Of a stretch of DNA of 64,000 nucleotides, positions 1-64,000 are shown piece by piece. This DNA is from Prorocentrum cordatum. Taxonomy: Eukaryota. Each line of letters opens with the position of its first letter. Within the stretch, counting starts at the first letter, position 1. The position numbers were made by a program, and so were the translations under genes. The notes under the pieces were generated by a model, which made no database searches, had not been told where the DNA came from, and saw only the letters and a program-made list of their open reading frames with translations. The stretch is taken from positions 1 to 64,000 of the forward strand of contig CAUYUJ010000170.1 of NCBI GenBank assembly GCA_963575745.1, in the 5' to 3' direction.

Positions 1-121
1 TAATGAGACGATGATGGTGATGACGATGATGACGATGATGACGATGACGATGATGATGATGATGATGGTGATGATGGTGGTGGTGGTGATTATCGTGGTA
101 ATGATGACGTGTGGTGATGAC

Positions 122-185
<64 letters not shown>

Positions 186-760
186 GTGGTGGCGTTGGTG
201 GCGATAATGAAAACAGGGGCGTTCATGGCTATGGTACGTAACGAGGCGGAGGGAGCGCACGGGGAGGGGACGAGCACGGGGAAGATGATCATCATGAGTA
301 CCCTGATGGTAAGGGGCGGCCAAGGGAGGCAAGGGCGATACACCGATGATGACGATGATGATGGCAATGGTAATGATGATGATGCTGTTGATGATGATTA
401 TGATGAGGATGCTGATGATGATGATGACGATAATGATGATAATAATAATAATGATAATAATAATAATAATAATGATGATGATGATGATGATGATGGCAAT
501 CAGGATGAAAAGGGGCAATGAGGATGAAAAGGAGCAGGACGAGGACGATGTAGAAGTGTGTGACCTGATGATGCATACGTGCTGATGGTGACGGTGACGG
601 TGGTGATGACTGCGACAACGGCGATGATGATGCTACAGAAGAGACGGAGTTGTTCGGTGATGCTTGTGATGAGTACTACGAGGGATGGTCATGATACGTA
701 CCACCGATCATCACGAAGATCCTCATTATCACCACCATCGCAATCATCATCGTATCCATC
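1..760. repeat. (GAT)n-type degenerate trinucleotide microsatellite
   Basis: Long runs of gat/gac/aat; the source of the poly-M/D/I/H ORFs. Confidence 0.95.
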
Positions 761-1279
761 ACAATACAATTTCATGGTTTGCAGCAAGACGCAATGATAG
801 AACGCAGCTGCAACTTTTTTTTTGCACCGGGGCTTGGTTTATCTGGGATTCCCGTAGAGAAGAATGCCCCCCCAACATGCGTGTATGCAGCTTGATGAAG
901 AAGGCGAAGCTGCATACAAACAACTTCGGGGCGGAATGCAATCGATACTGAACAGCACCTTTGACTTGTCATCGTCCGTCCGTACGCCCTGCGTGAGTGA
1001 CGCTACGCTTCCCGAGTACCATTTCACAAACAGTGCTTGCGCTTTGCGCTTAGGGGTTCGCACTTTTGTTCTCAAGGACTGGCCCGTGTCTTCGGTCTGG
1101 CAGCTATGTTGCCGCCGTCGCCGCCCCATCGCCGCCTCGTCGCCCCCCGTCGTCTGGGCCTGTCGGTCGGTCTGGCAGCTCTGTTGCCGCCGTCGCCGCC
1201 CCGTCGCCCCCCGTGTGTAGGTCAAGCAAACATGCTGCCGCCGTCGCCGCCCCGTCGCCACCTCGTCGCCGCCTTACAC

Positions 1280-1500
1280 TGCACAACACAGATTGCGCCG
1301 ACTATATAGTCCCAGGAATACTGTACCAAATACACTGCACCACATACGCCGCCCCACAGAAATTGCATCACATAAATTGCACCACATGGGTTGCACCACG
1401 CACGTTGCACCAACTCGATTACACCACGCAGGTTGCACCACATAGATTGCACGACATATGCGGCACCACATACGCAGCACCACGTAGATTGCACCACATA
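1280..1500. repeat. Degenerate (ttgcaccacatag)-like short-period repeat; inverted relatives at ~60090-60420 and ~62385-62530
   Basis: Recurrent gcaccac(a/g) motif here, and its complement gtggtgc at the other sites. Confidence 0.75.
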
Positions 1501-2810
1501 AATTCTCCATTTCCCAATTAATAGAGTCTACCCCCCGGGGATTATCCGGTCCATTTTTTCGTATAGCACTTTATAGATGGTTCTGCCCCATGGCCCATCC
1601 GAAATATGAGCTCGCACCATCCGACGGGGGCTGTCATCCCCCCCCAGCCATCCTCAGCCAACATGCTATGCGAGCGCATTCGTTTATCAAAAAACATGAG
1701 TTTTTAAACATCCCATGCAACAGAAGAAACGAAGGACATACGCACGCGTGATCGAGCGCGCTTGCCGAGATACTTCAAACACCCTAGGTTTCGCAAGGAT
1801 TTCGAAATCAAATGTCCGAACAACACATAAAGCATACGGTTTCGCAACACCGATTTTCAAAAACAACTTGCGCGCGCGATCTTGCGAATTCTTCACAAAA
1901 CCATCGGTTTTCCCGAAATTGCAAAACATGCTACGAAACGGGCTTCGCGCGCGCGCAAATCCATCGCGGGGACCCGTCGGAAAATACTGGACGAAGTGCA
2001 CGCGCGCGCATCGTCGCGCGCGCATGCCGGAATCCGTCGAAAACCTTCGGTGTCGTAGCGAATTCACAACCGATTGTCCAGAACACATATGAAAACACAT
2101 GGTTTCGCACCATCAGTTTTTTAATAAAAAAGCGTGCGTTCGCGCTCTTGCGAGTTCCTCAAACAAACCATAGGCTTCTCAGAATTTGGATGGAATTCTG
2201 CCAAACGCGACTTTGGCACCGCACGCCGACATCATTCGCGCGCTCTTGCGCGCGTGCTGGGGGGGCACGATCCGTGTCAAATAACACCACGCAGGCCACT
2301 TTCGCACGTCGGCCGCGCGCGCATGCCGAACTCTTCCCAAAACCTTCCTCGCCGACGCGGGGACGCCGTCATCGTCGTCGGCGTGATCAGCATCGGCGCC
2401 CGCACTGGCCGCGCCGTCGTCGCTGTCAGCATCGCCACCAGCATCGCTACTATCATCATCCTGTCTACCGTTGTCGGCGATGCCATGATGCCGCGCCCGC
2501 CCAAGTCGCCGACTCGCACTGAAGTGCCCGCTGGGGTGTGCCCAGCGGTCAGCGCCACCGCGGCCGCGTCGGTCGCGCCAAACCAGCTGGCAGCTGCGCG
2601 CGCGTGTTGAGTTGGCCCGGCCGCAAAGATGGACCAGCCAACGCCAAGCATGCATCGCAATCGCCACCGCATGGGTTTTGCAAACCAAGTTGCGGGTGGG
2701 TGGGTGTGAGGTCTGCAAGAACATGGGATGTGTCAACTCGTTTGTTAAAATAAATTGCTCCGCGTAGAATTCACAACGGTTGCGCTGTGGGGCGCATGCA
2801 GCGTGGTGGA

Positions 2811-3080
2811 GACGACACAAGAACAACCGGCCCCCAAGTACTTGTCCGCGAATTCGTTCGAGAGGTACACGCCTGGATCAACGTGACCACAGGCAGCATG
2901 ACCCCCTCCCAACAGGCGGCGGCACTGCAGCGCGGTCTGGGAGGCCTCGCACGGACCATAGCCGTGAGAGTACCCCCCTCAGTCATCAACGTTGGCGTTA
3001 ATATTGGCGGCTGCCACACTGATGGCGTCATCTATCTCATGTTCCTCCTCAGTACGAAGTTTGAGAACTTAAAGGAGGAA
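2811..3080 (+). mobile_element. Fragment resembling the N-terminal gag region of dinoflagellate Copia-type LTR retrotransposons
   Basis: Non-repetitive peptide VREFVREVHAWINVT..QQAAALQRGLGGLARTIAVR..DGVIYLMFLLSTKFENLKEE embedded in repeats. The resemblance is from memory, not a search. No pol or LTR seen. Confidence 0.45.
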
Positions 3081-4639
3081 TGCCAACACAATCCGGGAAC
3101 GGCTCTCATTGATTTTTGCGTCCATGCACCACGTAAATTCCTGCACCTGGTTGCTCCACGTACATTGCACCACATCGATTTCTAGAAACACTCCGTTTAA
3201 GGTACACGCTGGCCAACATTCTAATGATTCGAAATTCTACGAACAGGAAAACTAGCTATCCGCCGACCCCCGCTGGTCGGGGGTGCAAAGGCGTGTGAGA
3301 TGGTTGACTGCTTCCCTCCCCCGCTCCCCCTTCCCCACCCAGGGTCCAAAATCGAGTGTCGAGGGTGCGGGGGGGAAGCGGGCACGAGCTCCTCAACGCT
3401 CCATCCAAACTCAGTACCGGTCGCCTCCGAGACGCCCAAGATGCTTTCCAAGACGGCGCAAGCCCAGCTCGCCGAAAGATGACCCCAAGAGGACCCCCTC
3501 GAGGGTCGCAAGAGTTAACAAATCATTGATTATGCGAGTATGGTTTGACTGGTTTCGTGTTCTCGCATGTTCGGGCGTGCGGGCGTCAGCAAAGAAGCAA
3601 CAAACGGCGCAACGGGCCGCAAATAGGGCAGCAAATAGGGCCTGGAGGCAGCCCAAAAAGCCGCAAGACGGCGCAATCTACCTCCAAGACGACATCAACA
3701 ACCCTCAAGAGGCCCCGAGCAAGGCCCAGGAGCGGCCCAAGAGGGGGAACCCGAGAGGACCACAGGATGCCTCCCCCGCAAGATGACCCCCAAGACCCCC
3801 GCCATGATCCGAAGAGGCCCTCGAACAAAAAAACCATAGGGACCCCCTAGCCACACAGGGCGTTTGGAGAAGCTCCACAGGGCCGCCCCCTAGGTCTCCA
3901 AAAGGCACCGAAGAAACCCTGCAACAGACACGGAAGAGGAGGAGGAGGAGGAGGAGGAGGAGGAGGAGGAGCAGGAGGACGAATCACAGTCAGCTAGGCG
4001 GGAAGTGGCATAACGACACACGTACACACGCACACGGAGCCGGACTCCGCTCGTGTCCCCTTTCTGGGGGCCCGGCGGAACGGCGCAGGCCTCCTGCTCC
4101 GTGCGGGTGCCATTGATGTGCCCAACGGTTCCCATGCTGACGCTGCCGTATGCTGGGCCATGCTATGATCAGCGCTGCTACGATGCATTGCGCTGTGATC
4201 TGGTGATGGGCTACGCTGTGCACTGTCACGGCTGATACTGCTGCGTCGTGTCATACTATGGTATGCTGCGATGCGACTTCACATTGGCCAGTGCGAGTGT
4301 CATATCACGTTGTGCTAGTGGGTGTTGGGACATGCTACGCTGCACCACGATACTTCGATGGCAATGCTACCATGTGTTGCAGCATGCTTGGGTAGTGCTA
4401 GACTGTTCGATTATGTGGGACACCCCGCTGTAACACACTCTGCCTTATTGTGTTATGCCGTAACATGCTAAACATGAGGTGCTTTGTTATACCGTGACCC
4501 ACTTCACTGAGTAATGGCTTGGTCGAAGCACGAAACCTCAGCGCGACCCAACGTATGAGGTCGAACATCTTACACTACCGTTTCGGAAAGCACCCCTGAG
4601 CAACGCAAGATAATCCCATACAACGAATTGCTTGGTTGC

Positions 4640-5110
4640 TTCGCGTTGTTTGGCATTCCTTAGTATTGACTGTGCGTTGCCTGCCATCGCTTGGAGTTGC
4701 TCGGCATTGCTCGGCATTGCGTTGCACGCATTGGCATTGCTCAACATTGTTCAGCATGCCTTGGCATTGCTTGGGATTGTTTGGCACTGTTTGATGTTAA
4801 TTTGCGTTGTTTGACTCTGCTGGGCGCTGATTGTCATGGATTGGTATTCGCTTCGCGTTGCTTGGCACCGCTTGGAGTTGCTCGGTATTGCTTGGCATTG
4901 CTTGTCCTTGCTTTGCGTTGCTTTGCATTGCTTGGCATTGCTCGGTATTGCTTGGCATTGCTTGACGTTGCTTGGCACTGCTCGGCGCTGCGTGGCATTC
5001 ATCAGTGTTGCTGGGCATTGTTTGGCATTGGTTGGCATTGCTTAGCGTTGCACGGTATTGCTTGGCGTTGCTCGGCAGTGTTTGGCTTTGGCTTTGCGCT
5101 GCGTGGCAAC
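4640..5110. repeat. 10-bp tandem repeat (cttggcattg)n, degenerate
   Basis: Repeated gcttggcatt/gctcggcatt units. Confidence 0.9.
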
Positions 5111-5359
5111 CCCGAGAATCGCCGGGGGACCCCATGCTAAGCAAGGCCAAGCAATTCCAAGCCATGCCGAACAACCCCGAGCAACCCTGGGCAAGCAACT
5201 GGGCGACGCCAGACCGCACCTCTGACGAAAGGCGTCGCACCTACTGGCTTCCTTCACTAACACATGAAATCCCATTCGGTAAGCCTGATACTGAAAAAAA
5301 CGCTGCCAACCAATGCATATCGAACGTCGTGATGTTCTTACGACGTCGGATCTGGGGGT

Positions 5360-6000
5360 TCTCCTCCTCCTCCTCCTCCTCCTCCTCCTCCTCCTCCTCC
5401 TCCTCCTGCTGCTCCTTCTCTTCCTCCTTCTCCTGCTCCTCCTCCCCCTCCTCCTCCTCCTCTTACCTCCTACCTCCTCCTCCGCCTCCCGCCTCCGCCT
5501 CCGCCTCCGCCCCTCCTCCTTCTCCTCGTCTCCTCCTTCATCCTCGTCCTCCTCTTCCTCCTCCTCCTCCTCCCTCCTCCCTCTCCTCCTCCTCCTCCCT
5601 CCTTCTCCCATCCTCCCTCTCCTGCTCCTACCTGCTCCTCCTGCTCCTCCTGCTCCTCCTGCTCCTGCTCCTGCTCCAGCTCCTCCTCCTCCTCCTCCTC
5701 CTCCTCCTCCTCCTCCTCCTCCTCCTCCTCCTCCTCCTCCTCCTCCTCCTCCTCCTCCTCCCCCCACTCGACCTGAGAACTCTACTGGGGGAGTGTTCAT
5801 TCAAACCTTCGTGCGCATCCAGCATCCACCAATGGCGACAAGCGCGCCCTCAAAGGCCTAGAAAGACAGATGATCGTCATGGATGTCCCATCCACTGTTT
5901 TCCTCCCTCTCTCCCCCTCCTCCTCCTCCTCCTCCTCCTCCTCCTCCTCCTCCTCCTCGTCCTCGTCCTCCTCCTCTTCACTCCATCTCCTTCTCCTGCA
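5360..6000. repeat. (CCT)n polypyrimidine microsatellite
   Basis: Near-pure cct runs. Similar tracts at ~8880-9630, 13955-14460, 22110-22370, 23590-23980 and 59710-59900. Confidence 0.95.
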
Positions 6001-6199
6001 GCTCAAGAACCCTGACATCTGACGTCGTGCATTCTTCGCAATGTGGCTCCCCAGAGGTCTGGGCATCTCCACGGGGGCCAGTTTTGATCCAGAACTTTGA
6101 ATAGAGCCTTCTGGTCTCCAAGGGCCTCCTCCTCCTCCTCACCCTCTTTCTCCCCCTCCCTCTCCTCCTCGTTCTTGCCTCCCTCGTCCTACCTTTCCT

Positions 6200-6620
6200 G
6201 CCGTGGGGTTGCGAACTGCGCGACCGTCGCCACATGCGTGAGCTCCTGGAAGGTCCAGCGGGGTGGGTAGTCACGCCTGGGGGGATGCGATCTGCGCAAC
6301 AGTCGCCCTGTTCGTGGGCTCCTGGGAGGTCCAGCGGAATGGGTATTCACACAGACCCCTGCGAGACCTCGCGGCTCCCTGGGGGGCTACGAATTGTGCA
6401 AATGTCGCCACTTGCGTGGGCTCCAGGGAGGTCCAGCGGAATGGGCAGTCACGAAAACTCTCGCGGCTCCCTGGGGTAAACGTCGCCACTTTCACGCTCC
6501 TGGGGGTCCAGCGGGGTGAGTCGTCATGCACACCCCTGCGAGACATCGCGGCTCCCTGGGGGGCTGCTTCCAGCAGGGTGAGCAGTCACGCAGACCCCTG
6601 CGAGACCTCCGGAACCCAGA
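6200..6620 (+). repeat. ~105-bp tandem repeat family (gcgaactgcgcaaccgtcgcc...gggaggtccagcgga), array 1
   Basis: About 4 degenerate units; same family as 60560-61300. Confidence 0.8.
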
Positions 6621-7204
6621 CTAGACCTCGGCGTTTCTCCGCCTCCCCCCCTCCACGTCTGTCCCCCATTCTGCGTTCGTTGTCATCCTTGTCGTCGCCG
6701 TCCCGTTCATCATCTAAGCTGCGCAGGTGTGCGACGCGCGTGGCCCGACATCGTTTGGCGAAGCAGTTCGGAGTGCTGCTTATTTCGCAACGTGCTCTTT
6801 TGTGTGGAGCGTTCATATGAACAGTCGCCTCGCGTGAAGGAGCTGGGTACGTCTCGGGTTCGGATGCATTTGCTTGACTGTCCCCAAGCCTTGCGCCCCC
6901 CCCCAACCCCCACCCAAGAATTGGAAAATTCATGAATGCCCCACCCTCGTGGTTTCTTCGCGACGCGAAAATTTCAACAGGACGGCCACTAATCGAATCG
7001 ATAAGTCGGCTTAGCGATCGAAATGGAACGGGTCGGTGGACATCGGAAGCCAAGTCGGGAGAAATCGAATCGGCAGAAATCGGCGGGCCAGTAAGGCCCC
7101 CCTTGGAGAACGAAGTCCACATCGGAATCGATCGACACTGGACCGAACCGAGTCGGCGGAATCGAAATGAGCCCCGTGTCAGCGAATCGGGAGAGCGGGC
7201 GATG

Positions 7205-7263
7205 CTCCAGAGGGAACCCGTCGATGTCGCACTCCATCGCCTCCCCGTCCAGCTCGTCCGCGC
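7205..7263 (-). CDS. Exon E of putative U2SURP/SR140/RRC1-like splicing factor (GADELDGEAMECDIDG[FPLE])
   Basis: Acceptor CCGCAG|GC. Phase-1 start matches exon D. GC3 very high. ELDGEAM/DIDG resembles the DLDGxP acidic repeats of U2SURP. Donor uncertain; a GT donor would end the exon at 7218. Confidence 0.65.
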
Positions 7264-8444
7264 CTGCGGCGGCGCTCGGGGAGGGCGGCCACGCTCGCCA
7301 GCGGTGCTGAGGGAAGATGGCCCCATACCACCACCGCCGAGCACCCAAAGGCGGCGAGAAGGACAAGCATATCTATATATATACATATATATATATACAC
7401 GCATCGAGAGAGAGAGAGAGACACACAAGCGTTTGCAAACATAGTAATTAACGAGAGGGAGAGGGAGGAAGGTGGGGACAAAGACGAGGAGAGGAGGCCG
7501 AGAGGTACGCGGAGACGAAGGAAGAGATGAGGCTGAGACTGGAAGAGGTAAAGAGAGAGAGAGAGAGATGAATACATACAGAAAGACTACGAGTAATACA
7601 CATTAACTACTGGAGTCACGCCGCGCCTCTGGCGCTGAGGTGTTAGTAGTCGGGCGCATTCGCAACGGCCGTTCCAAGGAGAAAAGCACTGATGACCAAT
7701 CTGAAAGAGGCCACCGGAAAAAATACTTCACGAGTCGAAAAAGAGATCACAAATAAGGAACGCTTGGGAAAGCCACGCTGGTAGCCATTTGGAGCTGTCT
7801 TGGGCTCTAGACGACAAGTCTCTGCTCTACGCTGTCTTGGGCTACATAGCCTCTGCCCGACGACCTTGTGGAATCCGTGGATAAGGAAGACGGGCCCCTG
7901 TGCCAGCAGGCGTTCAAGGAGGGGCATGTCTCACCCTTGGCTGTAAGAGCAGTGAAGACCTCACGGGAAGAACCCAAGGGATAAGCGTTCGCTCGCACGT
8001 GGACGGGTTTCACAACACACACACACACGCACACAAACACACACCTTGAGACGCCTCGCGCCTTCCTAGCGAAGAGTAAAAGGGCTCTTGGAACCGTTGC
8101 CCATAAACCTTAAAGTGTCTCCATGCTCCCTCCAGAGCCCATTGGCTTGGCCTCTTGAATTCCTTGCAGCGTTCCCCGGGTTCTCTTCGGACCGTCGCTT
8201 GTGCCTATGAGGCTGCTTCTTATGGCCCCTTAGTACGCTCCTGGAGCCTCTGGAGGGCCTGCTGGCCAGCCCTCCCAAGCCTGACCCCAACACGATTCCG
8301 TCGCGAGACCCCCTCTAGATCTAACGACAATGACAACCCAAAAGACAATCCCTGGAAAAAAACCTGAGGACCGCGCCGTCCTGCACACGTCGAACCTCAA
8401 GCGCATCGGCACCGCTGGATGCTGGACACCGCATCGGCACCCCT

Positions 8445-8830
8445 GAGGCCATCTTGGGAACGTCTTCGGGGCCGGCGTGGGCTACCTTGAGCTCTGCGGG
8501 CCCTATTTGGGGTGTTCGGGGCCCTCTTGCCGCCTCTGAGGCTATCTTGGGAACGTCTTCGGGGCCGGCATGGGCTACCTTGAGCTCTGCGGGCCCTATT
8601 CGGGGTGTTTGGGGCCCTCTTGCCGCCTCGGAGGCCATCTTGGGAACGTATTCGGGGCCGGCATGGGCTAGCTTGAGCTCTTCGGGCCTCGGGGGGGTTG
8701 GGGCCCTCTTGCCGCCTCGGAGGCCATCTTGGGAACGTATTCGGGGCCGGCATGGGCTAGCTTGAGCTCTGCGGGCCCTGTTCGGGGTGCTCGGGGCCCT
8801 CTTGCCGCCTCGGGGGCCGCCTCGGGAGGC
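8445..8830. repeat. ~90-bp tandem repeat, about 4 units
   Basis: ggccatcttgggaacgt(c/a)ttcggggccggcatgggcta(c/g)cttgagctct repeated. Confidence 0.9.
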
Positions 8831-10169
8831 TTCTGGGGGCCCGGGGAGAGAGAGCGGAGATGCCAAGACCGGGCGTGGGTCCCTCCCTCCCTCCCTCCCT
8901 CCCTCCTCCCTTCTTTCCCTCCCTCCCTCCCAAATTGCTCCAAAATCCCCTCCCTCCCTCACCGCCCCTCTCCCCTCCCTCACCTCCCCCTCCCTCCGTT
9001 CCACCCCCCATCCCCATCTCCTTCCTATCTCCCTCCCTCCCGCCCCGCACCCTCCCTCCCCTCCCTCTCGGCCCTCCCTCCCTCGCCTTCCTCCATTCCT
9101 CTCTTCCTCTCTCCCTCCCTCCATCCTCTCCTCAGTCCTCTCTTCCCTCCATCCCTCCCTCCACACTGTCTTCCCCTCCACCCCTCCCTCCCTTCTCCCT
9201 CCCTATCTCCCTCCCCTCCACCCCCTCCCACCCTTCTCTCCCTCCCTAAACCCAGCCTTCCCTCCCTTCCTCCCTTCCTTCCGGCCTCCTCCTATCCCTC
9301 CTCCAGTTCCCCTCCTCCTTCCCTCCTTTTCCCTTCTTTTCCTCCTCGTCCCTCCTCCTCCTCCTCCTCCTCCTCCTCCTCCTCTTCCTGCTCCTCCTCC
9401 GCCACCTCCTGTCTTCCACCCCCCTCCTCCTCCTCCTCCGCCTCCGCCTCCTCCTCCTCCTCCTCCTCCTCCCTTCCTCCTCCTCCTCCTCCTCCTCCCC
9501 CATGCCCCTCCCCCTCCTCCCCCTCCCCCTCTCCTCCTCATCCCCCTCCTCTTCCTCCTTCTTCTCCTCCTCCTCCTACTACTCCTCCTCCTTAGTCCTC
9601 ACTCCTCTCTCCTCACTCCTCACTGCTCCTCCGCCAATATGTTCTTCGATCCGCGGCCCCAGGTGCTCTGGTCACTTCCCCCGAAGCAGTCTTCCGCCGG
9701 GAGCCCGTCTTTGATGGGCCAGGGACCGACGACGGCCCCGGGGGCCAAGATGGAAGAGCAACTGCCAGTTGAAAGCTCAGATCGTCGGGGATCGGACGCC
9801 GCGGAACAAGCCGCAGCATCGTCGAGGCTCACCACCAGAACCCCAGACCCCATCCTCCCGCGGCGCTCCTCGAGCCCCTGTCGACCTGCGAGCGGCCCAG
9901 GAAGCCCGAACTGGGCGAGAACGCCCAGTTCGAAACAAAATTGCAGCGCTCGGGTCTCACAGGGAGGGTGGGGGGCAACCCTGAGCGGTTCCCAGATCTC
10001 CGACGTCGTCACCTTTTCACAACGCCAGCCCTGGGAGGCTTACGGTCGGACCGAGGCATAAGATCGAGGTCGGCTCGGGGAGGGTACCCTGATGTGTTTC
10101 GTGCTTGTTGGGTGTTCTTGTGCATCCTGGGGGAGGACACACTCGAGAACTCTCGAAGGCCTCATGTTT

Positions 10170-10490
10170 TTGACATTGTTGTTGATGATGATGATGCTGC
10201 TGATGATGATGATGACGATAATGATGGTGATGACGATGATTGTGATGATGATGGCGATGATGACGATGATGATGATTATGCTGTTGATGACGAGGCTGAT
10301 GGTAATGATGATGATGCTGCTGATGACGATGATGATGAATATGATCTTCATGATGGTGAGTATGAGTATGATGCTGATGACGAGGATTATGGTGAGGATG
10401 ATGATAATACTGCTGCTGCTGATGACAATGATGATGCTGATGCTGATGCTGCTGATGATGATGCTCATGTTGATGATGATGTTGTTGGTG
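10170..10490. repeat. (GAT)n microsatellite
   Basis: gatgatgat/gctgat runs. Confidence 0.9.
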
Positions 10491-11484
10491 TTGAACTCTC
10501 ATTTCTGACAAATAATTATTGTTGATCCCCCCACCGGCGCATACTGCTTTTTCAATCAAACTGTGCCCCTCGACGCTCGCACCTTGTTTCTTGACAGGGG
10601 AAATCTTGATGCTCAAACTGGGCCCCCGGCCCCCCGGATTACAACAACAACCGCTCCCGCTTGAGACTTCCTTACAATTTAGCCAGGACCGCCGCTCCCC
10701 CCCCCGAGATTCCTTCACATTTTATTCAGGAATCGCGCTCTCGCTTGGGACTTCCTTACCACTTATTCAGGAATCGCTCTCCCGGCGCCCTGGGGTCGCG
10801 CTCTCGCTGGAGACTTGCTTGCAATTTACTGAAGAATAGCGCCGTTGCCTTGGAATTTCTTGCAATTTGCTCAAGCGGCGCGCTCCCGACACCCAGGCAC
10901 CCAGGAGTCGCGCCCGTTGTGGCCCCATGTGCATGCCCTTCGTGGCCCCGCTGTCGCCGTTTGTGGCCCCCTCAGTCCTACGTGGCCCAGTTGCTACCCT
11001 CAGTGGCCCCATCGTTTCCTTCTGTGGCCCCGCATTATCTGCCCTTCGTGGCCCCCGCTTGTTCGCGCTCTTCGTGGCCCCATACGCATTCCCTTCATGT
11101 CCCCGCTGTCGCCCTTCGTGGCCTACTTCGTGTCCTTCGTGGCCCTGCTGTCGTTCTCTCTCGCTCTCGCTTTTGCTCGTCGTCGCCGTCGTCGTCGTCG
11201 TCGCCGTTGTCGTCGACGTCGTCGTCGTCGTCGCGGTCGGTCCCCTGTCCGTCCCTCTTGGGGTCGGGTCGACGGTCCGCGGCTGCCCCGCCGATCAGCG
11301 CTGCCGCTGGCCAGGCCGACGGTCCGCGGCCGCCCCGCCGCTTGCCGGGCCCCGGCCTGCAGGGAAGAAAGGAATACCCCCCAAAAGGGGTTCGATCGAA
11401 AACGAAGGGGGTGGGTTATCGAGGGTTTGGGAAGTGCGCGTTATTGGACACTCGAGCATGTAAGGGCGAACGGTCTTAAAATGA

Positions 11485-11506
11485 GTATTGTTGTTGTTGC
11501 TGTTGC

Positions 11507-11579
<73 letters not shown>

Positions 11580-11600
11580 ATTGTTATTGTTCTTGTTTTT
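11485..11600. repeat. (GTT)n microsatellite
   Basis: Near-perfect gtt run. Confidence 0.95.
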
Positions 11601-14600
11601 GTCCTTCTTCTTGTTGGGTGTTCTTCTGTCCCAGGTCTGGCCGTGCTCTCGGGGGGCGAGGCCGCCAGGGCCAGGAGAGGGGGCGGGGGGCACCTCGCGG
11701 CGCGTCCCGTGCCGGTGCCTTCCCGCTCGCCGTTGTTTTGTTGCCCCAGGCGGGTGCGAAGCGTGTCGGGTCGGGCGCAGAGGAGGCCGGCCGCAGAGGA
11801 GGCCGGCATCGGCAGAAGTTCTTAGGGCCTCTAGAATGCCCTTGACGGGATCTCTTATGTAAGTACAACATCTTGGGTGCGTCGTACGGGGCGCTCTTAG
11901 ATGCCTGCTGCTCGTCCTGTGGCCGTCTTAGGACTGGGGGCTGGCTCAAGAGGCCCAAACACGGAAACTGTCCAACTATTTGCACGAGTTTGCCCCTCTC
12001 GCTGTTTAGGTCTCAAGAACGTCGCAAGCACAGCCCCCGAGGACCCAAGAGGAGCCCAGCCCAAAAGGGGGTCCGCGAACGGACTCCAGGAGCATGGTTG
12101 GGAATCATCCCCCTCCTTCCCCCAAGATGGTTCCAGGACCCCTGCCAAGCACCCATGAGGCCGCCCAGAGGCCCACAGGGGAACTCCAAAAGGTCGCAAC
12201 CATGTTCCTCGGAGCCCTTCACCGGGAATCATTGGAAGCACGGCAGAGAATACGTTGCAGCCTTCAATCGCTCCCACTGCGCCTTGACCTGCAACCCAGA
12301 CGCTGTGGTGGGATGGACCGACGGCCTCTGGATCCATTGCTTCTTGTGTTCACACGACGACGATGACGATGACGATGACGACGACGATGCTGGATCAGAA
12401 GAAAGCGTAAAAATCTGTCTAGTTCCCCAAAGCCTTTCCACAACACTCTCGGCCCACCCCGCCGCCACCAGCTCTCGTCGACGAGATCGGTCAGACGGCC
12501 CAACACATGAACGCCTAGATGAACCAAAAAGACCTCCGTACATCGCCAAGATGCTCCAAGAGCTCTCGGCAACAACCCTCAAACGGCCCTACAAGGCCTC
12601 GAAGACGGTTCCGGACGTCCTAAGAGGGCCCCAACAGGACGCTCAGATGGCCAAAATGATGGCACCAACTGTAGGTCTCCTGCAAGTTTCTGGCTTCCAA
12701 GCGGTTCGGCTCAAGATGGTTCCAGGAGGGCCCCAAGGAGCCCAAAGAATGCCCCGCAGAGTCCCATGAGGGTACCAAGATGGCCCGAGGACGGCCCAGG
12801 ACGGCCCTAAGGCAGCCCAAGAGGAAACAAAACCAGAGACCCCTGCAGCTCAAGAGCGCACCCAAAAGGTGGAAAAGGGCCCCCAATAGGGCAACAGGGC
12901 CCAGGGGAGAGAGGTCGCCAAGAAGACCAAAGAGGCCCCCAAAACCGGCTGCCGAGGCCGCAAGCGGCACCAACATGCCGTGAAAGACTCCCCGCTTGGC
13001 CACGGGGTGGGCCGCCGACGCACCATAGGCGACTTCGACAACACTTGACCACTGACTCGACAAAGCTCGGGAGACAAACGACGGCCGAAGATTTACTCGA
13101 GCTCGCAAATACGTCTCCCTCAAAGAAACTACGAGCCTTTCAAATCTTGACGAAACAGTTGGCGTCAAGCCACTGGTTGCCGTCGGAACCCTGGGTTACT
13201 GGCGCAATCGGTAAGATTCGGAAACCGTAGGCCCCATTCCAAACAGTAGAATACCACTCCACAGCAGAGCACGAAACACCTTCTGAACAAGATTGCTGGC
13301 CGCCCATCAAGTCTTCTTCAACGCGAATATCAGAGATCCATTCTGTTTCCATACACGCAATAAAAGTTGAAAGCCACGGGTTCGTATTCTGAGGCATTCT
13401 CGCCGTCTTCCTCCTCATCCTCCACTTCCCCCCCTCCTCCCTCCTGCTGCTCCTCCTCCTACTCCTTCTTTGCCTCCTGCTGCATCCTCCCTGCCTTCCT
13501 TCCCAATCCTCCTCATCCCCTCCCTTCCTCCTCCTCCTCCTCCTCCTCCTCCTCCTCCTCATCGTCATACTTATCCTCATCCTCCTACTCCTCCTCGCTC
13601 CCCTCCGACCTCCCTCCTCCTTTTCCACCTTCATGGCGAGAGATCACTTCCCCCGCCCGAAGTGGCGGCGCCGACTAGGGTACCGCTGGGCAGAGTGGAC
13701 GATTGTCGGACAACCCATGGCCAGGGGCATCCTCACACAAACGGCGCCCCCCATACGTTTTCTAGAGTTCCATGCCTCCCCCACGAGTGGACCCAGGTTA
13801 GTTTCGTGGACTCCCCCCCCGCACCCATGGAGGAGCGGCGGACACAACGCGCACAAGGAGAAGCAGGAGAACACAATCACGCTCTGTGCAGTGAAATCTG
13901 GAAGGAACGCGACCGAAACGCGTGAGGGTGCTGGAGAAGCGCCTGGCAAGGGGAGGGAGGAGGAGGAGGAGGAGGGAGGAGGAGGAGGAGGAGGAGGAGG
14001 AGGAGGAGAGGGGGAGGAGGAGGAGGAGGCGGAGGAGGAGGAGGAGGAGGAGGAGGAGGAGGAGGAGGAGGAGGAGGAGGAGGAGGAGGAGGAGGAGGGG
14101 GAGGAGGGAGGAGGAGGAGGAGGAGGAGGAGGAGGAGGAGGAGGAGGAGGAGGAGGAGGAGGAGGGAGAGAGGAGGCGGCGCGCGCGGTAACGAATCGGA
14201 GGGCCTCACTGCCGCAGCTGCCGATGACGGGATATCGCCCTGCGCCAGGGGGGCCTCTCGGGGCCTCTTGGGGTCCTGGTCTCGGCCTCCTGGGCCTACA
14301 CCCTCCTCCCCTCCACCTCCTCCTCCTCCTCCTCCTCCTCCTCCTCCTCCTCCTCCTCCTCCTCCTCCTCACTCCTCCTCCTCCTCCTCCACCTCCTCCT
14401 CCTCCTCCTCCTCTCTCCACCTCCTCCTCCTCCTCCTCCACCTCCTCCTCCTCCTCCCTTTGGGGGCGGGCTGGTCTCGGCCTCCCGGGGGCCCCTCTTG
14501 GGGCCCTCTTGTGTTCCACCCCGCGGCCGTGGGCAGCGGTGCTGCAGGCAACGCCGTGGTTTCACCGTCCGTTGCTTATGCCCCGTTGTCTTGCGCCAGC

Positions 14601-14685
14601 TGGCCGCTAGGACATTCCACCCTCGGTAAATCTCAAAAGGTAATGGCCTCGACATGGCTCACACGTTCGCTGTAAGCTCGAGGGT

Positions 14686-15948
14686 TCATACCACGACAGC
14701 GGCAACAAGGTCTGGCAAAGCTTTCGAAATGGCCGGCACAATTGCATGATCCGACAAGTACTTGTAGCCTTCGGGAGGACAATGAGGTTTGCAACGCTCG
14801 CAGAGTTTGCCACATTCTTGCATGGTTTTGTGCAAATCGACAACGGTGACATTCCTTTCCGCCATGATCGTGGTCGCAATCTCGTTGAGCTCGAGGACTC
14901 GTTTCTCAGATGGGCTTAGAGCACCAGGCACCGAGCGGCTACCGCCAGGCATGGTCGTCAAGAAATAAAGTACAGTGGCTGGTTGCCTTCGCTGCAGTAA
15001 GGGTACCTTGGCAGCGGCCAGAATCGTGTCTGCAATTTCGCTCAACCCGTTCTGATACGTGATATTGTCGTCTGCGCCATCGTGAAGACCAAAGTTGAAA
15101 GTGATGACATCCCATGCTGGCAAGACATGGCGTGGAGTACGGAGGAAATACTTTGTGCATAGTTGCCCGTATTGAACGCCGTCCGCGTTTCCTCCGCCAG
15201 CGTTATCAGGACCATGCTGCACATTTGCCTTGCCGACCAGAGAAGCCCGCACGTTCATGATGTACCCAGCACTAACGCTGTCTCCAATGATCAAAACATT
15301 TGGCATAGCAGAGCTGATTGTAGATGGTCCTGGCCCACAGCAGCACCCGCCTGAAACTTTACCGACACCTGCACAACCAGGGTAAGATGTTGAGTTCGGA
15401 GGGGCGCAACCATACCCACCAGGCACCTTGTAGGCATCAGGGCTCTTTCCGATGCAGCACGTATCTCCTTCTGGACATTGTGTGCAACCGGACGCACCGC
15501 ATTTCTGCAAAGGTGGTCCTAAAGAAGAAGTGCCCGTGTTGGTCGCATGACGCGATGGACATGCGGCTATCCCGAGCACATGAATCCGATTATTGCTCCC
15601 ACAACGTTCGGTTGCATCACCAGTACATGGTTCTGCACGTGTGCACTGTGGATTCTTATCCTGGGGGATCGTGTAAGGACCAAAGCCGTGGTCGCAATAG
15701 CAATTGCCTCCGTTCTCCAAGCCAGCAAGAGATCCAGCTCCGAACCCAGCTAAGCAACACAAATATATGCAACGCTCTTGACTCATATTATTATCATTGG
15801 AAGCAGCGAGATACTTTAAAACACGTCGTTCTCCATCTGGCGTTTGGTACGGGTCGACGAAGCAGCCAATCGCCGAGGGCGATACACACTGATTGCTACA
15901 ATCGGTAACATGTGGCCACGTTGCAGCTAACATGGAGAGCGCACGCAT
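14686..15948 (-). CDS. Intronless WSC-domain + SGNH/GDSL hydrolase (retrogene)
   Basis: WSC pattern GCFVD..MSQERCIYLC..AGLENGGNCYCD..PCTGDATERCG. SGNH block I LIIGDSV, block III WDVITFNFGLHD, block V PH..EGY. TGA at 14686-14688. Start MRALSML at 15948; alternative ATG at 15999. Confidence 0.85.
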   Translation of the reverse strand: MRALSMLAATWPHVTDCSNQCVSPSAIGCFVDPYQTPDGERRVLKYLAASNDNNMSQERCIYLCCLAGFGAGSLAGLENGGNCYCDHGFGPYTIPQDKNPQCTRAEPCTGDATERCGSNNRIHVLGIAACPSRHATNTGTSSLGPPLQKCGASGCTQCPEGDTCCIGKSPDAYKVPGGYGCAPPNSTSYPGCAGVGKVSGGCCCGPGPSTISSAMPNVLIIGDSVSAGYIMNVRASLVGKANVQHGPDNAGGGNADGVQYGQLCTKYFLRTPRHVLPAWDVITFNFGLHDGADDNITYQNGLSEIADTILAAAKVPLLQRRQPATVLYFLTTMPGGSRSVPGALSPSEKRVLELNEIATTIMAERNVTVVDLHKTMQECGKLCERCKPHCPPEGYKYLSDHAIVPAISKALPDLVAAVVV

Positions 15949-15975
15949 CTTCCAGGAAGATGTTCTCCAAGTGGC

Positions 15976-16000
15976 CTTGAGCCAACTGGTTTGAGTCATG
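15976..16000 (-). other. Relict SL remnants (ATGACTCAAA-CCAGTTGGCTCAAG)
   Basis: TTGGCTCAAG is an exact SL 3' end at 15976-15985, preceded by a degenerate second copy. Confidence 0.6.
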
Positions 16001-16094
16001 ATGATGTTCTCCGTCAGATTTCGCCCTTCTGCTAGGGTGCGGCCAAGAACCCTTGGTTTTCCGCAAAAGCTTCCTACGAGGCGTGCAACACTGT

Positions 16095-16116
16095 CTTGAG
16101 CCAAAATGGCTACGGA
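16095..16116 (-). other. Full 22-nt dinoflagellate spliced leader (TCCGTAGCCATTTTGGCTCAAG) integrated at the retrogene 5' end
   Basis: Exact reverse-complement match cttgagccaaaatggctacgga. Confidence 0.97.
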
Positions 16117-16954
16117 CCATGGTTTCAGCGCCCTTGGCCGCGGCAAGTTCCCCGACACCGCGTGAACCGCGCAGCCTTTGGGCGATCTTAGCGCTCGGAG
16201 TTTCCTAGGGATTCGGATCTATTGTCGGACGAATCTCGCGATGTGGAAAGCGTCTAGAAACATCGATGTGCATTGCTTTGGAAAGGCTGTCGGGAACATG
16301 GACATCGAGGTTCCCGGAAGGCACTCTAGGAACATGGTCTAGGACGTGGACGCGATGGCTTCGAGAGGCTCTGGACCCTCGGGTCGGCTAAACGCAAGAG
16401 GATCCCGGGCAAGGGTGGCCTCCAGTGTGCGGCTTCAGTGGGCTCCCCCAGCCCCACCAAAGCGGCACGCGTGCTCGAATCTGGCCCGCCTGCGCCCGCC
16501 TGAAGCCGCGCACCAGAGGTCACTCCAGCGAAGGATCACTCTTACGCGTGCGGTCGATCGATCAGGGGCGTCTTAGGGCTACTCGACGGCGTCTCGGGGG
16601 CTAGGGGGCCTCGTGAGGGCTGGCTGGCGGTCTCGGGCTTTTTCGAACCTCTGTTGAGGCTCTCCAGGTGGCTTCTTGGGCGTTTTGGGCGGCCTCCTGG
16701 ACCGTCTTCGGGCCCTCTTGGGCGTTCTGGGGGTCCTCTGGAGGGACTCGTGAGCTGCTTTCGAGCGATGTCGAAGGCCTCTTAGGCCGTCTGCGGCCAT
16801 CGGGCATCGGCCAAACCGCGTGTCGTCGAAAGGCTCTCGGGGCTTCCTCGACGCCATTGTTGCTGCCCTTGGTCCACTTTCTGGACTGGTGACCTGTCTG
16901 TGGGGCTCTCCTCCTCCTTCTCCTCCTCCTCCTCCTCCTCCTGTCTCCCTACCT

Positions 16955-17510
16955 CCAGCTTTCCCAACTTTCTTCGATTTCCCCGCTGTCCTGGCTTTCC
17001 GAGCTTTCTTCGCTTTCCCCGCTTTCCAAGCTTTCCCAGCTTTCCTAGCTTCCCCAACTTTTCAAACTTTCCCTGCTTTCCAGCTCTGTTAGCCTTCCAA
17101 GCTGTCCCACTTTCCAACATTCCTGCTTTCTCGCTTTCTCGGCTTTCCCATCTTTCCCAACGTTCACTGCTTTCTCAACTTTCCCACCTTCCCCGCTTTC
17201 CCGCTTCCCAGCTTTCGAAATTTCCAAACTTTCCCCGAGTTTCCCGCTTTCCTCCGCTTTCCCACCTTACCCCGCTTTCCCAACTTTCACGCTTTCCCAA
17301 CCTTCCCGGCTTTCCAAGCTTTCCCCGCATTCACACTTTCCCACCCTGCCCTGCTCTCCAACTTTCACTGCTTTCCCCGCTGTCCCCCGCCTTCCGCGCT
17401 TGCCAGCTTTCCAGATTTCCAGGTTGTCCAGCTTTCCCGGCTTTCAGCTTTCCTCAGCTTCTCTTTCCCAGCCTTGTTCGCTTTCTCAGCGTTCCCCAGC
17501 TTTCACCCAG
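16955..17510. repeat. 9-bp tandem repeat (gctttccca)n
   Basis: ctttccc(a/c)(g/a) periodicity; produces FPS/KLG pseudo-ORFs. Confidence 0.9.
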
Positions 17511-17869
17511 CTCCCCCAAGAGGCCCAAGGGGACCCCAAGACGCCGCCAAGGAGCCCCAAGAGACCCCCCAGAGGCCCCCAAGAGGCCCCTAGGAGGCCC
17601 CAAAGAAGCCCCCAAGAGGCTTCAAAGAGGCCCCATAGAACGGTCGAGGGCCGGCGGAATGAGCGAAGCGATTCAATAAAAAACGCTCTCTTTTCGATAA
17701 TCCCCAGAACGTGCGTTGGCCCCCGCGTGTGTTTGCCCGTCGAGGCCCTTCGGTGCGACGCAGGCGATGCAGTTACTGCTCTGCTGGCTGGGCTGAAGTG
17801 GGGGTAAGCACACACACACACATTGGCCCAACACCGAAGGACAGGAGACCATCGAAGGACAGGAAGCAA

Positions 17870-18040
17870 CCCTGAGGAAGTAAAGGAACTAACACCTGAA
17901 GGAAAGGAAGGAACCCTGAGGAAGTCAAGGAAGTAACACCTGAAGGAAAGGAAGTGTCACCTGAGGAAGTCAAGGAAGTGACACCCGAAGGAAAGGAAGT
18001 AACACCTGAGGACCACCGATCCTCGCCACCGCAGGAAACT
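17870..18040. repeat. Short tandem repeat (cctgaggaagtcaaggaagtaaca variants)
   Basis: Alternating 21/24-bp units. Confidence 0.8.
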
Positions 18041-18203
18041 GAAGGGGCCCCAGGACACACAAACAAATACACACAAATAGAACGATTCCCCATATATATT
18101 CCCATATTGTCTGGGTTTCTGTCTTCCCCCCCACACTTCCCATATTTTCCCCATATCTCCTGGGGGATCGACGATGAATTGTGTCTGTGTGTTTCTTCCC
18201 CTC
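18041..18203. mobile_element. ~160-bp dispersed repeat, MITE-like; other copies at ~18612-18774 and ~21126-21274
   Basis: Three similar copies: aaatacacacaaata..cccatatt..ggggaatcgacgattcattgtgtctgtgtgtt, with agggg/cccct ends. Confidence 0.8.
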
Positions 18204-18292
18204 CTGCGAAACGCACAACACCGCACCGCCCCCGACGCCGGTGCCCGCACGCGGGGCGAAGGGCGGCGCGGGCGGCGCGGGCGGACGCCGGC

Positions 18293-18359
18293 CTCGCCCC
18301 GCCGCCGCCGAGGCCCGCGCGGCGCCCGCGCCGGCGCCGGAGCCCGCGGCGAGCCGTGC
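18293..18359 (-). CDS. Exon D of putative U2SURP-like gene (ARLAAGSGAGAGAARASAAAGR-G)
   Basis: Acceptor CTCTTCCCTCCCAG|G and GC donor CGAG|GC. Phase 0 in, phase 1 out, matching exons C and E. High GC3. Confidence 0.6.
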
Positions 18360-19030
18360 CTGGGAGGGAAGAGGGGCATCAATGAAGGGGCCCGATGGTC
18401 CAGCATCGTCATCGATGGTTCTCGCCGAGAAAAAATGCACACGTCCGAGCGATGCCGGGCCCCCCAGGGAGAGAAGAGGAGGCCCGAGGACGGCCCGCCA
18501 CACGGGCACAATCTCGTGGCCCTCGCCGAGCCACGGGCTCCCCCCGGGGGCAGGACCGGTCAGCATCAGATCGATGGAATCGGACGGGATCGAGACGAGC
18601 CTCGAAGCTTTGAAGGGGCCCACAGACACACAAGTAAATACACGCAAATAAAACAGATTCCCCATAGTTTCCCATATGTTCTGGGTTTTTGTCTTCCCCC
18701 CCACTTCCCATATTTTCCCATATTTTCTGGGGAATCGACGATTCATTGTGTCTGTGTGTTTCTTTCCCCCCTGAATCTAGTCGGGCATGTGCGAAAAAAA
18801 CGGGGGCGGCGGCGGCGGCGGACGACGGCAGTGTCGTGAAGACGTGCTCAACTCTGAGAAAAACTCTGTTTTGAGGAGCCTGGGGCCTGTACAGAAGCGA
18901 GGGCCCGGGTCAACTCGCAGAGTAAGAATGGAAAGAGAGCTGGCCAGTCTGGTGTGCCACCCGTCTGTGTCGACGTGCTTTGGCCTCAGCTCTATAGGCA
19001 GAGTTTGGGCGAAACAATCTAATTCCCCGA

Positions 19031-19742
19031 AAATAGCATGCTCATAAGCAGCAGCTCCGGGAAATGACAGACGTGACTCGACATTGTAGTCGACGAAGGC
19101 AAGAGGTACGGTCTGGAATTGGATTGGGGCAAGACTGTAATGCATGAGCGTGCACAATTATGGCGCGATTGTCTCCCATACTGGTGCCCCGCTGACAGCG
19201 GTGGAGCAAGCAATGTATCTTGGTGGCCTGTTGAACGTCAATGGCATAGTAAAGCCAGAAGTGACCAGGAGAATCGGTAAGGCCAAATCCGCCTTTCAGA
19301 AATTGTATCAATATTGGTCTCACGCCAACATCAGCCGCGCCAGACAAATATAAGTGTACAAAACGATCGTTTTGCCGAAGTTGTTGTACACTTTGGAAAC
19401 GCTTTGGCTGCTGCAGGCAGACAAAGACCGTTCAGACAGCTTCCACACGCAATTTTTAATGACTAGTTCTAAGACTTCCAAGCGCATATGTTTCACGAGT
19501 GTCTGATAAAAAGGTTTGGGAGCGAGCGGGGGAACACCCACTGAGCTCCACACTTCGCTGGCGCCAAACGGCGCTACACAAGAAAATTGCAGCGTTGCCC
19601 GGAGCCGAACCTTTCAGACTTTTAACATGCCAGCCTGGCACCGACCTGCCCAGAAGATGGGCGCACTGGCGACGCAGGGGAAGGCCTAAACAGCAGTGAG
19701 CCCCTTGCGTGTATAGCCTTCTGCCTACACCTTCGCTTTAAG
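19031..19742 (+). pseudogene. 5'-truncated, decayed non-LTR retrotransposon (LINE) RT C-terminal region
   Basis: LDIVVDEGKRYGLELDWGKT, YLGGLL..EVTRRIGKAKSAF, IVLPKLLYTLETLWL, RVSDKKV, RRRGRPKQQ. In-frame stops and frameshifts. Confidence 0.85.
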
Positions 19743-20634
19743 TGTGGCGCTTCTGTTACCCCTCTCCTCTCCTCCCCCTCCCCCCCGCGTGGCGCCGATA
19801 CGTTTGCTGGTGAACTCGTATCGTTCTCACTGCCTGCATTTCTCTGCCCAGTCCGAGCCTGGGGCTATTGCTGGTGTTTCCGGTCACACGCATCACTATT
19901 TATTTTGCCAATGCGTCGTCTGTGCGCCAGGCTTGACTGACTGACAAAAAACAAGAAATAGGCAAACATAGTCAAAAAAAACGTCCCCTGACTATTTTCG
20001 GAATATTTTTGAGCATGTCCCCTGTAGAGGGACAAGCCCGACTTAAGACAAGCAGGATCCGTCAGCATGGAATCGGGAGGTCGGACCGAGTCTGAATTGG
20101 GGATGGGCAGAGCTCCCTTTAGTAAAGCGTGGTTCAATGAAAACGACCTCGGGCCCAAACCTGGCGGGCGTAAGCCTGGAAAATGACGGCCGCGGCGCCC
20201 TCTCGAGAAAAGAAATCGGACAATTCACTAATCGACGTGTCAGGGTGGGGGTTCTGCCCAACTCGGACAGAAGGTGCGTCGGACCCCCCCCCCCTTGGGT
20301 CATTGAAAAAACCCGGCGGGCGGTTTCTCGCTGTGTTCGACCTCTGGGGCTGAGTCGGGCATGCCCCATATACAGGAGGACTATTCAAGAATAGCTCAAA
20401 GATAATAGGGTGACGATTTCATGTGTCTTCGCTATTGTTAGTTTTGTTGACAACTGCTTGAGTATGTCTTATTCTTATCCCAAAATCCTCCTGTCAGAGG
20501 ACATGCCCGACCTGACTCTGGGGGCCCTTGCCAGACCTCGAGCCGTCCAAAAAACAGCTCGGAAGGACAAAACTGGGACCTGGGGACTGGTCGAGAACTT
20601 CGGGGTCGACGTTGTGAACAAAGCATGACGTCGG

Positions 20635-21012
20635 TTGGCGGTGAGCGAGGGGGGAAGCGAGAAGGAGAAGGCCTTCTCAGAAGGCGGCGGGGAATCTCAG
20701 AAGGCCCCCGGCCTTCTGAGAGGTCTTCGTGTCTTCAAGGGAGGCTCAAGCAGATTCTCGGAAGGCCAGGCGACTTCCGAGCCTTCTGAGAAGACCTTAC
20801 TCCAGATTTCGTAATAAAGGGAGAGGGGTCTCATTTCGGGGGGGGGTCTCTTCCAGGCTATCTTGGAGGGCCTGGGGGGTCTGGGACCGATGTTTTGGAG
20901 GGTTCTCCCACGGGGGAGGTCTGAAATGGCTTGTCTTGGAGGGTCCAGACCCCCTCCCTTTTATTACGAAATCTGTAGTATCCTTCTCGCTTCCCCCCTC
21001 GCTCGCCGCCGA
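20635..21012. mobile_element. MITE with TTGGCGG...CCGCCGA termini and 5-bp TSD gtcgg; relative of the psb31 intron element
   Basis: gtcgg at 20630-20634 and 21013-21017. Long TIR gagcgaggggggaagcgagaagga / tccttctcgcttcccccctcgctc. Shares gccttct(a/g)agaag motifs with 61871-62046. Confidence 0.8.
20800..20978. mobile_element. TA-flanked MITE nested in the 20635-21012 element
   Basis: TA|ctccagatttcgtaataaagggagaggggtct ... agaccccctcccttttattacgaaatctgtag|TA. Confidence 0.8.
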
Positions 21013-21568
21013 GTCGGGGGTCTGGGTCGGATCGGGCGGCACGGAGCCGAGGTCGAATGGGATCGGCTGCGCCGGGCTGCGCAACAGCGCCGTGCGAGCA
21101 TCGGGCCGCATCGGATCGCCAGAATTAAAGGGGCAAATGAATACACACAAATAAACAGATTCACCATATTTTCCCATATTTTCTGGGTTGCTATCTTCCC
21201 CCCCACTTCCCAGATTTTCCCATATTTTATTGGGAATCGACGATTCATTGTGTCTGTGTGTTTTTTCCCTCCTGAAGAATATACACTCGGATCGGATCGA
21301 GCTGGCCGGAGCCGATCTCGGATCGGAGCGATCGGATCGAAATGGACCCTGAAGAAGCGGCATACGGTCCACCCGCAGACCCCCCCCTCGCGCCGCGAAA
21401 AAAAAGACACAACGAATCGTCTTTGGTGTGTGGTTCTGTCCTCGGCCTCCTGGGGCCCTCGCCGGACTCGAGGACCGTCACAGACCTGCGCGGGATGAAA
21501 GGCGGGTCCAGGGGAAGGGGTCGAGACCTCCAGAGGTCCACGCTGTGAAAAGTCATGGCGTCGGGATC

Positions 21569-21784
21569 TGGATCGGAAACGTTTGCTTCGCGAGTCGCGG
21601 CGGCGGCCTCGGCGACACGCTATGTCCTGCGAGCGGATAGCCTGTCGCTCCGCTCTCCGGGGCGGGAGGCTGGGAACGGCTCGGGGCGTTGACGCTTGGG
21701 GACTGGGAAATGGTCAGCGTATCGCGCCGAGGCGCGGTGGGCCAGAACTGGCGGCGCGACACGCAAAGCCAAAAATCCCAACCG
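21569..21784. mobile_element. ~215-bp MITE family, copy 1
   Basis: Shares the core gtcgcggcggc..gcggatagc..gtcgctccgctc..ggggcgggagg..ggggactggg with the copies at 26055 and 58792. Confidence 0.75.
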
Positions 21785-22021
21785 TAAACGTAAACTGTTG
21801 GAGGCTCGCACGGACCTCTTGGATCGGCGCTGGACCCCCCTCCATGGCTCGCGGAGCGAGCCAAGGAAGGCGCCGGAGGCGCCGCCGAGGGGGGCCCAGG
21901 TGCCGATCCGAGCAATCCGCGCGGAGATCCGAAAGCTTATGTTTATCAGAAGGCATAAGATCCACTCTAATAATAAGCACCCCCTACCGTACGTTTATGC
22001 AGCTTTTCTCTCTTCGACTGC

Positions 22022-22057
22022 CTGCTCCTTCTCGTGCCAGTGCAGCTCGTAGGCGGC
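22022..22057 (-). CDS. Exon C of putative U2SURP-like gene (AAYELHWHEKEQ)
   Basis: CCCGCAG|GCC...CAG|GCAGT; 36 nt, phase 0/0, every third position G/C. Continues LIDRL naturally. Confidence 0.7.
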
Positions 22058-22469
22058 CTGCGGGCGCGCGCGCGGCACGGGGGCGCCGAAGAGACGGCTG
22101 CTCAGGACAGCTCCTCCTCCTCCTCCTCCTCCTCCTACTCCTCCTCCTCCTCCTCCTCCTCCTCCTCCTCCTCCTCCTCCTCCTCCTCCTCCTCCTCCCT
22201 CCACATCATCCTCCCCCTCCTGCTCCTGCTCCTGCTCCTGCTCCTCCTCCTCCCCTCCTCCTTCTCCTCCTCCTCCTCCTTCTCCTCCTTCCCCCCCTCC
22301 TCCTCCTCTTCCTCCTCCTCCTCCTTCTCCTCCTCCTCTCCTCCTCCTCCTCCTCCGCCTCCTCCTCCACCCCTTATCCTTATAGGTAACTCCTCCCTGT
22401 CGGAACCCGAGGCCGGTCAAAAGGGCGGACTGGGCGTTTCGATTGAGACGCCCTCACAATCCATGGTCC

Positions 22470-23590
22470 TGAAGATTGAAACTTGCAAGGGCTTCACGGA
22501 TGGAGGGCGGTTCGCTTTCAAAACGTGGCTCTCGCCTCAGCGCCACGCGCATTCGTTTTAAACGTTTGTAATTGCTTCACGGATGGAGGGCGGCTCGTTT
22601 TTTAACGTGGCTCTCGCCTCAGCGCCGCGCACAGTCGTTTTAAACGCTTGTAAGAGCTTTACGGATGGAAGGCGGCTCCCGTTCAAGATGTGGCTCTCGC
22701 CTTAGTGCCGCGCACATTCGTCTTCAGAATTTCTATCAATTTCAAGGACTCTCGTGGTTAACGTTCCAGAAATGGGGCTTGGGAACGATGTCGGAGTGTC
22801 AGGGCGCAGCAGTCACGTTGATTCCTGGTGCTCAAGTTCCAAGAATGGCGTTCTGGCACGATTCAGGACCGTGAAGACGCTACGAAAACGGTGATTCGCG
22901 GCGTTGAAGGCCCAGGAATGATGTCCTGGCACATTTCGGGATTGTCAACTGGCTGTCTCCCAACGGGGCATTTCCCTCAGTGACTATGAATCCGTGTGGA
23001 AGCCCATGAAGAGGGAACTTGGGGGAAGGGTTTATTGCAGTATCGTTGATGGGGGTTGGGTTTACAGTGGTCCTCTACCTCCTCCTCTTCCCCCCTTCCT
23101 CCATCCCTGTTCCTTATAAACGACTCCCCTCCATCGCACACCCAGACGTGTCCGCAGAGCGGGCCAGGCGATTCGCCTAAAACTTTCTCGCCACTTCGGA
23201 CCCTGAAGACTACCATTCGCAACAACGTCACGGATGGAGGGCGGGTTGTCTGTACAAGGCTGCTCGTTCTTGCCTTAACGCCGATCACAATTTCCTCATA
23301 CACTTGCAACAGTTTTCCGGTTGGAGGGAGGGTAGTTTTCAAAACGTGGCACTCGACTTGGCGCCGCGCACATTCGTCCTGAAAAATCGCAACAGCTTCA
23401 CGGAAGGCGGGCTAGTGGTCTTCAAAATGTGGCTCTCGCTGTGACGCGTACATTCGTCTTGAAAGGTTGCAGCAGCTTCACGGATTGAGGCGGCGGTCTT
23501 CGAAAGGTAGCTCTCGCCTCAGCGCCGCGCGCATTCGTACTGAAAGTTTGCAACAGCTTCACGGATGGAGAGCGGGTGTTCGAAACGCGG
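22470..23590. repeat. Degenerate ~85-bp tandem repeat (cagcttcacggatggagggcgg..gtggctctcgcctcagcgccgcgc)
   Basis: About 8-9 units in two blocks. Confidence 0.8.
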
Positions 23591-24988
23591 CAGAGGAGGA
23601 GGAGGAGGAGGAGGAGGAGGAGGAGGAGAAAGAGGAGGAGGAGGAGGAGGAGGAGGAGGAGGAGGACCAAGAGGCCAGAGGTGCGCGGGGGAGGTGTGCG
23701 GGGGCCAGTGCCCGCCAGTGCGGTCCCCCCGAGGAGCGCCCAGGCGAGCGGCGCGGAGGAGGAGCTCCCCAGGCGCGCTGGTGGCGCAGGTCGGGGAGGT
23801 CCGCGCAAGGCGGTGCCCGCCGCCCCGCGCGCCCGCGAGGGGTCGGGCGGAGAGCTGCCACGGGCGACGCAGGGGCGCCTGTCCTCCTCCTCCTCCTCCT
23901 CCTCTCCTCCTCCTCCTCCTCCTCCTCCTCCTCCTCCTCCTCCTCCTCCTCCTCCTCCTCCTCCCCTCCCTTCCTCCTCGGTCGGCTGGTCGGCGGGTCG
24001 GTCCAACTCCAGGCCGTGGGCGACACGGTGGCGCCTCCCCGACCCGCGGGCGGGCGCGCTTCCCTGGCCCGGGCGTTGGCCGTGCTGGGTTTGGCCGCCC
24101 CGCGAGCCCGCGAGGGGGGCGGGCGGAAGCCTGCCGCGGGCGACGAGGTGGCGCCTCCCCGATCCGCGGGCGGGCGTGCTTCCCTGGCCAGGTTGTTGGC
24201 CGTGCTGGGTCTCGTGAAGTGTATCTGGGGACGTCCATCCCGCCCCATTCGTTCCACTCGGCGGAACTGCCGTCGCACGAAGGAACGTCAGCTACGGCAG
24301 ACTTGGTCCAGCGATTCGGGTATGTTGCGGGGGTCTCTGGGGCCCCATCGCTAAACGGCTCCCCTCAATTACTTGGGGTCCCGGCTATATCCGATCGGCG
24401 CCCTCCTGGCCAGCGGGACGGCGCGGACACCGTTCTGCGGGCATCTGCCAAAAGATGTCACCGCGACCTCGGCAGAACTGCAGTGGCCGCTCTGCGGTTC
24501 CTGGCCGCGCGCCACCGGCCCTCTTCCCCGGCAGACCTCCGGCGCCCCTCGCAGAGATCGGGGGCGGCAGGCCCGTCACCGAGCTTCTGGCCGCTGGGGG
24601 GCTGAATTTTCGTTTTGATTCAGTCTTGTCGGTCGTTTTGCCGTTCGTTGTGCCCTGCCAGTTTTCCTGTACCTCCCTGCCGAAACGAGAAACCAGACAC
24701 AGCCGAAGACCAGCAAAACAGCGTCCAGGTACAGCCCTGGGCTAGTTTGGGCCTCGGGGCCGTCAGAAAGCGACTCGGGATGAGCAGCAGGCGCCCCGGG
24801 GGAGCGCGTCGAGAAGAGCGAGGCGCCGGACGACTGGGGCCCCCTCCGTCCCAGAGGCCACGGTTTGCCCCCCCCCCCCCCCCCACCCCCCCACCCACCC
24901 TCTGGAGGTTCGAGGAGGGCGGTTCTGGAAGGTCTTCGGACGACTTGGACCTCTGTTGGCACTCGTTGGGCCTCCGAGGGCCTCTGCA

Positions 24989-25180
24989 TCGGGGGCGTCC
25001 AAGAGGGGGGCGTTCAAAAGGGGGGTGCAAATCATGGCCGGCAGCATGTGCGCGGCCCAGGGGGGGGGGCCATGGACGTAATGAAATAATGAGAGGCGCC
25101 ATGAAGTCTGGAGAAATATCATGGCCCACGCCATGTGATGTCGCCCCCCCAGTCATCACCCCCCTCTTTGTCGCCCCCGA
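24989..25180. mobile_element. MITE, TCGG...CCGA termini, 5-bp TSD ctgca
   Basis: ctgca at 24984-24988 and 25181-25185; TIR tcgggggcgtccaagagggggg / cccccctctttgtcgcccccga. Confidence 0.75.
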
Positions 25181-26054
25181 CTGCAGACGCCTGGGCATGC
25201 TAGGATCCGGGGCAGCAGCAAGCCTTACCATCGCCCTCGGATCCCTCCCAGGCACCATCCTGACCTGCCTTTCGAGCGGCAGCCCGTCGTGGCCACGGGA
25301 AGGAAGCAAGACGCGCTCTGCCTCCCTCCCATCCCCCGCCCCTCCTCGCTCCTCGCTCCTCGCTCCTCGAGCCTCCCTCCTCTCTCGCTCCTCCTCCTCT
25401 TTCTCCTCCTCCTGCTGCTCCTCCTTCTCCTGCTCCTCCTCCTCCTCCTCCTCCTGCTGCTCATCCTTCTCCTCCTCCTCGTTCTCCTCGTCCTCGTCCT
25501 CGTCCTCCTTCTCGTCCTCCTTGTCCTCGTTCTTTTTCTGCTTCGTATTATTCGTATTCTTCGTCTCCTCCTCCTCCTCGTCAAATCGGGTAGGAGTTAA
25601 CCTGGGGCAATTAAGCGGGGGGGTAATCGGGAGTGCAGGAAAACTGAACTGCCACCCTTTTTATCGAAAAGGTGCAGACGTCCGACAACATGTCTTGCAG
25701 TCGGTGTTCTCTGAGCTGTGGACCCTTCCCTGGGGGTATTTTTCTGGTCCAGGGTACAGTAGTGATGGCACGGCCTCCCGACGCCGAGCTTGAGGAAAGC
25801 ACATCAGGATTGAAACAGACAATCCTCCAGATGTCTACAGTATTCGGCCTGACCTGAGGAACGATACGTAAGGATCGAAGCCTTTGTTTTGGAAAGGTGG
25901 TCTACGAAGTCCGAAGAAACACCAAGGGGGCTCGCCGCCAAAAGGATAGCGGAGAACATGCAAACAAAAGGAACGACCGAACCCATTCTTGAAAGTAAGT
26001 GTTCCTCATTCAAGCTGGACCCTGTAGATGTCTATGTTCTGCACCTCTCGCCTG

Positions 26055-26271
26055 CGGTCGGGAACTTTTGCTTATCGCGTGTCGCGGCGGCAGCCCCGGC
26101 GACACGCTGTGCCCTGCGAGCGGATGGCGTGTCGCTCCGCTCGGCGGGGCGGGAGGTCGAGAAATGCTCGGGACGTTGACGATTGGGGACTGGGACATGG
26201 ATGCCCTGTGCCGCGCCGAGGCGTGGTAGCAGAACTGGAAGCGCGGCACGTTAAGCCAAAGTTCCTGACCG
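26055..26271. mobile_element. ~215-bp MITE family, copy 2
   Basis: TIR cggtcgggaactt / aagttcctgaccg, followed by TA. Confidence 0.8.
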
Positions 26272-27778
26272 TACTTCCAGACGTCCGACAGCGTCATTAT
26301 TTTAATCGATGGCCCCACAGCTGTGGACTCCTTCCCTGGGGTGGTGCTTCTTTTCCAAGATATATGCGGGATGGCCTTGGGACGCGGAAGCGGCCTCCCC
26401 CAACGCCGAGATTAAGGGAAGCACGCCAAGATTGAAACAGATAACGCTTGAAACATCTCTGTTCTAACCCCCCCGTCTATCATCCACCTCCGCTACCTTC
26501 AAGCCAACTAAGAATAAAAAGTTCCCCAACGAAGCACCCTGTTAGCAGCAAAAGTGAAGGGGCGGGACAAGGGCGAGAGCTGCCGGAGCGGGGGTGTGGC
26601 CACGGCCATGCGCACGTACGTCTTACTGGGGATCGTGGCCGTCCGCACGCACAATGCGGCTGTCACTGTGAAGCGAGAGCATGGCAATTGAGGAGGCCCA
26701 GGCGAGCGCGCGTCGAAAGGACCCCCCCCAAGAGAAAAGCCGGGAGTGGTACGGCGCTCGCGCGGCCGCAGCCCCGCCGCGGGACAGTCCCCCCGAAGCG
26801 AGAGGACCCCGAAGACAGCAGCCTCGCGGAGAAGGGCAGCGGCGCAGCGGCGGCGAAGCGTCAAGGCAGCTGGAGGGATGGACCAGGAGCGGCGATGGAG
26901 GGGGGGCGGTTGGAGGGGAGGGGAAATGGGGGGTGGCAGAGGAGCAGAGCCGCGCGGTCTTGGACAGTGCCCAACTCGCGCCGCGAGCGAACTGAGCAGA
27001 AGGGCGGGGGCGAAGCGCTTCGCCGCCTGCTGTGGCGCGGCAAAGCGAAAAAAAGATGCAGCGTTACGCTGCGCCGGGCAACCGGCGACTGCGGCGAGTG
27101 AAAGCCGGCCGCGTCGAACGAAGGGGGAAGCCCCCCCTGGGCGCGACAAACGAGGGCGTTGCCACTGCAATGGAATAGCCGCAGACACGCGCACGCCCGT
27201 GGAAAAAGACGGGCCCGCGCGTCGAAACGAGGATATCGCCACGCAGCGCAGCGCGATTGCAAAGCAGAAAACACGCACGCGCGTCAACGCGAAACCGCCG
27301 CCACGCAGCGCAGCGCGACTGCGAGGCAGAACAGGGGCGCGTCGCAACAAGATAACCGCCGCACTGTGCAGCACGACTGCGAAGCAGACAAAATATGTCG
27401 AAACGACGATGCCGCCACAGTGCAGAATGACTGCGAAGCCGAAGCACAAGTGTCAAAAAATTAAATTGCAAAGTTCCAATGTAAAGCGCGCTGAATACGC
27501 AGCCCCCTACGACACGAGGGCGCTGGGGGCGAGCATTAGCAAACCGAAGGTGCCCTGACCAATACGAGTCGCGATCCACAACTTCGCCGCAGACACGCTT
27601 CTGAGGCCCGCGGCCCCCCCCCCGGCAACAATCCCAGCCAAATCCCGGCCGCCGCCGGGCAATGTCCCAGCCAAATCCCCGCCGCGGCCTCGCCGCGGCC
27701 CCGCCGCCGCCCAGCCGCGGTCCAGCCTCCGCCCAACCGCCGCTCCCCCCAAAAAACTGCCACCCCTTTTTTTATATG

Positions 27779-27809
<31 letters not shown>

Positions 27810-29679
27810 ATATATATATATATACAACAAAAAAAAACGCCAGCAAAATCCCAGCCGCATACCCGCCGCGGCCCCGCCGCGGCCCCGCCGCCGCCCAGCC
27901 GCCGCCAAGCCGCATCCCAGCCGCGGGCCTCTCCCCGGGGGCCCCTACGTGGCCTCATGGGACCTCGCAGGATGGAGGGGCGCGATGGGAAACACGAGGT
28001 TCGCGACGGAGGAACACGGCTGCAGGAGGGGGCAGGAAGACCGCCCGGAGCGAAGGGCGGGAGGAACGGCAAGGAGGGCGCGAAAGGAAGGCGGGAAGGC
28101 GACGAGGGGAATAAGGAGGAGGAGAGAGGCGGAAGGAGGACGGACGAGGGAGGCTAGAGGGAAGACAACGTAAGACAGGAAGAGGAAAAGAGGAGGGACC
28201 ACCGATCCATCGATGAGGATTGAGAAATGACAAACCTAAGGAGGACAAGGGCAGGGGGGAGAGGATAAGGTATTGGGCCTGCGCATAACTGGGAAGACAT
28301 ACTAGTGACGTGAAGAAGAAGAGGGAACTGTTGGCGACAACGAATACGACAATGAGAATGGAAGCAAGTCGTAACATACTTGTCTGGATGTATTTGGTTC
28401 GATGTGGACCTCCGCAACTGTGGGATACAACGTTATTGGGCCGCCGCATGTTCACCGCGGCGAACGGCAGCGTCGGCGCCAGGGCCGGCGCGCGCGAAAC
28501 GCACCGGAGAAACTCGACAAATTCAAATGACGAAGCGCGCACGAAAGGCCCCGAAGCGGACGCAGTTGTAACGATTCGGCGCCGTTCGCTACGACGACAT
28601 CGCTGGCTGCGCAAGCCTGACACAAGCACGCGCGAGAGACTGCCGCGCCATAGCCACGCTAAACGCGCATTCCAAAAAGCCAGCTGCAAGGAAAAAAAAA
28701 CACGCGCAAAGATGTGCGAGAGCACGGGTGGGGTCAGCTGGATGTTGGCTTTGTTTCTGTTCGAATTACACTTGGGGGGAGTCATTTTTCGCCTGGGCCT
28801 CCTCAATGGCAATGTTCATATAGCTCAACGACTACAGAATTGAATTACATACGAATTGAAAAATCAAGTAAAATTTTACTTGGTGTTTTTTGTTCACGAT
28901 GGGGAAGGCTGGAAAATATGATGCTGATGAATGGGGGCGGGCGATGTGAGAGATCCGAAGACATGTGAGGCGGGATCGAACCAGGGAGGATACGATTGAG
29001 AATGATGATGTGCCAGAGGGACATTAGAAGAGTAGGGGAAGGACGGCGCCGACGGTCGGCATGGCTGGAGTGGCGCGTGGGAACCACGCCCGCCTCATGT
29101 CGCAGCAAGCAACTGCGGCAACGTCGCCCATCGAGGCTGCATGTGGCTCAGGCACGTCCGTGAGATTTTGAACTTTGTGTGAGGCCACAATCCTGAACAT
29201 TTCGTTGGATGCGAAAAACAAAACAAAACAGCAATGACATGGGCGCGGGCACCTCCTTATTCCCCCTCCCTAAGTAAGAGAGGAGTAGACAACGCGCGCA
29301 TCACCGCTAGAGTATGCACATTATAGAAATAAAGCAGGGTACCGATACGCGTCACAGAGCAGCAGACTGGACGTAATCTCCATAGGGGAGGAATAGACCA
29401 GAGAAAACACGAGAGTTAGTGCATGCGTCGAGCAAGTTTGTTCCAGTAATGCGGAAGGTGAATCGAGTACGACTGGCTCCTGAGCAACGAAGCGCGAAAC
29501 CCACATGAGCACCGACGAGTACTCCAGAACAGGAAGGAGTCATGTGAAACCAGTGTGTGGCATGTGGTAGTAGGACGACGTAGAGCTGGTATATACTCAT
29601 CGTGACGAAAAGCCATACCATGTGCAATTGGGAGCGCAGCATTTGTGAACACCCTCCTCGGTGAAACCTCCTACGGGGC

Positions 29680-31010
29680 AACGCATCGGCAAGTGTCACT
29701 GGCGCGTCCCTTTCAGCTCCACATGCGGCTACGAAGCGCGCGCGGGGTGCGCCACAATGCGTGTGTGTGTGTGTGTGGTCTGTGTGTGTTGGTGTGTGTG
29801 TGTGTGCGTGCGTGCGCGTGTCTGTGTGTGTGTGTTGGTGTGTGTGGTGTGTATAAGTGTGGTGCTGGTGGTGGTGGGTGGTGGTGGTGGTGGTGGTGGC
29901 GATGGTGGTGGTGGTGGTGGTGGTATGTGCGTGTGTGTGCGCGTGTGTGTGCGTGCGTGTGTGTGTGTGTGTGTGTTGATGCTGGTGGTCGCGGTGGGTG
30001 GGCGGGCGGAGTGAATGGGAGGGTGTGGGGGGAGGGGGCGGGAAGGGGGGGGGGCATGCTAACGTCGTCACTTGGGCCTTAGATGGGGCTCCTCATGGGC
30101 CACGAGCCGTCTGAGGGGCGCGTCGTAACGGGCGACGCGGGCGCGCGTAAACGTCGCCGTCGGGGCTTCAAGCGAGGCCCCCCGTGGGGCCACGGGACGC
30201 GTTAGCGGTGCGCCGTGATGCGTGGCGCGGGCGCACGCAGAGGTCGCCAGTGGAGCTATAGGCGGAGCTCCCTACGCGGCCACGAACCGCGTGAGCGGTG
30301 TGCCCTTCTTGGGGGCGCGGGCGCGTGCATACGTCGGCGCTGGGGCCTTACGTGGGCCTCCCTATGGGGCCGCGGACCGTGCGAAGTGTGCGCCGTAATG
30401 AATGGCGCGGGCGCATGTGCACGTCGCCATTGGGGCCTTCGGCGGCGCTCGCTTTGGGGCCATGAACACTGTGACAGGCGCGCCGTCATGGGCGGCGCAA
30501 GCGCATGCAAACATCGCCGGTGGTGCCGTACAGGGAGCTCGCTGCGTGGCCACGAACGGCGCGCGGGTGCGCTGTCATGGGCTGCGCGGGCGCATGTAAA
30601 CGCCGCCGCTGAGGCCTTCGGTGGAGCACCCTATGGAGCGTTGGCGCATGTAACATCGCCACTGCGGTCTTGGGTGGAGCTCCCCATGACGGCACGAAAC
30701 GTTTGAGGGGCGCGCCGTTGCGGGCGGCGCGGACGCATGTGGACGTCGCCACTGGGTGGATTTGGCGGAGCCCCCCATGGGGCTGCGGACCGCGCGAGGG
30801 GCGCGTCGCCATGGGTGGCGCCGACGTATGTCAACGTCGCCGCGGGGGCTTTACGTGGGGATCCGTACGGGGCCATGAAGCGCGTGATGGGTGCGCCGTA
30901 ATGGGCGGCGCGGACGCATGCAGACGTCGCCACTGGGAACTCGCATGCAATTCCCTACGCGGCCACGAAGCGCGTGGAGGGGTGCGCCGACATTGACGCA
31001 CGGAGCGCAG
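29680..31010 (+). repeat. (GT)n/(GGT)n tract followed by degenerate ~90-bp tandem repeat (ggggccacgaaccgcg..aatgggcggcgcggacgcatg)
   Basis: Same family recurs at 45280-46260. Confidence 0.8.
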
Positions 31011-31909
31011 GACAGGGGCGGGATGATTGGGGGGAGGGGGAGGGCGGGAAGTAAGGTGACGCGTGGCGCCGTCGCTTCAGACCGAGGGCCCCGACGCAGA
31101 ATTGCTTTGGGAACTGATGCAGTGGGGGTTGCAGAGGGCATGGCAGAAGTGCACAAACCTGTTGGAACAAGGGACGGGGTTGGGCAGACGCACTGCGGCC
31201 CTGGGCTCGCGCGATCGCGACGTAGGCCTTGTGGGCCGACAAGCAACCCGACGCTTCCCAGGCAGCGGGGCAACGCTGTGGGATGCTGCGCCGCGGCGCG
31301 TCAACGATGTCTTCCAGCATGGCAATTGCAATCAGAGCCCGTCGGCGAAGAATGGCGAAAGTAGAGCGGGAGGAGCGTCCGATCGGAATATGGATTGCAT
31401 TGGCAGGGCAAAACCAAACTAGAACCCCCCCCGCCTCCTTCCCCCTCCCGCATGTGCCCCCCCCCCCTTCCCGTTCGCAACGCCCCGCCCGCCGCTGCCC
31501 CGCTCCCCCCCGGCGGCCCACCGCCGCTTTCCCGCGCGCTGCCAAGCCCGCGCGCCATCAGGCCCTGTCGGCCGCAAGCCAAGCTCAACCATCTCCCTTA
31601 TCGCCCCCTGCCGCTCGCCCACGGCGCCCGCCGGTATCCGCGGCGCGCCTTGCAATCGCTCGCTGCCCGCCTCTGCGCTTCCACGTCGGGCATGCTCGGG
31701 GTCGGCCATCGGGCGGCGTCACCGCCCCGAAAGGCCCCGCGCCCTCGACCAATCACCCCGGCGCAACATGCGCAACCGCTTGCCCGCCGCAGCCGCCCGC
31801 TCGCCCGCCTGGGAGGGGGGGGGGCACGGGGTGCCAAGGCGCACACGCCTGATGTGCCGCCAAGGTTCGCACCGAAATATAATACGGAAAGGCCCGCTCC
31901 GCAATCGGC

Positions 31910-32236
31910 GGAGGGGAGGGGGGGGGGAAGTAGGGGGGGGAAACGATCGCGAAGGGGCGGGGGGGGGGAGGGGGGCGTCGTTAAATCGAAAAGCCGGGGG
32001 GGGGGGGGGGGGGAATCTGAAGGACGGGGGCGGGAAAGGGGGGGGCTCTGCAAAAACTGGAAGGACGGGAAAGGGGGGGGGGAAAGGGGGGCGGGCGGGG
32101 GGGGGCTTTTTGCAAAAATAAGAAGGACGGCGAGGGGGGGGCGATGGGGGGGGGGATTTTGCACATATTGGAGACGGCGGGGATTTCGCAAAAATCTACA
32201 GGACGGGGGCGAGCGGGGACTTTGCGCAAATCGGAC
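31910..32236. repeat. G-run-rich ~31-bp repeat (gggggctttgcaaaaatcggaaggacg), resuming at 37498-37800
   Basis: The same repeat flanks both sides of the 32239-37495 insertion. Confidence 0.8.
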
Positions 32237-32497
32237 TACAGGCAGAGTCCATTGCACAGGACACGCGACAGGACACAAGACTCTTCCGACGGCAACATGA
32301 CCTCCCAGAACCACAGGACACAAGGGCACCCTCTCGGGGCCGCGACCGCGGTCACCCGCGGCCGACCCGCGCCCCCGCGACGGGGGGCCAACGTCGGACA
32401 GGACACCAAGGGTGTCCGACAGGCCGCGCCGCCCACCGCGCAGAAAAGTAAATCATGATGCGCCGCGCGCGCCCACCTCCCTCTGGGGGCGGTCACG

Positions 32498-32940
32498 CGA
32501 CCTGTCGCCATGGCAGAAGACCAGAGAACATGGGCGCGGACGCGGACGGCGCAAACGAGAGGACGCGCAGACCACCCTCCCGCGGGAGAGCGACCTGTCG
32601 CAATGGCAGAAGACCAGAGAACATGGGCGCGGACGCGGACGGCGCAAACGAGAGGACGCGCAGACCACCCTCCCGCGGGAAAGCGACCTCTCGCCATGGC
32701 AGAAGACCAGAGAACATGGGCGCGGACGCGGACGGCGCAAACGAGAGGACGCGCAGACCACCCTCCCGCGGGAGAGCGACCTGCCTCCATGGCAGGAGAC
32801 CAGAGAACATGGGCGCGGACGCGGACGGCGCAAACGAGAGGACGCGCAGACCACCATTCCGCGGGAGAGCGACCTGTCGCCATGGCAGAAGACCAGAGAG
32901 AATTGGCGCGGACGCGGACGGAACAAACGAGAGGACGCGC
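32498..32940 (+). repeat. 93-bp tandem repeat x5 in element copy 1
   Basis: cgacct starts at 32498, 32591, 32684, 32777 and 32870. Confidence 0.95.
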
Positions 32941-35900
32941 GTGGGGACTTCTGTATTGCTCACAATAGAAAAGTCGACATTTCCGTCGGCCTCCTTAAAG
33001 GCCCACAGAAATTTCAAATTCAGTTTTTGCAATTACATGGCAGTTTCTTTATTGTGGACAATACAGAACTCCTCACGCGCGCGCGCGTGGGGACTTCTGT
33101 ATTGTTCGCAATAGCAAAGTCGACATTTCCGTCGGCCTCTTTAAAGGGCCACAGAAATTTCAATCTTAGTTTTTCGAATTACATGGCGGCTTTTCTATTG
33201 TGGACAATACCGAACTCCTCGCGCGCGCGCGTGGGGACTTCTATATTGTTCACAATAGAAAAGTTGACATTTCCGCCGGCCTCCTTGATGGCCCACAGAA
33301 GTTTCAAATTCAGTTTCTGGAATTACATGGCGGCTTCTCTATTGTGGACAATACAGAACTCCTCACGCGCGCGCGCGTGCGGGGACTTCTGCATTGTTCG
33401 CAGTAGAAAAGTCGGCATTTCCGTCGGCCTCCTTACCCACAGAAATTTCAAATTCAGTTTTTGCAATTACATGGTGGCTTCTTTATTGTGGACAATACAG
33501 AACTCCTCACGCGCGCGCGCGCGCTCGCACGCGCGCGCGGACGCGCGCGCGTCCGCGCGCGCAGGCGCGTGCGGACTTTCTGTATTGTCCACAATAGAAA
33601 AATCGACAGTTCCGTCGGCCTCCCTAAAGGGCCACAGCAATTTAAAATTCAGTTTTTGGAATTACATGGCGGCTTTTCTATTGTGGACAATACAGAACTC
33701 CTCACGCGCGCGCGCTGACGCGCGCGCGCTGACGGGGGAATTCTGTATGGTTGACAATAGAAAAGTCGAGATTGTCGTCTGCCTCCTTAAGGCGCCACAG
33801 AAATTTCAAATTCAGTTTTTGGAATAAAATGGCGGCTTCTCTATTGTGCACAATACAGAATTCCTCACGCGCGCGCGCGGACGCGCGCGCGTCCGCGCGC
33901 GCGCGCGTGGGGACTTCTGTATTGTCCACAATAGAAATGTCGACATTTCCGTCGGCCTCCTTACAAGCCCACAGAAATTTCAAATTCAGTTTTTACAATT
34001 ACAAAATGGTTTCTCTGTTGTGGGCAATACAGAACTCCTCACGCGCCCGCGCGCGCGGGGACTTCTGTATTGTCCACAATAGAAAAGACGACATTTCCGT
34101 CGGCCTTCTCAAAAGGCAACAGAAACTTCAAATTCAGTTTTTCGAATTACATGGCGGCTTTTCTATTGTTAACAGTACAGAACTCCTCACACGCGCGCGC
34201 GCGTGGGGACTTCTGTATTGTCCAGAATAGAAAAGTCCACGTTTCCGTCGGCCTCCTTAACGGGCCACAGAAATTTCAAATTCAGCTTCTTTTTGGAATT
34301 ACAAGTTTGCTTTTCTATTGTGGACAATACAGAACTCCACGCGCGCGCGTGCGCGTGGACGCGCGCGCGTCCGCGCGCGCGCGTGGGGACTTCTGCATTG
34401 TCCGCAATACAAAAATCGACATGTCCGTCGGCCTCATCAAAGAGCCACAGAAATTTCAAATTCAGATGTTGGAAATACATGGCGGCTTTTCTACTAGGGA
34501 CTATACAGAACTCCTCACGCGCGCGCGCGCATGGGGAGTGCTGTATTGTTCACAATCGAAAAATCTACATTTTCAAATTCAGTTTTTGGAATTACATGGC
34601 GGCTTCTCTATTGTGGACAATACAGAAGTCCTCACGCGCGCGCGGGGACTTCTGTATGGTTCACAAAAGAAAAGTCGACATGTCCGACGACCTCCTTAAA
34701 GGGCCACAGAACTTTCAATTTCAGTTTTTGGAAATACATGGCGGCTTTCCTACTGTGGACAATACAGAACTCCTCACGCGCGCGCGCGGACTTCTGTATT
34801 ATTCACAATAGAAAAGTCGGCATTTCCGTCGGCCCCCTTAAAGGCCCACAGAAAATTCTCAAATTCAATGTTTGGAATTACATGGCGGCTTCTCTATTGT
34901 GGACAATACAGAACTCCTCACGCGCGCGCGGTGACTTCCGCATGGTTCACAATAGAAAAGTCGGCATGTCCGTCGGCCTCCTTAAATGGCCACAGAAATC
35001 TCAAATTCAGTTTTTGGAATTACATGGCGGCTTTTCTATTGTGTACAATACAGAACTCCTCACGCGCGCGCGCGTGGGGACTTCTGTATTGTCCACAATA
35101 GAAAAATCGACATTTCCGTCGGCCTCCTTAAAGGCCCACAGGAATTTCAAATTCAGTTTTTGGAATTACATGGCGGCTTCTCTATTGTTGACGATACAGA
35201 ACTCCTCACGCGCGCGCGCGCGCTGACGCGCGCGCTGACGCGCGCGCGCGCGTGGGGACTTCTGTAGTGTTCAGAATAGAGAAGTCGAAATTTTCGTTGG
35301 CATCTTGAAAAGACCACAGAAATTTCACATTCAGTTTTTGGAATTAAGTGGCGGCTTTTCTATTGTGCACAATACAGAACTCCTCACGCGCGCGCGCGCG
35401 CGTGGGGACTTCTGTACTGTCCACAATAGAAAAATCGACATTTCCGTTGGCCTCCTTAAAGGGCCACGGAAATTTCAAATACAGTTTTTGGAATTACAAG
35501 TTTGCTTTTCTATTGTGGACAATACAGAAGAACTCCTCACGCTCGCGCGCGCGGACGCGCGCGCGTCCGCCCGCGCCCGCGCGCGCGGGGACTTCTGCAT
35601 TGTCCACAATAGAAAAGTCGACATTTCCGTCGGCCTCCTTAGAGGGCCACAAAAATTTCACATTCAGTGTTTGGAATTGCATGGCGGCTTTTCTGTTGGA
35701 CAATACAGAACTCCTCACGCGCGCGCGCACGCGCGCGCGTTGGGACTTCTGTAGTGTCCACAATAAAGAAATCGACATTTCCGTCGGCCTCCTTAACGGG
35801 CAACAGAAATTTCAAATTCAGTTTTTGGAATTACATGGCTGCTTTTCTATTGTGGACAATACAGAGCTTCTCACGCGCGCGCGCGTGCGGACTTTCTGTA

Positions 35901-36885
35901 TTGTTCACAAAAGAAAAGTCGACATTTCCGTCGGCCTCCTTGCAGGGCCACACAAATTTCAAATTCAGCGTTTGGAATTGCATGGCGGCTTTTCCATTGG
36001 ACAATACAGAACTCCTCACGCGCGCGCGCGCGGACGCGCGCGCGTCCGCGCGCGCTTGCGCTTGGGGACTTCGGTATTATTCACAATTGAGAAGTCTACA
36101 TTCCCGTCGGCCTCCTTAAAAGCCCCAAGAAATTTCAAATTCAGTTTTGGAAATGACATGGCGGCTTTTCTATTGCGGACAATACAGAACTCCTCACGCG
36201 CGCGCGCGCGGACGCGCGCGCGTCCGCGCGCGCGCGCGTGGGGGCGCATGCATTGTTCACAATAGAAAAGTCGGCATTTCCGTCGGCCCCCTTAAGGGCC
36301 ACAGAAATTTCAAGTTCAGTTTTTGGATTTACATGGCGGCTTTTTTATTGCCGACAATGCAGAACTCCTCACGCGCGCGCGCGCGCGTGGGGATTGCTGT
36401 ATTGTCCACAAAAGAAAAATCTACATTTCCGTCGGCCTCATTAGAAGGGCCACAGAAATTTCAAATTCAGTTTTTGGAATTACATGGCGGCTTTTCTATT
36501 GTTGACAATACAGAACTCCTCACGCGCGCGCGCGCGTGGGGACCTCTGTATTGTCTACAATAGACAAGTCGACATTTCCCTCGGCCTCCTTAAAGGGCCA
36601 CAGAAAATTCAAACTCAGTTTTTTGGAATTACATGGCGGCTTTTCTATTGTGGACAATACAAAACTCCTCACGCGCGCGCGCGCGGACGCGCGCGCGTCC
36701 GCACGCGCCCGCGCGCGTGGGGACTTCTGTATTGTCCACCATGGAAAGTCGGCGCGTCCGTCGGCCTTCTTAAAGGGCCACAGAAATTTCAAATTCAGTT
36801 TTTGGAATTACATGGCAGCTTTTCTGTTGTGGACCATACAGAACTCCTCGCGCGCGCGCCAGCGCGCGTCCGCGCGCGCGCGCGC
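32941..36885. repeat. ~25 palindromic ~145-bp units with (CG)n linkers, array 1
   Basis: gtggggacttctgtattgtccacaatagaaaagtcg ... cggcttttctattgtggacaatacagaactcctcac (36-bp inverted arms). Confidence 0.95.
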
Positions 36886-37849
36886 TCTAGTTTGCAAGCC
36901 AACACGGCGTCTTTTCTATTCGGAACAATACAGAGCGCTCTATGAGGCTCAGGCTGAGCGCCCGCGTGACTCCGCCAAAAGCGCGCCTCCACTGCTGTTC
37001 CCAGGAGCCCGCCGAAGTGAAGCCAATGCGCAGGACGGCAGGGTGCCCTTTGCGCGCCCCGCGACCTGCCCGAACGCGACGATGAACGAACTTGCAGGGC
37101 TGGGCAAGTACCGGACACAGGAGTACCCTGCTGCGCGGGGGCGACCTCGAGAGAACGCGTCGTTGGTTCACTGGCGGCGCGGCCGCGCTCAGAGGACATC
37201 GCAGAGCATGCCCTTCGCCGCGGCGCCGGCGGCGCGGCGCTAAAACCACAATCTTACATCGAAGCGAACCGAACCCCCAGATGTGCCAGGACACAAGGGT
37301 ACCCGTGACCAGGGCCGCGACCTCCCCGAGGCGCGACGCGCCCAGAACGCCGCGGGCCAAGCCGCCGACGCCCGCGGAAAGCACAGGACACAAGGGTTCC
37401 CTTGCCCGGGGAATGCAGAGGACACGAAGCGCGATGCACAGGACACGAGAGCACCCTTGATTTGGCAGGCCCGACCTGCTAATGGACTCCGACGGCACGG
37501 GGGGGGGGACTTTGCAAAGATCGGGAGTCACAAATCGGAATAAGGGGGTGGGGGGGCTTTGCAGAAATCGGAAGGACGGGGGAGGAGGGGCTTTGCAAAA
37601 ATCGGAAGGACGGGGGGGAAGGGGGGTGGGGGGCTTTTGCAAAAATCAGAAGGACGGGGGCGGGGGGCGAGGGGGACCTTGCACAAATCGGCATGGGGAG
37701 GTGGGGTGAGGACTTTCGCAGAAATCGGGAGGACGGGGGAAGGGGGGTGGCCTTTGCGAACAAAACAAAAGGAGGGGGTGCTTTGCAAAATATTGGGCGC
37801 GTTCGAATCGCAATTCGTAGAAACAGCTTGCTAGACGACTTGCTTGTTT

Positions 37850-38830
37850 GCTTGGCGTAGCAGAATTTTGCTAGAAATTTGCTTAAATTTTGCTTCGCGT
37901 AGCAAAATTTTGCTAGAAATTTGCTTAAATTTTGCTTCGCGTAGCAAAATTTTGCTAGAAATTTGCTTAAATGTTGCTTGGCGCTGCCACCCCCGTCCCC
38001 CCGCGCAACTAAGATGCGACCGCCATCGCTGTGAACGAGTAAGATGTGGAAGGGGCGAAGCAAAATTTTGCTAGAAATTTGCTTAAATTTTGCTTCGCGT
38101 AGCAAAATTTTGCTAGAAATTTGCTTAAAATTTGCTTGGCGCTGCCACACTTCCCCCCCCCCCAAGTGAAACGCAAAGTGTTGCGACGCCCCTTCCACTA
38201 CGTTTTCCGTGCGCAGTGATGGCGGTAGTGGTCATATAGGACCACGACCGCAGTCGATGTGAGCGGGTAAGATGTGGAAGGCGCGAAACAGAATTTTGCT
38301 AGAAATTTGCTTAAATTTTGCTTCGCGTAGCAAAATTTTGCTAGAAATTTGCTTAAATTTTGCTTCGCGTAGCAAAATTTTGCTAGAAATTTGCTTAAAA
38401 TTTGCTTTGCGCTGCCCAAGTAATATCCAAGCATTTGTTGTTGCTACGCCCCTTCCACTAGCTATCCGTTCGCATCGATGGCGGTAGTGGCCACATAAGA
38501 CCACGACCGCCATCGATGCTTGGCGCAGCCGACCAAGCAAAATGTGCTTCGAAGTTTGCTTAGTGGGCCGCGCCAAGCAAAATTCAAGCAAAATTTTGCT
38601 TGCCAAGCAAAATTCAAGCAAAATTTTGCTTGCCAAGCAAAATTCAAGCAAAATTTTGCTTGCCAAGCAAAATTCAAGCAAAATTGTGCTTGCAAAGTAA
38701 AATTCAAGCAAATTTTCAAAATTCTACTATCGGAAAGCATTTTTTCAGAAAAATGCTTCCCCAAGTAAAATTCAAGCAAAATTAAAGCAAAATTCAAGCA
38801 AATTTAAGCAAAATTTTGCTTGAATTCGTT
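37850..38830. repeat. AT-rich 42-bp and 30-bp palindromic tandem repeats (gcaaaattttgc core)
   Basis: 42-bp period (37901, 37943); 30-bp unit gccaagcaaaattcaagcaaaattttgctt at ~38572-38700. Confidence 0.92.
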
Positions 38831-40202
38831 CCGTCGTACGCCGTCGTGCACCGTCGTGCGCCGTCGTGCGCCGTCGCGCGCGGTCGCGCGGCGTCGAGGC
38901 GCGCCATGCGCTGCGGCGCGCTTCGTCGTCATCTGGCGGCGCTGATGGCTGCGGCGGCGCATGCGGCGCGGGCGCCCGACCAGCCCCCCCCCCCCCCCTC
39001 CCCCCTCGCCAACCGCTGGCGGGATGCACGCGGCAGGCGCGCGGCCCGAGGTGCTCGGGCGACGTAGGTGGACAGAACGCTCATGACGACGCCCCTGCGA
39101 TACTCTCCGCCGCGACGCACCTTGCTCGCTCGCATCTTCGATTGAGGAACGCCGCCCCCCCTGCGAAACTTTGGCGGGCGGGCCCAGCGCCCCAGCCGCA
39201 GCGCAACGCTCGCGCAGCCGCGATGCGCTGCCCTGTGCCACCGAGCGCTCCACTGTCGCATTCTCGGGTGGACGCCACCTGTCGGCGCACGGGCGACCTA
39301 ACCCCCCCGCCCCCCCCCCCCCCCTCGAAGACATGGGCAAATGCGCCAAAAACGCATTCGGACACGGCGCCCCTCGTTGCCGGTGGCCGAGTGCCGCTTA
39401 ACGCTGAACGCCACCAGCGGCCCCGACGGACAGAGCCTCCCCCCTCTTTTTCCCCCGCCACGAGTAGGATACCGCCGCAAGTGCCAGGCGGCGCGGCCGC
39501 GGAATGCCTGGGCACACGGGGCGCCCCGTTCTGCGGGCGCGCGCGCGATGCCCCAACATGGGCCAGGGCGTGCGCGAAGAGGCCAAGGGCTGCCCTCCCA
39601 GAGGGTGGCCCAACACTGGAGATCGCACGCGCACGGCCAGGATGGCAGAGGCGCGTGCTCGAGGGCACCCGTGGGATCGCAAAACGTGGGCGAGTGGAAC
39701 TCAGATACCTGCACCTCATACTGCATGCGCCCACAGATCATCCCACGTTGGCACGGCGCGCTATCTCGTGACCTATGACTCCCCATCCTTTGCCCCCGAC
39801 TCTGCCTTGCTCTGCCGTACTCAATTCTCCTCCTGCCCGCCCATATTAGACGGGCGGGGGACGGGTTGGGGGAGGGGCGGAGGGGGGGGGGGGCGGGAGA
39901 GGGGGAGGGGAAGAGGAAAGGCGCGGGGCTGGAGTTTGACGTACAGGCAGAGTCCATTGCCCAGGACACGCGACAGGACACAATACTCTTCCGGCGGCAA
40001 CATGACCTCCCAGAACCACAGGACACAAGGGTACCCTCTCGGGGCCGCGACCGCGGTCACCCGCGGCCGACCCGCGCCCCCGCGACGGGGGGCCAACGTC
40101 GGACAGGGCACCAGGGGTGTCCGACAGGCCGCGCCGCCCACCGCGCAGAAAAGTAAATCATGATGCGCCGCAAGCGCCCACCTCCCTCTGGGGGCGGTCG
40201 CG

Positions 40203-40642
40203 CGACCTGTCGCCATGGCAGAAGACCAGAACATGGGCGCGGACGCGGACGGCGCAAACGAGAGGACGCGCAGACCACCCTCTCGCGGGAGAGCGACCTG
40301 TCGCCATGGCAGAAGACCAGAGAACATGGGCGCGGACGCGGACGGCGCAAACGAGAGGACGCGCAGACCACCCTCCCGCGGGAGAGCGACCTGTCGCCAT
40401 GGCAGAAGACCAGAGAACATGGGCGCGGACGCGGACGGCGCAAACGAGAGGACGCGCAGACCACCCTTCCGCGGGAGAGCGACCTGTCTCCATGGCAGGA
40501 GACCAGAGAACATGGGCGCGGACGCGGACGGCGCAAACGAGAGGACGCGCAGACCACCCTCCGCGGGAGAGCGACCTGTCGCCATGGCAGAAGACCAGAG
40601 AACATGGGCGCGGACGCGGACGGCGCAAACGAGAGGACGCGC
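40203..40642 (+). repeat. 91-93-bp tandem repeat x5 in element copy 2
   Basis: Same unit as 32498-32940. Confidence 0.95.
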
Positions 40643-43600
40643 GTGGGGACTTCTGTATTGTTCACGATAGAAAAGTCGACATTTCCGTCGGCCTCTTTAA
40701 AGGCCCACAGAAATTTCAAATTCAGTTTTTGGAATTACATGGCGGCTTCTCTATTGTGGACAATACAGAACTCCTCACGCGCGCGCGCGCGCGCGCGTGG
40801 GGACTTTGTATTGTTCACAATAGACAAGTCGACATTTCCGTCGGCCTCCTTAAAGGGCCACAGAAATTTCAAATTCAGTTTTTGGAATTACATGGCGGCT
40901 TTTCTATTGTGGACAATACAGAACTCACGCGCGCGCGCGTGGGGACTTCTGTATTATTCACAATAGAAAAGTCGGCATTTCCGTCGGCCCCTTTCAAGAC
41001 CCACAGAAATTTCAAATTCAGTTTTTGGAATTACAGGGCGGCTTTTCTATTGTGGACAATACAGAACTCCTCACGCGCGCGCGCGAACGGACGCGCGCGC
41101 GTCCGCGCGCGCGGCGACTTATGTATGGTTCACAATAGAAAAAGTCGACATGCCCGTCGGCCTCCTTAAATTTCAAATTCAGCTTTTGGAATTACATGAA
41201 GGTTTTTTGTATTTGGGACAATACAGAACTCCTCACGCGCGCGCGCGCGGACGCGCGCGCGCGCGGGGATTTCTGTATTGCCCACAATAAAAAAGTCTGC
41301 GTTTCCGTCGGCCTCCTTAAAGGGCCCACAGAAATTTCAAACTCAGTTTTTGGAATTACATGGCGGCTTTTCCATTGTGGACAATACAGAACTCCTCACG
41401 CGCGCGCGCGCGCTGACGCGCGCGCTGACGCGCGCGCGTGGGGACTCTGTATGGTTCACAATAGAGAAGTGGACGTTTTCGTCTGCCTCCTTAAGGGGCA
41501 ACAGAAATTTCAAATTCGGTTTTTAAAATTAAATGGCGGCTTCTCTATCGTGCACAAAAAGGAACTCCTCACGCGCGCGCGCGCGTCCGGCGACTTCTGA
41601 ATTGTCCACAATAGACAAGTCGGCATTTCCATCGGCCTCCTTAAAGGGCCACAGAAATTTCGAATCCAGTTTTTGGAATTACATGGCAACTTTTCTATTG
41701 TGGACAATACAGAACTCCTCACGCGCGCGCGCGCGGACGCGCGCGCGTCCGCGCGCGCCCGCGCGCGGGGGACTTCTGTATTGTCCACAATAGACAAGTC
41801 GACATTTCCGTCGGCCTCCTCAAAGGGCCACAAAAATTTCAAATTCAGTTTTTGGAATTACATGGCTGCTTTTCTATTGTGGACAATACAGAACTTCTCG
41901 CGCGCGCGCGCGTGGGGACTTCTGTATCGTCCACAATAAAATAGTAGACATGTCCGTCGGCCTCCTTAACGGGCCACAGAAATTTCAAATTGAGTTTTTG
42001 GAATTACATGGCGGCTTTTCTATTGTTGACAATACAGAACTCCTCACGCGCGCGCGCGTGGGGACTTCTGTATTGTCCACACTAGAAAAGTCGACATTTC
42101 CGTCGGCCTCCTTAAAGGGCCACAGAAATTTCAAATTCAGCTTTTGGGTTACATGGCGGCTTTTCTATTGTGGACAATACAGAACTCCTCACGCGCGCGC
42201 GCGCGTGGGGCCTTTTGTATTGTCCACAATGGAAAAGTCTATATTTTCGTCGGCCCCCTTAAGGGCCACAGAAATTTCCAACCCAGTTTTTGGAATTACA
42301 TGGCGGCTTCTCTATTGTGGACAATACAGAACTCCTCACGCGCGCGCGCGCGGGGACTTCTGTATGATTCACAATCGAAAAGTCGAGATTTCCGTCGGCC
42401 GCCTTAAAGGGCCACAGAAATTTCAAATTCAGTTTTTGGAATGACATTGCGGCTTTTCTATTGTGGACAATACAGAACTCCTCACGCGCGCGCGCGCGCG
42501 GACGCGCGCGCGTACGCGAACGCGCGGGCGCGCGTGGGGACTTCTGTACTATCTATTCACAATAGAAAAGTCGACATTTCCGCCGGCCTCCTTAACGGGC
42601 CACAGAAATTTCAAATTCAGTTTTTGGAATTACATGGCGGCTTTTCTATTGTGGACAATACAGAACTCCTCACGCGCGCGCGCGGACGCGCGCGCGCGGG
42701 GACTTCTGTATGGTTCACAACACAAAAGTCGACATTTCCGTTGACCTCCTTAAATGGCCACAGAAATTTCAAATTCAGTTTTTGGAATTACATGGCGGCT
42801 TTTTTATTGTGGACAATACAGAAATCCTCGCGCGCGGACGCGCGCGCGGACGCGCGCGCGCGCGTGGGGACTTCTGTATTGGTTCACAATAGAAAAGTAG
42901 ACATTTCCGTCGGCCTCTTTAAAGGGCCACAGAAATTTCAAGTTCAGTTTTTGGAATTACATGGCAACTTTTTTATTCTGGACAATACAGAACTCCTCAC
43001 GCGCGCGCGCGCGCTGACGCGCGCGCTGACGCGCGCGCGCGCGCGCGTGGGGACGTCTGTATTGTTCACAATAAAAGAGTCGACATTTCCGTCGGCCTCC
43101 TTAAAGGGCCACAGAAATTTCAAATTCAGTTTTTGGAATTAAGTGGCGGCTTTTCTATTGTGCACAATACAGCACTCCTCACGCGCGCGTGTGGGCATTT
43201 CTGTATTGTCCACAATAGAAAAGTCAGCTTTTCCGCCGGCCTCCTTAAAGGGCCACAGAAATTTCAAATTCAGTTTTTGGAATTACAAAGTGGCTTTTCT
43301 ATTGTGGACAATACAGAACTCCTCACGCGCGCGCGCGCGACGCGCGCGCGTCCGCGCGCGCCCGCGCGCGCGGGGACTTCTGTAGTGTCCACAATAGACA
43401 AGTCGACATTTCCGTCGGCGACCTTCAGGGCCACAGAAATTTCAAATTCAGTTTTTGGAATTACATGGCGACTTCTCTATTGTGGACAATACACAACTCC
43501 TCGCGCGCGCGCGCGCGGACTGGCGCGCGTCCGCGCACGCGCGCGCGTGGGGACTTCTGTATTGTCCACACTAGAAAAGTCGACATTTCCGTCGGCCTCC

Positions 43601-44605
43601 TTAACGGGCCACAGAAATTTCAAAATCAGTTTTTGGAATTACATGGCGGCTTTTCTGTTGTGGACAACACAGAACTCCTCACGCGCGCGCGCGTGCGGAC
43701 TTCTGTATTGTTCACAACAGAACAATCGACATTTCCGTCGGCCTCCTTAACTGGCCACAAAAATTTCAAAATCAGCTTTTGGAATTACATGGCGGCTTCC
43801 CTATTGTGGACAATACAGAACTCCTCACGCGCGCGCGTGGGGACTTCGGTACTGTTCACAATAGAAAAGTCGACATTTCCGCCGGCCTGCTTAAAGGGCC
43901 ACAGAAATTTCAAATTCAGTTTTTGGAATTACATGGCGGCTTTTCTAATGTGGACAATACAGAACTCCTCACGCGCGCGCGCGCGCGGACGCGCGCGCAT
44001 CGGGACTTCTGTATTGTTCACAATAGAAAAGTTGGCATTTCCGTCGGCCTCCTTAAAAGGCAACGGAAATTCCAAATTCAGCTTTTGGAATTTCAGGGCG
44101 GCTTCTCTATTGTGCAGAAGACAGAACTCCTCACGCGCGCCCGCGCGTGTGGGGACTTCTGTATTGTCCACAATAGAAAATTCGGCATTCCCGTCGGCCT
44201 CAAAGGGCCACAGAAATTTCAAATTCAGTTTTTGAAATTACATGGCGGCTTTTCTATTGTGGACAATACAGAACTCCTCACGCGCGCACGCGCGCGCGTG
44301 GGGACTTCTGTATTGTCCACAATAGAAAAGTCTACATTTCCGTCGGCCTCCTTAAAGGGCAACAGAAATTTCAAATTCAGCTTTTGGACTTACATGGCGG
44401 CTTTTCTATTGTGGACAATACAGAACTCCTCACGCGCGCGCGCGTGGTGACTTCTGTATTGTCCACAATGGAAAGTCGGTGCGTCCGTCGGCCTCCTTAA
44501 AGGGCCACAGAAATTTCAAATTCAGTTTTTGGAATTACATGGTAGCTTTTCTGTTGTGGACCATCCAGAACTCCTCACGCGCGCGCCAGCGCGCGTCCGC
44601 GCGCT
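40643..44605. repeat. ~25 palindromic ~145-bp units with (CG)n linkers, array 2
   Basis: Same unit as 32941-36885. Confidence 0.95.
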
Positions 44606-45279
44606 CTAGCTTGCAAGCCAACACGGCGTCTTCTCTATTCGGAACAATACAGAGCGCTCTATGAGACTTAGGCTGAGCGCCCGCGTGACTCCGCCAAAAG
44701 CGCGCCTCCGCTGCTGTTCCCAGGAGCCCGCCGAAGAGAAGCCAATGCACAGGACGGCAGGGTATCCTTTGCGCGCCCCGCGACCTGCCCGAACGCGACG
44801 ATGAATGAACTTGCAGGGCTGGGCAAGTACAGGACACAGGAGTACCCTGCTGCGCGGGGGCGACCTCGAGTGAACGCGTCGTTGGTTCACTGGCGGTGCG
44901 GCCGCACTCAGAGGACATCGCAGAGTATACCCTTCGCCGCGGCGCCGGCGGCGCGGCGCTGAAACCGCAATCTTACATCGAAGCGAACCGAACCCCCAAA
45001 TCTGAGAGGACACAAGGGTACCCTTGACCAGGGCCGCGACCTCCCCGAGGCGCGACGCGCCCAGAACGCCGCGGGCCAAGCCGCCGACACCCGCGGAAAG
45101 CACAGGACACAAGGGCACCCTTGCCCGGGGAATGCAGAGGACACGAAGCGCGATGCACAGGACACGAGAGTACCCTTGATTTGGCAGGCCCGACCTACTA
45201 ATGGACTCCGACTGTATCTTGGGCATGAGCTCGATCGTGTGCAATGGCGAGGACCGCGATTGTGGACACGCAAATGCGC

Positions 45280-46260
45280 GTGTCACTGGGGCGTTCGGTG
45301 GGGCTCCCTATGGGGCCACGAACCGTGCGATAGATGCGCCGTGATGTGTGTGGTGCGTGGTGCGTGTGTCTGTGGTGCCGGTCGTGTGTGTGTGTGTGTC
45401 GTGTTTGTGTGGTGGTGGTTGACGGTTGGTGGTGGCGGTGGTGGTGTGTGTCGGGGGGGGGGGGGCGTGCGTGGGGGTGGCGGTGGTCGTGGTGGGTTGG
45501 TGGTGGCGGGGGTGGAGCTGGGCGGGGGTCTCTGGGTGGGTGGGCGGGCCATGGGCGGCGCAAGCGCCATGGGCGGCGCAACCGCACGTGCACGTGCCGT
45601 CATAGGCGGCCAAACGCAGTACACGTCGCTTGGAGCTCCATATGGGCCCGCGAATGGCGCGAGCAAAGGTCGCCATTTGGACTTTATGTGGAGCTCCTCA
45701 TGTGGCCACGGGCCGCGTGATGGGGCGTGCCGTAATGGGCGGCACGGACGCTTGTGCGACGCCGCCTCAAGTCGAAACCCCCATGCAGCCACGGACCGTG
45801 CGAGGGGTGCGCCGCAATGGGTTGCGCGCGCGCGTGCGAACTTCGCCACTGGGGCCTTGGGTGGAACTCTTTCTGAGGCGACGGGCCGCGCGATTGAGAG
45901 CGTCGCAATGGTTGGGCAGCCTTTCGTTGAGATCCTTCTGGGGCCACGAACCGCGCGAGGGCGCGCCGCGATGGGTGGCCCAGGAGCGCGCGACCGTCGC
46001 CACGGGTGCTTTAAGTGGAGCACCATGTGGGGCCGCGAACCGCGCGATGGGGCGCGCCGTAATCGGTGGCGCGGACGCATGTCCACGTCGCCACAGGGGG
46101 CTCAGATGGAGCCCCCTATGGGGCCACGGTCCGTGCGAGGGTGCGGCATGATGCGCGGCGCGGACGCATGTAAGCGTCTCTACTGGGGCCTTGGGTGCAA
46201 TTCCATAAGTGGCCATGAACCATGGGAAGGGCGCAGCGTTGTGGCGCGGATGCGGCGCAC
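45280..46260 (+). repeat. Degenerate ~90-bp tandem repeat, second array
   Basis: Same family as 29680-31010. Confidence 0.8.
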
Positions 46261-47459
46261 GGGACTTGTGCGTAGGCGTCGCGCGCGCGTGGCACACCGA
46301 CGTGGCGCATGGACATTCGCGCACGGATGCCACGCGCGGGCGCTGCTGTGCACGGGCGCTGCGCGCGGACGCGGGGGGGGGTGGGTGGGGGGGAAGGGCG
46401 CGAACAGAGCGGGGTCGCGATGGAGTGGGGTCGGGTGGGATGAGGGGTGGCGGTAGGGGCGGGAGGGGGAGCGGCGGGGGGGCTAAAACTGCGCGATGCA
46501 GGCGCGCCGTAAAGTTCGCGTAGGATGAATGCATTAAAGCATATGGCGATCCACATCAAAATAGCAACGACGCCTTAACAGTCGCGGCAAACGAAGAAGA
46601 GCAGCGCTGGCTGTGCGTTGGACAAGGTAAGGAGGTATATTGCACTGGTACACAAGAGTTGTGATTAGTTGCAGGAGCCCGTGTAGAGCAAAGCCTGATG
46701 GGGGGAGCGGGCATTGGATATATTGGGCAAGAAATGTGCACGTGGTCTGCGCATGCGGATTGGGCGTTGAGTTGCGCTGTGCTACCGCGGTGACATTTGC
46801 GTCGTGGACGCCGCCATGGCGGCCGCGTGTGTTACGAAATCTACGCGTCGAACCCTGAAGAGACGCCCGCGTCGAACTCGGTCTTGCCGCCCTTTGCACC
46901 ACCGCTACTTGTGGATAGCGTCTGGCTGGCGTTTGAATATGCCAGGGTGGGGTGGGATGAGCTGCGGGGCAGGTTTGCGGACCACGCTAATGCTACGAAT
47001 CGTACGGCGCAGGATAGTTGCAGAGATGCGGTTGACCTTGATCACAGCATGTGTAGGAGTAGGGGTTGGAAAGGGCGCGGTAAGGCACGTTAGTGCAGAG
47101 TAGATTTTCAACGCTCTAAATATGCATAAAACGAAGCCAGCGTAGTGTCTAAATAACATTGGATGTAATAGAACCTAGTGCCTCCAGCGAAGATGGAGGG
47201 CAGGATCCCGTTGAGTACGACACGGGCTGGGGTAGCGCGGCGTGGAAAGCATGCGCACACAATTTGTTATAAGATCTCTCCTGGTGAGCTGCTCGTTGGC
47301 GGAAGGGGAGGAGCAGGGAACAGGAACATCGACAAAGGTTACTTCCTGAAAAGTTGTTAACCGCGCGCCGCCGACTAGCGTGGAAAAGTGTCACGGGAGA
47401 AAAGGTATGACAGGCAACCACGACATCAAATGACGAACTGGATGTGACCGTCTGGATGG

Positions 47460-47850
47460 CACGTGCCACGGCGGAAGCCCCATGGAGAAAACCAACTGTG
47501 CATTTTTGACTGGGCGCCAACATGAACCAAGGAAACCTCAGAAAGGCAACTCGTGACACGTGTCACCGAGGAAACCGCTAGAGGAAAGCCAACGGTGCAT
47601 TTTTGATTCTGGACGCCGCCATGATCCAAAGAAGCCTCAGAAAAGCAACGGGCGATACGTGTCACCGCGGAAACCGCTTGGAGAAAACCAAACGTAATCG
47701 TTTGATTCTCGGCGCCAACATGAGCCTGGGAATCTTCAGAAGAAAAGCAGGTGACGCGTGTCACCACGGAAACCGCTTGAGGAAAACCAATGGTACATTT
47801 TTGAATCTGGACGCCATCATGGGCCAAGGGCGCCTCAGAAGAGCAGCGGG
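47460..47850. repeat. ~100-bp tandem repeat x4 (gtgtcaccgcggaaaccgcttg.gaaaaccaa..catttttga)
   Basis: Four degenerate units. Confidence 0.85.
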
Positions 47851-49674
47851 CGACAAGCCCCCGCGGGGGAGGAGGGGGGAGGCAAAGAAGGGGGCGTGGG
47901 GAACATGAAGATATACCGTTGCCGGGTCAAAACTGACACAAGATCGGGGAGAAGGCGACAACCCAAAAATCTGCAAGGATGCCCAAGGGGCCGTGCAACG
48001 CCATTACGCGGCAAGAAACGCGCGGGGATGCGCCCGCCCAAACGAGAACATGGGCAAGGATACGGAAGGATCCCCAAGGGTACCCTTGCCTCCCCCATCC
48101 CTGCGACGCCGCCGTGCAACGGGCTTCAACCCCAAACGGCAAGGATGAATGTGCCGCCAAGGGTACCCTTGGACGGCCGAAGCAGCAGCCAAGGATGCCG
48201 GGAAAGGATGATGGCTTGACGTCTTATGGCTTGGGGCGCCTTAACCGCGTTAGTGGGCCAAATTTCCTGGTGGCACCACCTTTGATTGCACGGTGGGCGA
48301 CCGCGTCCGTCGCGGTCGCGTTTCATGTTGTCTGCGGGCGGGTCCCGCCACTTGCAATTCAGAACCTGCGGCGCAGATTCCGTGACATTGCGGGTGGGTA
48401 GGATTCGTCCACCCTTGAGTCGCCTTTCACAGTTCTTGTCCTGCTCCACGACCCGCGCACCAGTGGTGGCGATGCATGCGGCCTGTAGCTGGGAGCGCGG
48501 CGAGGGCCGACAACGCAAAACAGAAGCCGACCCCGAACTGGCTACGCATGCTGGGCGTGTGTATCATTATCGCAGTGTCGCACGGGTCGAACATTGGAAT
48601 GCCCCTGCACCCGTCCACTCAGCCTACCCCCCTATGACCCGCGCAATTACAAAAAATCAAGTAAAATTTTACTTGGCGTTTCAATTCTTGGGTAAATCAA
48701 TTTCGTAGTGATGCAGCGGTATAAAATGTGCACCCTACAATTAGGTGACTATCTTGCTACTGCACTTCCCTCGTCAGAATTCGATGCTGGAACCCACCCC
48801 GCGGGCTGCTGGAACCATTGCCCTTCGTGAAATTAAAGTGAGTGCTGGAATCCCCCCTCTTGTCGGCATAAGCTCCCGGAACCACTTTCCCTGGTAAAAA
48901 ATGAGGCGCTGGAGCCCTACCCCGCTGAGGGCCTGAAAAAATAACATAGGGCCAGGGAGGGGGGTGGTGGGACGGGGCCCAGGGGTGGGGGTCCTAGCAT
49001 TGTGGTCACGCCTCGCGTTCAAACGGGTGCAGTGCGTGCGCGTGCGCGCACGTGCATGCGCGTGTGCATGAGCGTGCGTGTGCGCGTGCGCGAGCCCGAG
49101 CCCGAGTGCGACCCCGAGCCCGAGCCCGAGCGCGAGCGCGAGCTAGAGACCCAGCCTGGGTCCGAGCCCATCCGGAGCGCGTGCGCGCGCGCGTGCGCGT
49201 GTGCGTGCGTGTGCGCGCGCGTGTGAGTGCGCGCGTGCGTGCGCGTGCGCTTCCGATGTGCTAACGGTCAGCACATCGGAAGCATGTAACCTTACCTACG
49301 CAGATCCAAGGCCTCGTTACCCCCAAACTCGCGGCCCGTGGAGGCCCCGCCCCTTCGTGGATACATCCGCGGACGGATGAGGGCTACCCCGGAAACCACC
49401 CAAATTCCATACCCTGCAGCTAAGAGGACGGTGGACTACTATGCTAACCTGCGATTAAGCATTCCACTGCCAACCGTAGTCGCCTTACTGGGGTACATCG
49501 TTTACCCAAGATCGTGGCCGCCCAGGCCAAACGTAGCCGGCACCAGGGCGAAAACGCGTTCCGTGAGCAAGGCGTGGGGACGTCTCGGGCCAGACGGCTG
49601 CCGGACCGTGCTGGACAAGGCGTCCTCGGGGTCCCCGTCCTCCCTGGTGTGACTCGAGCTCTGCGCCGGTTTCC

Positions 49675-49929
49675 TTGGGGTGACCCAAAAGGGGGTCCAG
49701 CTGAAAGGGGGTGGTGAAACAGATTTGGGGCAATGTATTGTAAATGGAATGCGCAGGAGACTTGTACTTCATTGTATTGCAAGTAACGTGCTGCGCGCGA
49801 AAATACAACAATAAATTTGCGCCCCGAAACGTATTGCACGCCCCAAATGTATTGCAATCCCAAAAATATATTGCACCAGATCTACTGTACCACCCCCTTG
49901 TCGCTGGACCCCCTTTGGGGTCAACCCGA
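49675..49929. mobile_element. MITE, TTGG...CCGA termini, 5-bp TSD tttcc
   Basis: tttcc at 49670-49674 and 49930-49934; TIR ggggtgacccaaaagggggtccagc / gctggaccccctttggggtcaaccc. Confidence 0.8.
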
Positions 49930-50228
49930 TTTCCTGGATCTGCGCCCGGGCCCCCCCTGCGCGGTGCTCCGGATGCCTATTTTACGCACGTGCTCTTCAC
50001 TGAGACTGAGGGAAACACCCCAGGCCCGAAACAAAGCAATCCTCCGGATGCCTGGAGTCCTTCTGCCCCCCGACGATTCCCCTCGTTACCTTCTGACTGA
50101 CTGCACTACACACACACGACAAGATATCGTGCCATAAGACGACCTTAGAACGCACTCTCCGTCGATCTTTGCGGATCCTGGGGTGCCCTAGAGTGCACGG
50201 CTGAAGAAGCAGGTCTAGCGGGGCACAC

Positions 50229-50285
50229 CAGGCGGTCGATGAGCCACTCCCTCCTGGCGTCCTCCAGCGGGAGCTCCCTGGAGGC
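50229..50285 (-). CDS. Exon B of putative U2SURP-like gene (ASRELPLEDARREWLIDRL)
   Basis: GAG|GCC acceptor, CTG|GTGTG donor; 57 nt, phase 0/0, all third positions G/C. WLIDRL fits the second SAP helix. Confidence 0.7.
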
Positions 50286-50339
50286 CTCGCGGCCAGAATG
50301 TCTCGTGGCCTTCCTCGTCGCCTCTGGTCACCATCGCCA

Positions 50340-51054
50340 TCATAGCGGTCGTCGATGCCGCCATAATCATCCTTATCATCACCACCATCCACCACCGCCA
50401 CCACCCATCATCATCAGCATCACCACCACCATCATCATCATAATAATCATCATCAGCATCATCGCCATCGTCATTCTCAACATCATCATCGTCATCGTCA
50501 TCCTCATCCTCGTCGTCATCATCAGCATCACCATCATCGGCATCATCGTCACCATCATTATCATCATCATCATCATCTCTACCATCGTCTTTATCGTCAT
50601 CACCATTATCATAACTAGCACCACCACATTTATCAACACCACCACTGCCACCATCACAATCACTGACGTAATCACACTTATCAACGACATCATCGTCATC
50701 ATCATATCATCATCGTCGTCACCATAACTGTCATCATTGTCATCATTGGCATCGTTGTCATCACCATCATCGCTATTATCGTCGTCATCACCGCCATCGT
50801 CAACACCATCGTGATCATCATCACCACAAGCATCACCATGCTGATCATCATCGTCATCATCATTGTCGTCATCATCATCATCATCATCAGCATCATCATT
50901 TTCATCCCTGTCATCATTGTCATCATCACCATCATCATCACCATCGGAACCATAATTACATTCATCCTCACAAACATCATCCTCGTCATCGTCTTCATCG
51001 TCACTACCGTCATCTCAACTACAACCAACCACCACAATTATCACCACCATTGTC

Positions 51055-51086
<32 letters not shown>

Positions 51087-51440
51087 CGTCATCGTCATCA
51101 TCGTCATGGTCATCATCATCGTCATCATCATCACGACAGCCAGCATCTACATCGGAATCATCATCATCATGAGCTTCGTCATCGTCTTCGTCACTGTCGT
51201 CGTCATCGTCATCGTCATCGCAAACAGCATCGACATCACCTAATCCTCGCCGTGACCATCATGCTTGCAGACACAGCCTCTAAAATCGTCGTCATCGGCG
51301 GCATCGTCATCATCATCATCACCATCTTCATCATCATTTTCATCATCATCATCATCATCATCATCAGCATCGTCATCGTGACCGGTGATGTCACAGTGAC
51401 AGCACCATCATCATTACCATTATCATACACCTCCCCGTCA
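50340..51440. repeat. (CAT)n degenerate microsatellite
   Basis: catcat/cac/cgt runs. Confidence 0.95.
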
Positions 51441-52859
51441 TAGCTGCTGTCACAAGGCCGCCTCGCACGGACTTCGCGGCTGCCCTGCAGGCGGACCGCC
51501 CGAACCTGAAACTGATGGCATCACGGGCAGCGGATCGACCGAGCCTGCTGGGACTGAAACTTGACGCACACGTTTCAGCATGGACGAACCGACATCCTCC
51601 TCCTCCTCCTCCTCCCCTCCTCCTCCTCCTCCTCCTCCTCCTCCTTCTCCCCTATTCCGTCCCTCATTATCTCCTCCTCCTCCTCCTCCTCCTCCTCCTC
51701 CTCCCCCTCCTCCTCAGCAGGATGAAACGTTTGATCATTGACCAAATAAAGAAAAGCATCTCCGACGATGTGATTGTGGCCGACCGGCGGCTTCTGGCCC
51801 TCGGGGGCCGCTGTCGGGCCGCGGACGAAAAACTACCCCCGTGAGAAGGGGATCGGGAACTTTGGGGTCGCTGATTGAAGCAGAAACACATCGTCGGATG
51901 TCTGGCAAGAACGAACTGGAAGCGGGAAGCGAGGGGGGCAGAGAACAAGAGCGAAGACAGTTGCAGCGGACAGAGGAAGAACAGATAATCAGCAAGAGAG
52001 GGACAAATAGAAGTGCCAAGGAGAGGCGCACGGGAAGCCGAAAGCACGGCAAGAAACAGGACGACAATGCAACACCTGCCGACCAAGCCAGCGATCATCT
52101 AGAATTCGAGTCAAACGCCGTCTTACGCTAAGCATGGCGCATCTTCCCCCTTCTCCTCCTTCCCCTCCTCCTCCTCCTGTTCCTCCTGCTCCTCTCTCCT
52201 CATCCTGCTCTTGGTCATCCTCCTGCATGAACCGTCTAGAGCCCCGTCGATCCAAGCACCCCCCGAAACACAACCCCCTCCTCCCCCTCCTTCCTCCTCA
52301 GTGTCCTAAAATTCCTCCCTCTCCCCCTCCTCTCTCCTCCCTCCTCCCCCTCCTCCTCCTCCTCCTTCTACTCCTCCTCCTCCTCCTCGGTTCGGTGCGG
52401 TTCGGAAGAGCGCAAGGGGTTCAAGGCGCACACACGGGTGAGACGAGAGCAACGCAGGAATAACGGCAGAGACAGGCATCCCGCTTCCGGCGCCGTGGGG
52501 CGCATCCCTCCCTGCGAGCGAGGGGCCGTCAACAACAGGGAACGATCATCCACAACAAAAAGACACCAACGAGAAAAAGGAAACGGAAATACCATACAAT
52601 CAGGAGACGAAGAATATTCCCCATAAGCACGGGCCAACTTACTGCCAAAGGCGCCGGAACCCCAACTGGGGCATTGCACCACATTCTCGGGGCAGTGCCA
52701 CAAGGAGGAATGCCTAAGAATCGGCCTTGGCCGAATCAAAACCTCCCCCTAGAGTGCGTTGTTTCACGGACTGCGTGCAACTATTCGCACGGCGTCTGCG
52801 CACCCAAGAGCACACAACGAGATGACATGCCTGCACACACACGCACACACGAGTCGTGC

Positions 52860-52891
52860 CCGTAGTCGTACCCGTAGTCGTCGTACTCGTC

Positions 52892-52925
<34 letters not shown>

Positions 52926-52998
52926 CAGTAGTAGTAGTAGTAGAAGTAGTAATAGTAGTAGTAGGAGTTGTAGTAGTATTAATTATACAACCGTAATC

Positions 52999-53061
<63 letters not shown>

Positions 53062-53580
53062 AAGGTAGTAGTAGTAGTAGTAGTAGTAGTAGTCGTGGGC
53101 ATAGTAATAGTAGCATTAGCCGGAATCGCAGTAGTAGTAATAATAGTCGTAGTAGCCGGAGCAGTAGTCGCAGCAGTCGTGGCGGATGTGGTAGTAGTAC
53201 TAGGTAGCGGTAGTAGTAGTAGTAGTAGCAGCAGTAGTTGTAGTAGTCGTGGTAACTTTAGTGGCAGCGGAAGTAGTAATAGCAGGGCAAACAGTAGTAG
53301 CAGTAGTAGTAGTAGTAGTCGTAGTCGTAGTCGCAGTCGTAGTTGATGTAGCCGGTGTAGTAGTAATCATATGAATAGTTGTCGTGGAAGTCGTACTTGA
53401 AACAGTAATTTTCGGAAAAGTACTGGGAGTAATCGTGGAGGTAGTCCAAATAGTGGTGGCAGTACAAGTACCACTGCAAGTCGTAGGAGTAGCAAAAGTA
53501 CTCGTAGTCGTCGTGTCGTCGTTGTAGTAGTCGTGGTACTCGTAAAAGTCGTCGTCGTAGTAGTAGTACTCGTAGTAGCG

Positions 53581-53618
<38 letters not shown>

Positions 53619-53658
53619 CGTGGAACAAAAGAAGTAGTAGTAGCTGTGATAGTGATAA

Positions 53659-53691
<33 letters not shown>

Positions 53692-53811
53692 CAGTAGTAG
53701 TAGTAGTAGTAGTAGTAGTAGCAGTAGCAGTAGCAATGGTAGTAGTAGCCGTCGCAATCGACATAGAAGTCGTCGTAGCAGTTGTAGTAGTAGTTGTCTC
53801 AGTAGTAGCAC

Positions 53812-53856
<45 letters not shown>

Positions 53857-53857
53857 C

Positions 53858-53891
<34 letters not shown>

Positions 53892-55073
53892 ATCGTGGTA
53901 GTAGTAATAGTAGCAGTAGTAGTAGTAAGAGTAGTAGTAGTAGTAGTAGTAGTAGACGCAGTCGCCGTAGCCGTAGCCGTAACAGTGGTCGCAGTAGTGG
54001 TAGTAAGACTAATAGCAGTAGACGTAGAAGTAGTAGTAGTCGCAGTCGTAGCAGTCGTAGTAGTAGTTGCTGTAGCTGCTGCTGCCGAATAAGTAAAAGT
54101 CGTGCGAATGGTAATTTCAGAAAATTAGCAGTAGACGTAGTAGTAGTAGTCGTAGTCGTACGTGCCGTCGCCGTCGTACTCGTCACCATAATGGTAGTAA
54201 GAACACTGGTAGTGAGGATAGTGGTGGAAGTAACAATGATAATACTACTAGTGGCCGTAGTAGCAGTAGCAGTAGCGGTGATACTAATAGTGGTAGCCGT
54301 AGTGGTAGTAGTAGTAGTAGTAGTAGTAGCAGCAGTCATCGTAGTAGTCACAGTAGCAGTGGTAGTAGTAATACGAAAGGCAGCAGTAGTAGTAGCAGCA
54401 GTAGTCGTAGTAGTGGTAGTAGTAGTAGTAGTAGTGGTAGTAGTAGTCATAGTAGTAATCATGGAAATAATAAGAATAGAAGGGGGAGGGGTAATAGTAG
54501 TAGTCGTGGTGGTCGCAGTCGTAATGGTAGTAATAATAGTGGTTGTCATAGTAGCGATAGTTAGAATACTGGTTGTAGCAGTACCCGTAGTAGTAAACAT
54601 AATAATGAAGGCAATCGTGGTAGCCGTAGTTGTGATATCCATACGAGCCGCAATAGGTAGTAATAGTAGTAGCTGTAGTAGAAGAAGTACGAGTAATAGT
54701 AATAGCAGAAGTGGTAGCAATCGTACTAGTAACGGTGGTAGTAATAATAGTAAGGGTAGTTGTGGTGGTAATAGTAGTAGTCGTCGTCGCCGTCGTCGTG
54801 ATAGTTGTAACCGTAACCGTAGTAGTCGTATGCGCAGTAGTAACTAAAGTTTCTACAGCTGCAGTTGTAGTAGTAGAACATGTAGTAGTGATAGTAGCAA
54901 GAGCAGTAGAAGTAATAGTAGTAGTCGTCGTAGTGGTAGTAACAGTAGTAGTCGTAGTAGAGTCGTAGTAGTAGCAGTAGTACTAGTAGTAGTCGTAGTA
55001 GTAGTCGTAGCAGTAGTAGTAGTAGTAGTAGTAGTAGTAGTCGTCGTCGTCGTGGTGGTAGTAGTAGTAGTAT

Positions 55074-55166
<93 letters not shown>

Positions 55167-55167
55167 T

Positions 55168-55207
<40 letters not shown>

Positions 55208-55390
55208 CAGTAGCAGTAGTAGTAGTAGTAGTAGTAGTAGTAGTCGTCGTAGTCGTAGTCGTAGTAGTAGTAGCAGTAGCAGTAGTAGTAGTAGTAGTAG
55301 TACTAGTAGTCGTAGTAGTTGTTGTTGTGGTAGTTAGTGGCCGTAGTAGTCATAGTGGTAGAAGTAGCATTAGTAGTTGTAGTAGTAGAA
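52860..55390. repeat. (GTA)n microsatellite, ~2.5 kb
   Basis: gtagtagta runs with gca/gtc variants. Confidence 0.97.
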
Positions 55391-55589
55391 GAAGGAGGAC
55401 GAGGAGGAGGAAGAGGTGAGGGGGGAAGAGGAGGAGGAGGGGGAGAGAGAGGACGAGGAGGAGGGGGAGGAGGAGAAGGAGGAGGAGAAGGGTATCATGC
55501 CACGAAATTCAAACACACACCACACATACAATATACCCATTCAAGTACCAAACCTGTACAATCAACTTGGTACTCGACGTCCCTTCCTT

Positions 55590-56060
55590 CCGTCAGTTCT
55601 GGAGACGAAACAAATACGTCTGAAGAAGAAAATACTCCTGATCAAGAAGTGCTCCTGAAGAAATGAGATACTTACGAGGACGAAAGAAATACTCCCGAAG
55701 AAAAACGAAGTTTTGCTGAAGCACTTCTGGAGAAGGAAAAAGTGCTTCTGAAGAAGAAGGACGTGCTACTGAAGAAGAGAGGCATACTTCTGAAGGGGAA
55801 AGGAGTACTCCTGAAGAAGAACAAAATGCTTTTGAAGAAGGAAGAAGTACTCCTGAAGAGGGACGAAGCACTTCTGAGGAAACTTCTGATATAAGTACTT
55901 CTGAAGAAGAAAGAAGTACTTCTAAAGAAGGGAGACGTCCTCCTGAAGCAGAGGGAAGTGCTCCTAATGAAAAAAGAATTAGTTTTGGAGAAGGACGAAG
56001 CACTTCTGAGGAAGCTTCTGATATGAGCACTTCTGAAGAAGAGAGAAGTAATTCTGAGAA
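55590..56060. repeat. 21-bp tandem repeat (agtacttctgaagaagaaaga-like)
   Basis: About 20 degenerate units. Confidence 0.85.
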
Positions 56061-56347
56061 GGAATCAGCCGGGATTGGTCCCAGTAAACCGGTATTGGTA
56101 TCCATTCCGGGGGCAATCTCCTCCTCGCCCTCGTCCTCCTCCCCCCTCCCTCCTCCGACTCCCTCGCTCGCCCGCGCGCCGGGGCCCGCGTCCGAAGACG
56201 CCCTGCCTGTTCGGAGGCTGACGCCACGGAGGTCATGCAAGGGGGCATGGGGTCACTCCCCAACGACGGACGACGGAGCCATAGCAAGGAAGGCCACGAC
56301 AGGACGACAGATGACGGATTCGTCGTCGGCCTCCTCCCCCTCCTCCG

Positions 56348-56349
<2 letters not shown>

Positions 56350-56379
<30 letters not shown>

Positions 56380-57075
56380 AACAGCGGCATCTTCACCACC
56401 CCTCATCGCCCTCATCATCACTATCATCAGCATCATCACAATCGTCAGCATCAGCATCATCGTCATCATCATCGTCATTACCATCATCTTCATCGTCAGC
56501 ATTATCATCGTCGTCACCGTCGTCGTCATCATCACCACAATAATCACATCATCATCACAATCATCACCAACACCATCATAACCGTCGTCGGTATCGTTAT
56601 CACTGTCGTCGTGAGCATCAGCATCAACATCCGCATCATCAGTATCAGCATCCGCATCCGCATCACCACGATCATGCTCATCATCCTCAGAATCCTCATC
56701 ATAATCATCATCAGCATCACCATCATCATCATCCTCACCATCCTCATCATCATCACAAGCATCACCACCATCATCACCATCACCATCATCATCACCATCA
56801 CCACCACCATCATCATCAGCATCAACATCCTCGTCATAACCACCATCACCAACACCATCACCATCATGATCATGATCAGCATCATCAGCATCATCATTAT
56901 CGTCATCCTCATCATCACCATCAACATCATCATCGCCGTTGTCGTCATCGTCATCGTGACCGGCACCATCAACATCATCATCACCATCATCAGCAGCATT
57001 ACCACCATCAGTACCACCATCATCCTCAACATCATCCTCATCCTCATCCTCATCATCGTCATCATCATCATTCTT
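56350..57075. repeat. (CAT)n microsatellite
   Basis: catcat runs. Confidence 0.95.
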
Positions 57076-57142
57076 CCTACTCCTCCTCCGACCCCCTCTT
57101 CCCCATGGCCTTCATCTCCGCCTTTCCTCCCGACCGGCTCGC

Positions 57143-57235
57143 CTCGACGTGGGAGGTGGAGAATCGCAAGCCGCGGGTGCGGCACATCTTCTCGAGCTGC
57201 GAGAAGTGCTGCTTGCGCCAGTCCTCGGGCGGCCA
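57143..57235 (-). CDS. Exon A of putative U2SURP-like gene ([WPPE]DWRKQHFSQLEKMCRTRGLRFSTSHVE)
   Basis: TGGCAG| acceptor (alternative GAG|GAC start at 57223), GAG|GCGAG donor, very high GC3. SQLEKMCRTRGL matches the SAP first-helix pattern. Confidence 0.72.
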
Positions 57236-58349
57236 CTGCCAGCAGTAGGAGAAAAACGATGAGGAGGAGGAGGAGGAGGAGGAGGTGGAGGAGGAGGAGG
57301 AGGAGGAGGATGGGGAGTCGCCGTCGTCGCTGTCGGCGTCGCCGAGGATTACCAGGCTCGTCATAGGCTTACAAGGGCACCTGAACTTCTTTAGGGATTG
57401 ATAGGTCATCGGCGAATTAGTGGAAACTGTGGGGCACCTTGCGGGAAAGCAGCCGCGAGACCGAGGTTCGGATAGGCTTCTGCTCTAGCCACTTGGACGA
57501 CTTCGAACACGGTGTGTGTATTGATCCAGTTTTGATCGGTGATGGGGAAGCTTCGAATACGTTGGGTTTCGACCTATTCGTTCGTACTCACTCGGTGCGA
57601 GAGTTTGGACGACGTCGGAATAGTTGTGCGAGCACTCCCTAGAGTGGGTATGGAGGAGGAGGGGGAAGACAGGGACGAGACGCAAGCAGATGAGGATGAT
57701 GAGGGGGGGGGGGCGAGACGCAGACGCGGTGGAGTAGACGGAGGACACGGAGAAAGAGGAGGAGGAGGAGGAGGAGGACGAGGAGGAGGTGGAGGAGGAG
57801 GAGGAGGAGGTTTCTCTTCCTCCCCCCCTGCCCCCTCCCGGTTGCAGTGAGAGGCGCTGCTGCGCCGCGCCCCTGCGTGCCGACCTTTTCACGGAGCTCA
57901 TGCTCGCCATGCTTCTCCTTGGTTCCGCGTCGCTCCTCCTCGCTCCTCGCTGCTCCTCGCTCCTCGCTCCTCGCTCCTCCTCCTCCTCCTCCTCCTCCTC
58001 CTCCTCTTCATTATCCTCGCTCCTCGTTCCTCCTCCTCCTCCTTGCTCCTCCTCCTCCTCCTCCTCCTCCTCCTCCTGCTGCAGGTGGTATCACTCATTT
58101 ACTGTCACGAAGGCCACGCCGCCCGAGCTGGGTCCCTTCCACTCTTCTCCTTGTGGCGCCGACGGCACGGCCTCGCGGCTGCAGCCCATGCAGCGCAAGC
58201 AGTAGCGCCCGCCCCACAAAGGAAGAGGCGGAGGGGGGAGGCCGAAGGGGGGGCAAGCGACCGACCGAGACCCAAGAGAACACACCTCACGAAAGGGAGA
58301 ACCTGGGAAGCAGCAGCGGCGCCAGGAGCCAGGGCTTCGGACGCCCGAC

Positions 58350-58534
58350 ATGGGTACGGAAAGAGTGGGTACAATGCCCAACAACAAATGTTGTCCCGAA
58401 CCAGCAGCGGCCGCTGTTGGGCAGGCGGCCTCCTGTCTCGAATGGACACAGGCCGCGGCGGCGTGGACAGCGAGCCCTGTTCAAAATGAGCAGGAACTGC
58501 TGTTGGGCACTGTACCCATTCTTTCCGTACCCAT
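58350..58534. mobile_element. MITE-like inverted repeat element
   Basis: atgggtacggaaagagtgggtacaatgcccaaca / tgttgggcactgtacccattctttccgtacccat. Confidence 0.8.
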
Positions 58535-58791
58535 TTTGTTCGTGCAGAACCATTTGGCCAGCCCTGTGAGAAACTATAAGTGCCGATACTGCTACTCCAC
58601 GGACCTCCCCCAGGGTGGGTTCTAACAGAGATTTCGAGGCGCATCCGGCCGTGGCGATGAGGGCCTCCCGGGAGACCCAGAAAGGCTAAAACGAAGCGAG
58701 AGTGGCAGCATCGGTACCTTCTCCTCCTCTGAGCCTGGCGATGCCCTCGGTGATCCCTGTGTCTCACTGCAAACCTTCGGAGGGGAGGGGG

Positions 58792-59005
58792 CGGTCGGAG
58801 ACTTTCGCTTAGCGTGTCGCGGCGGCGGCCCCAGCGACTCGCTATAACCTGCAAGCGGATAGCGTGTCGCTCCGCTCCGCGGGGCGGGAGGCTCGAAGAA
58901 GCTCGGGACGTTGACGCTCGGGGACTGGGATGCGGTTAGCAAGTAGGGTGAAGCGTGATGGACCAGAACCAGCGGCGCAACACGCTAAGCTGAAGTTCCT
59001 GAGCA
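58792..59005. mobile_element. ~215-bp MITE family, copy 3
   Basis: TIR gcttagcgtgtcgc / gcaacacgctaagc; same core as the copies at 21569 and 26055. Confidence 0.8.
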
Positions 59006-59196
59006 TAATTGCGACTCGCACTCTATCGATTGTTCTGTAACGTTAGTGCCACCGCAATCCTGATGGAACAATCGGCGAGCGCACGATCCAAACGAATGCC
59101 CTGGGGTATCCCGGCGGCCCCACGGAAGCACCGACAGCCTGGACAGGCCCGTAGTCTGACGCAGTTGTCCCTGATCGCGCCCGCGAGGGCCTCCCA

Positions 59197-59305
59197 TAGG
59201 GGAACGAAGAATGCCATAAACATAAAAACGCGGAGGTCCGCGCGGATTTCTCGGATCCGCGCTGACTTCAGACCTTTTATGTTTATGCCATTCTCCTTTC
59301 CCCTA
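59197..59305. mobile_element. 109-bp MITE, TAGG...CCTA termini, 5-bp TSD tccca
   Basis: tccca at 59192-59196 and 59306-59310; ~30-bp TIR; empty-site paralogue at ~59540-59594. Confidence 0.88.
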
Positions 59306-60330
59306 TCCCAAGGACCTTGGCACGAAGCAACCGGGCCACGATGACACGATGAGCATCGTTTATCCGACCCCTATCCCCAGCGGCGTGGCCTGGGCCCCAC
59401 TGGCCCATTTACCCCCCTAGATGGGGATACAGGCCGTTCCCTTCGGGTTTCGAGGGGCATATCCCCAGCTGGGGTGGTAGCATGGTGGGGCTGAGAAACC
59501 ATTGCTCAGTGGGGATGGGGATAGGTTCAACGATGCTGATGATCGCGCCCTCGAGGGCCTTCCAAGGACCTTGGCACGAAGCAGGCGGGCCACGAGGCGA
59601 ACGGGCCCTGGACCATGCCTGGGCCATGGGGGCCTTCCCCTGGGACCGGCCTCTCCTCATCCTGAGCAGCTCTTTGTGGAGGTTTTCTCCGAAGGGCTCA
59701 GGCGACCCGTCCTCCTCCTCCTCCTCCTCCTCCTCCTCCTCCTCCTCCTCCTCCTCCATCTCCTCCATCTCCTCCATCTCCTCCTCCTCCTCCTCCTCCT
59801 TCTCCTCCTCCTCCTCCTCCTCCTCCTCCACCACTTTTCCTCCTCCTCCTCCTTTTCCTCCTCATCTTCCTCCTCCTCCTCCTCCTCCTCCTCCTCCTCC
59901 TCCTTGGGTCGCATACGGCCCCGGGGGAAGCCGTGCAGTTTTTTGACAGCCCCAGGGCAAGCGGAGGGCACCGGGAGCCCCAGAACGGCAAAAAAGCTAT
60001 AGGGCCTGTTTCCCTCAGCCGAGGAAAACATATTAGCCAGCGTGGGCCCAAAGCAGTGTGCTCCCAGCGGCCGATGTTGAACAAGCTATGTTGAGCAATC
60101 TATGTGGTGCAACACATGTGTTGTGCAAGGTATGTTGTGCATGGTTGCGTCATGTACGTTGTGAAACTATGTGATGCAATATATGTGGTGTAATGTGTGG
60201 TGCCATCCGTGTGGTGCGCAATCTATGTGGTGCAATCTATGTCGTGCAGCCTATGTGGTGCCATCTGTGTGGTCCGCAATATATATACATGAATATATGT
60301 ACACACATATATATATATACATGTTTATGT

Positions 60331-60378
<48 letters not shown>

Positions 60379-60559
60379 TGCAATCGACGTGATGCGCCCT
60401 ACGTGGTGCAACATAGGTGGTGCGTGTGTTTTTTGTCCCGACCCTCCGTGTTGGGCTCTCGTCTGCAAAAGAGGACTGGCCTCCGCCTCTCCCGCCTCCC
60501 GCTTCCCCCCTGCCTTCCTCCTCCTGCCGTCTGCTTCCTCCTCCTCCTCCTCCCTGCCA

Positions 60560-61300
60560 CGCGCATCCAGCCGAGACCTCGCTGCTCCCCGGGTCGCTGC
60601 TCCCCGGGTGGCTGCGAACTGCGCAGCCGTCGCCGCGTTCGTGGGCTCCTGGGAGGTCCAAGCGGAGTCGGGGGGCCCACGCGCACCCGGATGGGAACCT
60701 CGCAGCTCCCCGGGTGGCTGCGAACTGCGCAACCGTCGCCACGCTTTCGTGGGCTTCTGGGAGGTCCAGCGGAGTCGGGGGCCACGCGCATCCAGCCGAG
60801 ACCTCGCAGCTCCATGGGAGGCTGCGAACTGCGCAACAGTCGCCGCGTTCGTGGGCTCTTGGGGAGGTCCAGCGGAGTCGGGGGGCACGCGCACCCGGAC
60901 GGGAACCTCGCAGCTCCATGGGAGGCTGCGACCTGTGCAACCGTCGCCACTTTCGGGGGCTCTTGGGGAGGTCCAGCGGAGTCGGGGGGCACGCGCACCC
61001 GGACGGGAACCTCGCTGCTTCCTGGGGGGCTGCGACCTGTGCAACCGTCGCCACTTTCGGGGGCTCCCGGGGGGGGGGGGGTCCAGCAGAGTCCGGGGGC
61101 ATGCAAACCCAGACGGGACCTCGCTGCTCCCGGGGCGGCTGCGAACTGCGAAACTGCGAAACTGCCGCCACGCTTTCGTGGGCTCCCCTGGGAGGTCCAG
61201 CAGGGTCGGGGGCCACGCAAACCCCTTTGAGACCTCGCTGCTCCATGGGTGGCTGTGAACTACGCAACTGTCGAAACTTTCATGGGCTCCTGGAAGGCAC
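60560..61300 (+). repeat. ~105-bp tandem repeat, array 2
   Basis: About 7 units of gcgaactgcgcaaccgtcgcc..ggaggtccagcggagtcggggg. Confidence 0.9.
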
Positions 61301-61565
61301 GGCAAAGAGGAGGGCAGCGCAGATCGTGCATATCTGGCGATGTGTTGTTTTGTACGATGCCTTTATACAAATGTTAGCCTCGCGTGGAGAAGGGATGGGT
61401 ATGTCTCGGGTCTTTTTGTGTTGCAGTGCCCCCCCCATTCGTGGAAGCCCGCTTGAAAAAAATCCCCCCGCGCCAGGAGGGTGCGCGGCCGGCGTATTGC
61501 GCAGACAAAGAAGATTCGTTCAGGGGTCAGGTGCGCAAGGCGAGATGCCCGACGGGGACACTCAC

Positions 61566-61869
61566 TCAACGCTTGCCCATAGAGGCGTCACGGTTGGTCA
61601 TGTGGTACTGCCTGGCCGGGGGCAAGTTGGCGAACGTCTTCAGCTCCGACTTCTCCATGTACTTGGCGTACAGCGTCTTCACCTTGTCCGTCTGCCCGTC
61701 TGCGGCGGAATCCAGGAGGTCCTCGGAGATCTCGGTCTGCGCGGCGAAGTCCTTCGGCTGGTTGCGCCAGTACGTGTTGAGCATCTTGAACTTGTTCTCC
61801 TTGGCCAGGACCGCTTTCATGTCGCCAGCGTCGATGGCGCTCTGCAGCTTGATGATGGCGGGGGCGTAC
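61566..61869 (-). CDS. psb31: Psb31-like photosystem II extrinsic lumenal protein, exon 2
   Basis: YAPAIIKLQSAIDAGDMKAVLAKENKFKMLN..KVKTLYAKYM follows the diatom Psb31 pattern (YG.RI..L..AV.KGDF.AV..EKNAF.LFN..L..AY.EY) as recalled. AAG|G acceptor; TGA at 61566-61568. Confidence 0.75.
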
Positions 61870-61870
61870 C

Positions 61871-62046
61871 TTGGCGGCGCGCAAAGGGGGGTAGGGTAGG
61901 GGGAGGGGGGAAGGCTTCTTAGAAGCACCCTGCTTCTTAGAAGGCCTCGGCTCTACGTCTATAGAGAAGGCCCGCGCCTTCTAAGAAGCAGGGGTGCTTC
62001 TAAGAAGCCTTCCCCCCTCCCCCTACCCCCCTCTGCGCGTTGCCGA
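61871..62046. mobile_element. Introner-type MITE forming the psb31 intron (intron 61870-62050)
   Basis: ~75-bp imperfect inverted arms, TTGG...CCGA termini, TSD gtacc at 61866-61870 and 62047-62051. Confidence 0.85.
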
Positions 62047-62050
62047 GTAC

Positions 62051-62277
62051 CTCTTCATGCAGGTCACCGGCTCGCCCTGGAAGTCGGCCAGCGCCGTCTC
62101 GCCGCCGGCCGCCGCCAACAGCACCGCGGCCGCGCCCATGGCCGCCTCGCGGCGCCCCGGCGGCGGGGCCGCCGCGAGGAAGGCGCCCGGCGCGGGGCCC
62201 GCGAGGGCCGCGAGGCACGCGGCCGCGAGGGCGTAGGCGCCCGCGCAGGCGGCGCACAGCGGCAGGAGCCTGGCCAT
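62051..62277 (-). CDS. psb31: Psb31-like protein, exon 1 (plastid and thylakoid targeting presequence)
   Basis: MARLLPLCAACAGAYALAA signal peptide, AF motif, twin-Arg GRREAA, hydrophobic stretch, ALA|D cleavage. Donor AG|GTAC. The exons total 531 nt, in frame (176 aa). Confidence 0.8.
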
Positions 62278-62340
62278 GGCGAGGGTCGGTCGGGGAGGCC
62301 TCAGAGGGTCGGCAGGACGTGCGACGGAGGCAGGCGGGTG

Positions 62341-62370
62341 CCAGGGCCAAAACGCTTCGAGCAAACATGA
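62341..62370 (-). other. Two degenerate relict SLs upstream of psb31
   Basis: TCATGTTTGCTCGAAG and GCGTTTTGGCCCTGG compared with CCATTTTGGCTCAAG. Confidence 0.5.
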
Positions 62371-62716
62371 TGACATGACATTCTTCGTGGTGCTATGTGC
62401 GTGCTACAATCTGTGTGGTGCAATCGACGTGGTGCAGCATGTGGTGTGCGAACTGCAGTGTGCCATAGGTATGGCGCCATGAATTTTGTTGCCAACTGCG
62501 TGGTGCAGCGTATGCGGTGCAGTCTACGGGGCGCAACCAATCTCTGTTCGCAGTGAGTTGTCCACTCCACTGCTCGCGCAAACATCCCACCCACCCACCC
62601 GCAACTTGGTCTGCAAAACCTCTTAAGACCGTGACGGTGGGTACCACATGGCACTTGGCAACGACACCGACGCCGACGACGACGACGACAACGACGACAA
62701 CGACGCCGCCGACGAC

Positions 62717-62737
62717 CCGTAGCCATTTTGGCTCAAG
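62717..62737 (+). other. Intact DinoSL (CCGTAGCCATTTTGGCTCAAG)
   Basis: Exact 21-nt match. Confidence 0.97.
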
Positions 62738-62868
62738 GCCATGGCGATCCCGACGACCGCGAGTCCTTCGGGCGCCGTCGAGCGCGAGGGACGCCGCGCT
62801 TTGGGCCTGCTTCTTGCTTCGTTTTTTCGAGGCGGCGTGGGCAGGCGGAGCGCGCGGGGCCAGCAGCC

Positions 62869-64000
62869 ATGTCGGGCGACGGAACTGGAGCGCCGCCACC
62901 CTGGAGGCGCAGGGTGTACTGGGTCTGCCAGTGCAAGGAGTGGAACTGGTGCGACAAGAGGGCGACCTGCAAGTCCTGCGGGAAGGAGGCGCCAGCGTGG
63001 GCGAAGCGCCTGCGCGCGATGCACCAGCCCCAGGCCGACGGGGAGGGATTCGTCCAGCAGCCCAGGGGGCGCTCGCACCAGCGTGCAGCGCGCCGAGCTG
63101 GTGAGGCCTCCAGGGCAGCCTCGGCCGCCAGCACCGTGCCGAGCAGCGCGCCCAACAGCAGGGTGCGGCCGCGGGGCGGAGCCAAGCCGCCGCCGTGGCG
63201 TGAGGAGCGCGAGGAGCAACCAGAGGAGCCCGCTGCGAGTCTGGAGCGCAGGCTCGAGGGAGCCCAGGCTCGCGTCTCCAGCCTCCGCGAGGCGGTCGCC
63301 ACAGATGGGACCAGCGAGGCCTTCCAGCGAGAGGCCAGGGCGGCCCTCCTCGCAGCGGAGGACTCAGCCGAGAGGGCCGAGGCCGAGCTCCGCGAGGCCC
63401 AGCGGCTCGGGAGGCCCCCCCACGCCGTCCTCCACGGAGGCGCCAACGCCATGCAGAAGGTCGAGAAGCAGATCACTGCAACCAGAGCCAAGCGCGAGCA
63501 GGCCGTGCAGCGGGCTGAGGCCCTCAGGGAGGAGATTGCGGCGATGCAAGAAGAGCTGGCCGAGGCCGAGTCCGCGGTCGAGGACTTCGACAGCCAGCTC
63601 GGCAAGCTCGAGGAGTCGAAGGCTCAGACAGTCCAGCAGGCACTCCAGCGGGCCATTGAGGCGTGCGGAGGCCAGCGGCCCCTGGAGACCGCGGTCGGGG
63701 GCCTCGTCACCCAGGTCAACCAGTTGGGCGAGATGCTCGGCCCTAACTCGGATGGCGTCGCGCCCAGGCTCCTGGAGATCATGGACATCATCACCACGCA
63801 GAGCGCCGCCATCTCGGACATGCTCCACCCCGCTGCGCCTGCTGCCGCTGCCTCGCGCTGGGCCGACGGCCTTGGCGGGGGCGGGCTCGCCGTCGACGAC
63901 GAGGAAGGCTTCCCCGCCCCTGCCGCTGGGGCCTCTGCCCCCGCGGAGCCGCGGCCGCCAGCGGAGGCCGCAGTTCAGCAGGTGCGACCAGGCCCGCCCA
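62869..64000 (+). CDS. RanBP2-type zinc finger + coiled-coil protein, probable LINE ORF1 (3'-incomplete)
   Basis: MSGDG..YWVCQCKEWNWCDKRATCKSCGK, then long E/A/R/Q heptad-rich helices. Open with no stop to the window end (absent from the ORF track), intronless, directly behind an SL. Confidence 0.7.
   Translation, partial: MSGDGTGAPPPWRRRVYWVCQCKEWNWCDKRATCKSCGKEAPAWAKRLRAMHQPQADGEGFVQQPRGRSHQRAARRAGEASRAASAASTVPSSAPNSRVRPRGGAKPPPWREEREEQPEEPAASLERRLEGAQARVSSLREAVATDGTSEAFQREARAALLAAEDSAERAEAELREAQRLGRPPHAVLHGGANAMQKVEKQITATRAKREQAVQRAEALREEIAAMQEELAEAESAVEDFDSQLGKLEESKAQTVQQALQRAIEACGGQRPLETAVGGLVTQVNQLGEMLGPNSDGVAPRLLEIMDIITTQSAAISDMLHPAAPAAAASRWADGLGGGGLAVDDEEGFPAPAAGASAPAEPRPPAEAAVQQVRPGPP

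Follow-up and report, generated by a model that had tools for sequence, protein, structure and literature searches.

Five small exons of a probable U2SURP/SR140 gene dispersed over 50 kb in the dinoflagellate Prorocentrum cordatum

Among the dinoflagellate introns tabulated in PMC10666404 (Table 2), GC donors account for 51%, GT donors for 25% and GA donors for 24%, and AGG acceptors for 80-97%; for P. cordatum, the same source gives a mean intron of 4.7 kb, a mean exon of 240 nt and a genomic GC content of 59.7%. For C. cohnii, an intron of 26,372 bp is reported in PMC11453091. Human U2SURP (SR140) carries RRM, SURP and CID domains, and its acidic repeats, from residue 692 onwards, are near-adjacent to the CID, which is aligned up to residue 672.

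The window studied here, i.e., the whole analysed stretch of 64,000 nt (Prorocentrum cordatum contig CAUYUJ010000170.1, assembly GCA_963575745.1, positions 1 to 64,000), contains five short coding pieces, which are very probably consecutive middle exons of a nuclear dinoflagellate U2SURP/SR140 ortholog, separated by repeat-inflated introns and joined by ordinary cis-splicing (Table 1). An exact search of the window located all five peptide strings, each a single time and on the minus strand. The spliced peptide of exons A-E comprises 100 residues and corresponds to residues ~613-705 of a protein of ~1060 aa, i.e., to the middle of the gene rather than to the whole gene.

The locus has in common with the long-intron GC/GA-donor genes described for dinoflagellates, e.g., P. 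cordatum, the dominance of GC donors, the AG/G acceptors (the slash marks the splice site) and introns of kilobase size (PMC10666404). Measured against the values given there, the GC content of the window is 57.8% versus 59.7%, the four introns average 12.4 kb versus 4.7 kb, and the exons are 36-81 nt long versus a mean of 240 nt. Very long introns are already known from large dinoflagellate genomes, and the locus is an ordinary gene of that type.

Table 1. Features of the 64-kb window. Each exon peptide occurs only once in the window; its span is given in brackets.
Feature	Position	Strand	Length	Peptide	Remarks
Exon A (exon 1)	57143..57223	-	81 nt	DWRKQHFSQLEKMCRTRGLRFSTSHVE; DWRK...SHVE (57223-57143)	acceptor gag/G, donor GAG/GC
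Exon B (exon 2)	50229..50285	-	57 nt	ASRELPLEDARREWLIDRL; ASREL...DRL (50285-50229)	donor CTG/GT
Exon C (exon 3)	22022..22057	-	36 nt	AAYELHWHEKEQ (22057-22022)	acceptor cag/G, donor CAG/GC
Exon D (exon 4)	18293..18359	-	67 nt as modelled	ARLAAGSGAGAGAARASAAAGR + G; ARLAA...GRG (18359-18291)	variable Ala/Gly linker
Exon E (exon 5)	7208..7263	-	56 nt as modelled	(G)ADELDGEAMECDIDGFPL; ADELDG...DIDG (7261-7217)	phase 1; acceptor cag/G
Intron 1	50286..57142	-	6857 nt		GC 48%
Intron 2	22058..50228	-	28171 nt		
Intron 3	18360..22021	-	3662 nt		
Intron 4	7264..18292	-	11029 nt as modelled		
GDSL-like retrogene	14686..16116	-			nested in intron 4, same strand as host gene; spliced leader + intronless ORF
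PSII Psb31-like gene	61566..62277	-	176 aa		compact; two exons (62277-62051, 61869-61566)
Plus-strand retrogene	62716..64000	+			second spliced-leader relic, 21/21 nt perfect

Seventeen full-length homologs were combined into a profile that was searched against all six frames of the whole window, and the best four of the 1188 resulting rows were exons A (60.9 bits, i-E 7e-18), B (28.5 bits, i-E 4.6e-8), E (20.8 bits, i-E 9.2e-6) and C (10.0 bits, i-E 0.018), all on one strand and colinear with the profile. Exon D is of low complexity and obtained no score of its own in this search; its start, 'ARLAA', is common to the window and to the homologs P0001 and P0003. The segment search yielded 24 near-length and eight shorter relatives, among them proteins named RRC1 (Symbiodinium microadriaticum) and RRC1 partial (Symbiodinium sp. 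KB8) and a protein of Effrenium voratum. All of these 32 homologs are matched by the spliced peptide (E 7e-22 to 1e-46, 50-76% identity), and in 26 of them no more than one of its 100 residues is left uncovered. Exon A exhibits 84-87% identity to P0001 and P0002 and by itself recovered both of two candidates with RRM, SURP and CID (Pfam), and exon C is identical to P0001 at 11 of 11 aligned residues. Since P0001, with its 1063 aa, is encoded on a contig of 3286 nt, it derives from spliced RNA. In three cDNA loci of relatives (L001, L002 and L004), the counterparts of exons A, B and C follow one another with neither gap nor overlap. A match to the U2SURP family and transcripts joining the segments, the two points on which the first-pass annotation had made its gene depend, were thus found, the latter in cDNAs of relatives.

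Concerning the splice signals, each of the five pieces is directly preceded by AG and begins with G. The modelled donors are GAG/GC, CTG/GT, CAG/GC and GAG/GC, i.e., three GC and one GT as had been annotated, and the lengths in Table 1 agree with the intron sizes of ~6.9, 28.2, 3.7 and 11.0 kb proposed at the same time. The combination of a GT, GC or GA donor with an AG/G acceptor, by which dinoflagellate spliceosomal introns are recognized, is found at this locus, and the exons would be joined by ordinary cis-splicing using signals of this type. We infer that transcription and splicing of this copy follow the model; a search of sequencing runs yielded small shares only, of 0.14 at most, and no run of the source genome. 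Introners are recognized by short inverted repeats situated no more than ~30-40 nt from either end of the intron; with exact matches only considered, none of the four introns has a terminal repeat of at least 7 nt within 40 nt of its ends.

The exons do join, as previously stated, in phase; the joint between exons D and E is situated not between whole codons, as the notation used there suggests, but in phase 1 (18293 / 7263). Intron 1 can be delimited in two equivalent ways, as GC-AG or, with a shift of 8 nt, as GT-AG; in the alternative, exon A ends at 57135 (GT donor) and is paired with an exon B starting at 50277, and the protein is the same. Exon C is the sole solution that keeps the family length at both of its junctions. 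The 3' end of exon D is ambiguous, with 12 phase-1 GT/GC/GA donor candidates in the first 133 nt, including the modelled GAG/GC, and exon E requires a phase-1 partner upstream. Exon E probably ends at 7208 with the GA donor CTG/GAGCAT, 7205 being the alternative end. At the opposite side, the outer limit had been placed at 57235, but the additional 12 nt (WPPE) mismatch the family-invariant K-L preceding DWR and, judged from this alignment, are probably intronic. Of the five pieces, all formerly termed micro-exons, exon C alone comes near to the usual meaning of this term.

The relationship to U2SURP is apparent from the domains that accompany the segment. P0001 and P0002 carry RRM, SURP and CID in that order (Pfam); precomputed Pfam data list RRM, Surp and CID together for 13 of the 24 near-length homologs, the others being shorter or partial models, and the CID directly precedes the segment in 20 of 23 distant matches scanned. 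The best solved relative of P0003 is human U2SURP (PDB 9r8v chain SR, E 3.9e-42), followed by a generic RRM protein (5.7e-10). Human U2SURP and the homologs carrying the segment share the order of the three domains, and their acidic DLDG...DGxPL repeats align; most dinoflagellate homologs possess in addition a cwf21 domain and a basic Arg/Lys/Ser-rich tail. Together with the gapless cDNA joins of the relatives, the RRM-SURP-CID(-cwf21) matches support the claim that five small exons, spread over 50 kb, carry ~100 codons of a gene of the U2SURP family. In two of the Symbiodinium 'RRC1' proteins (P0014 and P0027), all 100 residues of the spliced peptide are aligned at 59% identity; the name in these NCBI records is an automatic annotation taken from Arabidopsis RRC1.

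Despite this similarity, there are differences to the human protein: exons A-C encode a conserved module of ~60 residues past the CID domain, of which human U2SURP has no counterpart, and in P0003 ~110 residues separate the CID from the acidic repeats, which are near-adjacent in human. Furthermore, the window holds only the middle section of a U2SURP-type protein. Exon D contributes the variable Ala/Gly linker. The first of the acidic D-x-D-G-x-P-L repeats comes from exon E, which encodes DELDGEAMECDIDGFPL and retains the family-invariant D, G, D, G (D..G....DG); with the human repeats, given as DLDGxP in the first-pass annotation, this motif does align, though weakly (domain i-E 4.2e2 within a significant whole-sequence match).

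In a set of 1.84 billion representatives, the exon A-C module is confined to 45 clusters. It is predicted to consist of helix, helix, long loop and long helix, with a pLDDT of 85-95 over residues 20-100 of the structure model; the helix-extension-helix of SAP and LEM domains is likewise helix, loop, helix. SAP- or LEM-titled entries make up nine of the 50 VIA-align matches listed, at Z 3.9-5.1 and all below the tool's caution level of 8; the emerin LEM domain reaches Z 5.1 (41 residues, rmsd 1.6), and Z 4.7 is reached by the SAP domain of Hcc-1. Foldseek returned nothing at E 0.001 or better for the model of the module (best E 1.2), and the 76-aa segment of P0001 gave no Pfam match to the SAP domain (PF02037) at E up to 10, only a spurious one to Xlink (E 0.16). 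The loop of the module has 17 residues; that of SAP domains is much shorter. The first-pass annotation ascribed a SAP-like segment to plant RRC1; for the module, a SAP-like nature would be a lead at the level of the predicted fold only.

None of the five reading frames is interrupted, the segment has lost no family-invariant residue and the splice signals are intact. GC3 is 98%, and the GC content of the exons is 73% versus 58% for the window. Comparison of the exons with L001-L004 gave pN of 0.12-0.18 and pS of 0.68-0.87, and dN/dS is ~0.11 for the three loci with computable dS (L001 is saturated), these being distant relatives, such that a recent pseudogenisation would escape the comparison. 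At the level of the sequence, the exons with their order, strand, phase and family, and likewise purifying selection on them, can be regarded as established.

Satellites and trinucleotide arrays make up the bulk of the introns, together with a segmental duplication and an inserted retrogene with a spliced-leader relic, and it is by these that the introns have been inflated to between 3.7 and 28 kb. About 60% of intron 1 is trinucleotide-type repeat, with imperfect arrays at 50406-51377, 52874-55388 and 56349-57071. Intron 2 contains a tandem segmental duplication of ~7.7 kb, composed of 93-nt and ~146-nt satellite arrays, the blocks of which (~32.2-37.2 kb and ~39.9-44.9 kb) are 94-98% identical. 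Intron 4 harbours the nested retrogene and several simple-repeat arrays. The large transposons formerly assigned to the introns were not recovered: none of 245 screened ORFs (at least 100 aa, entropy at least 3.6; 113 of 358 ORFs were dropped as low-complexity) has a transposase, reverse transcriptase or integrase domain, and transposon protein domains are likewise absent from the 26 largest ORFs, in a screen for protein domains that non-autonomous elements would escape.

In GC-rich, repeat-rich DNA, the five peptides might be chance open frames without any gene, for long spurious ORFs are abundant (358 of at least 100 aa in the window) and exon D is of low complexity. This reading is refuted by the best four profile matches of the window, which share one strand and the order of the profile and reach i-E values as low as 7e-18, by the alignment of 32 of 32 homologs and by junctions that agree with the cDNA of relatives to the exact base, and its probability is negligible. 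More serious, yet still improbable, is the assumption that the gene is real and its intron lengths are in part assembly artefacts, with arrays or the 7.7-kb duplication expanded, collapsed or mis-joined, such that neither the 50-kb span nor the 28-kb intron has its true size. Satellite and repeat-array sequences are prone to assembly errors, and both the two ~5-kb blocks and long satellite arrays of intron 2 and the repeats of intron 1 are of this kind. However, the window contains no N and no mark of a join, the duplicate blocks differ by 2-6%, as expected of real paralogous copies, and the introns of comparable size cited above have been published.

It is unlikely as well, though slightly less so, that the exons constitute an orphan partial copy, i.e., a 5'- and/or 3'-truncated duplicate or young pseudogene of U2SURP whose functional copy lies elsewhere. 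The 14 kb of flank contain no further exon, upstream or downstream, the upstream flank is taken by an independent, compact Psb31 gene with the orientation of the exons and by a retrogene of opposite orientation, and no protein of the same species with the segment is present in the protein collection. Against such a copy stand the open frames with their invariant residues, the splice signals, GC3 and dN/dS, and flanking introns of more than 7 kb would be unremarkable beside the 3.7-28 kb introns of the same gene. Consecutive exons of a U2SURP ortholog remain the best explanation.

In the window flanks (6.8 kb upstream and 7.2 kb downstream), no exon was found for the parts of the protein N-terminal to residue ~613 or C-terminal to residue ~705, and the six-frame profile search revealed no RRM, SURP or CID exon within the 64 kb. 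We infer that the remaining ~970 codons lie beyond the window, in which case a single gene of great length would enclose all of its 64 kb. It is conceivable, but rather doubtful, that the window belongs to a single U2SURP gene of several hundred kb, a size extrapolated from the exon density in the window, with independent genes nested in it and with the exon A-C module as a lineage-restricted SAP/LEM-like helix-extension-helix insert. If so, the nested genes would be the plastid-targeted Psb31 gene and the GDSL-like retrogene with its spliced leader, both on the same strand, as well as the opposite-strand retrogene. The dinoflagellate spliceosome would then have to bring together splice sites separated by 28 kb or more and pass over the internal trans-splice acceptors and 3'-end signals, all this on the mRNA for one of the U2 snRNP factors of the spliceosome itself.

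The Psb31-like gene (PF18240, 29.4 bits, cut-off 25, E 1e-6) has a GT-AG/G intron of 181 nt and is situated 4.3 kb upstream of exon A. Either it lies within the U2SURP intron that would come next in the upstream direction, or it marks the end of the U2SURP piece. With this intact gene and the plus-strand retrogene on the upstream side of exon A, that flank could be intergenic and the copy 5'-truncated.

The retrogene in intron 4 begins with the full 22-nt dinoflagellate spliced leader (16116-16095), a motif confirmed as printed in PMC6050394. Its ORF, without introns, extends over 437 codons from the first ATG at 15999 to the stop at 14688-14686, and a second, truncated spliced-leader relic (TTGGCTCAAG) is found just past the ATG. 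The protein resembles GDSL-like lipase/acylhydrolases (PF13472, 30.3 bits, E 7e-7), with a score under the curated cut-off of 32.9. No poly(A) remnant is present within ~300 nt past the stop, and no parental copy was seen. In the plus-strand retrogene, the ATG (62741) follows the relic after 3 nt; the ORF, in which no Pfam family was recognised, runs off the window. Perfect 21-nt DinoSL matches occur twice in the window versus 0 expected (100 shuffles) and identify the DNA as that of a dinoflagellate. As in the DinoSL-tagged retrogenes described in PMC6050394 and PMC5585692, a perfect genomic spliced leader stands directly 5' of an intronless ORF; in contrast to these, one copy here is nested in an intron of a host gene and has the orientation of its host.

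The five peptide strings on which the first-pass annotation was built occur once each in the window, all on the minus strand, and correspond to five short coding pieces (exons A-E) of a gene of the U2SURP family, U2SURP being known as SR140 in animals. All five exons are preceded by AG and have G as their first base; the donors of introns 1-4 read GAG/GC, CTG/GT, CAG/GC and GAG/GC, respectively (the slash marking the exon boundary), and exon E probably terminates at a CTG/GA donor. With measured sizes of 6857, 28171, 3662 and 11029 nt, the introns agree with the earlier estimates of ~6.9, 28.2, 3.7 and 11.0 kb, and coding sequence accounts for 297 nt (0.59%) of a span of 50,016 nt. The joint between exons D and E is in phase 1, which the notation of the first-pass annotation had concealed. 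The outer limit formerly placed at 57235 adds four codons (WPPE) to exon A, and these are probably intronic, because they do not match the family-invariant Lys-Leu preceding DWR.

Coordinates of the exons of the U2SURP-type gene and of the other gene-like features of the window
Feature	Position	Strand	Description
Exon A	57223-57143	-	81 nt
Exon B	50285-50229	-	57 nt
Exon C	22057-22022	-	36 nt
Exon D	18359-18293	-	67 nt as modelled
Exon E	7263-7208	-	56 nt as modelled
Same-strand retrogene in intron 4	14686-16116	-	DinoSL relic and intronless 437-codon ORF
Psb31-like gene	62277-61566	-	176 aa; one 181-nt GT-AG/G intron; Pfam PF18240 above cut-off
Plus-strand ORF with DinoSL relic	62716-64000	+	ATG 3 nt after perfect relic; runs off the window

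Exon A alone found no match among solved structures at E up to 10; lengthened in frame to reach the length limit of the protein search, it retrieved two long proteins, both with RRM, SURP and CID and one also with cwf21. A profile from 17 full-length relatives was searched against every stop-to-stop frame of 8 aa or more in the window, both strands included, and the best four of its 1188 rows were exons A, B, E and C (60.9, 28.5, 20.8 and 10.0 bits; i-E 7e-18, 4.6e-8, 9.2e-6 and 0.018), which are colinear along the profile (positions 618-648, 639-665, 695-719 and 664-681, respectively) and share the minus strand; the fifth row (8.8 bits) is of low complexity and lies on the opposite strand. 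The 100-residue spliced peptide, i.e., the exons concatenated by their coordinates, aligns to all 32 collected homologs (identity 50-76%, E 7e-22 to 1e-46); 26 of them cover 99 or all 100 of its residues, the other six being truncated fragments. The first-pass annotation had recognized a genuine piece of a gene and named its family correctly. A chance origin of the five pieces is excluded.

Concerning the joining of the exons, the homolog P0001 (1063 aa, 3192 nt including the stop codon) is encoded on a contig of 3286 nt, which is hardly longer than the coding sequence and therefore has no room for introns. A scan of JGI contigs yielded 83 pattern matches and eight confirmed loci, four of them cDNA-like, with ~72% nucleotide identity to the exons of the window; all eight come from organisms other than the source species, and three loci (L005, L006 and L008) were set aside. 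In L001, L002 and L004, the counterparts of exons A, B and C adjoin to the base (in L004, exon A at 2041-2121, exon B from 2122, exon C from 2179), such that transcripts of relatives unite these three exons without a gap, and the splice junctions fall exactly at the breaks in genome homology. One further contig of this set (L007, 4158 nt) appears to be genomic and carries, introns included, part of a distant U2SURP-like gene, which is only ~38% identical to the dinoflagellate proteins, was therefore dropped from the comparison of intron positions, and probably stems from another eukaryote of the same sample set. A search of public runs with 50150-57300 listed 24 runs, none of them with half of the words (shares up to 0.14). 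Perfectly periodic 31-mers make up only 1.8% of this stretch, and the 31-mer shares in marine metatranscriptome runs are small, nearly equal over eight unrelated studies and generic in appearance.

In comparison with the four cDNA-like loci, exons A-C (174 nt) exhibit a pN of 0.12-0.18 and a pS of 0.68-0.87 with saturated synonymous sites, and dN/dS is ~0.11 in the three loci with computable dS. GC3 amounts to 98%, the GC content of the exons is 73% versus 58% in the window, and the segment retains every residue that is invariant in the family. These values show long-term purifying selection on exons A-C, in a comparison that is blind to very recent loss of function.

Not all exon boundaries are equally sharp. 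Junction 1 has two solutions with identical protein, GAG/GC...GAG/G or, shifted by 8 nt, CCG/GT...CAG/G. On the minus strand, Ala-Ser-Ar(g) is encoded twice, by the 8 nt with which intron 1 opens (GCGAGCCG, 57135-57142) and by the 8 nt at the start of exon B (GCCTCCAG, 50278-50285), such that the GC-AG pair and the shifted GT-AG pair yield the same product; this redundancy may have been left by intron sliding or may reflect alternative use of splice sites. Consequently, the tally of three GC donors and one GT donor reported earlier holds for the solution chosen there, and the shifted pair would turn it into two of each. Junctions 2 and 3 have a single solution each that preserves the conserved length of the family, and exon D begins with ARLAA in alignment with the homologs P0001 and P0003. 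Its 3' end lies in the variable Ala/Gly linker, where 12 phase-1 donor candidates, including the modelled one, occur in the first 133 nt; the end of exon E is either 7208 or 7205. The donor and acceptor types match the statistics for large dinoflagellate genomes in Table 2 of PMC10666404 (donors GC 51%, GT 25% and GA 24%; AGG acceptors 80-97%), where a mean intron length of 4.7 kb and a genome GC content of 59.7% are given for P. cordatum. An intron of 26,372 bp in C. cohnii is singled out as notable in the review PMC11453091, so that the 28.2-kb intron 2 tops the printed sizes consulted, without being of a new kind.

The named relatives are dinoflagellate (RRC1 of Symbiodinium microadriaticum, a partial RRC1 of Symbiodinium sp. 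KB8, a protein of Effrenium voratum, and MMETSP transcripts), and the best solved relative of the homolog P0003 is human U2SURP (9r8v chain SR, E 3.9e-42), in which RRM, SURP and CID align in order and the acidic repeats of the DLDG...DGxPL type, the first of which is encoded by exon E of the window, follow directly after the CID. The ~60 residues of exons A-C, in contrast, lack a counterpart in the human protein, where the CID is aligned as far as residue 672 and the repeats from residue 692, with almost no gap. This module is rare, with 45 clusters at E <=1e-3 for a 150-aa fragment in a search of 1.84 billion representatives. A domain scan was restricted to the 23 new clusters that had a length of 258 aa or more and lacked an earlier characterisation, and a CID was situated just ahead of the match in 20; two of the remaining three are the weakest and unrelated. 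A housekeeping splicing factor of this kind is to be expected, and the architecture of its gene agrees with published accounts of large dinoflagellate genomes.

As to a SAP-like nature (the first-pass annotation had ascribed a SAP-like segment to plant RRC1), the module has no Pfam match to SAP even at E up to 10. Its AlphaFold model is confident at residues 20-100 (pLDDT 85-95) and consists of a helix at 27-38, a helix at 41-50, a loop of 17 residues and a long helix at 68-106. Foldseek gave no match at E <=0.001, and an Atlas search reached a best score of 0.80, with a SAP cluster at rank 21 (0.75), below the trust level of the tool. In a structure search independent of Foldseek (Z <=6.2), nine of the 50 matches listed bear SAP or LEM titles; several others (the Rho N-terminal domain, the Ku70 C-terminus, PIAS1 and FAN1) belong to the same helix-extension-helix class. 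The predicted resemblance to SAP and LEM is a lead at the level of the fold, not membership.

The introns had been thought to harbour large transposons, none of which is recognizable by Pfam: among the 358 ORFs that reach 100 aa, neither the 245 that passed a complexity filter nor the 26 largest contain transposase, reverse transcriptase or integrase domains. Intron 1 consists chiefly of imperfect trinucleotide arrays (52874-55388, 50406-51377 and 56349-57071) of up to 2.5 kb with 62-69% matches, which produce long ORFs of low complexity in both orientations. Intron 2 contains a tandem segmental duplication (~32200-37200 and ~39900-44900, offset 7.7 kb, 94-98% identical), each copy with a tandem array of 93-nt units and a long satellite array of ~146-nt units, and the long spurious ORFs over these arrays have no Pfam match. 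Exact introner-type inverted repeats of 7 nt or more were found within 40 nt of the ends in none of the four introns, and no Rfam family reaches the gathering threshold in the window. The retrogene in intron 4 begins with the full 22-nt DinoSL, the dinoflagellate spliced leader (16116-16095; motif as printed in PMC6050394), and a second, truncated relic (TTGGCTCAAG) is situated just past its ATG. Its ORF combines a Cys-rich N-terminal part with a GDSL-like lipase domain (30.3 bits versus a Pfam cut-off of 32.9), and no poly(A) remnant is found in ~300 nt past the stop. Perfect 21-nt DinoSL copies number two in the window versus 0 expected from 100 shuffles.

Further U2SURP exons are detectable by motif patterns and profile neither in 57224-64000 nor in 1-7207: the sole match of eight upstream and three downstream patterns is exon E, the weak upstream profile rows all stay at or below -0.9 bits, and downstream there are only low-complexity rows of the poly-Glu type (at most 4.2 bits). 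The upstream flank instead holds two other genes, arranged head-to-head. The Psb31-like gene is intact, compact and composed of two exons, encodes a PSII extrinsic protein with a hydrophobic N-terminal presequence, and stands with its short intron in sharp contrast to the neighbouring U2SURP introns of 3.7-28 kb; the plus-strand ORF matches no Pfam family. Their presence would suit a truncated copy, with both genes outside the U2SURP piece. However, the exons look fully functional and flanking introns above 7 kb would be nothing unusual in this gene, for which reasons nesting of both genes in the next upstream U2SURP intron is favoured.

Besides this possible nesting of independent genes within a long-intron splicing-factor gene, the chief value of the locus concerns genome annotation: ~300 coding bases, scattered in pieces of 36-81 nt over 50 kb and flanked by GC and possibly GA donors, are invisible to standard gene finders and easily split between scaffolds. 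Such gene structures may be among the causes of low BUSCO figures, a link that we infer, as in the 57.9% recovery given for one large dinoflagellate assembly in PMC10666404. The locus also offers a concrete setting for the question of how dinoflagellates may splice over tens of kb that hold other genes and DinoSL-tagged retrogenes. The SR140-containing complex of animals is reported in PMC8594467 to repress short exons flanked by weak 3' splice sites, which makes it curious, although no sign of autoregulation, that the dinoflagellate U2SURP gene consists of short exons itself.

Follow-up and report, generated by a model that had tools for sequence, protein, structure and literature searches.

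How did an intact, intronless gene headed by a dinoflagellate spliced leader (SL) reach its present site in the Prorocentrum cordatum genome, and what was its first source? We addressed these questions in a window of 64,000 nucleotides (contig CAUYUJ010000170.1, positions 1 to 64,000; assembly GCA_963575745.1). An earlier note, made from the sequence alone, had proposed a WSC-SGNH retrogene, recycled at least twice and inserted by a LINE into a host intron.

A perfect spliced leader and older relics precede the gene

The 5' end of the insertion comprises the following features.

16095..16116, minus strand: dinoflagellate spliced leader, perfect, 22 nt; 5' end of the insertion (RNA contigs from two runs stop within it, at 16106 and 16107)
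16005..16094, minus strand: 90-nt spacer, putatively DNA that flanked a previous insertion and was taken up through use of an upstream acceptor (sequence)
15990..16004, minus strand: older decayed SL relic, 15 nt, in register with the relic at 15976..15989
15976..15989, minus strand: inner SL relic with an exact 10-nt 3' core (SL match and UTR shuffles)

The SL matches at 22/22 positions where none is expected by chance, as the earlier note had claimed, and is identical to the DinoSL printed in the accessible parts of PMC12014239 and PMC5585692. The exact SL core lies at 15976-15985, within the 14-nt relic; any exact SL 10-mer appeared in 4 of 5000 UTR shuffles (P 0.0008). A second relic adjoins it and matches the SL at 10/15 positions; as a 10/15 match occurs anywhere in the UTR with P 0.082, this relic is the weaker of the two. 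The inner relics first placed at 15976-16000 are two decayed relics, one firm and one less so. Genomic DNA upstream of the CDS carries both the SL and several relics, which is the pattern of a DinoSL retrogene, and the combination of a perfect SL with inner relics supports at least two rounds of recycling. The gaps between relics range from 6 to 450 bp in the accessible text of PMC5585692. In the RNA contigs, mRNAs bearing the SL alone and mRNAs bearing the SL and a relic are indistinguishable. A search for an older TSD (target-site duplication) nested between the 5' and 3' UTRs yielded no significant one.

The gene encodes a predicted WSC-SGNH esterase

14686..15948, minus strand: intronless CDS, 420 aa, with a weak signal-peptide-like start, WSC domain, Cys-rich linker and SGNH hydrolase; GC3 0.49 (ORF and homologue alignment)
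15598..15870, minus strand: WSC domain (PF01822); the family profile matches Kremen1 WSC, E 1e-10
14809..15288, minus strand: SGNH/GDSL hydrolase domain, GDS Ser224 and His389 intact (Pfam, predicted structure model, alignment)

The reading frame is open and intronless from 14686 to 15999 (437 aa), as had been claimed; homologues favour a second ATG at 15948, giving 420 aa. Together with the SL and its relics, this frame supports the retrogene reading. The proposed domain identity held for WSC (38.9 bits, cut-off 27.8) and, by its fold, for SGNH, the best match of the predicted structure model being the SGNH hydrolase 4h08; the GDSL_2 match (E 5e-7) fell slightly short of its cut-off. A direct protein Pfam scan did not list the WSC domain that scored above cut-off in the other search. 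The block I Ser, block II Gly and block V His are present. The SGNH consensus includes a block III Asn (GxND) and a block V Asp (DxxH); both are absent here, where GLHD and CKPH are found instead. Since GLHD and xPHC are common to 12/12 aligned rows, they represent a family variant and not decay. We predict a serine esterase, with Ser224 and His389 but lacking the block V Asp, that carries a glycan-binding WSC domain; carbohydrate esters are its likely substrate class. The N-terminal hydrophobic stretch (1.39 versus 2.1-3.2) is weaker than in 9/9 homologues. An ESM Atlas search with the protein returned only matches below 0.9, and one with the neighbour of a homologue yielded no usable taxon.

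The insertion is probably bounded by a decayed target-site duplication

16117..16130, minus strand: candidate TSD, 5' copy, adjoining the SL (repeat statistics; letters identical in the duplicate contig)
14554..14567, minus strand: candidate TSD, 3' copy, A-tail absent before it (repeat statistics)
14470..14553, minus strand: GC-rich flank (76%) into which the transcript reads; putative new 3' end (RNA contigs and GC)

The 14-bp direct repeat with two mismatches was recovered as described (12/14 identical) and, again as described, reading of the sequence revealed no poly(A) before its 3' copy. The missing poly(A), and two mismatches in the repeat beside a perfect SL, speak against a LINE-made insertion. 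In the 220 bp that follow the stop codon, controls were equal to or better than this repeat in 18/3000 and 9/3000 draws, and a harsher local-flank null gave 13/400; the anchored nulls for the post-stop region span P 0.003-0.03. When 9 kb were scanned blindly the repeat was not outstanding, 32/144 swapped controls scoring as high. GC content rises from 56% to 76% across the 3' repeat, with a change-point at 14559 (interval 14534-14628); the 5' change-point falls at 16341, away from the SL, which counts against the proposed boundaries.

In 4/4 runs examined, two of them recorded as poly(A) RNA, contigs cover the gene and leave the unique 5' flank uncovered. Contigs extend to 14526, to 14523 and beyond 14470, past the 3' repeat, and three runs, in one of which 13/1581 letters differ, have contigs that continue over the 3' junction into host-type flank. 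This read-through counts against a boundary at the repeat, as the insertion could really end beyond it. Searching the assembly with the 5' flank produced two matches, both filled, and in a second strain the 3' junction is likewise read through in RNA contigs, that is, filled; the empty allele that the earlier note had suggested looking for was not found in either.

Genome-wide, 13,881 perfect SLs were counted (control 0), and as an SL retrogene the focal gene is ordinary, one among thousands. An A-rich tail combined with an exact repeat of at least 10 bp was present at 16/74 sampled SL loci versus 159/5402 swapped pairs (2.9%), and among SL loci with complex flanks 9/17 scored at least 12 versus 0/144 swapped. 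Two of these nine sit in tandem repeats. On SL-headed copies with A-tails the repeats measure 12-21 bp, and microsatellites are the landing site of 57/74 sampled copies. The same hallmarks occur on an element with RT and RNase H (L091) and on cellular retrocopies encoding WD40 (L069) and S1 (L113). They point to LINE machinery over Ty1/copia, which the accessible part of a 2018 review favours (PMC6050394, section 7), while calling the mediator of recycling unknown. In the largely open-access literature searched, nothing was found on TSD-bounded dinoflagellate retrogenes or on the WSC-SGNH family, and the term 'target site duplication' is absent from the accessible parts of three DinoSL retrogene papers.

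A true retrogene with a fortuitous repeat, whose insertion ends elsewhere or was made by LTR-element (Ty1/copia, as that review proposes) or recombinational machinery, would agree with the 12/14 identity, the missing A-tail and the RNA that passes the repeat. We regard this as rather unlikely given the anchored nulls, the GC step across the repeat and the genome's A-tailed, TSD-bounded copies, which are of LINE and not LTR type. A modest local statistic, the 3' change-point and intact A-tailed examples elsewhere in the genome speak in favour of the LINE-type TSD first suggested; against it stand the blind scan and the fact that neither an empty site, among the two matches, nor a parent was found to confirm the boundaries.

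Our preferred explanation, which we consider likely, is that the locus is an expressed intronless WSC-SGNH gene with a perfect SL at its start, inserted as a full-length trans-spliced mRNA by LINE target-primed reverse transcription. An ancestral copy would have gone through one or two rounds of recycling, with the inner relics as their traces; its transcript would have gained a new SL ∼90 nt upstream of them; and a LINE enzyme would have inserted that mRNA here, duplicating ∼14 bp; later decay would have affected both this duplication and the A-tail. The copy may then have acquired its present 3' end within the flanking DNA and survived the loss of its parent.

Possible constraint on the gene and a candidate host intron

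Compared with its 91% identical homologue P0323, the protein differs at 1/85 conserved columns versus 17/121 variable ones (P 0.0008). Strain differences in the CDS (5 non-synonymous, 1 synonymous) show by count no sign of constraint; all 5 non-synonymous ones fall in variable columns.

The parent locus, whose identification had been proposed as a check, was not recovered in searches that can miss short exons. DNA searches of the genome matched only the duplicate locus; protein searches added only distant matches of 31-46%; and no second version of the gene was found among RNA contigs at 85% identity or more. The copy on C16760 was rejected as an independent insertion: its identity with the window is 94-99.5% over the stretch from base 1 to ∼48.7 kb, and the two near-identical copies are one locus assembled twice, with the same junctions in both contigs. 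Such double assembly, together with the foreign composition of the gene, would fit an assembly into which DNA or cDNA of a contaminating protist had been joined, yet the dinoflagellate SL and relics at its head, the identical junctions and the RNA contigs of three runs spanning into host-type flank make an artefact very improbable.

The following features bear on the claimed 11-kb host intron between exons termed D and E.

18240..18362, minus strand: candidate upstream host exon, near single-copy, open in all three frames, with an AG acceptor read from the sequence
7169..7306, minus strand: candidate downstream host exon, single-copy, best frame GC3 0.87, no Pfam match

These candidates lie on the same strand ∼10.9 kb apart and, as far as the sequence goes, fit such an intron; they may be D and E. 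The segment 11265-11390 is repetitive (at least 40 copies) and was rejected as exon E. A Pfam search of five candidate host exons gave no match. Elsewhere in the window, 61572-61868 corresponds to Psb31 (Pfam).

Composition and relatives bear on the origin of the gene

The low GC3 and the choanoflagellate relatives are new here, the earlier note having mentioned neither. GC3 (0.49) is below that of all 63 comparison genes (range 0.58-0.94), comprising 30 kinases, 11 other WSC matches and 22 SGNH matches, and below 74/74 SL-headed ORFs; the low tail of the genome extends to 0.58 for SGNH genes and 0.51 for one SL-headed ORF. CpG (methylation) decay was rejected as the cause, because CpG o/e is 0.93. 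In the tree the gene belongs to a 25-row clade (support 99/93) whose three named rows are all choanoflagellates, the others lacking a taxon name, and the genome's own SGNH paralogues sit outside this clade.

That this is an old vertical dinoflagellate gene is an evenly balanced proposition: low GC3 would reflect low expression or drift through successive rounds of reverse transcription, and thin sampling among named dinoflagellate proteins would account for the choanoflagellate affinity. It agrees with (i) the absence of a taxon name on 28/31 strong homologues, (ii) the absence of the host's own protein from the homologue database, (iii) the low-GC3 tail, (iv) the long branch to the nearest non-self relative and the weak inner supports, and (v) a partial 49% match labelled COSAG04, a similar label, COSAG02, being named Picozoa. 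It has to contend with a GC3 beneath every comparison set, a CpG ratio that shows no methylation decay, the placement of the paralogues, and the lack of any relic above 11/15 on the 33 homologue contigs examined. The odd codon use and the choanoflagellate relatives suggest that the first source may have been another plankton lineage, and an ultimate horizontal origin from a choanoflagellate-like flagellate is about as likely as its opposite. The full account, in which a gene of a heterotrophic or choanoflagellate-like flagellate was trans-spliced, LINE-pasted up to three times and lost as a first copy, and is still expressed under purifying selection with non-host codon use, is tentative and somewhat short of even.

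Comparison with known systems

DinoSL-tagged retrogenes arising by mRNA recycling were reportedly described by Slamovits and Keeling in 2008. Like them, the focal copy starts with an SL in genomic DNA, has stacked relics, lacks introns and is apparently an orphan, as far as the accessible parts of PMC5585692, PMC6050394, PMC12014239 and PMC3229502 go; parents are given there for just 6-10% of DinoSL retrogenes (PMC6050394). What sets the focal copy apart from the retrogenes in these texts is that candidate TSD boundaries are visible.

LINE-1-type processed retrocopies are made by target-primed reverse transcription. Like them, the gene is a full-length intronless mRNA copy of the kind found within 12-21 bp repeats, and the genome holds intact, younger examples with A-tails; in contrast to them, it lacks an A-tail, its candidate TSD is decayed, its 5' end is an SL, and most sampled SL copies lie in microsatellites. 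Hallmarks of LINE-1-type retrocopies are given in the accessible part of PMC7692494. That sampled SL-headed copies of LINEs as well as of cellular mRNAs have A-tails and duplications of 12-21 bp bears on the question of which element is behind mRNA recycling in dinoflagellates.

The WSC, Cys-rich and SGNH arrangement has uncharacterised relatives in Diaphanoeca grandis (P0004, 55%), Stephanoeca diplocostata (P0016) and Salpingoeca urceolata (P0135), which share the motifs GDS, HGPDNxGGG, FNxGLHD and xPHC; P0004 has the full architecture, and P0016 and P0135 span ∼59% of the query. The fold resembles BT3161 (PDB 4h08). Unlike its choanoflagellate relatives, the focal gene lies in a dinoflagellate, is SL-headed and has a weaker signal-like start.

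If the gene is foreign, SL addition and retroposition would be a route for installing and moving a transferred gene, a role hinted at only in passing in the accessible part of PMC3229502, and from stacked relics with TSDs one could read the steps by which a transfer between eukaryotes became fixed. Transfer from eukaryotes to dinoflagellates is reported in the accessible text of PMC3879968, where 11 contigs clustered with opisthokonts, choanoflagellates among them. The proposed direction and donor type are the same; that study used transcriptome trees, whereas here a genomic copy would record trans-splicing and recycling that followed the transfer.

The focal gene and its leader

The focal gene is a WSC and SGNH-hydrolase retrogene on the minus strand (14554-16130). 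The earlier note had described it as carrying a perfect 22-nt spliced leader (SL), inner SL relics and an intact intronless ORF, and each of these features was recovered. This dinoflagellate SL lies at 16095-16116 (minus strand), separated by a 90-nt spacer from two inner relics, at 15990-16004 and 15976-15989. The second contains an exact 10-nt core that was matched in only 4 of 5000 UTR shuffles. The first is decayed, retaining 10 of its 15 letters: a match of this quality arises at any place of the UTR in 8% of shuffles, and at a fixed place, as here where it adjoins the firm relic in register, about once in 1000 (binomial estimate). By eye, an exact 10-bp direct repeat with a period of 44 (15955-16012, minus strand) flanks both inner relics in the 5' UTR. 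The frame is open from 14686 to 15999, without introns. In the alignment, homologue N-termini start about 20 residues ahead of the first conserved Cys, which favours the ATG at 15948 and hence a protein of 420 aa.

The 14-bp repeat and the insertion site

The proposed direct repeat (14554-14567 and 16117-16130) is identical at 12 of 14 positions and, as was also stated, the focal copy has no A-tail. When the repeat was fixed at the SL and its partner sought within 220 bp past the stop, a match at least as good came from 18 of 3000 flanks drawn at random from the genome, from 9 of 3000 random regions and from 13 of 400 draws on the GC-rich flank of the locus itself. GC content rises from 56% to 76% across the 3' repeat, with a change-point at 14559 (interval 14534-14628); on the 5' side, composition changes at 16341, away from the SL. 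A blind 9-kb scan did not single out the repeat, 32 of 144 controls scoring equally high. The 14-bp repeat is probably a decayed target-site duplication (TSD).

The gene had been placed within an 11-kb host intron. Two exon-like, near single-copy and GC3-rich segments lie on either side of the insertion:

18240-18362, minus strand, candidate host exon
7169-7306, minus strand, candidate host exon

Their spacing, ∼10.9 kb, agrees with that intron. A Pfam search gave no match for either segment, and further unique GC-rich islands lie between them. Judged from the sequence, nesting of the focal gene in a host intron is plausible.

Other features were noted in the window. A 1.2-kb repeat of high copy number (10400-11620), of which a 126-bp test segment found at least 40 copies at 97-98%, includes an exon-like GC-rich stretch, and a degenerate, reverse-transcriptase-like LINE fragment was seen by eye at 18780-19700. 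The photosystem II gene Psb31 (PF18240; 61554-62279, minus strand) is interrupted by a ∼180-bp intron whose inverted-repeat ends appear introner-like by eye.

Expression and copy number

The focal stretch was wholly or partly present in 20 of the 24 listed RNA runs, the best run share (∼0.63) corresponding to the share of the query occupied by the focal gene. Contigs of four runs, two of which are recorded as poly(A) RNA, were aligned in detail. Three runs yielded single contigs from 14470, 14523 or 14526 to 16083-16107, and the fourth covered 14619-15937 piecemeal. The unique 5' flank was entered by no RNA contig of these four runs. RNA contigs of three runs cross the 3' repeat into the flank, so that the transcript likely terminates in host DNA; one of them differs at 13 of 1581 letters, indicating that the 3' junction is common to another strain.

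The sole other genomic copy lies on a contig that is a duplicate of the first ∼48.7 kb of the window. As contigs C170 (that of the window) and C16760 overlap over ∼49 kb at 94-99.5% identity, the assembly is redundant and copy counts taken from it are too high. Neither a parent locus nor an empty site, both of which the earlier note proposed to seek, was found in genome searches, which short exons can escape.

The protein and its origin

The WSC domain (15598-15870) scored above the cut-off and the GDSL_2 match has an E value of 5e-7. The AlphaFold model (mean pLDDT 69.6) has the SGNH hydrolase 4h08 as its best structural match, and Ser224 and His389 are intact. The SGNH consensus motifs GxND and DxxH are replaced by GLHD and xPHC in 12 of 12 aligned rows. 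From its domains, the protein is predicted to be a carbohydrate-ester hydrolase; all nine homologues compared have a stronger signal-like start. Comparison with a 91% identical relative shows a difference in 1 of the 85 conserved columns and in 17 of the 121 variable ones (P 0.0008), a paucity in conserved columns that indicates purifying selection. Strain differences in the CDS (5 non-synonymous, 1 synonymous) reveal no constraint by count, and all are in variable columns.

The GC3 of the gene is 0.49, compared with 0.63-0.92 in 30 intronless kinases, 0.68-0.94 in 11 other WSC matches, 0.58-0.93 in 22 SGNH matches and at least 0.51 in 74 further ORFs headed by an SL, of which many are LINE frames. 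CpG depletion was not seen in the gene. The protein database searched is without the species' own protein and most homologue rows are without taxon; the three taxon-named rows among 31 strong homologues are all choanoflagellates (Diaphanoeca grandis, Stephanoeca diplocostata, Salpingoeca urceolata). The focal gene groups with these three in a 25-row clade (support 99/93), the genome's own three paralogues falling outside on long branches, and a further tree, built quickly from 45 rows (three omitted as too short), gave the same result with weaker support. No SL relic above 11/15 was present in the 33 homologue contigs, several of which have short introns. One partial match labelled COSAG04 suggests a wider protist range of homologues. 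Transfers from opisthokont-like donors to dinoflagellates are already reported in PMC3879968. We give a foreign origin of the focal gene an even chance. The same question applies to two other SL-headed loci, L065 (565-1041; low GC, GC3 0.51, no Pfam match) and L086 (low GC, 0.50; 20-bp TSD).

SL-headed copies across the genome

The assembly contains 13,881 exact SLs, against 0 for the control. From 100 listed places 79 were taken, leaving out the final 19 of the list and two that lie close to contig ends, and removal of one four-copy array and one overlapping locus left 74 loci. An A-rich tail together with an exact repeat (at least 10 bp) of the pre-SL flank was found at 16 of the 74, versus 159 of 5402 swapped pairs. 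Low-complexity DNA hosts 57 of these loci; with complex flanks, 9 of 17 scored at least 12 (two of the nine in tandem repeats) versus 0 of 144 controls. A-tails and TSDs are the signature of target-primed reverse transcription by non-LTR elements. L091, a 6.5-kb element encoding RT and RNase H, has an A-tail and a 16-bp TSD, and the same hallmarks mark the cellular retrocopies L069 (WD40) and L113 (S1). Of 81 loci, 30 matched the LINE proteins encoded by a second element of the window that is headed by an SL, a count that includes the query locus itself.

That second SL (21/22) heads a decayed ∼6.7-kb LINE (62716-64000, plus strand, running on in locus L119 to ∼7140) with a Cys-rich ORF1 and endonuclease-like, RT (PF00078) and RNase H-like parts, located inside a GAC microsatellite. 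Four SL-headed elements (L062, L084, L094, L102) share the motif TTATCC(A/G)A 10-20 bp ahead of the SL, which suggests a preferred target sequence. L096-L099 (contig C39) form a tandem array with a period of ∼3-5 kb, each unit having a perfect SL and an identical flank. The first letter of perfect genomic SLs is T in 70 of 74 counted; the published consensus is D.

The mediator of dinoflagellate mRNA recycling is termed unknown, with Ty1/copia favoured, in PMC6050394. Overall, the focal gene is a real, expressed, orphan SL retrogene, likely LINE-made and of a known, very abundant kind, its possible foreign origin, on which the balance is level, being its sole distinctive feature.

Follow-up and report, generated by a model that had tools for sequence, protein, structure and literature searches.

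Short inverted-repeat elements with 5-bp target duplications in Prorocentrum-like dinoflagellate DNA, one of them a predicted intron of Psb31

Results

Five inverted-repeat elements and a Psb31 gene

The window, by which we mean the whole 64-kb stretch of DNA analyzed here, contains five short elements with terminal inverted repeats (TIRs), E1 to E5, and one comparable gene, the photosystem gene Psb31, whose product is 92% identical to proteins of Prorocentrum cordatum. It also holds two perfect relics of the dinoflagellate spliced leader (DinoSL; 0.00 expected), and its GC content ranges from 0.46 to 0.65 per 4-kb bin. The window is dinoflagellate DNA from a Prorocentrum-like genome.

None of the elements is assigned a strand. 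E1 (20635..21012, 378 bp) lies between copies of GTCGG at 20630–20634 and 21013–21017, has the ends TTGG...CCGA, and matches in 14 of the first 16 TIR nucleotides. E2 (24989..25180, 192 bp) is flanked by CTGCA, with ends TCGG...CCGA and 14/16 TIR matches. E3 (49675..49929, 255 bp) is flanked by TTTCC (minus strand, GGAAA) and has ends TTGG...CCGA and 13/16 matches. E4, the smallest (59197..59305, 109 bp), has the target-site duplication (TSD) TCCCA, ends TAGG...CCTA, and 14/16 matches, and E5 (61871..62046, 176 bp), a near-perfect palindrome, has the TSD GTACC, ends TTGG...CCGA, and 12/16 matches. A reading made from the sequence alone had proposed five such elements, and a check of the window bears it out for each: all have TIRs, a perfect direct repeat of 5 bp on either side, and ends of the form T(C/T/A)GG...CC(G/T)A. 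All five combine TIRs with a TSD of fixed length, and all are small (109–378 bp), largely self-complementary hairpins that lack coding capacity, as expected of MITEs. Self-comparison of the window finds one copy of each.

Strong folding is common to the set. All seven elements folded are far more stable than their shuffled counterparts (z from −7.2 to −17.1; E1 −17.1, E2 −7.2, E3 −11.0, E4 −9.5), with 11–15 of the first 15 nt paired with the opposite end.

We scanned the whole window for ends T.GG with a TIR of at least 11/16 and a perfect flanking repeat. For flanking repeats of 2 to 9 bp, this family-specific scan gave 63, 8, 2, 5, 0, 0, 0, and 0 matches, and the five matches of the 5-bp class are exactly E1 to E5. 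The credible TIR elements of these 64 kb have a single duplication length throughout, and all begin T.GG. The TIR pattern itself occurs 12 times against 0.18 expected; by our reading of the match table, seven occurrences are ends of E1, E2, E3, and E5, one is an internal second repeat of E2, and four are G-rich low-complexity sequence. An unbiased inverted-repeat scan yielded 5534 raw pairs, of which 1060 passed a complexity filter, and only three of these, E1, E2, and E3, have a 5-bp flanking repeat. E5 falls below its TIR threshold, and E4 is scored with a 3-bp repeat, as its ends can be drawn in more than one way (ATAGG..CCTAT with CCC leaves an identical empty site). The shifted-flank control gave seven pairs with a 5-bp repeat, since satellite arrays dominate the inverted-repeat list, so the unbiased scan by itself shows no excess.

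Evidence for insertion at E1 and E4

Independent evidence for mobility comes from relatives of E1 in one marine metagenome. The TIR pattern matched 48 metagenome loci, of which only two, L038 and L045, have an inverted partner (18/21 and 17/21); the remaining 46 score at most 14/21. These two are E1 homologues of ∼200 bp with unrelated flanks, and the occupation of different flanks identifies E1 as an insertion. Both lack a palindromic insert of ∼185 bp nested within E1 (20798..20980, no strand assigned), which is delimited by the gap of the relatives in the alignment and by a self-inverted match of E1 positions 164–184 with 326–346. A perfect 5-bp repeat flanks one of the two relatives and is missing from the other: L038 lies within an open frame and has the duplication AGGTC, while the 5-mers beside L045 do not match (AGAGA versus GTTGA), which counts against a uniform duplication. 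None of 152 candidates was a homologue of the L038 open frame.

For E4, a paralogous empty site lies 240 bp away (59540..59595, no strand assigned), where the flanking sequence runs uninterrupted through a single TTCCA. The E4 flanks, joined with one TSD copy, are identical to it at 52 of 56 bases, and the existence of this uninterrupted target marks E4 as an insertion. The five features are confirmed as transposon-like insertions with 5-bp duplications, not chance repeats.

Pfam searches of 97 and 72 flanking ORFs gave nothing credible for the gene context of E1 to E4, and the E3 empty site shows no evident coding frame. In all likelihood, these four sit between genes or within introns and have no effect on coding.

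Relationships among the elements

By internal sequence, the elements sort into at least three groups, E1/E5, E2/E3, and E4, which are mutually unrelated. E2 and E3 have a common terminal motif, CCAA(G/A)AGGGGG...AAAGGGGG(G)TG, and a G-run at about positions 15–22 is common to E1, E2, E3, and E5. The TIR of E4, TAGGGGAACGAAGAATGCC, agrees with the others in three of its first four bases and is unlike them beyond, such that only T.GG and the duplication length connect E4 to the rest. We regard TCGG...CCGA as the most probable ancestral ends, from which CpG decay would have produced TTGG.

The sequence-only reading attributed all of these elements to one type of transposase and suggested a search for an autonomous partner with the same ends. 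No transposase domain or family was detected in 141, 97, and 72 ORFs, an absence that says little at the scale of 64 kb, and three scans of viral contigs returned no matching element. Two superfamilies were compared and rejected. Transib elements make 5-bp duplications and have CAC... termini; the duplication length fits, but all ten termini here begin T(C/T/A)GG. Elements of the hAT superfamily make 8-bp duplications and have YARNG termini and a hAT transposase, whereas the duplications here are 5 bp, only E4 (TAGGG) fits the terminal consensus, and no transposase was found.

E5 lies within Psb31

E5 is the only one of the five that lies in a gene with predicted intron borders coinciding with the borders of element and TSD. 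Psb31 is encoded on the minus strand. Exon 1 (62051..62277, 227 nt) encodes MARLLPL...GEPVTCMK and the first two bases of an arginine codon, and aligns with residues 1–73 of the relatives P0003 and P0004. Exon 2 (61566..61869, minus strand, 304 nt including the stop) encodes (R)YAPAIIKLQ...DASMGKR; it matches the Pfam family PSII_Pbs31 (PF18240; E 1e-06, 29.4 bits, cutoff 25) and is 92% identical to two P. cordatum proteins. Both exons are fully open. Between them lies a predicted phase-2 intron (61870..62050, minus strand, 181 nt) made up of GTAC from one TSD copy, E5, and the G of the other copy, with an exonic G next. On this sense strand the TSD reads GGTAC. The predicted intron has the ends GTACTCGG...GCCGCCAAG, reading GT...AG with an AG/G junction.

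Spliced in silico, Psb31 is a protein of 176 amino acids that is identical to P0003 in 154 of 176 alignment columns and gap-free at the junction, where its relatives read ...VTCMKRYGPAII... Four full-length relatives (P0003, P0004, and P0006, 174 amino acids; P0008, 167 amino acids) are continuous across the site, a comparison made at the protein level only. E5 interrupts an otherwise intronless Psb31, and deleting GTAC, E5, and G from the sequence restores the conserved frame exactly. We predict that E5 is spliced out as an intron of the Psb31 pre-mRNA. The predicted intron folds into an end-to-end hairpin (−150.6 kcal/mol, z −15.8) that none of 200 shuffles equals in stability, and the E5 arms (24–158) are 89.9% self-complementary over 138 bp.

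A search of 5.8 billion proteins returned seven matches, the best at 92% and none 100% identical to this product; therefore, no gene model or transcript-derived protein backs this copy. In a search of sequencing runs with positions 55000–63000, no run covered a fraction above 0.14 of this segment's words. Psb31 is a multi-copy gene with at least two P. cordatum paralogs, such that an insertion-disrupted copy might survive for some time.

Splice registers available to the elements

The proposal that insertion at a sense-strand GG[H]NN target converts such an element into a perfect intron holds for E5, whose sense TSD GGTAC allows a GT...AG excision that would restore the protein, and covers one of four possible registers. 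By our derivation, an element with T...A ends and a 5-bp TSD would permit precise GH...AG excision at GGHNN, AGGHN, NAGGH, or NNAGG, the last of which uses the element's own T, and would do so in either orientation because both ends read T...A. Between 0.089 and 0.125 of sense-strand 5-mers permit precise splicing in some register. The L038 duplication, AGGTC, fits AGGHN and not GG[H]NN. Among E1 to E5, two (E3 and E5) fit GG[H]NN on one strand, against an either-strand chance rate of 0.114 (P(≥2) ∼0.10 by our arithmetic), which does not amount to an enrichment.

Discussion

We consider it likely that the five elements are non-autonomous, hairpin-forming DNA transposons (MITEs) of a Prorocentrum-like dinoflagellate and that E5 is an introner spliced from Psb31. 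A cut-and-paste transposase making 5-bp staggered cuts would have moved the elements. At Psb31, the duplicated GGTAC would supply both the donor (G/GT) and the last base, G, of the acceptor, and the terminal A of E5 would provide the A of AG. The hairpin may bring donor and acceptor together, and the spliceosome would remove E5 from the pre-mRNA. E5 would then be an introner of a kind already described in dinoflagellates.

Whether the five belong to one system is a separate question. It is possible, though we lean against it, that they represent three or more unrelated MITE families moved by different transposases, with coincident 5-bp duplications and a superficial resemblance at T.GG. The lack of internal similarity among E1/E5, E2/E3, and E4, and the brevity of the agreement between the E4 TIR and the others, speak for this explanation, as does the presence in a single dinoflagellate, Polarella, of 15 classes of introner with duplications of 3, 4, 5, and 8 nt (Roy et al., bioRxiv 10.1101/2020.10.14.339549). 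It does not readily account for the same duplication length and T.GG start in every credible TIR element of the 64 kb, nor for the G-run of E1, E2, E3, and E5.

An unlikely alternative for E5 is a plain disruptive insertion, with a redundant Psb31 copy persisting as a young, unspliced pseudogene and the GT...AG fit being coincidental. Such a fit is not rare by chance, since about 8–12% of sense 5-mers allow precise splicing, and the several copies of the family, the best protein match of 92% among seven, and the low coverage by sequencing runs are all compatible with a pseudogene. However, both exons have fully open frames and together encode a full-length product (176 amino acids versus 174 in relatives); the differences from the paralogs in the mature part look conservative in our reading of the alignment; and the junction is the AG/G preferred in this lineage. 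Divergence has brought the two arms of E5 to about 90% identity, while the ORF and both copies of the TSD have stayed intact. Fortuitous inverted repeats or artifacts of assembly in GC-rich, repeat-rich DNA are a highly improbable source of these structures: satellites do dominate the general scan, where the shifted control exceeds the real count (7 versus 3), but this reading is effectively refuted by the family-specific scan (five matches in the 5-bp class, two in the 4-bp class, and none at 6–9 bp), the E1 homologs on independent metagenome contigs, and the E4 empty site, and it leaves the 12 occurrences of the TIR pattern without explanation.

Taking E5 as an introner, its closest parallels are in other algae and dinoflagellates. 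Huff, Zilberman, and Roy reportedly described in 2016 introners of Micromonas and Aureococcus as DNA transposons that carry one splice site and co-opt the other from the TSD. E5 resembles them in this division of splice sites; they differ from the present elements in lineage, in their duplications, cited as 3 and 8 bp, and in having no long hairpin.

The principle of a TSD-derived donor and an element-derived acceptor, which also explains the exonic G that follows AG, has already been published for dinoflagellates, in the introners of Symbiodinium and Polarella (Roy et al., bioRxiv 10.1101/2020.10.14.339549; Gozashti et al., 2022, PMC9860276). The Symbiodinium introner-like elements (ILEs) and Polarella glacialis classes 4 and 5 are, like ours, non-autonomous TIR elements whose splicing restores the original mRNA and which account for an exonic GH after the acceptor. 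In contrast, those elements make a 4-nt duplication and contain the whole AG, whereas the present elements duplicate 5 nt, contributing only the A themselves and taking the G from the duplication; the Symbiodinium signature is CT (or CC) at intron positions +5/+6, and the termini here are TCGG...CCGA. Class 12 of P. glacialis, from the same preprint, resembles the present elements in its 5-nt duplication and in drawing splice sites from more than one register (NAGGH or NNAGG). It starts with C, uses mainly GC donors, and has one productive orientation, whereas the present elements open with T and close with A on either strand, and membership in class 12 is rejected on the starting base.

For P. 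cordatum itself, Dougan et al. (2023, PMC10666404) report introns enriched in inverted-repeat/direct-repeat elements; introners, defined as introns with 8–20-nt inverted and 3–5-nt direct repeats near both ends, make up 2.4% of introns and occur in 8,934 genes. Donors divide into 24.7% GT, 51.4% GC, and 23.8% GA, while AGG makes up 79.7% of acceptors. The host genus is likely the same, and the predicted E5 intron would match their pattern. Theirs was a generic pattern search, and the accessible text gives no families, termini, fixed 5-bp duplication, or splice-site rule. Amoebophrya introner elements likewise have 8–20-nt inverted repeats, with 3–5-nt direct repeats at exon/intron borders, and, like E5, a predicted hairpin joining exon ends (Farhat et al., 2021, PMC7789003). 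Amoebophrya introns have mostly non-canonical borders and no family-specific repeat was found, whereas the sole exonic copy here is canonical GT-AG.

A broader reading, which we hold only tentatively and think rather unlikely, is that TCGG...CCGA elements constitute an undescribed DNA-transposon lineage and a major intron-maker of Prorocentrum-type genomes, usable in four registers in either orientation, with the hairpin holding donor and acceptor. If so, about one exonic insertion in ten would be silent at once, given the 0.089–0.125 of sense 5-mers that qualify, and the AGG acceptor bias and the GT, GC, and GA donors would be tied to one concrete element.

Because dinoflagellates and other algae are known to gain introns in this way, the advance is incremental. 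E5 nonetheless offers a clean single-gene case of an element landing in a coding exon and, by predicted splicing, leaving the protein intact, with a one-exon Psb31 becoming a two-exon gene whose intron consists of the element and part of its TSD. One concrete family is now defined by termini, duplication length, and hairpin, and these supply search patterns for a genome-wide census in the large genome of a bloom-forming dinoflagellate, where introners have so far been reported, in the text available to us, as a generic pattern only.

Five Elements Share Termini and a 5-bp Duplication

The window contains five non-autonomous elements of the TIR/MITE type: E1 (20635–21012, duplicated target GTCGG), E2 (24989–25180, CTGCA), E3 (49675–49929, TTTCC), E4 (59197–59305, TCCCA), and E5 (61871–62046, GTACC). 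The sequence-only reading had assigned them common ends and a 5-bp target-site duplication (TSD), and this description is confirmed, with TIRs, T(C/T/A)GG...CC(G/T)A ends, and the same 5-mer on each side in 5/5. A family-specific scan of the whole window required T.GG termini, a flanking repeat without mismatch, and complementarity at 11 or more of the 16 terminal bases; for flank lengths of 2–9 bp it returned 63, 8, 2, 5, 0, 0, 0, and 0 matches, respectively, and the 5-bp class is exactly E1–E5. Searching for inverted repeats in general yielded 5534 raw pairs, of which 1060 passed a complexity filter. This search recovered E1–E3 with 5-bp flanks and missed E5; E4 appeared with a 3-bp flank, since its boundary can equally be read as ATAGG...CCTAT with CCC. 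The shifted-flank control gave 7 matches at 5 bp versus 3 for the real flanks, a consequence of the two satellite arrays that make up most of the list. The general scan is thus less informative, and the case rests on the family-specific scan together with independent evidence of insertion.

TCGG is found at 5/8 termini of E1, E2, E3, and E5, and TTGG at 3/8; all four termini of two metagenomic copies (L038 and L045, described below) read TCGG. We infer that TCGG is probably the ancestral terminus, with CpG decay since. E1 and E5 have in common TYGGCGG.G.GC.A.GGGGGG and CTTCT(C/T)AGAAG palindromes, and E2 and E3 share CCAA(G/A)AGGGGG and AAAGGGGG(G)TG; no internal sequence is common to the groups E1/E5, E2/E3, and E4. 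Each element has a single copy within the window. The five elements and the two metagenomic copies (7/7) fold end to end into hairpins whose stability far exceeds that of shuffled sequences (z −7.2 to −17.1). A shared 10-mer, CGAGGGCCTC, directly precedes the E2 and E4 insertions (24977–24993 and 59185–59201) and may reflect a target preference, a common underlying repeat, or chance.

An Empty Target and Metagenomic Relatives

The E4 flanks, joined with one TCCCA, match 59540–59595 at 52 of 56 bases, and this copy of the E4 target is uninterrupted, with a single TTCCA. When metagenome contigs were scanned with the terminal pattern of E1/E5, 48 loci were returned, 46 of which were discarded as lone chance matches in GC-rich DNA. 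L038 and L045, from the same metagenome, each contain an element of ∼200 bp in which both ends are present (complementarity 18/21 and 17/21, respectively), and the whole outer part of E1 aligns with both. The alignment shows a ∼185-bp palindromic insert in E1, at about 20798–20980 and with ends CAGATTTCGTAATAAAGGGAG, that is absent from both metagenomic relatives. AGGTC flanks the L038 copy as a perfect 5-bp duplication; next to the L045 copy there is none (AGAGA versus GTTGA). Scans of viral contigs with three TIR patterns returned 0, 0, and 2 loci, both of the latter lacking an inverted partner (best 11/21).

E5 Is a Predicted Intron of a Psb31 Gene

When each element is removed with one TSD copy and all frames are translated, E5 alone yields protein-like sequence, and does so on the minus strand. 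Exon 1 of this Psb31 gene (62277 to 62051) encodes MARLLPL...FQGEPVTCMK plus AG, and exon 2 (61869 to 61566) supplies G followed by YAPAIIKLQ...MGKR and a stop. The predicted intron between them (62050 to 61870, minus strand, 181 nt, phase 2) consists of GTAC, E5, and G, so that it starts with GT and ends with AG, followed by G; the sense-strand site reads ...AAGAG/GTAC-TCGG...GCCAA-G/GTACGCC (slashes mark the predicted boundaries). Exon 2 scores 29.4 bits (E 1e-06) against the Pfam family PSII_Pbs31, whose cutoff is 25. This gene is the one in the window with clear relatives: among 5.8 billion proteins searched, nine candidates yielded seven relatives of the product, the best two being 174-aa P. 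cordatum proteins (92% identical) that read ...FQGEPVTCMKRYGPAIIKLQ... In the alignment of the joined 176-aa product with the first of these (P0003), 154 of 176 columns are identical and no gap falls at the junction. The gene has no other intron. The hairpin of the predicted intron (−150.6 kcal/mol, z −15.8, with 0 of 200 shuffles equally stable) leaves donor and acceptor only a few bases apart. We infer that the spliceosome would remove the 181-nt interval from the Psb31 transcript. In each of 22 sequencing runs listed for the words of 55000–63000, the share of these words was 0.14 or less, a figure that bears on neither habitat nor expression.

None of the seven relatives is identical to the product of this locus, and for this reason it is possible that the Psb31 copy carrying E5 is a young pseudogene. 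Removal of E5 also opens a 590-aa plus-strand frame, which was judged non-coding (Arg/Pro/Gly-rich and partly antisense-like); the real gene at E5 is on the minus strand.

P0007, a 121-aa Psb31-related protein from a 558-bp public contig, loses its Psb31 similarity exactly at the position of the predicted E5 intron, with an unrelated stretch first and then ...GRP/RYGPAIIKL. This break could represent read-through of a same-site intron in another copy or species.

Sequence Context of E1–E4 and the Rest of the Window

No protein-like frame crosses the empty sites of E1–E4 in any translation. As coding context for these four, Pfam offered no credible match in 141 long ORFs; 97 of 103 listed ORFs of 70–164 aa (46–60.5 kb) and 72 ORFs at 17.5–28.5 kb gave low-complexity or membrane-like sub-threshold matches or none. 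A transposase domain was found in none of these 141, 97, and 72 ORFs, and no Rfam family matched in the window. A single transposase type may have mobilised all five elements, as the sequence-only reading proposed. A Gaa1 match near E3 (ORF 50382–51014, minus strand; 23.6 bits, below the 28.6 cutoff) was dropped: a protein search with this ORF gave two irrelevant matches among 8000 scored candidates, and phmmer gave 102 weak matches, none at 1e-10 or better.

Perfect copies of the 21-nt dinoflagellate spliced-leader motif lie at 16095–16115 (minus) and 62717–62737 (plus), with 0.00 expected. The former lies immediately upstream of a GDSL-lipase-like ORF (14689–16218, minus strand) and the latter where a long plus-strand ORF (62723–64000) begins; both resemble the relic leaders of retroposed genes.

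Similar blocks at 32497–36859 and 40202–44596 each consist of a tandem repeat (93 bp × 4.8) and, after it, a satellite with a unit of ∼146 bp. Both are flanked by (CG)n, and the unit has inverted ends (GGGGACTTCTGTATTGTCCACAATAGAAAAG...). This layout suggests either duplication of a segment of ∼4.4 kb or a MITE-like unit arranged in arrays. Between them, 37847–38716 holds AT-rich 42- and 30-bp tandem repeats of the AAATTTTGCTT type in both orientations. At 60417–61300, five or six overlapping frames (286–501 aa) stay open across both strands owing to GC-rich repeats, and none of them looks protein-like, so that long ORFs here should not be taken as genes. GC content is 0.46–0.65 per 4-kb bin; the bin at 52001–56000 (0.459) is much below the rest of the window and has a strongly positive GC skew (0.27). 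In the text of Dougan et al. 2023 covered here (PMC10666404), the P. cordatum genome has 59.7% G+C, donors are GT (24.7%), GC (51.4%), and GA (23.8%), and 79.7% of acceptors are AGG.

Splice Registers Available to a 5-bp Duplication

For an element of the form T...A with a 5-bp duplication, excised as G(T/C/A)...AG, we derived four registers. In GGHNN, the element supplies the acceptor A and the duplication the acceptor G; in AGGHN and NAGGH, both splice sites come from the duplication; in NNAGG, the element provides the donor T. GGHNN is the register of E5 (GGTAC) and E3 (GGAAA, minus strand), and E1, E2, and E4 fit none of the four on either strand. GGHNN occurs on either strand at 0.114 of window positions; by our arithmetic, at least two of five would fit by chance with a probability of about 0.10, and there is therefore no GGHNN enrichment among the five elements. 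The share of sense-strand 5-mers compatible with one of the four is 0.089–0.125. The sequence-only reading had proposed GGHNN as the rule by which insertions become perfect introns, an interpretation that is partly supported; it holds for one of five copies, E5, where such an intron is predicted, and is incomplete, being one register of four.

Around the AGGTC copy at L038, an open frame continues in phase on both sides (...LSLDAENFAQ / VDMTDVGPV...), and with AGGHN as its register the element would become a GT...AG intron. This case is only suggestive: many frames are open in GC-rich DNA, and a search for homologues of this one passed 0 of 152 candidates, which leaves frame continuity as the one argument for exonic status.

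Discussion

Introners that follow related rules have been described in other dinoflagellates. In the preprint text covered here (Roy et al., bioRxiv 10.1101/2020.10.14.339549), Symbiodinium introners have a 4-nt duplication that supplies the donor, the element end being the acceptor, and Polarella has 15 classes with 3-, 4-, 5-, and 8-nt duplications in several registers; exonic GH after the acceptor is tied to introner origin. The part of Gozashti et al. 2022 covered (PMC9860276) shows the same for S. microadriaticum, and that of Farhat et al. 2021 (PMC7789003) describes hairpin introners in Amoebophrya. Polarella class 12 (Roy et al.) shares the 5-nt duplication with the window elements and uses registers NAGGH and NNAGG, but starts with C rather than T. 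In P. cordatum itself, inverted-repeat/direct-repeat introner elements account for 2.4% of introns, in 8,934 genes (Dougan et al. 2023, PMC10666404); the text covered gives no families or splice rule. Full-text literature searches found no account of elements that combine TCGG...CCGA ends with 5-bp duplications. The proposed rule, which E5 fits, is a special case of an already published principle. The mechanism is already known, and the family with TCGG...CCGA ends appears to be a new member of it.

Follow-up and report, generated by a model that had tools for sequence, protein, structure and literature searches.

The question raised by this locus is whether two long, closely related blocks of DNA lying 2.4 kb apart in the same orientation are copies of a mobile element and, if so, of what kind and with what cargo. 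In the window, by which is meant the whole 64-kb stretch that was analysed, self-comparison finds two heads and two tails and none further. Copy 1 (32239-37495, 5257 bp) begins with CAG and ends with CGG, and copy 2 (39944-45214, 5271 bp) begins with CAG and ends with CTG. Both are composed, in this order, of a 258-bp head, 4.8 repeats of 93 bp, 25 hairpin monomers (each ~146 bp, with (CG)n linkers between them) and a tail of ~615 bp; by BLAST, the monomers of copy 1 comprise 24 full units and one half unit. A preceding sequence-only reading had described two copies of 5257 and 5271 bp with a head, 93-bp repeats, about 25 hairpins and a tail of ~600 bp, and self-comparison, TRF and BLAST bear out that description. 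The features are as follows.

32237..32238, + strand: TA flank, left of copy 1 (direct reading)
32239..32253, + strand: copy 1 5' terminal inverted repeat, CAGGCAGAGTCCATT
32239..32496, + strand: copy 1 head, with four CAGGACAC subterminal motifs within the first 170 nt (96.5% identity to the copy-2 head; motif map)
32497..32940, + strand: copy 1 array of 93-bp repeats, 4.8 units (TRF, 94% matches)
32936..36879, + strand: copy 1 hairpin-monomer array, with the half unit at 34571-34629 and (CG)n linkers of 16-68 nt
36880..37495, + strand: copy 1 tail, with subterminal CAGGACAC / AAGGGTACCC motifs (95.4% identity to the copy-2 tail)
37481..37495, - strand: copy 1 3' terminal inverted repeat, degenerate (CGG for CTG), 12/15 complementary to the 5' repeat
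37496..37497, + strand: CA at the place expected for TA, right flank of copy 1
37498..39941, no strand: inter-copy spacer of 2444 bp, with G-rich repeat, 42-bp and 30-bp AT-rich arrays and unique GC-rich DNA
39942..39943, + strand: TA flank, left of copy 2
39944..39958, + strand: copy 2 5' terminal inverted repeat
39944..40201, + strand: copy 2 head (self-comparison, identity to the copy-1 head)
40202..40642, + strand: copy 2 array of 93-bp repeats, 4.8 units (TRF, 97% matches)
40638..44598, + strand: copy 2 hairpin-monomer array, 25 units, (CG)n linkers of 17-58 nt
44599..45214, + strand: copy 2 tail (self-comparison; translated relatives among metagenome ORFs)
45200..45214, - strand: copy 2 3' terminal inverted repeat (reverse complement CAGTCGGAGTCCATT)
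45215..45216, + strand: TA flank, right of copy 2 (contigs of X2, X3 and X4 and ORF P0008 cross this junction)

The copies are probably members of a multi-copy family of non-autonomous, cut-and-paste transposons with terminal inverted repeats (TIRs) and satellite arrays, in a dinoflagellate close to Prorocentrum cordatum. When the 3' end of copy 2 is reverse-complemented (CAGTCGGAGTCCATT), it agrees with the 5' end, CAGGCAGAGTCCATT, at 13 of 15 positions, a match expected by chance at ~1e-6 for fixed ends and ~6e-5 with 7x7 offsets, and the TIR sits exactly where the homology between the copies stops. The ITm-type feature of TIRs at the exact repeat limits is present in both copies (13/15 in copy 2, 12/15 in copy 1), as are the short imperfect TIRs that had been proposed. 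The dinucleotide TA, which makes up 3.1% of those in the window, flanks copy 1 on the left and copy 2 on both sides; three TA flanks out of four have a chance of ~1e-4. The claim of perfect TA flanks on copy 2 is therefore upheld, and TA as a general boundary holds for three of the four flanks but fails at the right of copy 1, which reads CA. The 8 nt on each side of copy 2 have only TA in common, and the flanks of the two copies are mutually unrelated, which argues against a tandem duplication of element plus spacer. As had been noted along with the differing flanks, copy 1 splits a G-rich host repeat: both its flanks come from one CTTTGCAAAAATCGGAAGGACGGGG repeat family.

At the degenerate 3' end of copy 1, two substitutions in 4 nt are needed to reach CGG-CA from CTG-TA; the right flank (GGCACGGGG) can alternatively be read with the host repeat beginning directly after CCGAC.

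Short motifs cluster inside the ends. Thirteen of the 14 CAGGACAC sites in the window lie no more than 170 nt from the start or 390 nt from the end of a copy, and AAGGGTACCCTT at one mismatch or fewer occurs 7 times in the window (0.06 expected), five of them inside the copies. The subterminal motifs point in the same direction at both ends, unlike the symmetric IR-DR layout, and the ends are asymmetric beyond 15 bp. A search for related ends found no partner elsewhere in the window for the region 47850-48450, which holds two perfect AAGGGTACCCTT sites.

Further junctions are known as translated ORFs of short metagenome contigs, found by tblastn, and these contigs may come from other strains or species. 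One ORF, P0008, reproduces the copy-2 junction including its flank. In P0009 the alignment starts from residue 10 at window position 45217, preceded by the unrelated residues MSELPGSSN, and the junction is read as an Ile codon over A+TA followed by Gln, equivalent to CAG. In P0013 it starts from residue 26 at 45216, after 25 unrelated residues, with Tyr (TA+C/T) and then Ser-Arg at the junction. The Ile of P0009 and the Tyr of P0013 fit TA at the protein level, which is no proof of TA. Four different 3' flanks are thus represented (copy 1; copy 2, which equals P0008; P0009; P0013), three of which fit TA|CAG, and together with the two 5' flanks they provide a general feature of mobile elements, unrelated flanks behind the same ends. 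In P0009 and P0016 the tail runs on into hairpin-monomer-like sequence, indicating that the satellite travels with the element at other loci too. The tail variants form at least two sequence groups.

On the 5' side, a word-indexed search with the head frame gave no matches among proteins of 160-510 aa, and a full HMMER search gave four weak ones (P0018, P0019, P0020 and P0021); no further 5' junction was recovered from the protein databases by either search. P0018 was rejected as such a junction (65-67% over ~50 aa, TIR poorly aligned, Glu where TA gives Tyr or stop), as were P0020 and P0021, which are low-complexity or doubtful. P0019 contains diverged 93-bp repeats, to which its coverage is limited. 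Neither the head terminus nor the best-conserved 22-mer of the monomer has an exact-pattern match in the viral, metagenome and prokaryote genome contigs scanned.

The symmetric TA|CAG...CTG|TA arrangement is the classical signature of Tc1/mariner elements, and hAT elements duplicate 8 bp of target. The signature, and the restriction to TA of what the copy-2 flanks have in common, speak against placing this mobile TIR element in a different or unknown superfamily, a reading considered unlikely, in which TA would be part of the ends (TACAG...CTGTA) or a preferred target and no 2-bp duplication would occur. The absence of any observed empty site, the missing right-hand TA of copy 1 and the direct rather than inverted subterminal motifs favour that reading, and groups without a target site duplication (TSD), or with AT or 3-bp TSDs, do exist according to the part of the source used (PMC4482050). 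The TSDs given there for ISL2EU (AT), PIF (TWA) and NuwaI (CWG) all misfit here, and hAT is listed with 5-8 bp (PMC4482050). Membership in hAT, PIF/Harbinger, ISL2EU and NuwaI was rejected because 8-bp, TWA, AT and CWG duplications are absent, the copy-2 flanks sharing TA only. Helitrons and Helentrons begin with 5'-TC, end with CTRR-3', bear a 3' subterminal hairpin and insert without duplication; the ends here, CAG and CTG, led to the rejection of membership in that group. It is accordingly very improbable that the copies represent a Helitron2/Helentron-like rolling-circle element, non-autonomous and with inverted ends that are short and asymmetric, comparable to oyster Cg_HINE and pearl-type carriers: inspection by eye reveals no GC-rich hairpin just inside the 3' end, and the ends are symmetric, with TA on both sides. 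The points in its favour are the asymmetry beyond 15 bp, the unidirectional motifs and the satellite-like central arrays known in Helentron derivatives and in the pearl-related MITE DTC84, as far as the sections consulted describe them (PMC7492417, PMC3879986).

It is very unlikely that the copies are immobile, being either a segmental duplication that became dispersed or an artefact of assembly, whose TIR and TA would be fortuitous, given the probabilities stated above (~6e-5 and ~1e-4). Such an origin would suit a window with no more than two copies, both oriented alike and separated by 2.4 kb, and no long read was seen across both. The copies differ by 3-5% at their ends and by >10% inside, the same 3' end stands behind two further unrelated flanks, and the unrelated flanks contradict tandem duplication. 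The left junction of copy 1 is spanned by an X1 contig (32076-32299, 0 mismatches) and the right junction of copy 2 by X2, X3 and X4 contigs; with two of the four junctions crossed by independent short-read contigs of four runs, the pair is unlikely to have arisen in assembly. The concern over an artefact, raised in the sequence-only reading, is allayed for these two junctions; the other two are bridged by none of the listed contigs, and among the contig pieces listed none spans the whole stretch. Among the 15 joints listed (134 more exist), none skips either copy, which is evidence neither for nor against empty sites. The joints listed are poly-C/poly-G artefacts at 39003-39305 and 32015-38983.

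For the preferred reading, a non-autonomous cut-and-paste element, the following mechanism can be proposed. The enzyme, most likely a Tc1/mariner/pogo (ITm) transposase supplied from another locus, would recognise the 15-bp TIR (CAGKCRGAGTCCATT) and probably also the clustered subterminal ACAGGACAC...AAGGGTACCCTT motifs. The whole 5.3-kb unit would be excised and inserted at a TA, which would then be duplicated. The interior, made up of the short 93-bp array and 25 palindromic monomers with (CG)n linkers, would be carried along passively, moving as one block to each new site, so that transposition would seed the same satellite array at new loci. A central array within non-coding end modules, inherited with the element, is a feature of tandem-repeat carriers and is present here, because modules, unit number (25) and unit order agree between the copies and monomers adjoin the tail in P0009 and P0016. 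Since neither a transposase nor an autonomous relative was found, it is the TA and the CAG...CTG ends that point to the superfamily, and since no empty site was seen, the TA could belong to the element instead of to a duplication. With no transposase match in 307 ORFs and no empty site, we infer, rather than observe, Tc1/mariner membership and, from the proximity of the copies, local hopping as the origin of the pair; TA duplication and the role of the subterminal motifs are likewise put forward conditionally.

Within the window, the suggested search for a DDE transposase was negative: Pfam assigns no transposase family to any of the 307 window ORFs of >=110 aa. The matches above Pfam cut-offs are Psb31, outside the element, and ROKNT, likely spurious, in translated 93-bp repeats. 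The tail was rejected as coding sequence, its differences showing no codon-position bias (13/8/7), and the interior can be taken as non-coding, as had been claimed. A bacterial-type promoter/terminator scan of the head, with models unsuited to this host, gave nothing above shuffles.

The hairpin potential of the arrays is pronounced. The monomer folds at -39.8 kcal/mol (z = -8.9) and the inter-monomer palindromes at z = -7.5 and -8.1; the 93-bp unit folds no better than shuffles (z = -0.75). Selection on hairpin structure was rejected for lack of covariation: RNAalifold predicts no consensus pairs on the monomers, and in a 37-pair stem given by hand 89.4% of cells pair, against 89.6% in shuffles, with double-sided changes in just 5 cells. 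Rfam has no match at the gathering threshold over the window, and the sub-threshold matches in copy 2 are to long-hairpin miRNA precursor models only, the best at 68.9 bits against 245.

Divergence between the copies is uneven. Identity is 96.5% in the head (9 differences/258), 97.3% in the 93-bp array (12 differences/441) and 95.4% in the tail (28 differences/613), and windows of the hairpin array have 83-94% identity on the diagonal. With arrays ~88% identical and ends 95-97%, the palindromic array has diverged ~3x more than the ends. Monomers of the same ordinal are 87.9% identical, as against 85.1-86.4% on 16 other diagonals; 0 of 20,000 permutations attain the 87.9%, and the rare TGAC-type linkers, two per copy, lie at ordinals 5 and 15 in both. 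The description of the copies as colinear thus holds for unit number and order, but sequence-level orthology of most interior monomers is gone. Monomers of copy 1 are on average 84.2% identical to each other and those of copy 2 86.4%, with 85.4% for pairs taken across the copies, and the nearest neighbour lies in the monomer's own array in 25 of 49 cases; these values rule out array-specific homogenisation. After insertion the hairpin array would diverge ~3x faster than the ends, likely through short-tract conversion among monomers, hypermutable CpG/palindromic DNA, or both, with unit number and order retained.

Monomer k-mers do not occur in the window beyond the two copies. Summed contig depth in X1, a rough guide, is 77-948 for the arrays, 101-330 for head and tail and 80,011 for a nearby 90-bp repeat, so that array depth is of the same order as that of head and tail and 100-1000x below the neighbouring repeat. 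The proposal that the element disperses a structured satellite gains from the monomers adjoining the tail in P0009 and P0016; the similar depth of arrays and head/tail gives no sign of wide dispersal.

At 31 of the 48 monomer junctions, TA|CAG...(CG)n...CTG|TA repeats the flank and end signature of the whole element. This opens a speculation, distinctly unlikely in our view, that the satellite is itself built of transposon-end-like units, with the related reading that the 25-unit count reflects functional constraint. The array would then be a string of 32-85-bp mini inverted-repeat units, which the same transposase might bind or cut, leading to array turnover or sub-element release. The equal count might be maintained because the hairpins are transcribed as a cluster that supplies small RNAs for silencing the family, or because the block forms cruciforms or Z-DNA and serves some function in a dinoflagellate chromosome poor in nucleosomes.

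Current views of transposons and satellites are not overturned by these observations. Rather, transposon-borne satellite arrays, so far mainly a matter of bivalves and insects, probably occur also in bloom-forming dinoflagellates, whose genomes are huge and poorly annotated. The defined ends (15-bp TIR and subterminal motifs) offer probes for the family and its transposase in a Prorocentrum assembly, and two copies with the same 25-unit order and an array ~3x more diverged than the unique ends are a natural case for array evolution.

Tc1/mariner/pogo (ITm) elements and their MITEs combine a TA target, CAG termini and short TIRs with non-autonomous derivatives mobilised in trans. TA flanks, the CAG start and short TIRs are found here too; unlike ITm elements, this family has no known transposase or autonomous partner, its subterminal motifs are direct, and it is large, with a satellite interior. 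Dinoflagellate introner elements, reported active in genomes including that of P. cordatum, likewise belong to the non-autonomous DNA transposons and have short terminal repeats, both inverted and direct, but are defined by intron location and splice signals in the passages drawn upon (PMC10666404, PMC11453091); neither gene context nor splice-site-like ends were found at the two copies.

The two copies are a genuine case of an element type that animals were already known to carry (DTC84, Tetris, Cg_HINE). The DTC84/pearl-type MITEs of bivalves are, in the portion of the account used, non-autonomous cassettes in which flanking sequences bearing short inverted repeats enclose a tandem array; the repeat variants keep a fixed order, and a palindrome marks each unit junction (PMC3879986). 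DTC84 itself is described there as small and high-copy, with up to five core repeats plus a microsatellite and a putative AA duplication (PMC3879986), whereas the dinoflagellate element measures 5.3 kb, carries two arrays (4.8 x 93 bp and 25 x ~146 bp) between TA flanks and CAG...CTG ends, and looks low-copy on a rough reading of summed contig depth. The foldback transposon Tetris of Drosophila virilis is also apparently non-autonomous, with internal tandem repeats that build satellite arrays; its 220-bp repeats lie within long TIRs and it has independent kb-size satellite arrays, to judge from the relevant extract (PMC4079207), in contrast to the 15-bp TIR and central arrays seen here, where depth, read roughly, gives no sign of large independent arrays. 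In the non-autonomous Cg_HINE Helentrons of the Pacific oyster, too, flanking modules enclose satellite-like central arrays, single or two in succession, that transposition has spread; as the excerpted report has it (PMC7492417), these are rolling-circle elements, unlike the symmetric TA|CAG...CTG|TA of the element described here.

The composite unit occurs exactly twice in the window, as judged by repeat finding, TRF and self-BLAST, and both the lengths and the colinear layout of head, 93-bp repeats, hairpin units and tail described in the sequence-only reading are correct.

32239 (CAG) to 37495 (CGG), plus strand: copy 1, 5257 bp, direct to copy 2
39944 (CAG) to 45214 (CTG), plus strand: copy 2, 5271 bp, direct to copy 1

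The copies share an orientation across a 2444-bp spacer, and each consists of a 258-bp head, 4.8 copies of the 93-bp repeat, 25 monomers of ~146 bp (one of the 25 in copy 1 being a half unit) and a ~615-bp tail. Monomer periods span 142-195 bp because the inter-monomer linkers, which are (CG)n-rich, vary from 16 to 68 nt. Within the spacer, at 37847-38411 and 38572-38815, lie AT-rich arrays with repeats of 42 bp (in three blocks) and of 30 bp, built on GCAAAATTTTGC-like palindromes.

Homology between the copies ends at identical bases on both sides. Reverse-complemented, the copy-2 3' end reads CAGTCGGAGTCCATT and agrees with the 5' end, CAGGCAGAGTCCATT, at 13 of 15 positions (chance ~1e-6 at fixed ends, ~6e-5 with offsets allowed), bearing out the short imperfect terminal inverted repeats (TIRs) noticed earlier. 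TA stands 5' of both copies and 3' of copy 2, whose flanks are perfect as had been reported; TA constitutes only 3.1% of window dinucleotides, and the chance of finding it at three of four flanks is ~1e-4. Copy 1 ends in ...CCGACGG followed by CA, two substitutions away from CTG-TA, and its right flank, GGCACGGGG, can also be read as host repeat beginning directly after CCGAC. Since the two flanks of copy 1 are parts of a single G-rich repeat family (unit CTTTGCAAAAATCGGAAGGACGGGG), it was concluded that copy 1 interrupts a host repeat, in keeping with the sequence-only reading. Copy 2 borders a different G-rich tract, and the sequence on its right is unrelated, so that the flanking sequences do differ. 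The flanks rule out that the pair arose by tandem duplication of the element together with its spacer.

Viral, metagenome and prokaryote contig collections, scanned at the DNA level, gave no match to the element. In this GC-rich DNA one minus-strand reading frame of the tail happens to be open, and its translation was therefore used as a probe, which yielded six metagenome ORFs (contigs of 772-1012 nt) and two cluster mates; mapped back to the window by tblastn, these provide junctions as translations from short contigs, possibly of other strains or species. The ORF P0008 aligns over its full length, including 10 nt of copy-2 flank, and represents the copy-2 locus from a different sample. In P0009 the alignment begins only at residue 10 (window 45217), after nine unrelated residues, with Ile, whose codon in copy 2 spans A+TA, and then Gln (CAG). 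P0013, in the neighbouring frame, aligns only from residue 26 (window 45216), after 25 unrelated residues, starting with Tyr, which requires T-A-C/T, and then Ser-Arg (AGT CGG). Taken with the copy-1 junction, these three ORFs therefore place the 3' end behind four different flanks, in three of which the residues are compatible with TA-CAG, and this favours reading the copy-1 3' end as a mutated CTG-TA. Past the tail, P0009 and P0016 run into translated hairpin-monomer sequence, and P0019 holds diverged 93-bp repeats; thus the arrays belong to the family, beyond the window locus. Tail variants form at least two sequence groups. Head-frame protein searches recovered no further 5' junction: one search gave no match at all, and of the four weak matches of another only P0018 reaches the end, where its alignment is poor and a TA-compatible residue is absent.

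Contigs of four public sequencing runs (X1-X4) were aligned to 31200-46200. The copy-1 left junction is spanned with zero mismatches by a 222-nt X1 contig (32076-32299), and the copy-2 right junction by contigs of X2 (44930-45313), X3 (44766-45322) and X4 (44969-45322); among the contigs listed, none bridges the other two junctions or covers a whole copy. The copy ends are 3-5% diverged, which collapse or duplication during assembly would not yield; these differences and the independently bridged junctions make an assembly artefact unlikely. Summed X1 contig depth is 101-330 in head and tail bins versus 11-20 for single contigs in unique flanks, an excess that hints weakly at further copies, summed depths not being copy numbers. 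Poly-C tracts at 38975-39005 and 39302-39325 give rise to many spurious joints (294-300-nt skips) in the short-read contigs, not to be taken for deletions. A ~90-bp repeat family with a conserved 40-bp core (8 copies in the window at <=10 mismatches) occupies 30116-30981 and 45284-46231. Its summed depth in bin 45228-45728 reaches 80,011 (X1), 83,461 (X2), 10,662 (X3) and 9,538 (X4), hyper-abundant against the ~11-20 of unique X1 contigs; in the host genome the family probably constitutes a major satellite or dispersed repeat.

A monomer is predicted to fold into a ~35-bp stem with a ~64-nt loop (-39.8 kcal/mol, z = -8.9), and the stretch from a right arm through the linker to the following left arm into 90-120-nt palindromes (z = -7.5 and -8.1); no structure was found by folding the 93-bp unit. 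Covariation is absent from the hairpin pairing (89.4% of cells paired versus 89.6% in shuffles), RNAalifold finds no consensus structure across monomers, and the hairpin matches in Rfam are all sub-threshold. Palindromy is inherited, and selection maintaining it was not detected by the pairing tests. Unit order is conserved between copies: same-ordinal monomers average 87.9% identity versus 85.1-86.4% on 16 other diagonals, a value reached by 0 of 20,000 permutations, also without the first and last units, and two rare TGAC-type linkers occupy ordinals 5 and 15 in both copies (coincidence chance 1 in 276). Inter-copy identity is 96.5% in the head, 97.3% in the 93-bp array and 95.4% in the tail but far lower among interior monomer orthologues, the hairpin array being ~3x more diverged with unit number and order kept. 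There is no array-specific homogenisation, identity within arrays approximating that between them, and 25 of 49 monomers have their nearest neighbour in their own array. We infer one of two causes: short-tract conversion involving the monomers of both neighbouring arrays, or faster mutation of palindromic, CpG-rich DNA. At 31 of 48 monomer junctions (32936-36879, 40638-44598) the sequence reads TA-CAG...(CG)n...CTG-TA, with 32-85 nt between, the flank and end signature of the whole element; the likeness may have arisen by chance inside a palindrome, or may hint at an origin of the satellite unit from a mini inverted-repeat element.

The element is non-coding, as first described: none of the 307 stop-to-stop ORFs >=110 aa in the window matches a transposase family in Pfam, and tail differences by codon position (13/8/7) are unbiased. 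An ORF at 61569-61952 (minus strand) carries a PSII Psb31 domain (29.4 bits, cut-off 25) and has 88% identity to proteins that a source labels Prorocentrum cordatum, and window G+C, at ~58%, fits the 59.7% reported for that genome (PMC10666404); the host is therefore a dinoflagellate at or near Prorocentrum. Runs containing the spacer region are mostly marine metagenomes. Sub-threshold Pfam matches to a GDSL-like lipase (14689-16218, minus; 30.3 bits, cut-off 32.9) and Gaa1 GPI transamidase (50382-51014, minus; 23.6 bits, cut-off 28.6) may be fragments of exons in a window otherwise dominated by repeats.

The element probably moves by cut and paste as a non-autonomous transposon that depends on a transposase supplied in trans, most likely a TA-integrating enzyme of the Tc1/mariner/pogo (ITm) type, and carries the two tandem arrays as cargo. 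Of the 14 CAGGACAC sites in the window, 13 fall within the first 170 or last 390 nt of a copy, always on the plus strand, and the motif is usually followed by AAGGGTACCCTT-like palindromes, of which seven occur at <=1 mismatch (0.06 expected), five in the copies; these subterminal motifs are plausible protein-binding sites. Some Tc1-like elements have a mirrored IR-DR layout, and the common motif direction at both ends, unlike that layout, counts against a simple ITm assignment. Another TIR superfamily, or a TA that is part of the element ends, is unlikely, and the target-site duplications of ISL2EU (AT), PIF (TWA) and NuwaI (CWG; PMC4482050) do not fit. A Helentron-like rolling-circle carrier is very unlikely, and absence of mobility, or an artefact, is more improbable still. 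Two perfect AAGGGTACCCTT palindromes outside the copies (48076-48087, 48159-48170) each adjoin CAAGGATG-like motifs; this cluster, resembling the subterminal ones, may be the end of a related family, and no partner was found in the window. Local hopping would be a reasonable reading of two copies 2.4 kb apart in a several-Gb genome; a shared preference for G-rich targets would likewise bring copies close together.

Introner elements of P. cordatum have been attributed to active non-autonomous DNA transposons (PMC10666404); the passages covered do not describe the present family. Nor was a dinoflagellate Tc1/mariner-type or satellite-carrying element found described in a limited literature set including parts of PMC11453091. 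Transposons with satellite-like arrays are an established kind, exemplified by the bivalve DTC84/pearl MITEs, with ordered repeat variants and junction palindromes (PMC3879986), Tetris of Drosophila virilis (PMC4079207) and the Cg_HINE Helentrons of Pacific oyster (PMC7492417). The present element works alike, but differs in its Tc1/mariner-like ends, much larger array and new host group.

What the first reader, a model, noticed from the sequence alone, without database searches (positions are those of the whole stretch)
32941..36885. Continuous double-palindrome array with variable (CG)n linkers
Seen: each unit has 36-bp inverted arms around a ~60-bp core containing two small hairpins (ggcctccttaaagggcc, aattcagtttttggaatt). 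The linkers are self-complementary (CG)n of ~10-45 bp, so arms can also pair across them. The array therefore has alternating symmetry centres over ~4 kb. Inference: potential for cruciforms and Z-DNA, dense CpG methylation targets, dsRNA/small-RNA production, or repeated protein-binding sites in histone-poor dinoflagellate chromatin.
Basis: partly seen in the sequence, partly recalled or inferred. Interest (0 to 1): 0.7.

Follow-up and report, generated by a model that had tools for sequence, protein, structure and literature searches.

The report
Palindromic satellite with CG-repeat linkers
This is a real tandem array in a dinoflagellate nuclear genome, built from a 136-base mirror-symmetric unit joined by variable CG-repeat spacers; it looks like a non-coding satellite whose symmetry is inherited rather than selected, though its sequence could readily form unusual DNA shapes.

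Summary
Window 32942-36852 holds 25 head-to-tail units of about 136 bp. Each has 34-bp inverted arms around a 66-bp core, and the units are joined by 6-58-bp CG-rich linkers. Both arrays lie in a 5.3-kb composite block that is duplicated 7.7 kb apart.

The host is a dinoflagellate: there are two exact 21-nt spliced-leader relics in the window.

The arms show no covariation. A unit's own arms pair no better than arms taken from different units (26.26 versus 26.27 of 34). The arms are no more conserved than the core, and one mismatch is fixed in 49 of 50 units. Rfam gives only sub-threshold generic hairpin matches. All 50 units point the same way, and the repeat period does not keep a reading frame.

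My best reading (about 0.6) is a satellite-type repeat amplified from one foldback-like founder unit together with its (CG)n tract. It has since changed by CG slippage, palindromic linker growth and exchange between units. Z-DNA and cruciform potential is real at sequence level but untested. No RNA data could be obtained. Interest is moderate.

The parts
32237..32496 (+). Left unique flank of composite block A, rich in the CAGGACAC motif
   Evidence: It aligns to 39942-40201 at 96.5% (251 of 260 positions). The block-level match is 32237-37493 to 39942-45212.
32497..32940 (+). 93-bp tandem repeat, 4.8 copies, running directly into the first unit
   Evidence: Tandem Repeats Finder. It is 97.3% identical to 40202-40643.
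32942..36852 (+). Array A: 25 units of about 136 bp with 24 CG-rich linkers. This is the finding.
35075..35108 (+). Left arm of reference unit A15 (34 nt), containing the inner palindrome TATTGTCCACAATA
   Evidence: Alignment A1 columns 2-40.
35109..35174 (+). Core of reference unit A15 (66 nt), with GTCGAC, GGCC...GGCC and AATTC...GAATT
35175..35208 (+). Right arm of reference unit A15 (34 nt), the inverted copy of the left arm
   Evidence: Alignment A1 columns 115-152.
36199..36238 (.). Example of a long palindromic linker, (CG)6-GGAC-(GC)4-GTCC-(GC)n, 40 bp
   Evidence: linker before A22.
35211..35252 (+). Example of a direct-repeat linker of CGCGCGCGCTGA type, found only before units 6 and 16 in both arrays
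   Evidence: Tandem Repeats Finder (35215-35247).
36853..36885 (.). Terminal CG-rich linker of array A
36886..36939 (+). Degenerate half unit (diverged core end plus right arm) closing array A
   Evidence: Read directly. The same feature follows array B.
36940..37493 (+). Right flank of composite block A
   Evidence: 36886-37493 aligns to 44605-45212 at 95.4%.
39942..40643 (+). Left flank and 93-bp repeat array of composite block B
40644..44579 (+). Array B: 25 paralogous units with 24 linkers
44580..45212 (+). Terminal linker, half unit and right flank of block B

Best explanation
This is a non-coding, satellite-type tandem repeat of a dinoflagellate nuclear genome. A single founder unit already had 34-bp inverted arms, either as a foldback or MITE-like element or as a local inverted duplication. 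It was amplified head-to-tail together with an adjoining (CG)n tract, by unequal exchange or replication slippage rather than by repeated insertion. The finished array, with a 93-bp repeat in front and unique flanks, was later copied as a 5.3-kb block. Since then the (CG)n linkers have changed length by slippage. Some became GGAC/GTCC palindromes, plausibly by fold-back or template-switch synthesis on the self-complementary CG tract. Unit variants have been reshuffled among units. The mirror symmetry is inherited from the founder and is decaying neutrally. It is not maintained by selection for base pairing. The potential for Z-DNA and cruciforms is a physical by-product and may add to the instability of the array. 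Shown here: the anatomy, the duplication, the lack of covariation, the uniform orientation and the linker variability. Inferred: the founder's nature, the amplification mechanism and neutrality.
For: - All 50 units (25 + 25) have the core on the same strand, with 0 minus-strand anchors. Independent insertions of a symmetric-ended element would land in both orientations.
- There is no covariation. Pairing is 86.8% observed against 86.9 +/- 0.2% shuffled. Own arms give 26.26 of 34 Watson-Crick pairs, neighbouring arms across a linker 26.23, and any other arm pair 26.27.
- The C-C mismatch at columns 8/146 is kept in 49 of 50 units, and a G-T pair at columns 4/150 in 46 of 50. The imperfections were therefore inherited and never corrected.
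- The arms are no more conserved than the core: 0.897 and 0.938 against 0.915.
- Repeat periods of 142-195 bp do not hold a reading frame.
- No Rfam family reaches its threshold. The best match scores 68.9 bits against a gathering score of 245.
- Linker classes match between the arrays at positions 6, 16, 18, 19, 20 and 23 and at the end, while lengths differ by CG steps, for example 42 versus 46 bp before unit 16.
- Block flanks are 95.4-97.3% identical and the terminal units 95%.
- The array edges carry a diverged half unit, as satellites typically do.
- Substitutions run from AT towards GC in a 43% GC unit inside a window of mostly 50-70% GC. This fits drift towards the genome's composition.
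- Satellites derived from transposable elements are documented elsewhere (PMC4079207, abstract read; PMC9659126 and PMC12628747, search listing only).
Against: - No dispersed solo copy with target-site duplications could be looked for. No genome is held, and four collection scans (two of metagenome contigs, one of viral contigs, one of genome contigs) found nothing. The transposon origin is therefore unproven.
- Interior units at the same position in the two arrays are only 88% identical, while the flanks are 95-97% identical. Simple neutral decay does not explain this. It needs extra exchange or hypermutation, or else homogenisation of the flanks.
- Four-gamete conflicts affect 425 of 1128 site pairs and show no decline with distance. 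This fits recurrent mutation or very short conversion patches, and I cannot tell which.
- Uniform conservation along the unit is also what uniform constraint would give.
- Absence of covariation argues against selection on intra-unit pairing. It does not argue against a role that depends on each arm's sequence, such as a protein site, or on the CG tracts.
Confidence: 0.6

Rival explanations
1. The array is a selected chromosomal structural or topological element. The (CG)n tracts would flip to Z-DNA and the junction palindromes extrude cruciforms under the high supercoiling of dinoflagellate chromosomes, absorbing torsion. Alternatively, the four TATTGT/ACAATA half-sites per unit would bind an architectural protein or a topoisomerase.
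For: - Eighty-eight of the window's 105 (CG)>=4 tracts lie in the two arrays.
- Forty-six of 48 junctions have at least 12 bp of alternating purine/pyrimidine, and junction-centred hairpins average -35.5 kcal/mol.
- Each arm carries its own 14-bp palindrome, TATTGT-SS-ACAATA.
- Z-DNA was immunolocalised to limited chromosome areas in a dinoflagellate (PMC2116181, abstract).
- The layout of alternately oriented palindromic units with two kinds of spacer resembles bacterial BIMEs, which bind several proteins (PMC2817692, abstract).
Against: - There is no structural, chromatin or binding data.
- The arms are not better conserved than the core.
- Linker length and type are highly unstable between the two paralogous arrays. 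That is unexpected for a tuned element.
- The fixed arm mismatches lie next to the linker, just where a cruciform stem would have to grow.
Confidence: 0.17
2. The array is a hairpin-RNA or small-RNA locus. Transcription through it would give long fold-back RNAs that are processed to small RNAs.
For: An RNA copy would fold strongly, with arms paired at 86.8% counting G-U. Generic long-hairpin microRNA models of Rfam match weakly across units.
Against: - All Rfam matches fall far below their gathering scores (68.9 against 245).
- RNAalifold gives no consensus structure.
- There is no covariation in the arms or in the small hairpins.
- No promoter or transcript evidence is available.
Confidence: 0.07
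3. The array is a cluster of independent insertions of a MITE that targets (CG)n tracts.
For: The unit has MITE-like size and 34-bp terminal inverted repeats, and every unit is flanked by CG repeats. Inverted-repeat mobile elements exist in dinoflagellates (PMC7789003, passages read).
Against: All 50 units share one orientation. The spacing is regular. No solo copy lies elsewhere in the 64-kb window. The linker-class pattern is shared by both arrays, so the array existed as a whole before the block duplication.
Confidence: 0.03
4. The array is an assembly artefact or a mis-assembled repeat.
For: Palindromic, CG-rich repeats are hard to assemble. Short-read contigs show strand-switch and skip joints inside the array (table 5).
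Against: Contigs from three runs under different organism or sample codes match unit-specific stretches of 96-169 bp with 0 differences. Examples are 33191-33331 in X1, 34363-34531 in X2 and 34421-34529 in X3 (table 8). Two diverged arrays have matching ends and 25 units each.
Confidence: 0.03

Closest known systems
Satellite DNAs derived from foldback or MITE-type transposons, for example Tetris/TIR-220 of Drosophila virilis (PMC4079207, abstract read)
   Same: Kilobase-size head-to-tail arrays of a monomer of one to two hundred bp, linked to inverted-repeat elements. They are non-coding and evolve by unequal exchange.
   Different: Here the whole monomer is one small palindromic element. A parent transposon, target-site duplications and dispersed copies are not shown. 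Units are separated by hypervariable (CG)n or palindromic linkers. The host is a dinoflagellate.
Satellites with dyad symmetries predicted to form non-B DNA, including centromeric ones (PMC5889037, abstract read; PMC13081366, start of abstract)
   Same: A tandem repeat with built-in dyad symmetry and predicted hairpin or cruciform potential.
   Different: The dyads described there are mostly under 10 bp. Here the arms are 34 bp with nested 14-bp palindromes and self-complementary linkers. No centromere assignment is possible, and the arrays are only about 4 kb.
Bacterial BIMEs, clusters of REP palindromic units (PMC2817692 and PMC3333891, abstracts or starts of abstracts)
   Same: Regularly spaced palindromic units in alternating orientation, separated by two alternating kinds of spacer.
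   Different: BIMEs are bacterial, with shorter units and few copies per cluster, and they are tied to RAYT transposases. This is an architectural analogy only, not homology.
(CG)n Z-DNA-forming tracts (flipons). Z-DNA was seen in dinoflagellate chromosomes (PMC2116181, abstract)
   Same: Alternating CG runs of 12-25 bp at 46 of 48 junctions.
   Different: In-vivo Z formation at this locus is untested. The tracts are embedded as linkers of a satellite, and many carry GGAC/GTCC breaks.
Inverted-repeat (hairpin RNA / microRNA-like) loci
   Same: Long near-perfect fold-back potential per unit and across linkers.
   Different: No Rfam membership, no covariation and no expression data.

Membership tests
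Satellite / tandem-repeat DNA | Head-to-tail copies of one monomer, all in one orientation | tested here: met
   There are 25 + 25 units, all on the + strand, with 0 minus-strand anchors.
Satellite / tandem-repeat DNA | Non-coding | tested here: met
   Successive periods (146, 144, 144, 195, 163, 174, 148 ...) do not keep a reading frame. Array ORFs themselves were not scanned against Pfam.
Satellite / tandem-repeat DNA | Many copies or arrays genome-wide | tested here: inconclusive
   Contigs laid on 5.3 kb number 2738 (X1), 1286 (X2), 232 (X3) and 1391 (X18), and many are only 90-95% alike. This hints at further copies. Depth is not a copy number, and no genome is held.
MITE / foldback transposon | Terminal inverted repeats on a small element with no transposase | tested here: met
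   The arms are 34 bp and the unit is 136 bp.
MITE / foldback transposon | Target-site duplications flanking each copy | tested here: inconclusive
   Every unit is flanked by CG repeats, which would hide or mimic a target-site duplication.
MITE / foldback transposon | Dispersed copies at unrelated sites, in both orientations | tested here: not met
   Within the 64-kb window there are no copies outside the two arrays, and all copies share one orientation. A genome-wide test is not possible with these tools.
Structured RNA / microRNA-type hairpin precursor | Match to a curated family at its gathering score | tested here: not met
   The best match is MIR2646 at 68.9 bits against 245. All 43 matches are below threshold.
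Structured RNA / microRNA-type hairpin precursor | Compensatory changes that keep the stem | tested here: not met
   435 of 500 shuffles pair at least as well; no consensus structure.
Structured RNA / microRNA-type hairpin precursor | Transcription and processing | not testable with these tools
   No listed run is on record as RNA.
Z-DNA-forming tract | Alternating purine-pyrimidine, ideally (CG)n of about 12 bp or more | tested here: met
   Of 48 junctions, 46 reach at least 12 bp and 35 reach at least 16 bp.
Z-DNA-forming tract | B-to-Z transition in supercoiled DNA or in vivo | not testable with these tools
   This needs 2D gels, Z-alpha or antibody binding, or chemical probing.
Cruciform-prone palindrome | Long near-perfect inverted repeat with little or no spacer | tested here: met
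   The junction-centred palindrome is right arm + self-complementary linker + left arm. Own-arm Watson-Crick pairing ranges from 20 to 31 of 34 per unit (mean 26.26); across linkers the mean is 26.23 of 34. Mean folding energy is -35.5 kcal/mol. The unit-centred version has a 66-nt spacer and is a poor cruciform candidate.
BIME-like palindromic-unit cluster | Palindromic units in alternating orientation with alternating spacers | tested here: met
   This holds for the architecture only. Membership is not claimed, since that family is bacterial.

The most novel reading that the evidence does not exclude
These arrays may be sequence-defined non-B-DNA elements of dinoflagellate liquid-crystalline chromosomes. 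In this reading they are regularly spaced Z-DNA-forming (CG)n flipons set between cruciform-capable palindromes, acting as torsion sinks or as docking arrays for HU-like proteins or topoisomerase II. They could correspond to the discrete Z-DNA spots seen by immunolabelling, or mark a chromosome landmark such as a loop anchor, an origin or a still-unknown centromere.
Probability: 0.1. Interest if true: 0.85.

Novelty: new variant of a known kind. Interest (0 to 1): 0.4.

Why it matters
Dinoflagellate chromosomes lack nucleosomal packing, are highly supercoiled, and were reported decades ago to contain discrete Z-DNA regions. No DNA sequence has been tied to those regions, and centromeric or architectural sequences are unknown in the group. 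This array is a concrete, clonable candidate. It has 24 strong Z-formers per 4 kb, interleaved with long palindromes, so the old cytological observation becomes testable at sequence level.

If the array proves to be only a neutral satellite, it is still useful. It offers a clean case of a palindromic monomer whose symmetry persists without compensatory evolution. It also shows self-complementary microsatellite linkers growing into larger palindromes. Finally, it warns against reading hairpin potential in repeats as evidence of RNA or structural function.

Tried and rejected
- Whole-genome search of the window's own assembly: no genome is held.
- Exact-pattern scans of public collections: JGI metagenome contigs twice, viral contigs and prokaryote genome contigs. 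All returned 0 loci.
- Earlier findings of this scan, by place, by sequence and by words: nothing on this genome or this repeat. The dinoflagellate hits concern plastid minicircles and viruses and are unrelated.
- Sequencing runs: no RNA holder is listed. X18 is only guessed to be RNA, so nothing can be said about expression.
- Laying contigs: many skip and opposite-strand joints occur inside the array. Two X18 joints skip about 5155 bp (32283 to 37439, and 32293 to 37453), but with only 24-30 letters on the shorter side and the between-sequence unknown. I treat these as graph-assembly effects at inverted or CAGGACAC-type repeats, not as evidence of an empty site or of splicing.
- Rfam: 43 sub-threshold matches to generic long-hairpin families, rejected as membership.
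- RNAalifold: no consensus structure.
- Pfam on 213 stop-to-stop ORFs chosen from the 259 of at least 110 aa that do not lie wholly inside 32300-45200, plus six ORFs in or overlapping the spacer between the arrays. The only hits are a sub-threshold GDSL-lipase-like match (14689-16218, minus strand), a sub-threshold Gaa1-like match (50382-51014, minus strand) and low-complexity noise. No transposase was found. Forty-six of the 109 ORFs in the second half of the list were not scanned.
- A coding reading of the array was rejected because the period does not preserve a frame.
- CpG-decay signature of methylation: not seen. Rates are 0.078 versus 0.074 per base inside units, and CpG observed/expected is 0.91 outside the arrays.
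- Concerted evolution within arrays: not seen. Mean identity is 0.827 within A, 0.863 within B and 0.846 between them.
- Literature: five searches listed no paper that, by title or abstract, describes a nuclear palindromic or (CG)n-linked tandem array in dinoflagellates. The listed papers were not read for this point. The library lacks most subscription journals and the supplementary repeat libraries of genome papers, so such an element could be catalogued there unseen.
- (a fuzzy-regex scan) timed out and was replaced by a plain mismatch scan.
Full report
WHAT IS THERE

Tandem Repeats Finder reports overlapping arrays with periods of 142-188 bp from 32936 to 36859. A 41-base core anchor, allowing up to 10 mismatches, hits 23 times in 33004-36779, 25 times in 40706-44506, and never on the minus strand. 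With blastn I delimited 25 units in 32942-36852 (array A) and 25 in 40644-44579 (array B). Unit A11 has an internal deletion of about 31 bp.

The 50 units align over 154 columns at a mean column identity of 81%.

Each unit has three parts:
- a 34-nt left arm;
- a 66-nt core, with GTCGAC, GGCC...GGCC and AATTC...GAATT;
- a 34-nt right arm that is the inverted copy of the left arm.

Each arm also contains its own 14-bp palindrome, TATTGT-SS-ACAATA.

LINKERS

Over the 48 junctions, linkers are 6-58 bp long with a median of 14. They fall into three classes:
- pure or nearly pure (CG)3-9, of which 19 of 48 are perfectly self-complementary;
- palindromes of about 40 bp of the form (CG)n-GGAC-(GC)4-GTCC-(GC)n, plus half forms carrying GGAC only;
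- direct repeats of CGCGCGCGCTGA, found only before units 6 and 16 in both arrays and not self-complementary.

The arrays hold 88 of the window's 105 (CG)>=4 tracts.

IS IT MORE THAN CHANCE?

Yes. The arms pair in 86.8% of 1692 cells, against 41.7-53.5% when partners are slid by 1-3 columns. A unit with its linkers folds as single-stranded DNA at -47.9 kcal/mol, z = -8.3, and none of 200 shuffles did as well. Hairpins centred on a linker (right arm + linker + next left arm) average -35.5 kcal/mol. Unit-centred hairpins average -24.7 kcal/mol. The alternating symmetry centres are real, and the linker-centred palindromes, which have no spacer, are the better cruciform candidates.

CONTEXT

Each array is preceded by 4.8 copies of a 93-bp repeat (32497-32940 and 40202-40642). 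Each is closed by a CG-rich linker and a diverged half unit.

The whole block 32237-37493 matches 39942-45212 in register, at 84.3% over 5490 columns with an offset of 7705. Identities between the two blocks are:
- unique flanks, 96.5% and 95.4%;
- the 93-bp arrays, 97.3%;
- the first and last units, 95%.

The surrounding DNA is a mosaic of other tandem-repeat families. Among the stop-to-stop ORFs of at least 110 aa that I scanned, none between about 16.2 and 50.4 kb has a Pfam match.

The organism is a dinoflagellate. The complete 21-nt spliced-leader sequence sits at 62718-62738(+) and 16095-16115(-), in front of open frames. This is the signature of retroposed genes. The string occurs in dinoflagellate spliced-leader papers (search listing). 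No genome is held for the window.

DOES ANYTHING MAINTAIN THE STRUCTURE?

No.
- Shuffling right arms among units gives the same pairing: 86.9 +/- 0.2% against 86.8% observed, with 435 of 500 shuffles at least as high. Only 4 pairs show any double change, against 5.5 expected.
- In Watson-Crick terms a unit's own arms make 26.26 of 34 pairs. The arms facing each other across a linker make 26.23, and arbitrary arm pairs make 26.27.
- A C-C mismatch at columns 8/146 is kept in 49 of 50 units. A G-T pair at columns 4/150 is kept in 46 of 50. A T/C polymorphism at column 24 faces an invariant-like G.
- RNAalifold returns no consensus structure.
- The small core hairpins and the intra-arm palindromes behave the same way, at 86.3% against 86.1%.
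- The arms are not more conserved than the core: 0.897 and 0.938 against 0.915.
- Rfam gives only sub-threshold matches to generic long-hairpin microRNA models, the best at 68.9 bits against a gathering score of 245.

The second half, RNA, chromatin or structural signal, could not be tested.

HOW THE ARRAY AROSE AND EVOLVES

All 50 cores point the same way. The array therefore grew by tandem amplification of one unit plus its CG tract, not by repeated insertion of a symmetric-ended element.

The two arrays descend from one 25-unit array. Three observations support this:
- The rare CTGA-type linkers sit before units 6 and 16 in both arrays.
- Other linker classes agree at positions 18, 19, 20 and 23 and at the end.
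- A06-B06 and A25-B25 each share 7 derived variants.

Same-position identity in the interior is 0.881, above the 0.865 for other A-B pairs (permutation p < 1e-4).

Two features show rapid change since the duplication. First, linkers at the same position often differ in length or even in class, for example 42 versus 46 bp before unit 16, 12 versus 36 bp before unit 4, and 44 versus 10 bp before unit 25. Second, interior units at the same position are only 88% identical, although the flanks are 95-97% identical.

The variants are mostly not private:
- Only 108 of 503 variant cells are singletons.
- Of 109 shared variants, 79 occur in both arrays.
- Of 1128 site pairs, 425 show all four allele combinations, with no decline over distance.

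This points to reshuffling by very short conversion or template-switch patches, or to recurrent mutation. There is no concerted evolution within arrays: mean identity is 0.827 within A, 0.863 within B and 0.846 between them. CpG sites are not hypermutable.

The palindromic long linkers look like fold-back copies of '(CG)n-GGAC', the first bases of a left-arm variant. Self-priming on a self-complementary CG tract could produce that. This last point is inference.

OTHER DATA

Contigs of four public runs were laid on 32200-37500. Unit-specific stretches are matched with 0 differences in X1, X2 and X3, for example 33191-33331, 34363-34531 and 34421-34529. The unit variants are therefore real and not assembly noise.

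Thousands of contigs lie on the 5.3 kb, many at only 90-95% likeness. This hints at further copies of the family elsewhere in the genome, but depth is not a copy number. CG-step indels at linkers are seen, such as +CG after 33893 and -2 at 33076. These may come from paralogues. No run is on record as RNA.

COMPARISON WITH WHAT IS KNOWN

The array works like a satellite whose monomer is a foldback-type element. Satellites born from foldback or MITE elements are documented (PMC4079207, abstract; PMC9659126 and PMC12628747, listing only). Inverted-repeat mobile elements exist in dinoflagellates (PMC7789003, passages). Membership in a transposon family is not shown, because target-site duplications, dispersed copies and a parent element are all untested or unmet in the window.

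Dyad-symmetric satellites predicted to form non-B DNA are known, notably at centromeres (PMC5889037, abstract). The layout also recalls bacterial BIMEs (PMC2817692, abstract), by analogy only.

Z-DNA has been immunolocalised to limited areas of dinoflagellate chromosomes (PMC2116181, abstract). These CG tracts are obvious sequence candidates, but nothing here ties them to that signal.

Five literature searches listed no paper that, by title or abstract, describes such a nuclear array in dinoflagellates. The listed papers were not read for this point. Repeat libraries in the supplements of genome papers were not seen.

VERDICT

My best explanation, at about 0.6, is a neutral or selfish palindromic satellite with hypervariable CG linkers. 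The most novel reading not excluded, at about 0.1, is a non-B-DNA architectural element of dinoflagellate chromosomes. I rate the novelty as a new variant of a known kind and the interest as 0.4.

Noticed in passing
window 40644-44579: There is a second, paralogous 25-unit array of the same family. It lies inside a 5.3-kb block (39942-45212) that duplicates 32237-37493.
   Followed up: yes
window 32497-32940 and 40202-40642: A 93-bp tandem repeat (4.8 copies, 94-97% matches) runs directly into the first palindromic unit of each array. It contains GCGGACGCGGAC motifs that resemble the long linkers.
   Followed up: partly
window 37847-38815: AT-rich tandem repeats of 42 bp and 30 bp lie between the two blocks. 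They are built around perfect 16-bp palindromes (TAGCAAAATTTTGCTA and AAGCAAAATTTTGCTT). This is a second palindromic repeat family in the same repeat island.
   Followed up: no
window 31900-32235, 37494-37780, 39860-39930: G-rich 34-44-bp repeats (GGGGG...CTTTGCAAAAATCGGAAGGACGGGG) flank the duplicated blocks. A CAGGACACAAGGGTACCC motif recurs in both flanks of each block.
   Followed up: no
window 16095-16115 (-) and 62718-62738 (+): Complete 21-nt dinoflagellate spliced-leader relics sit in front of open frames. One precedes a GDSL-lipase-like ORF (14689-16218, minus strand; Pfam E = 7e-7, below cut-off). These are likely retroposed genes.
   Followed up: partly
window 30210-30937 and 45939-46171: Related GC-rich repeats of about 90 bp, each with a GT-rich tract beside it, lie on the outer side of each block at 64-75% identity.
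   Followed up: no
window 50382-51014 (-): A weak Gaa1-like (GPI transamidase) match, E = 3.3e-5 and below the Pfam cut-off. It may be an exon of a minus-strand gene.
   Followed up: no
window 10-495, 5361-5997, 9285-9632, 10183-10481, 13956-14457, 22111-22368: There are very long trinucleotide tracts: (GAT)n, (CTC)n, (CCT)n, (TGA)n and (GGA)n, with up to about 130 copies.
   Followed up: no
window 32283/37439 and 32293/37453 (run X18): Two contigs join the left and right flanks of block A and skip about 5155 bp. The shorter side has only 24-30 letters and the between-sequence is unknown, so this is unexplained. It could be a repeat-induced graph join or a copy of the flanks without the arrays.
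   Followed up: no
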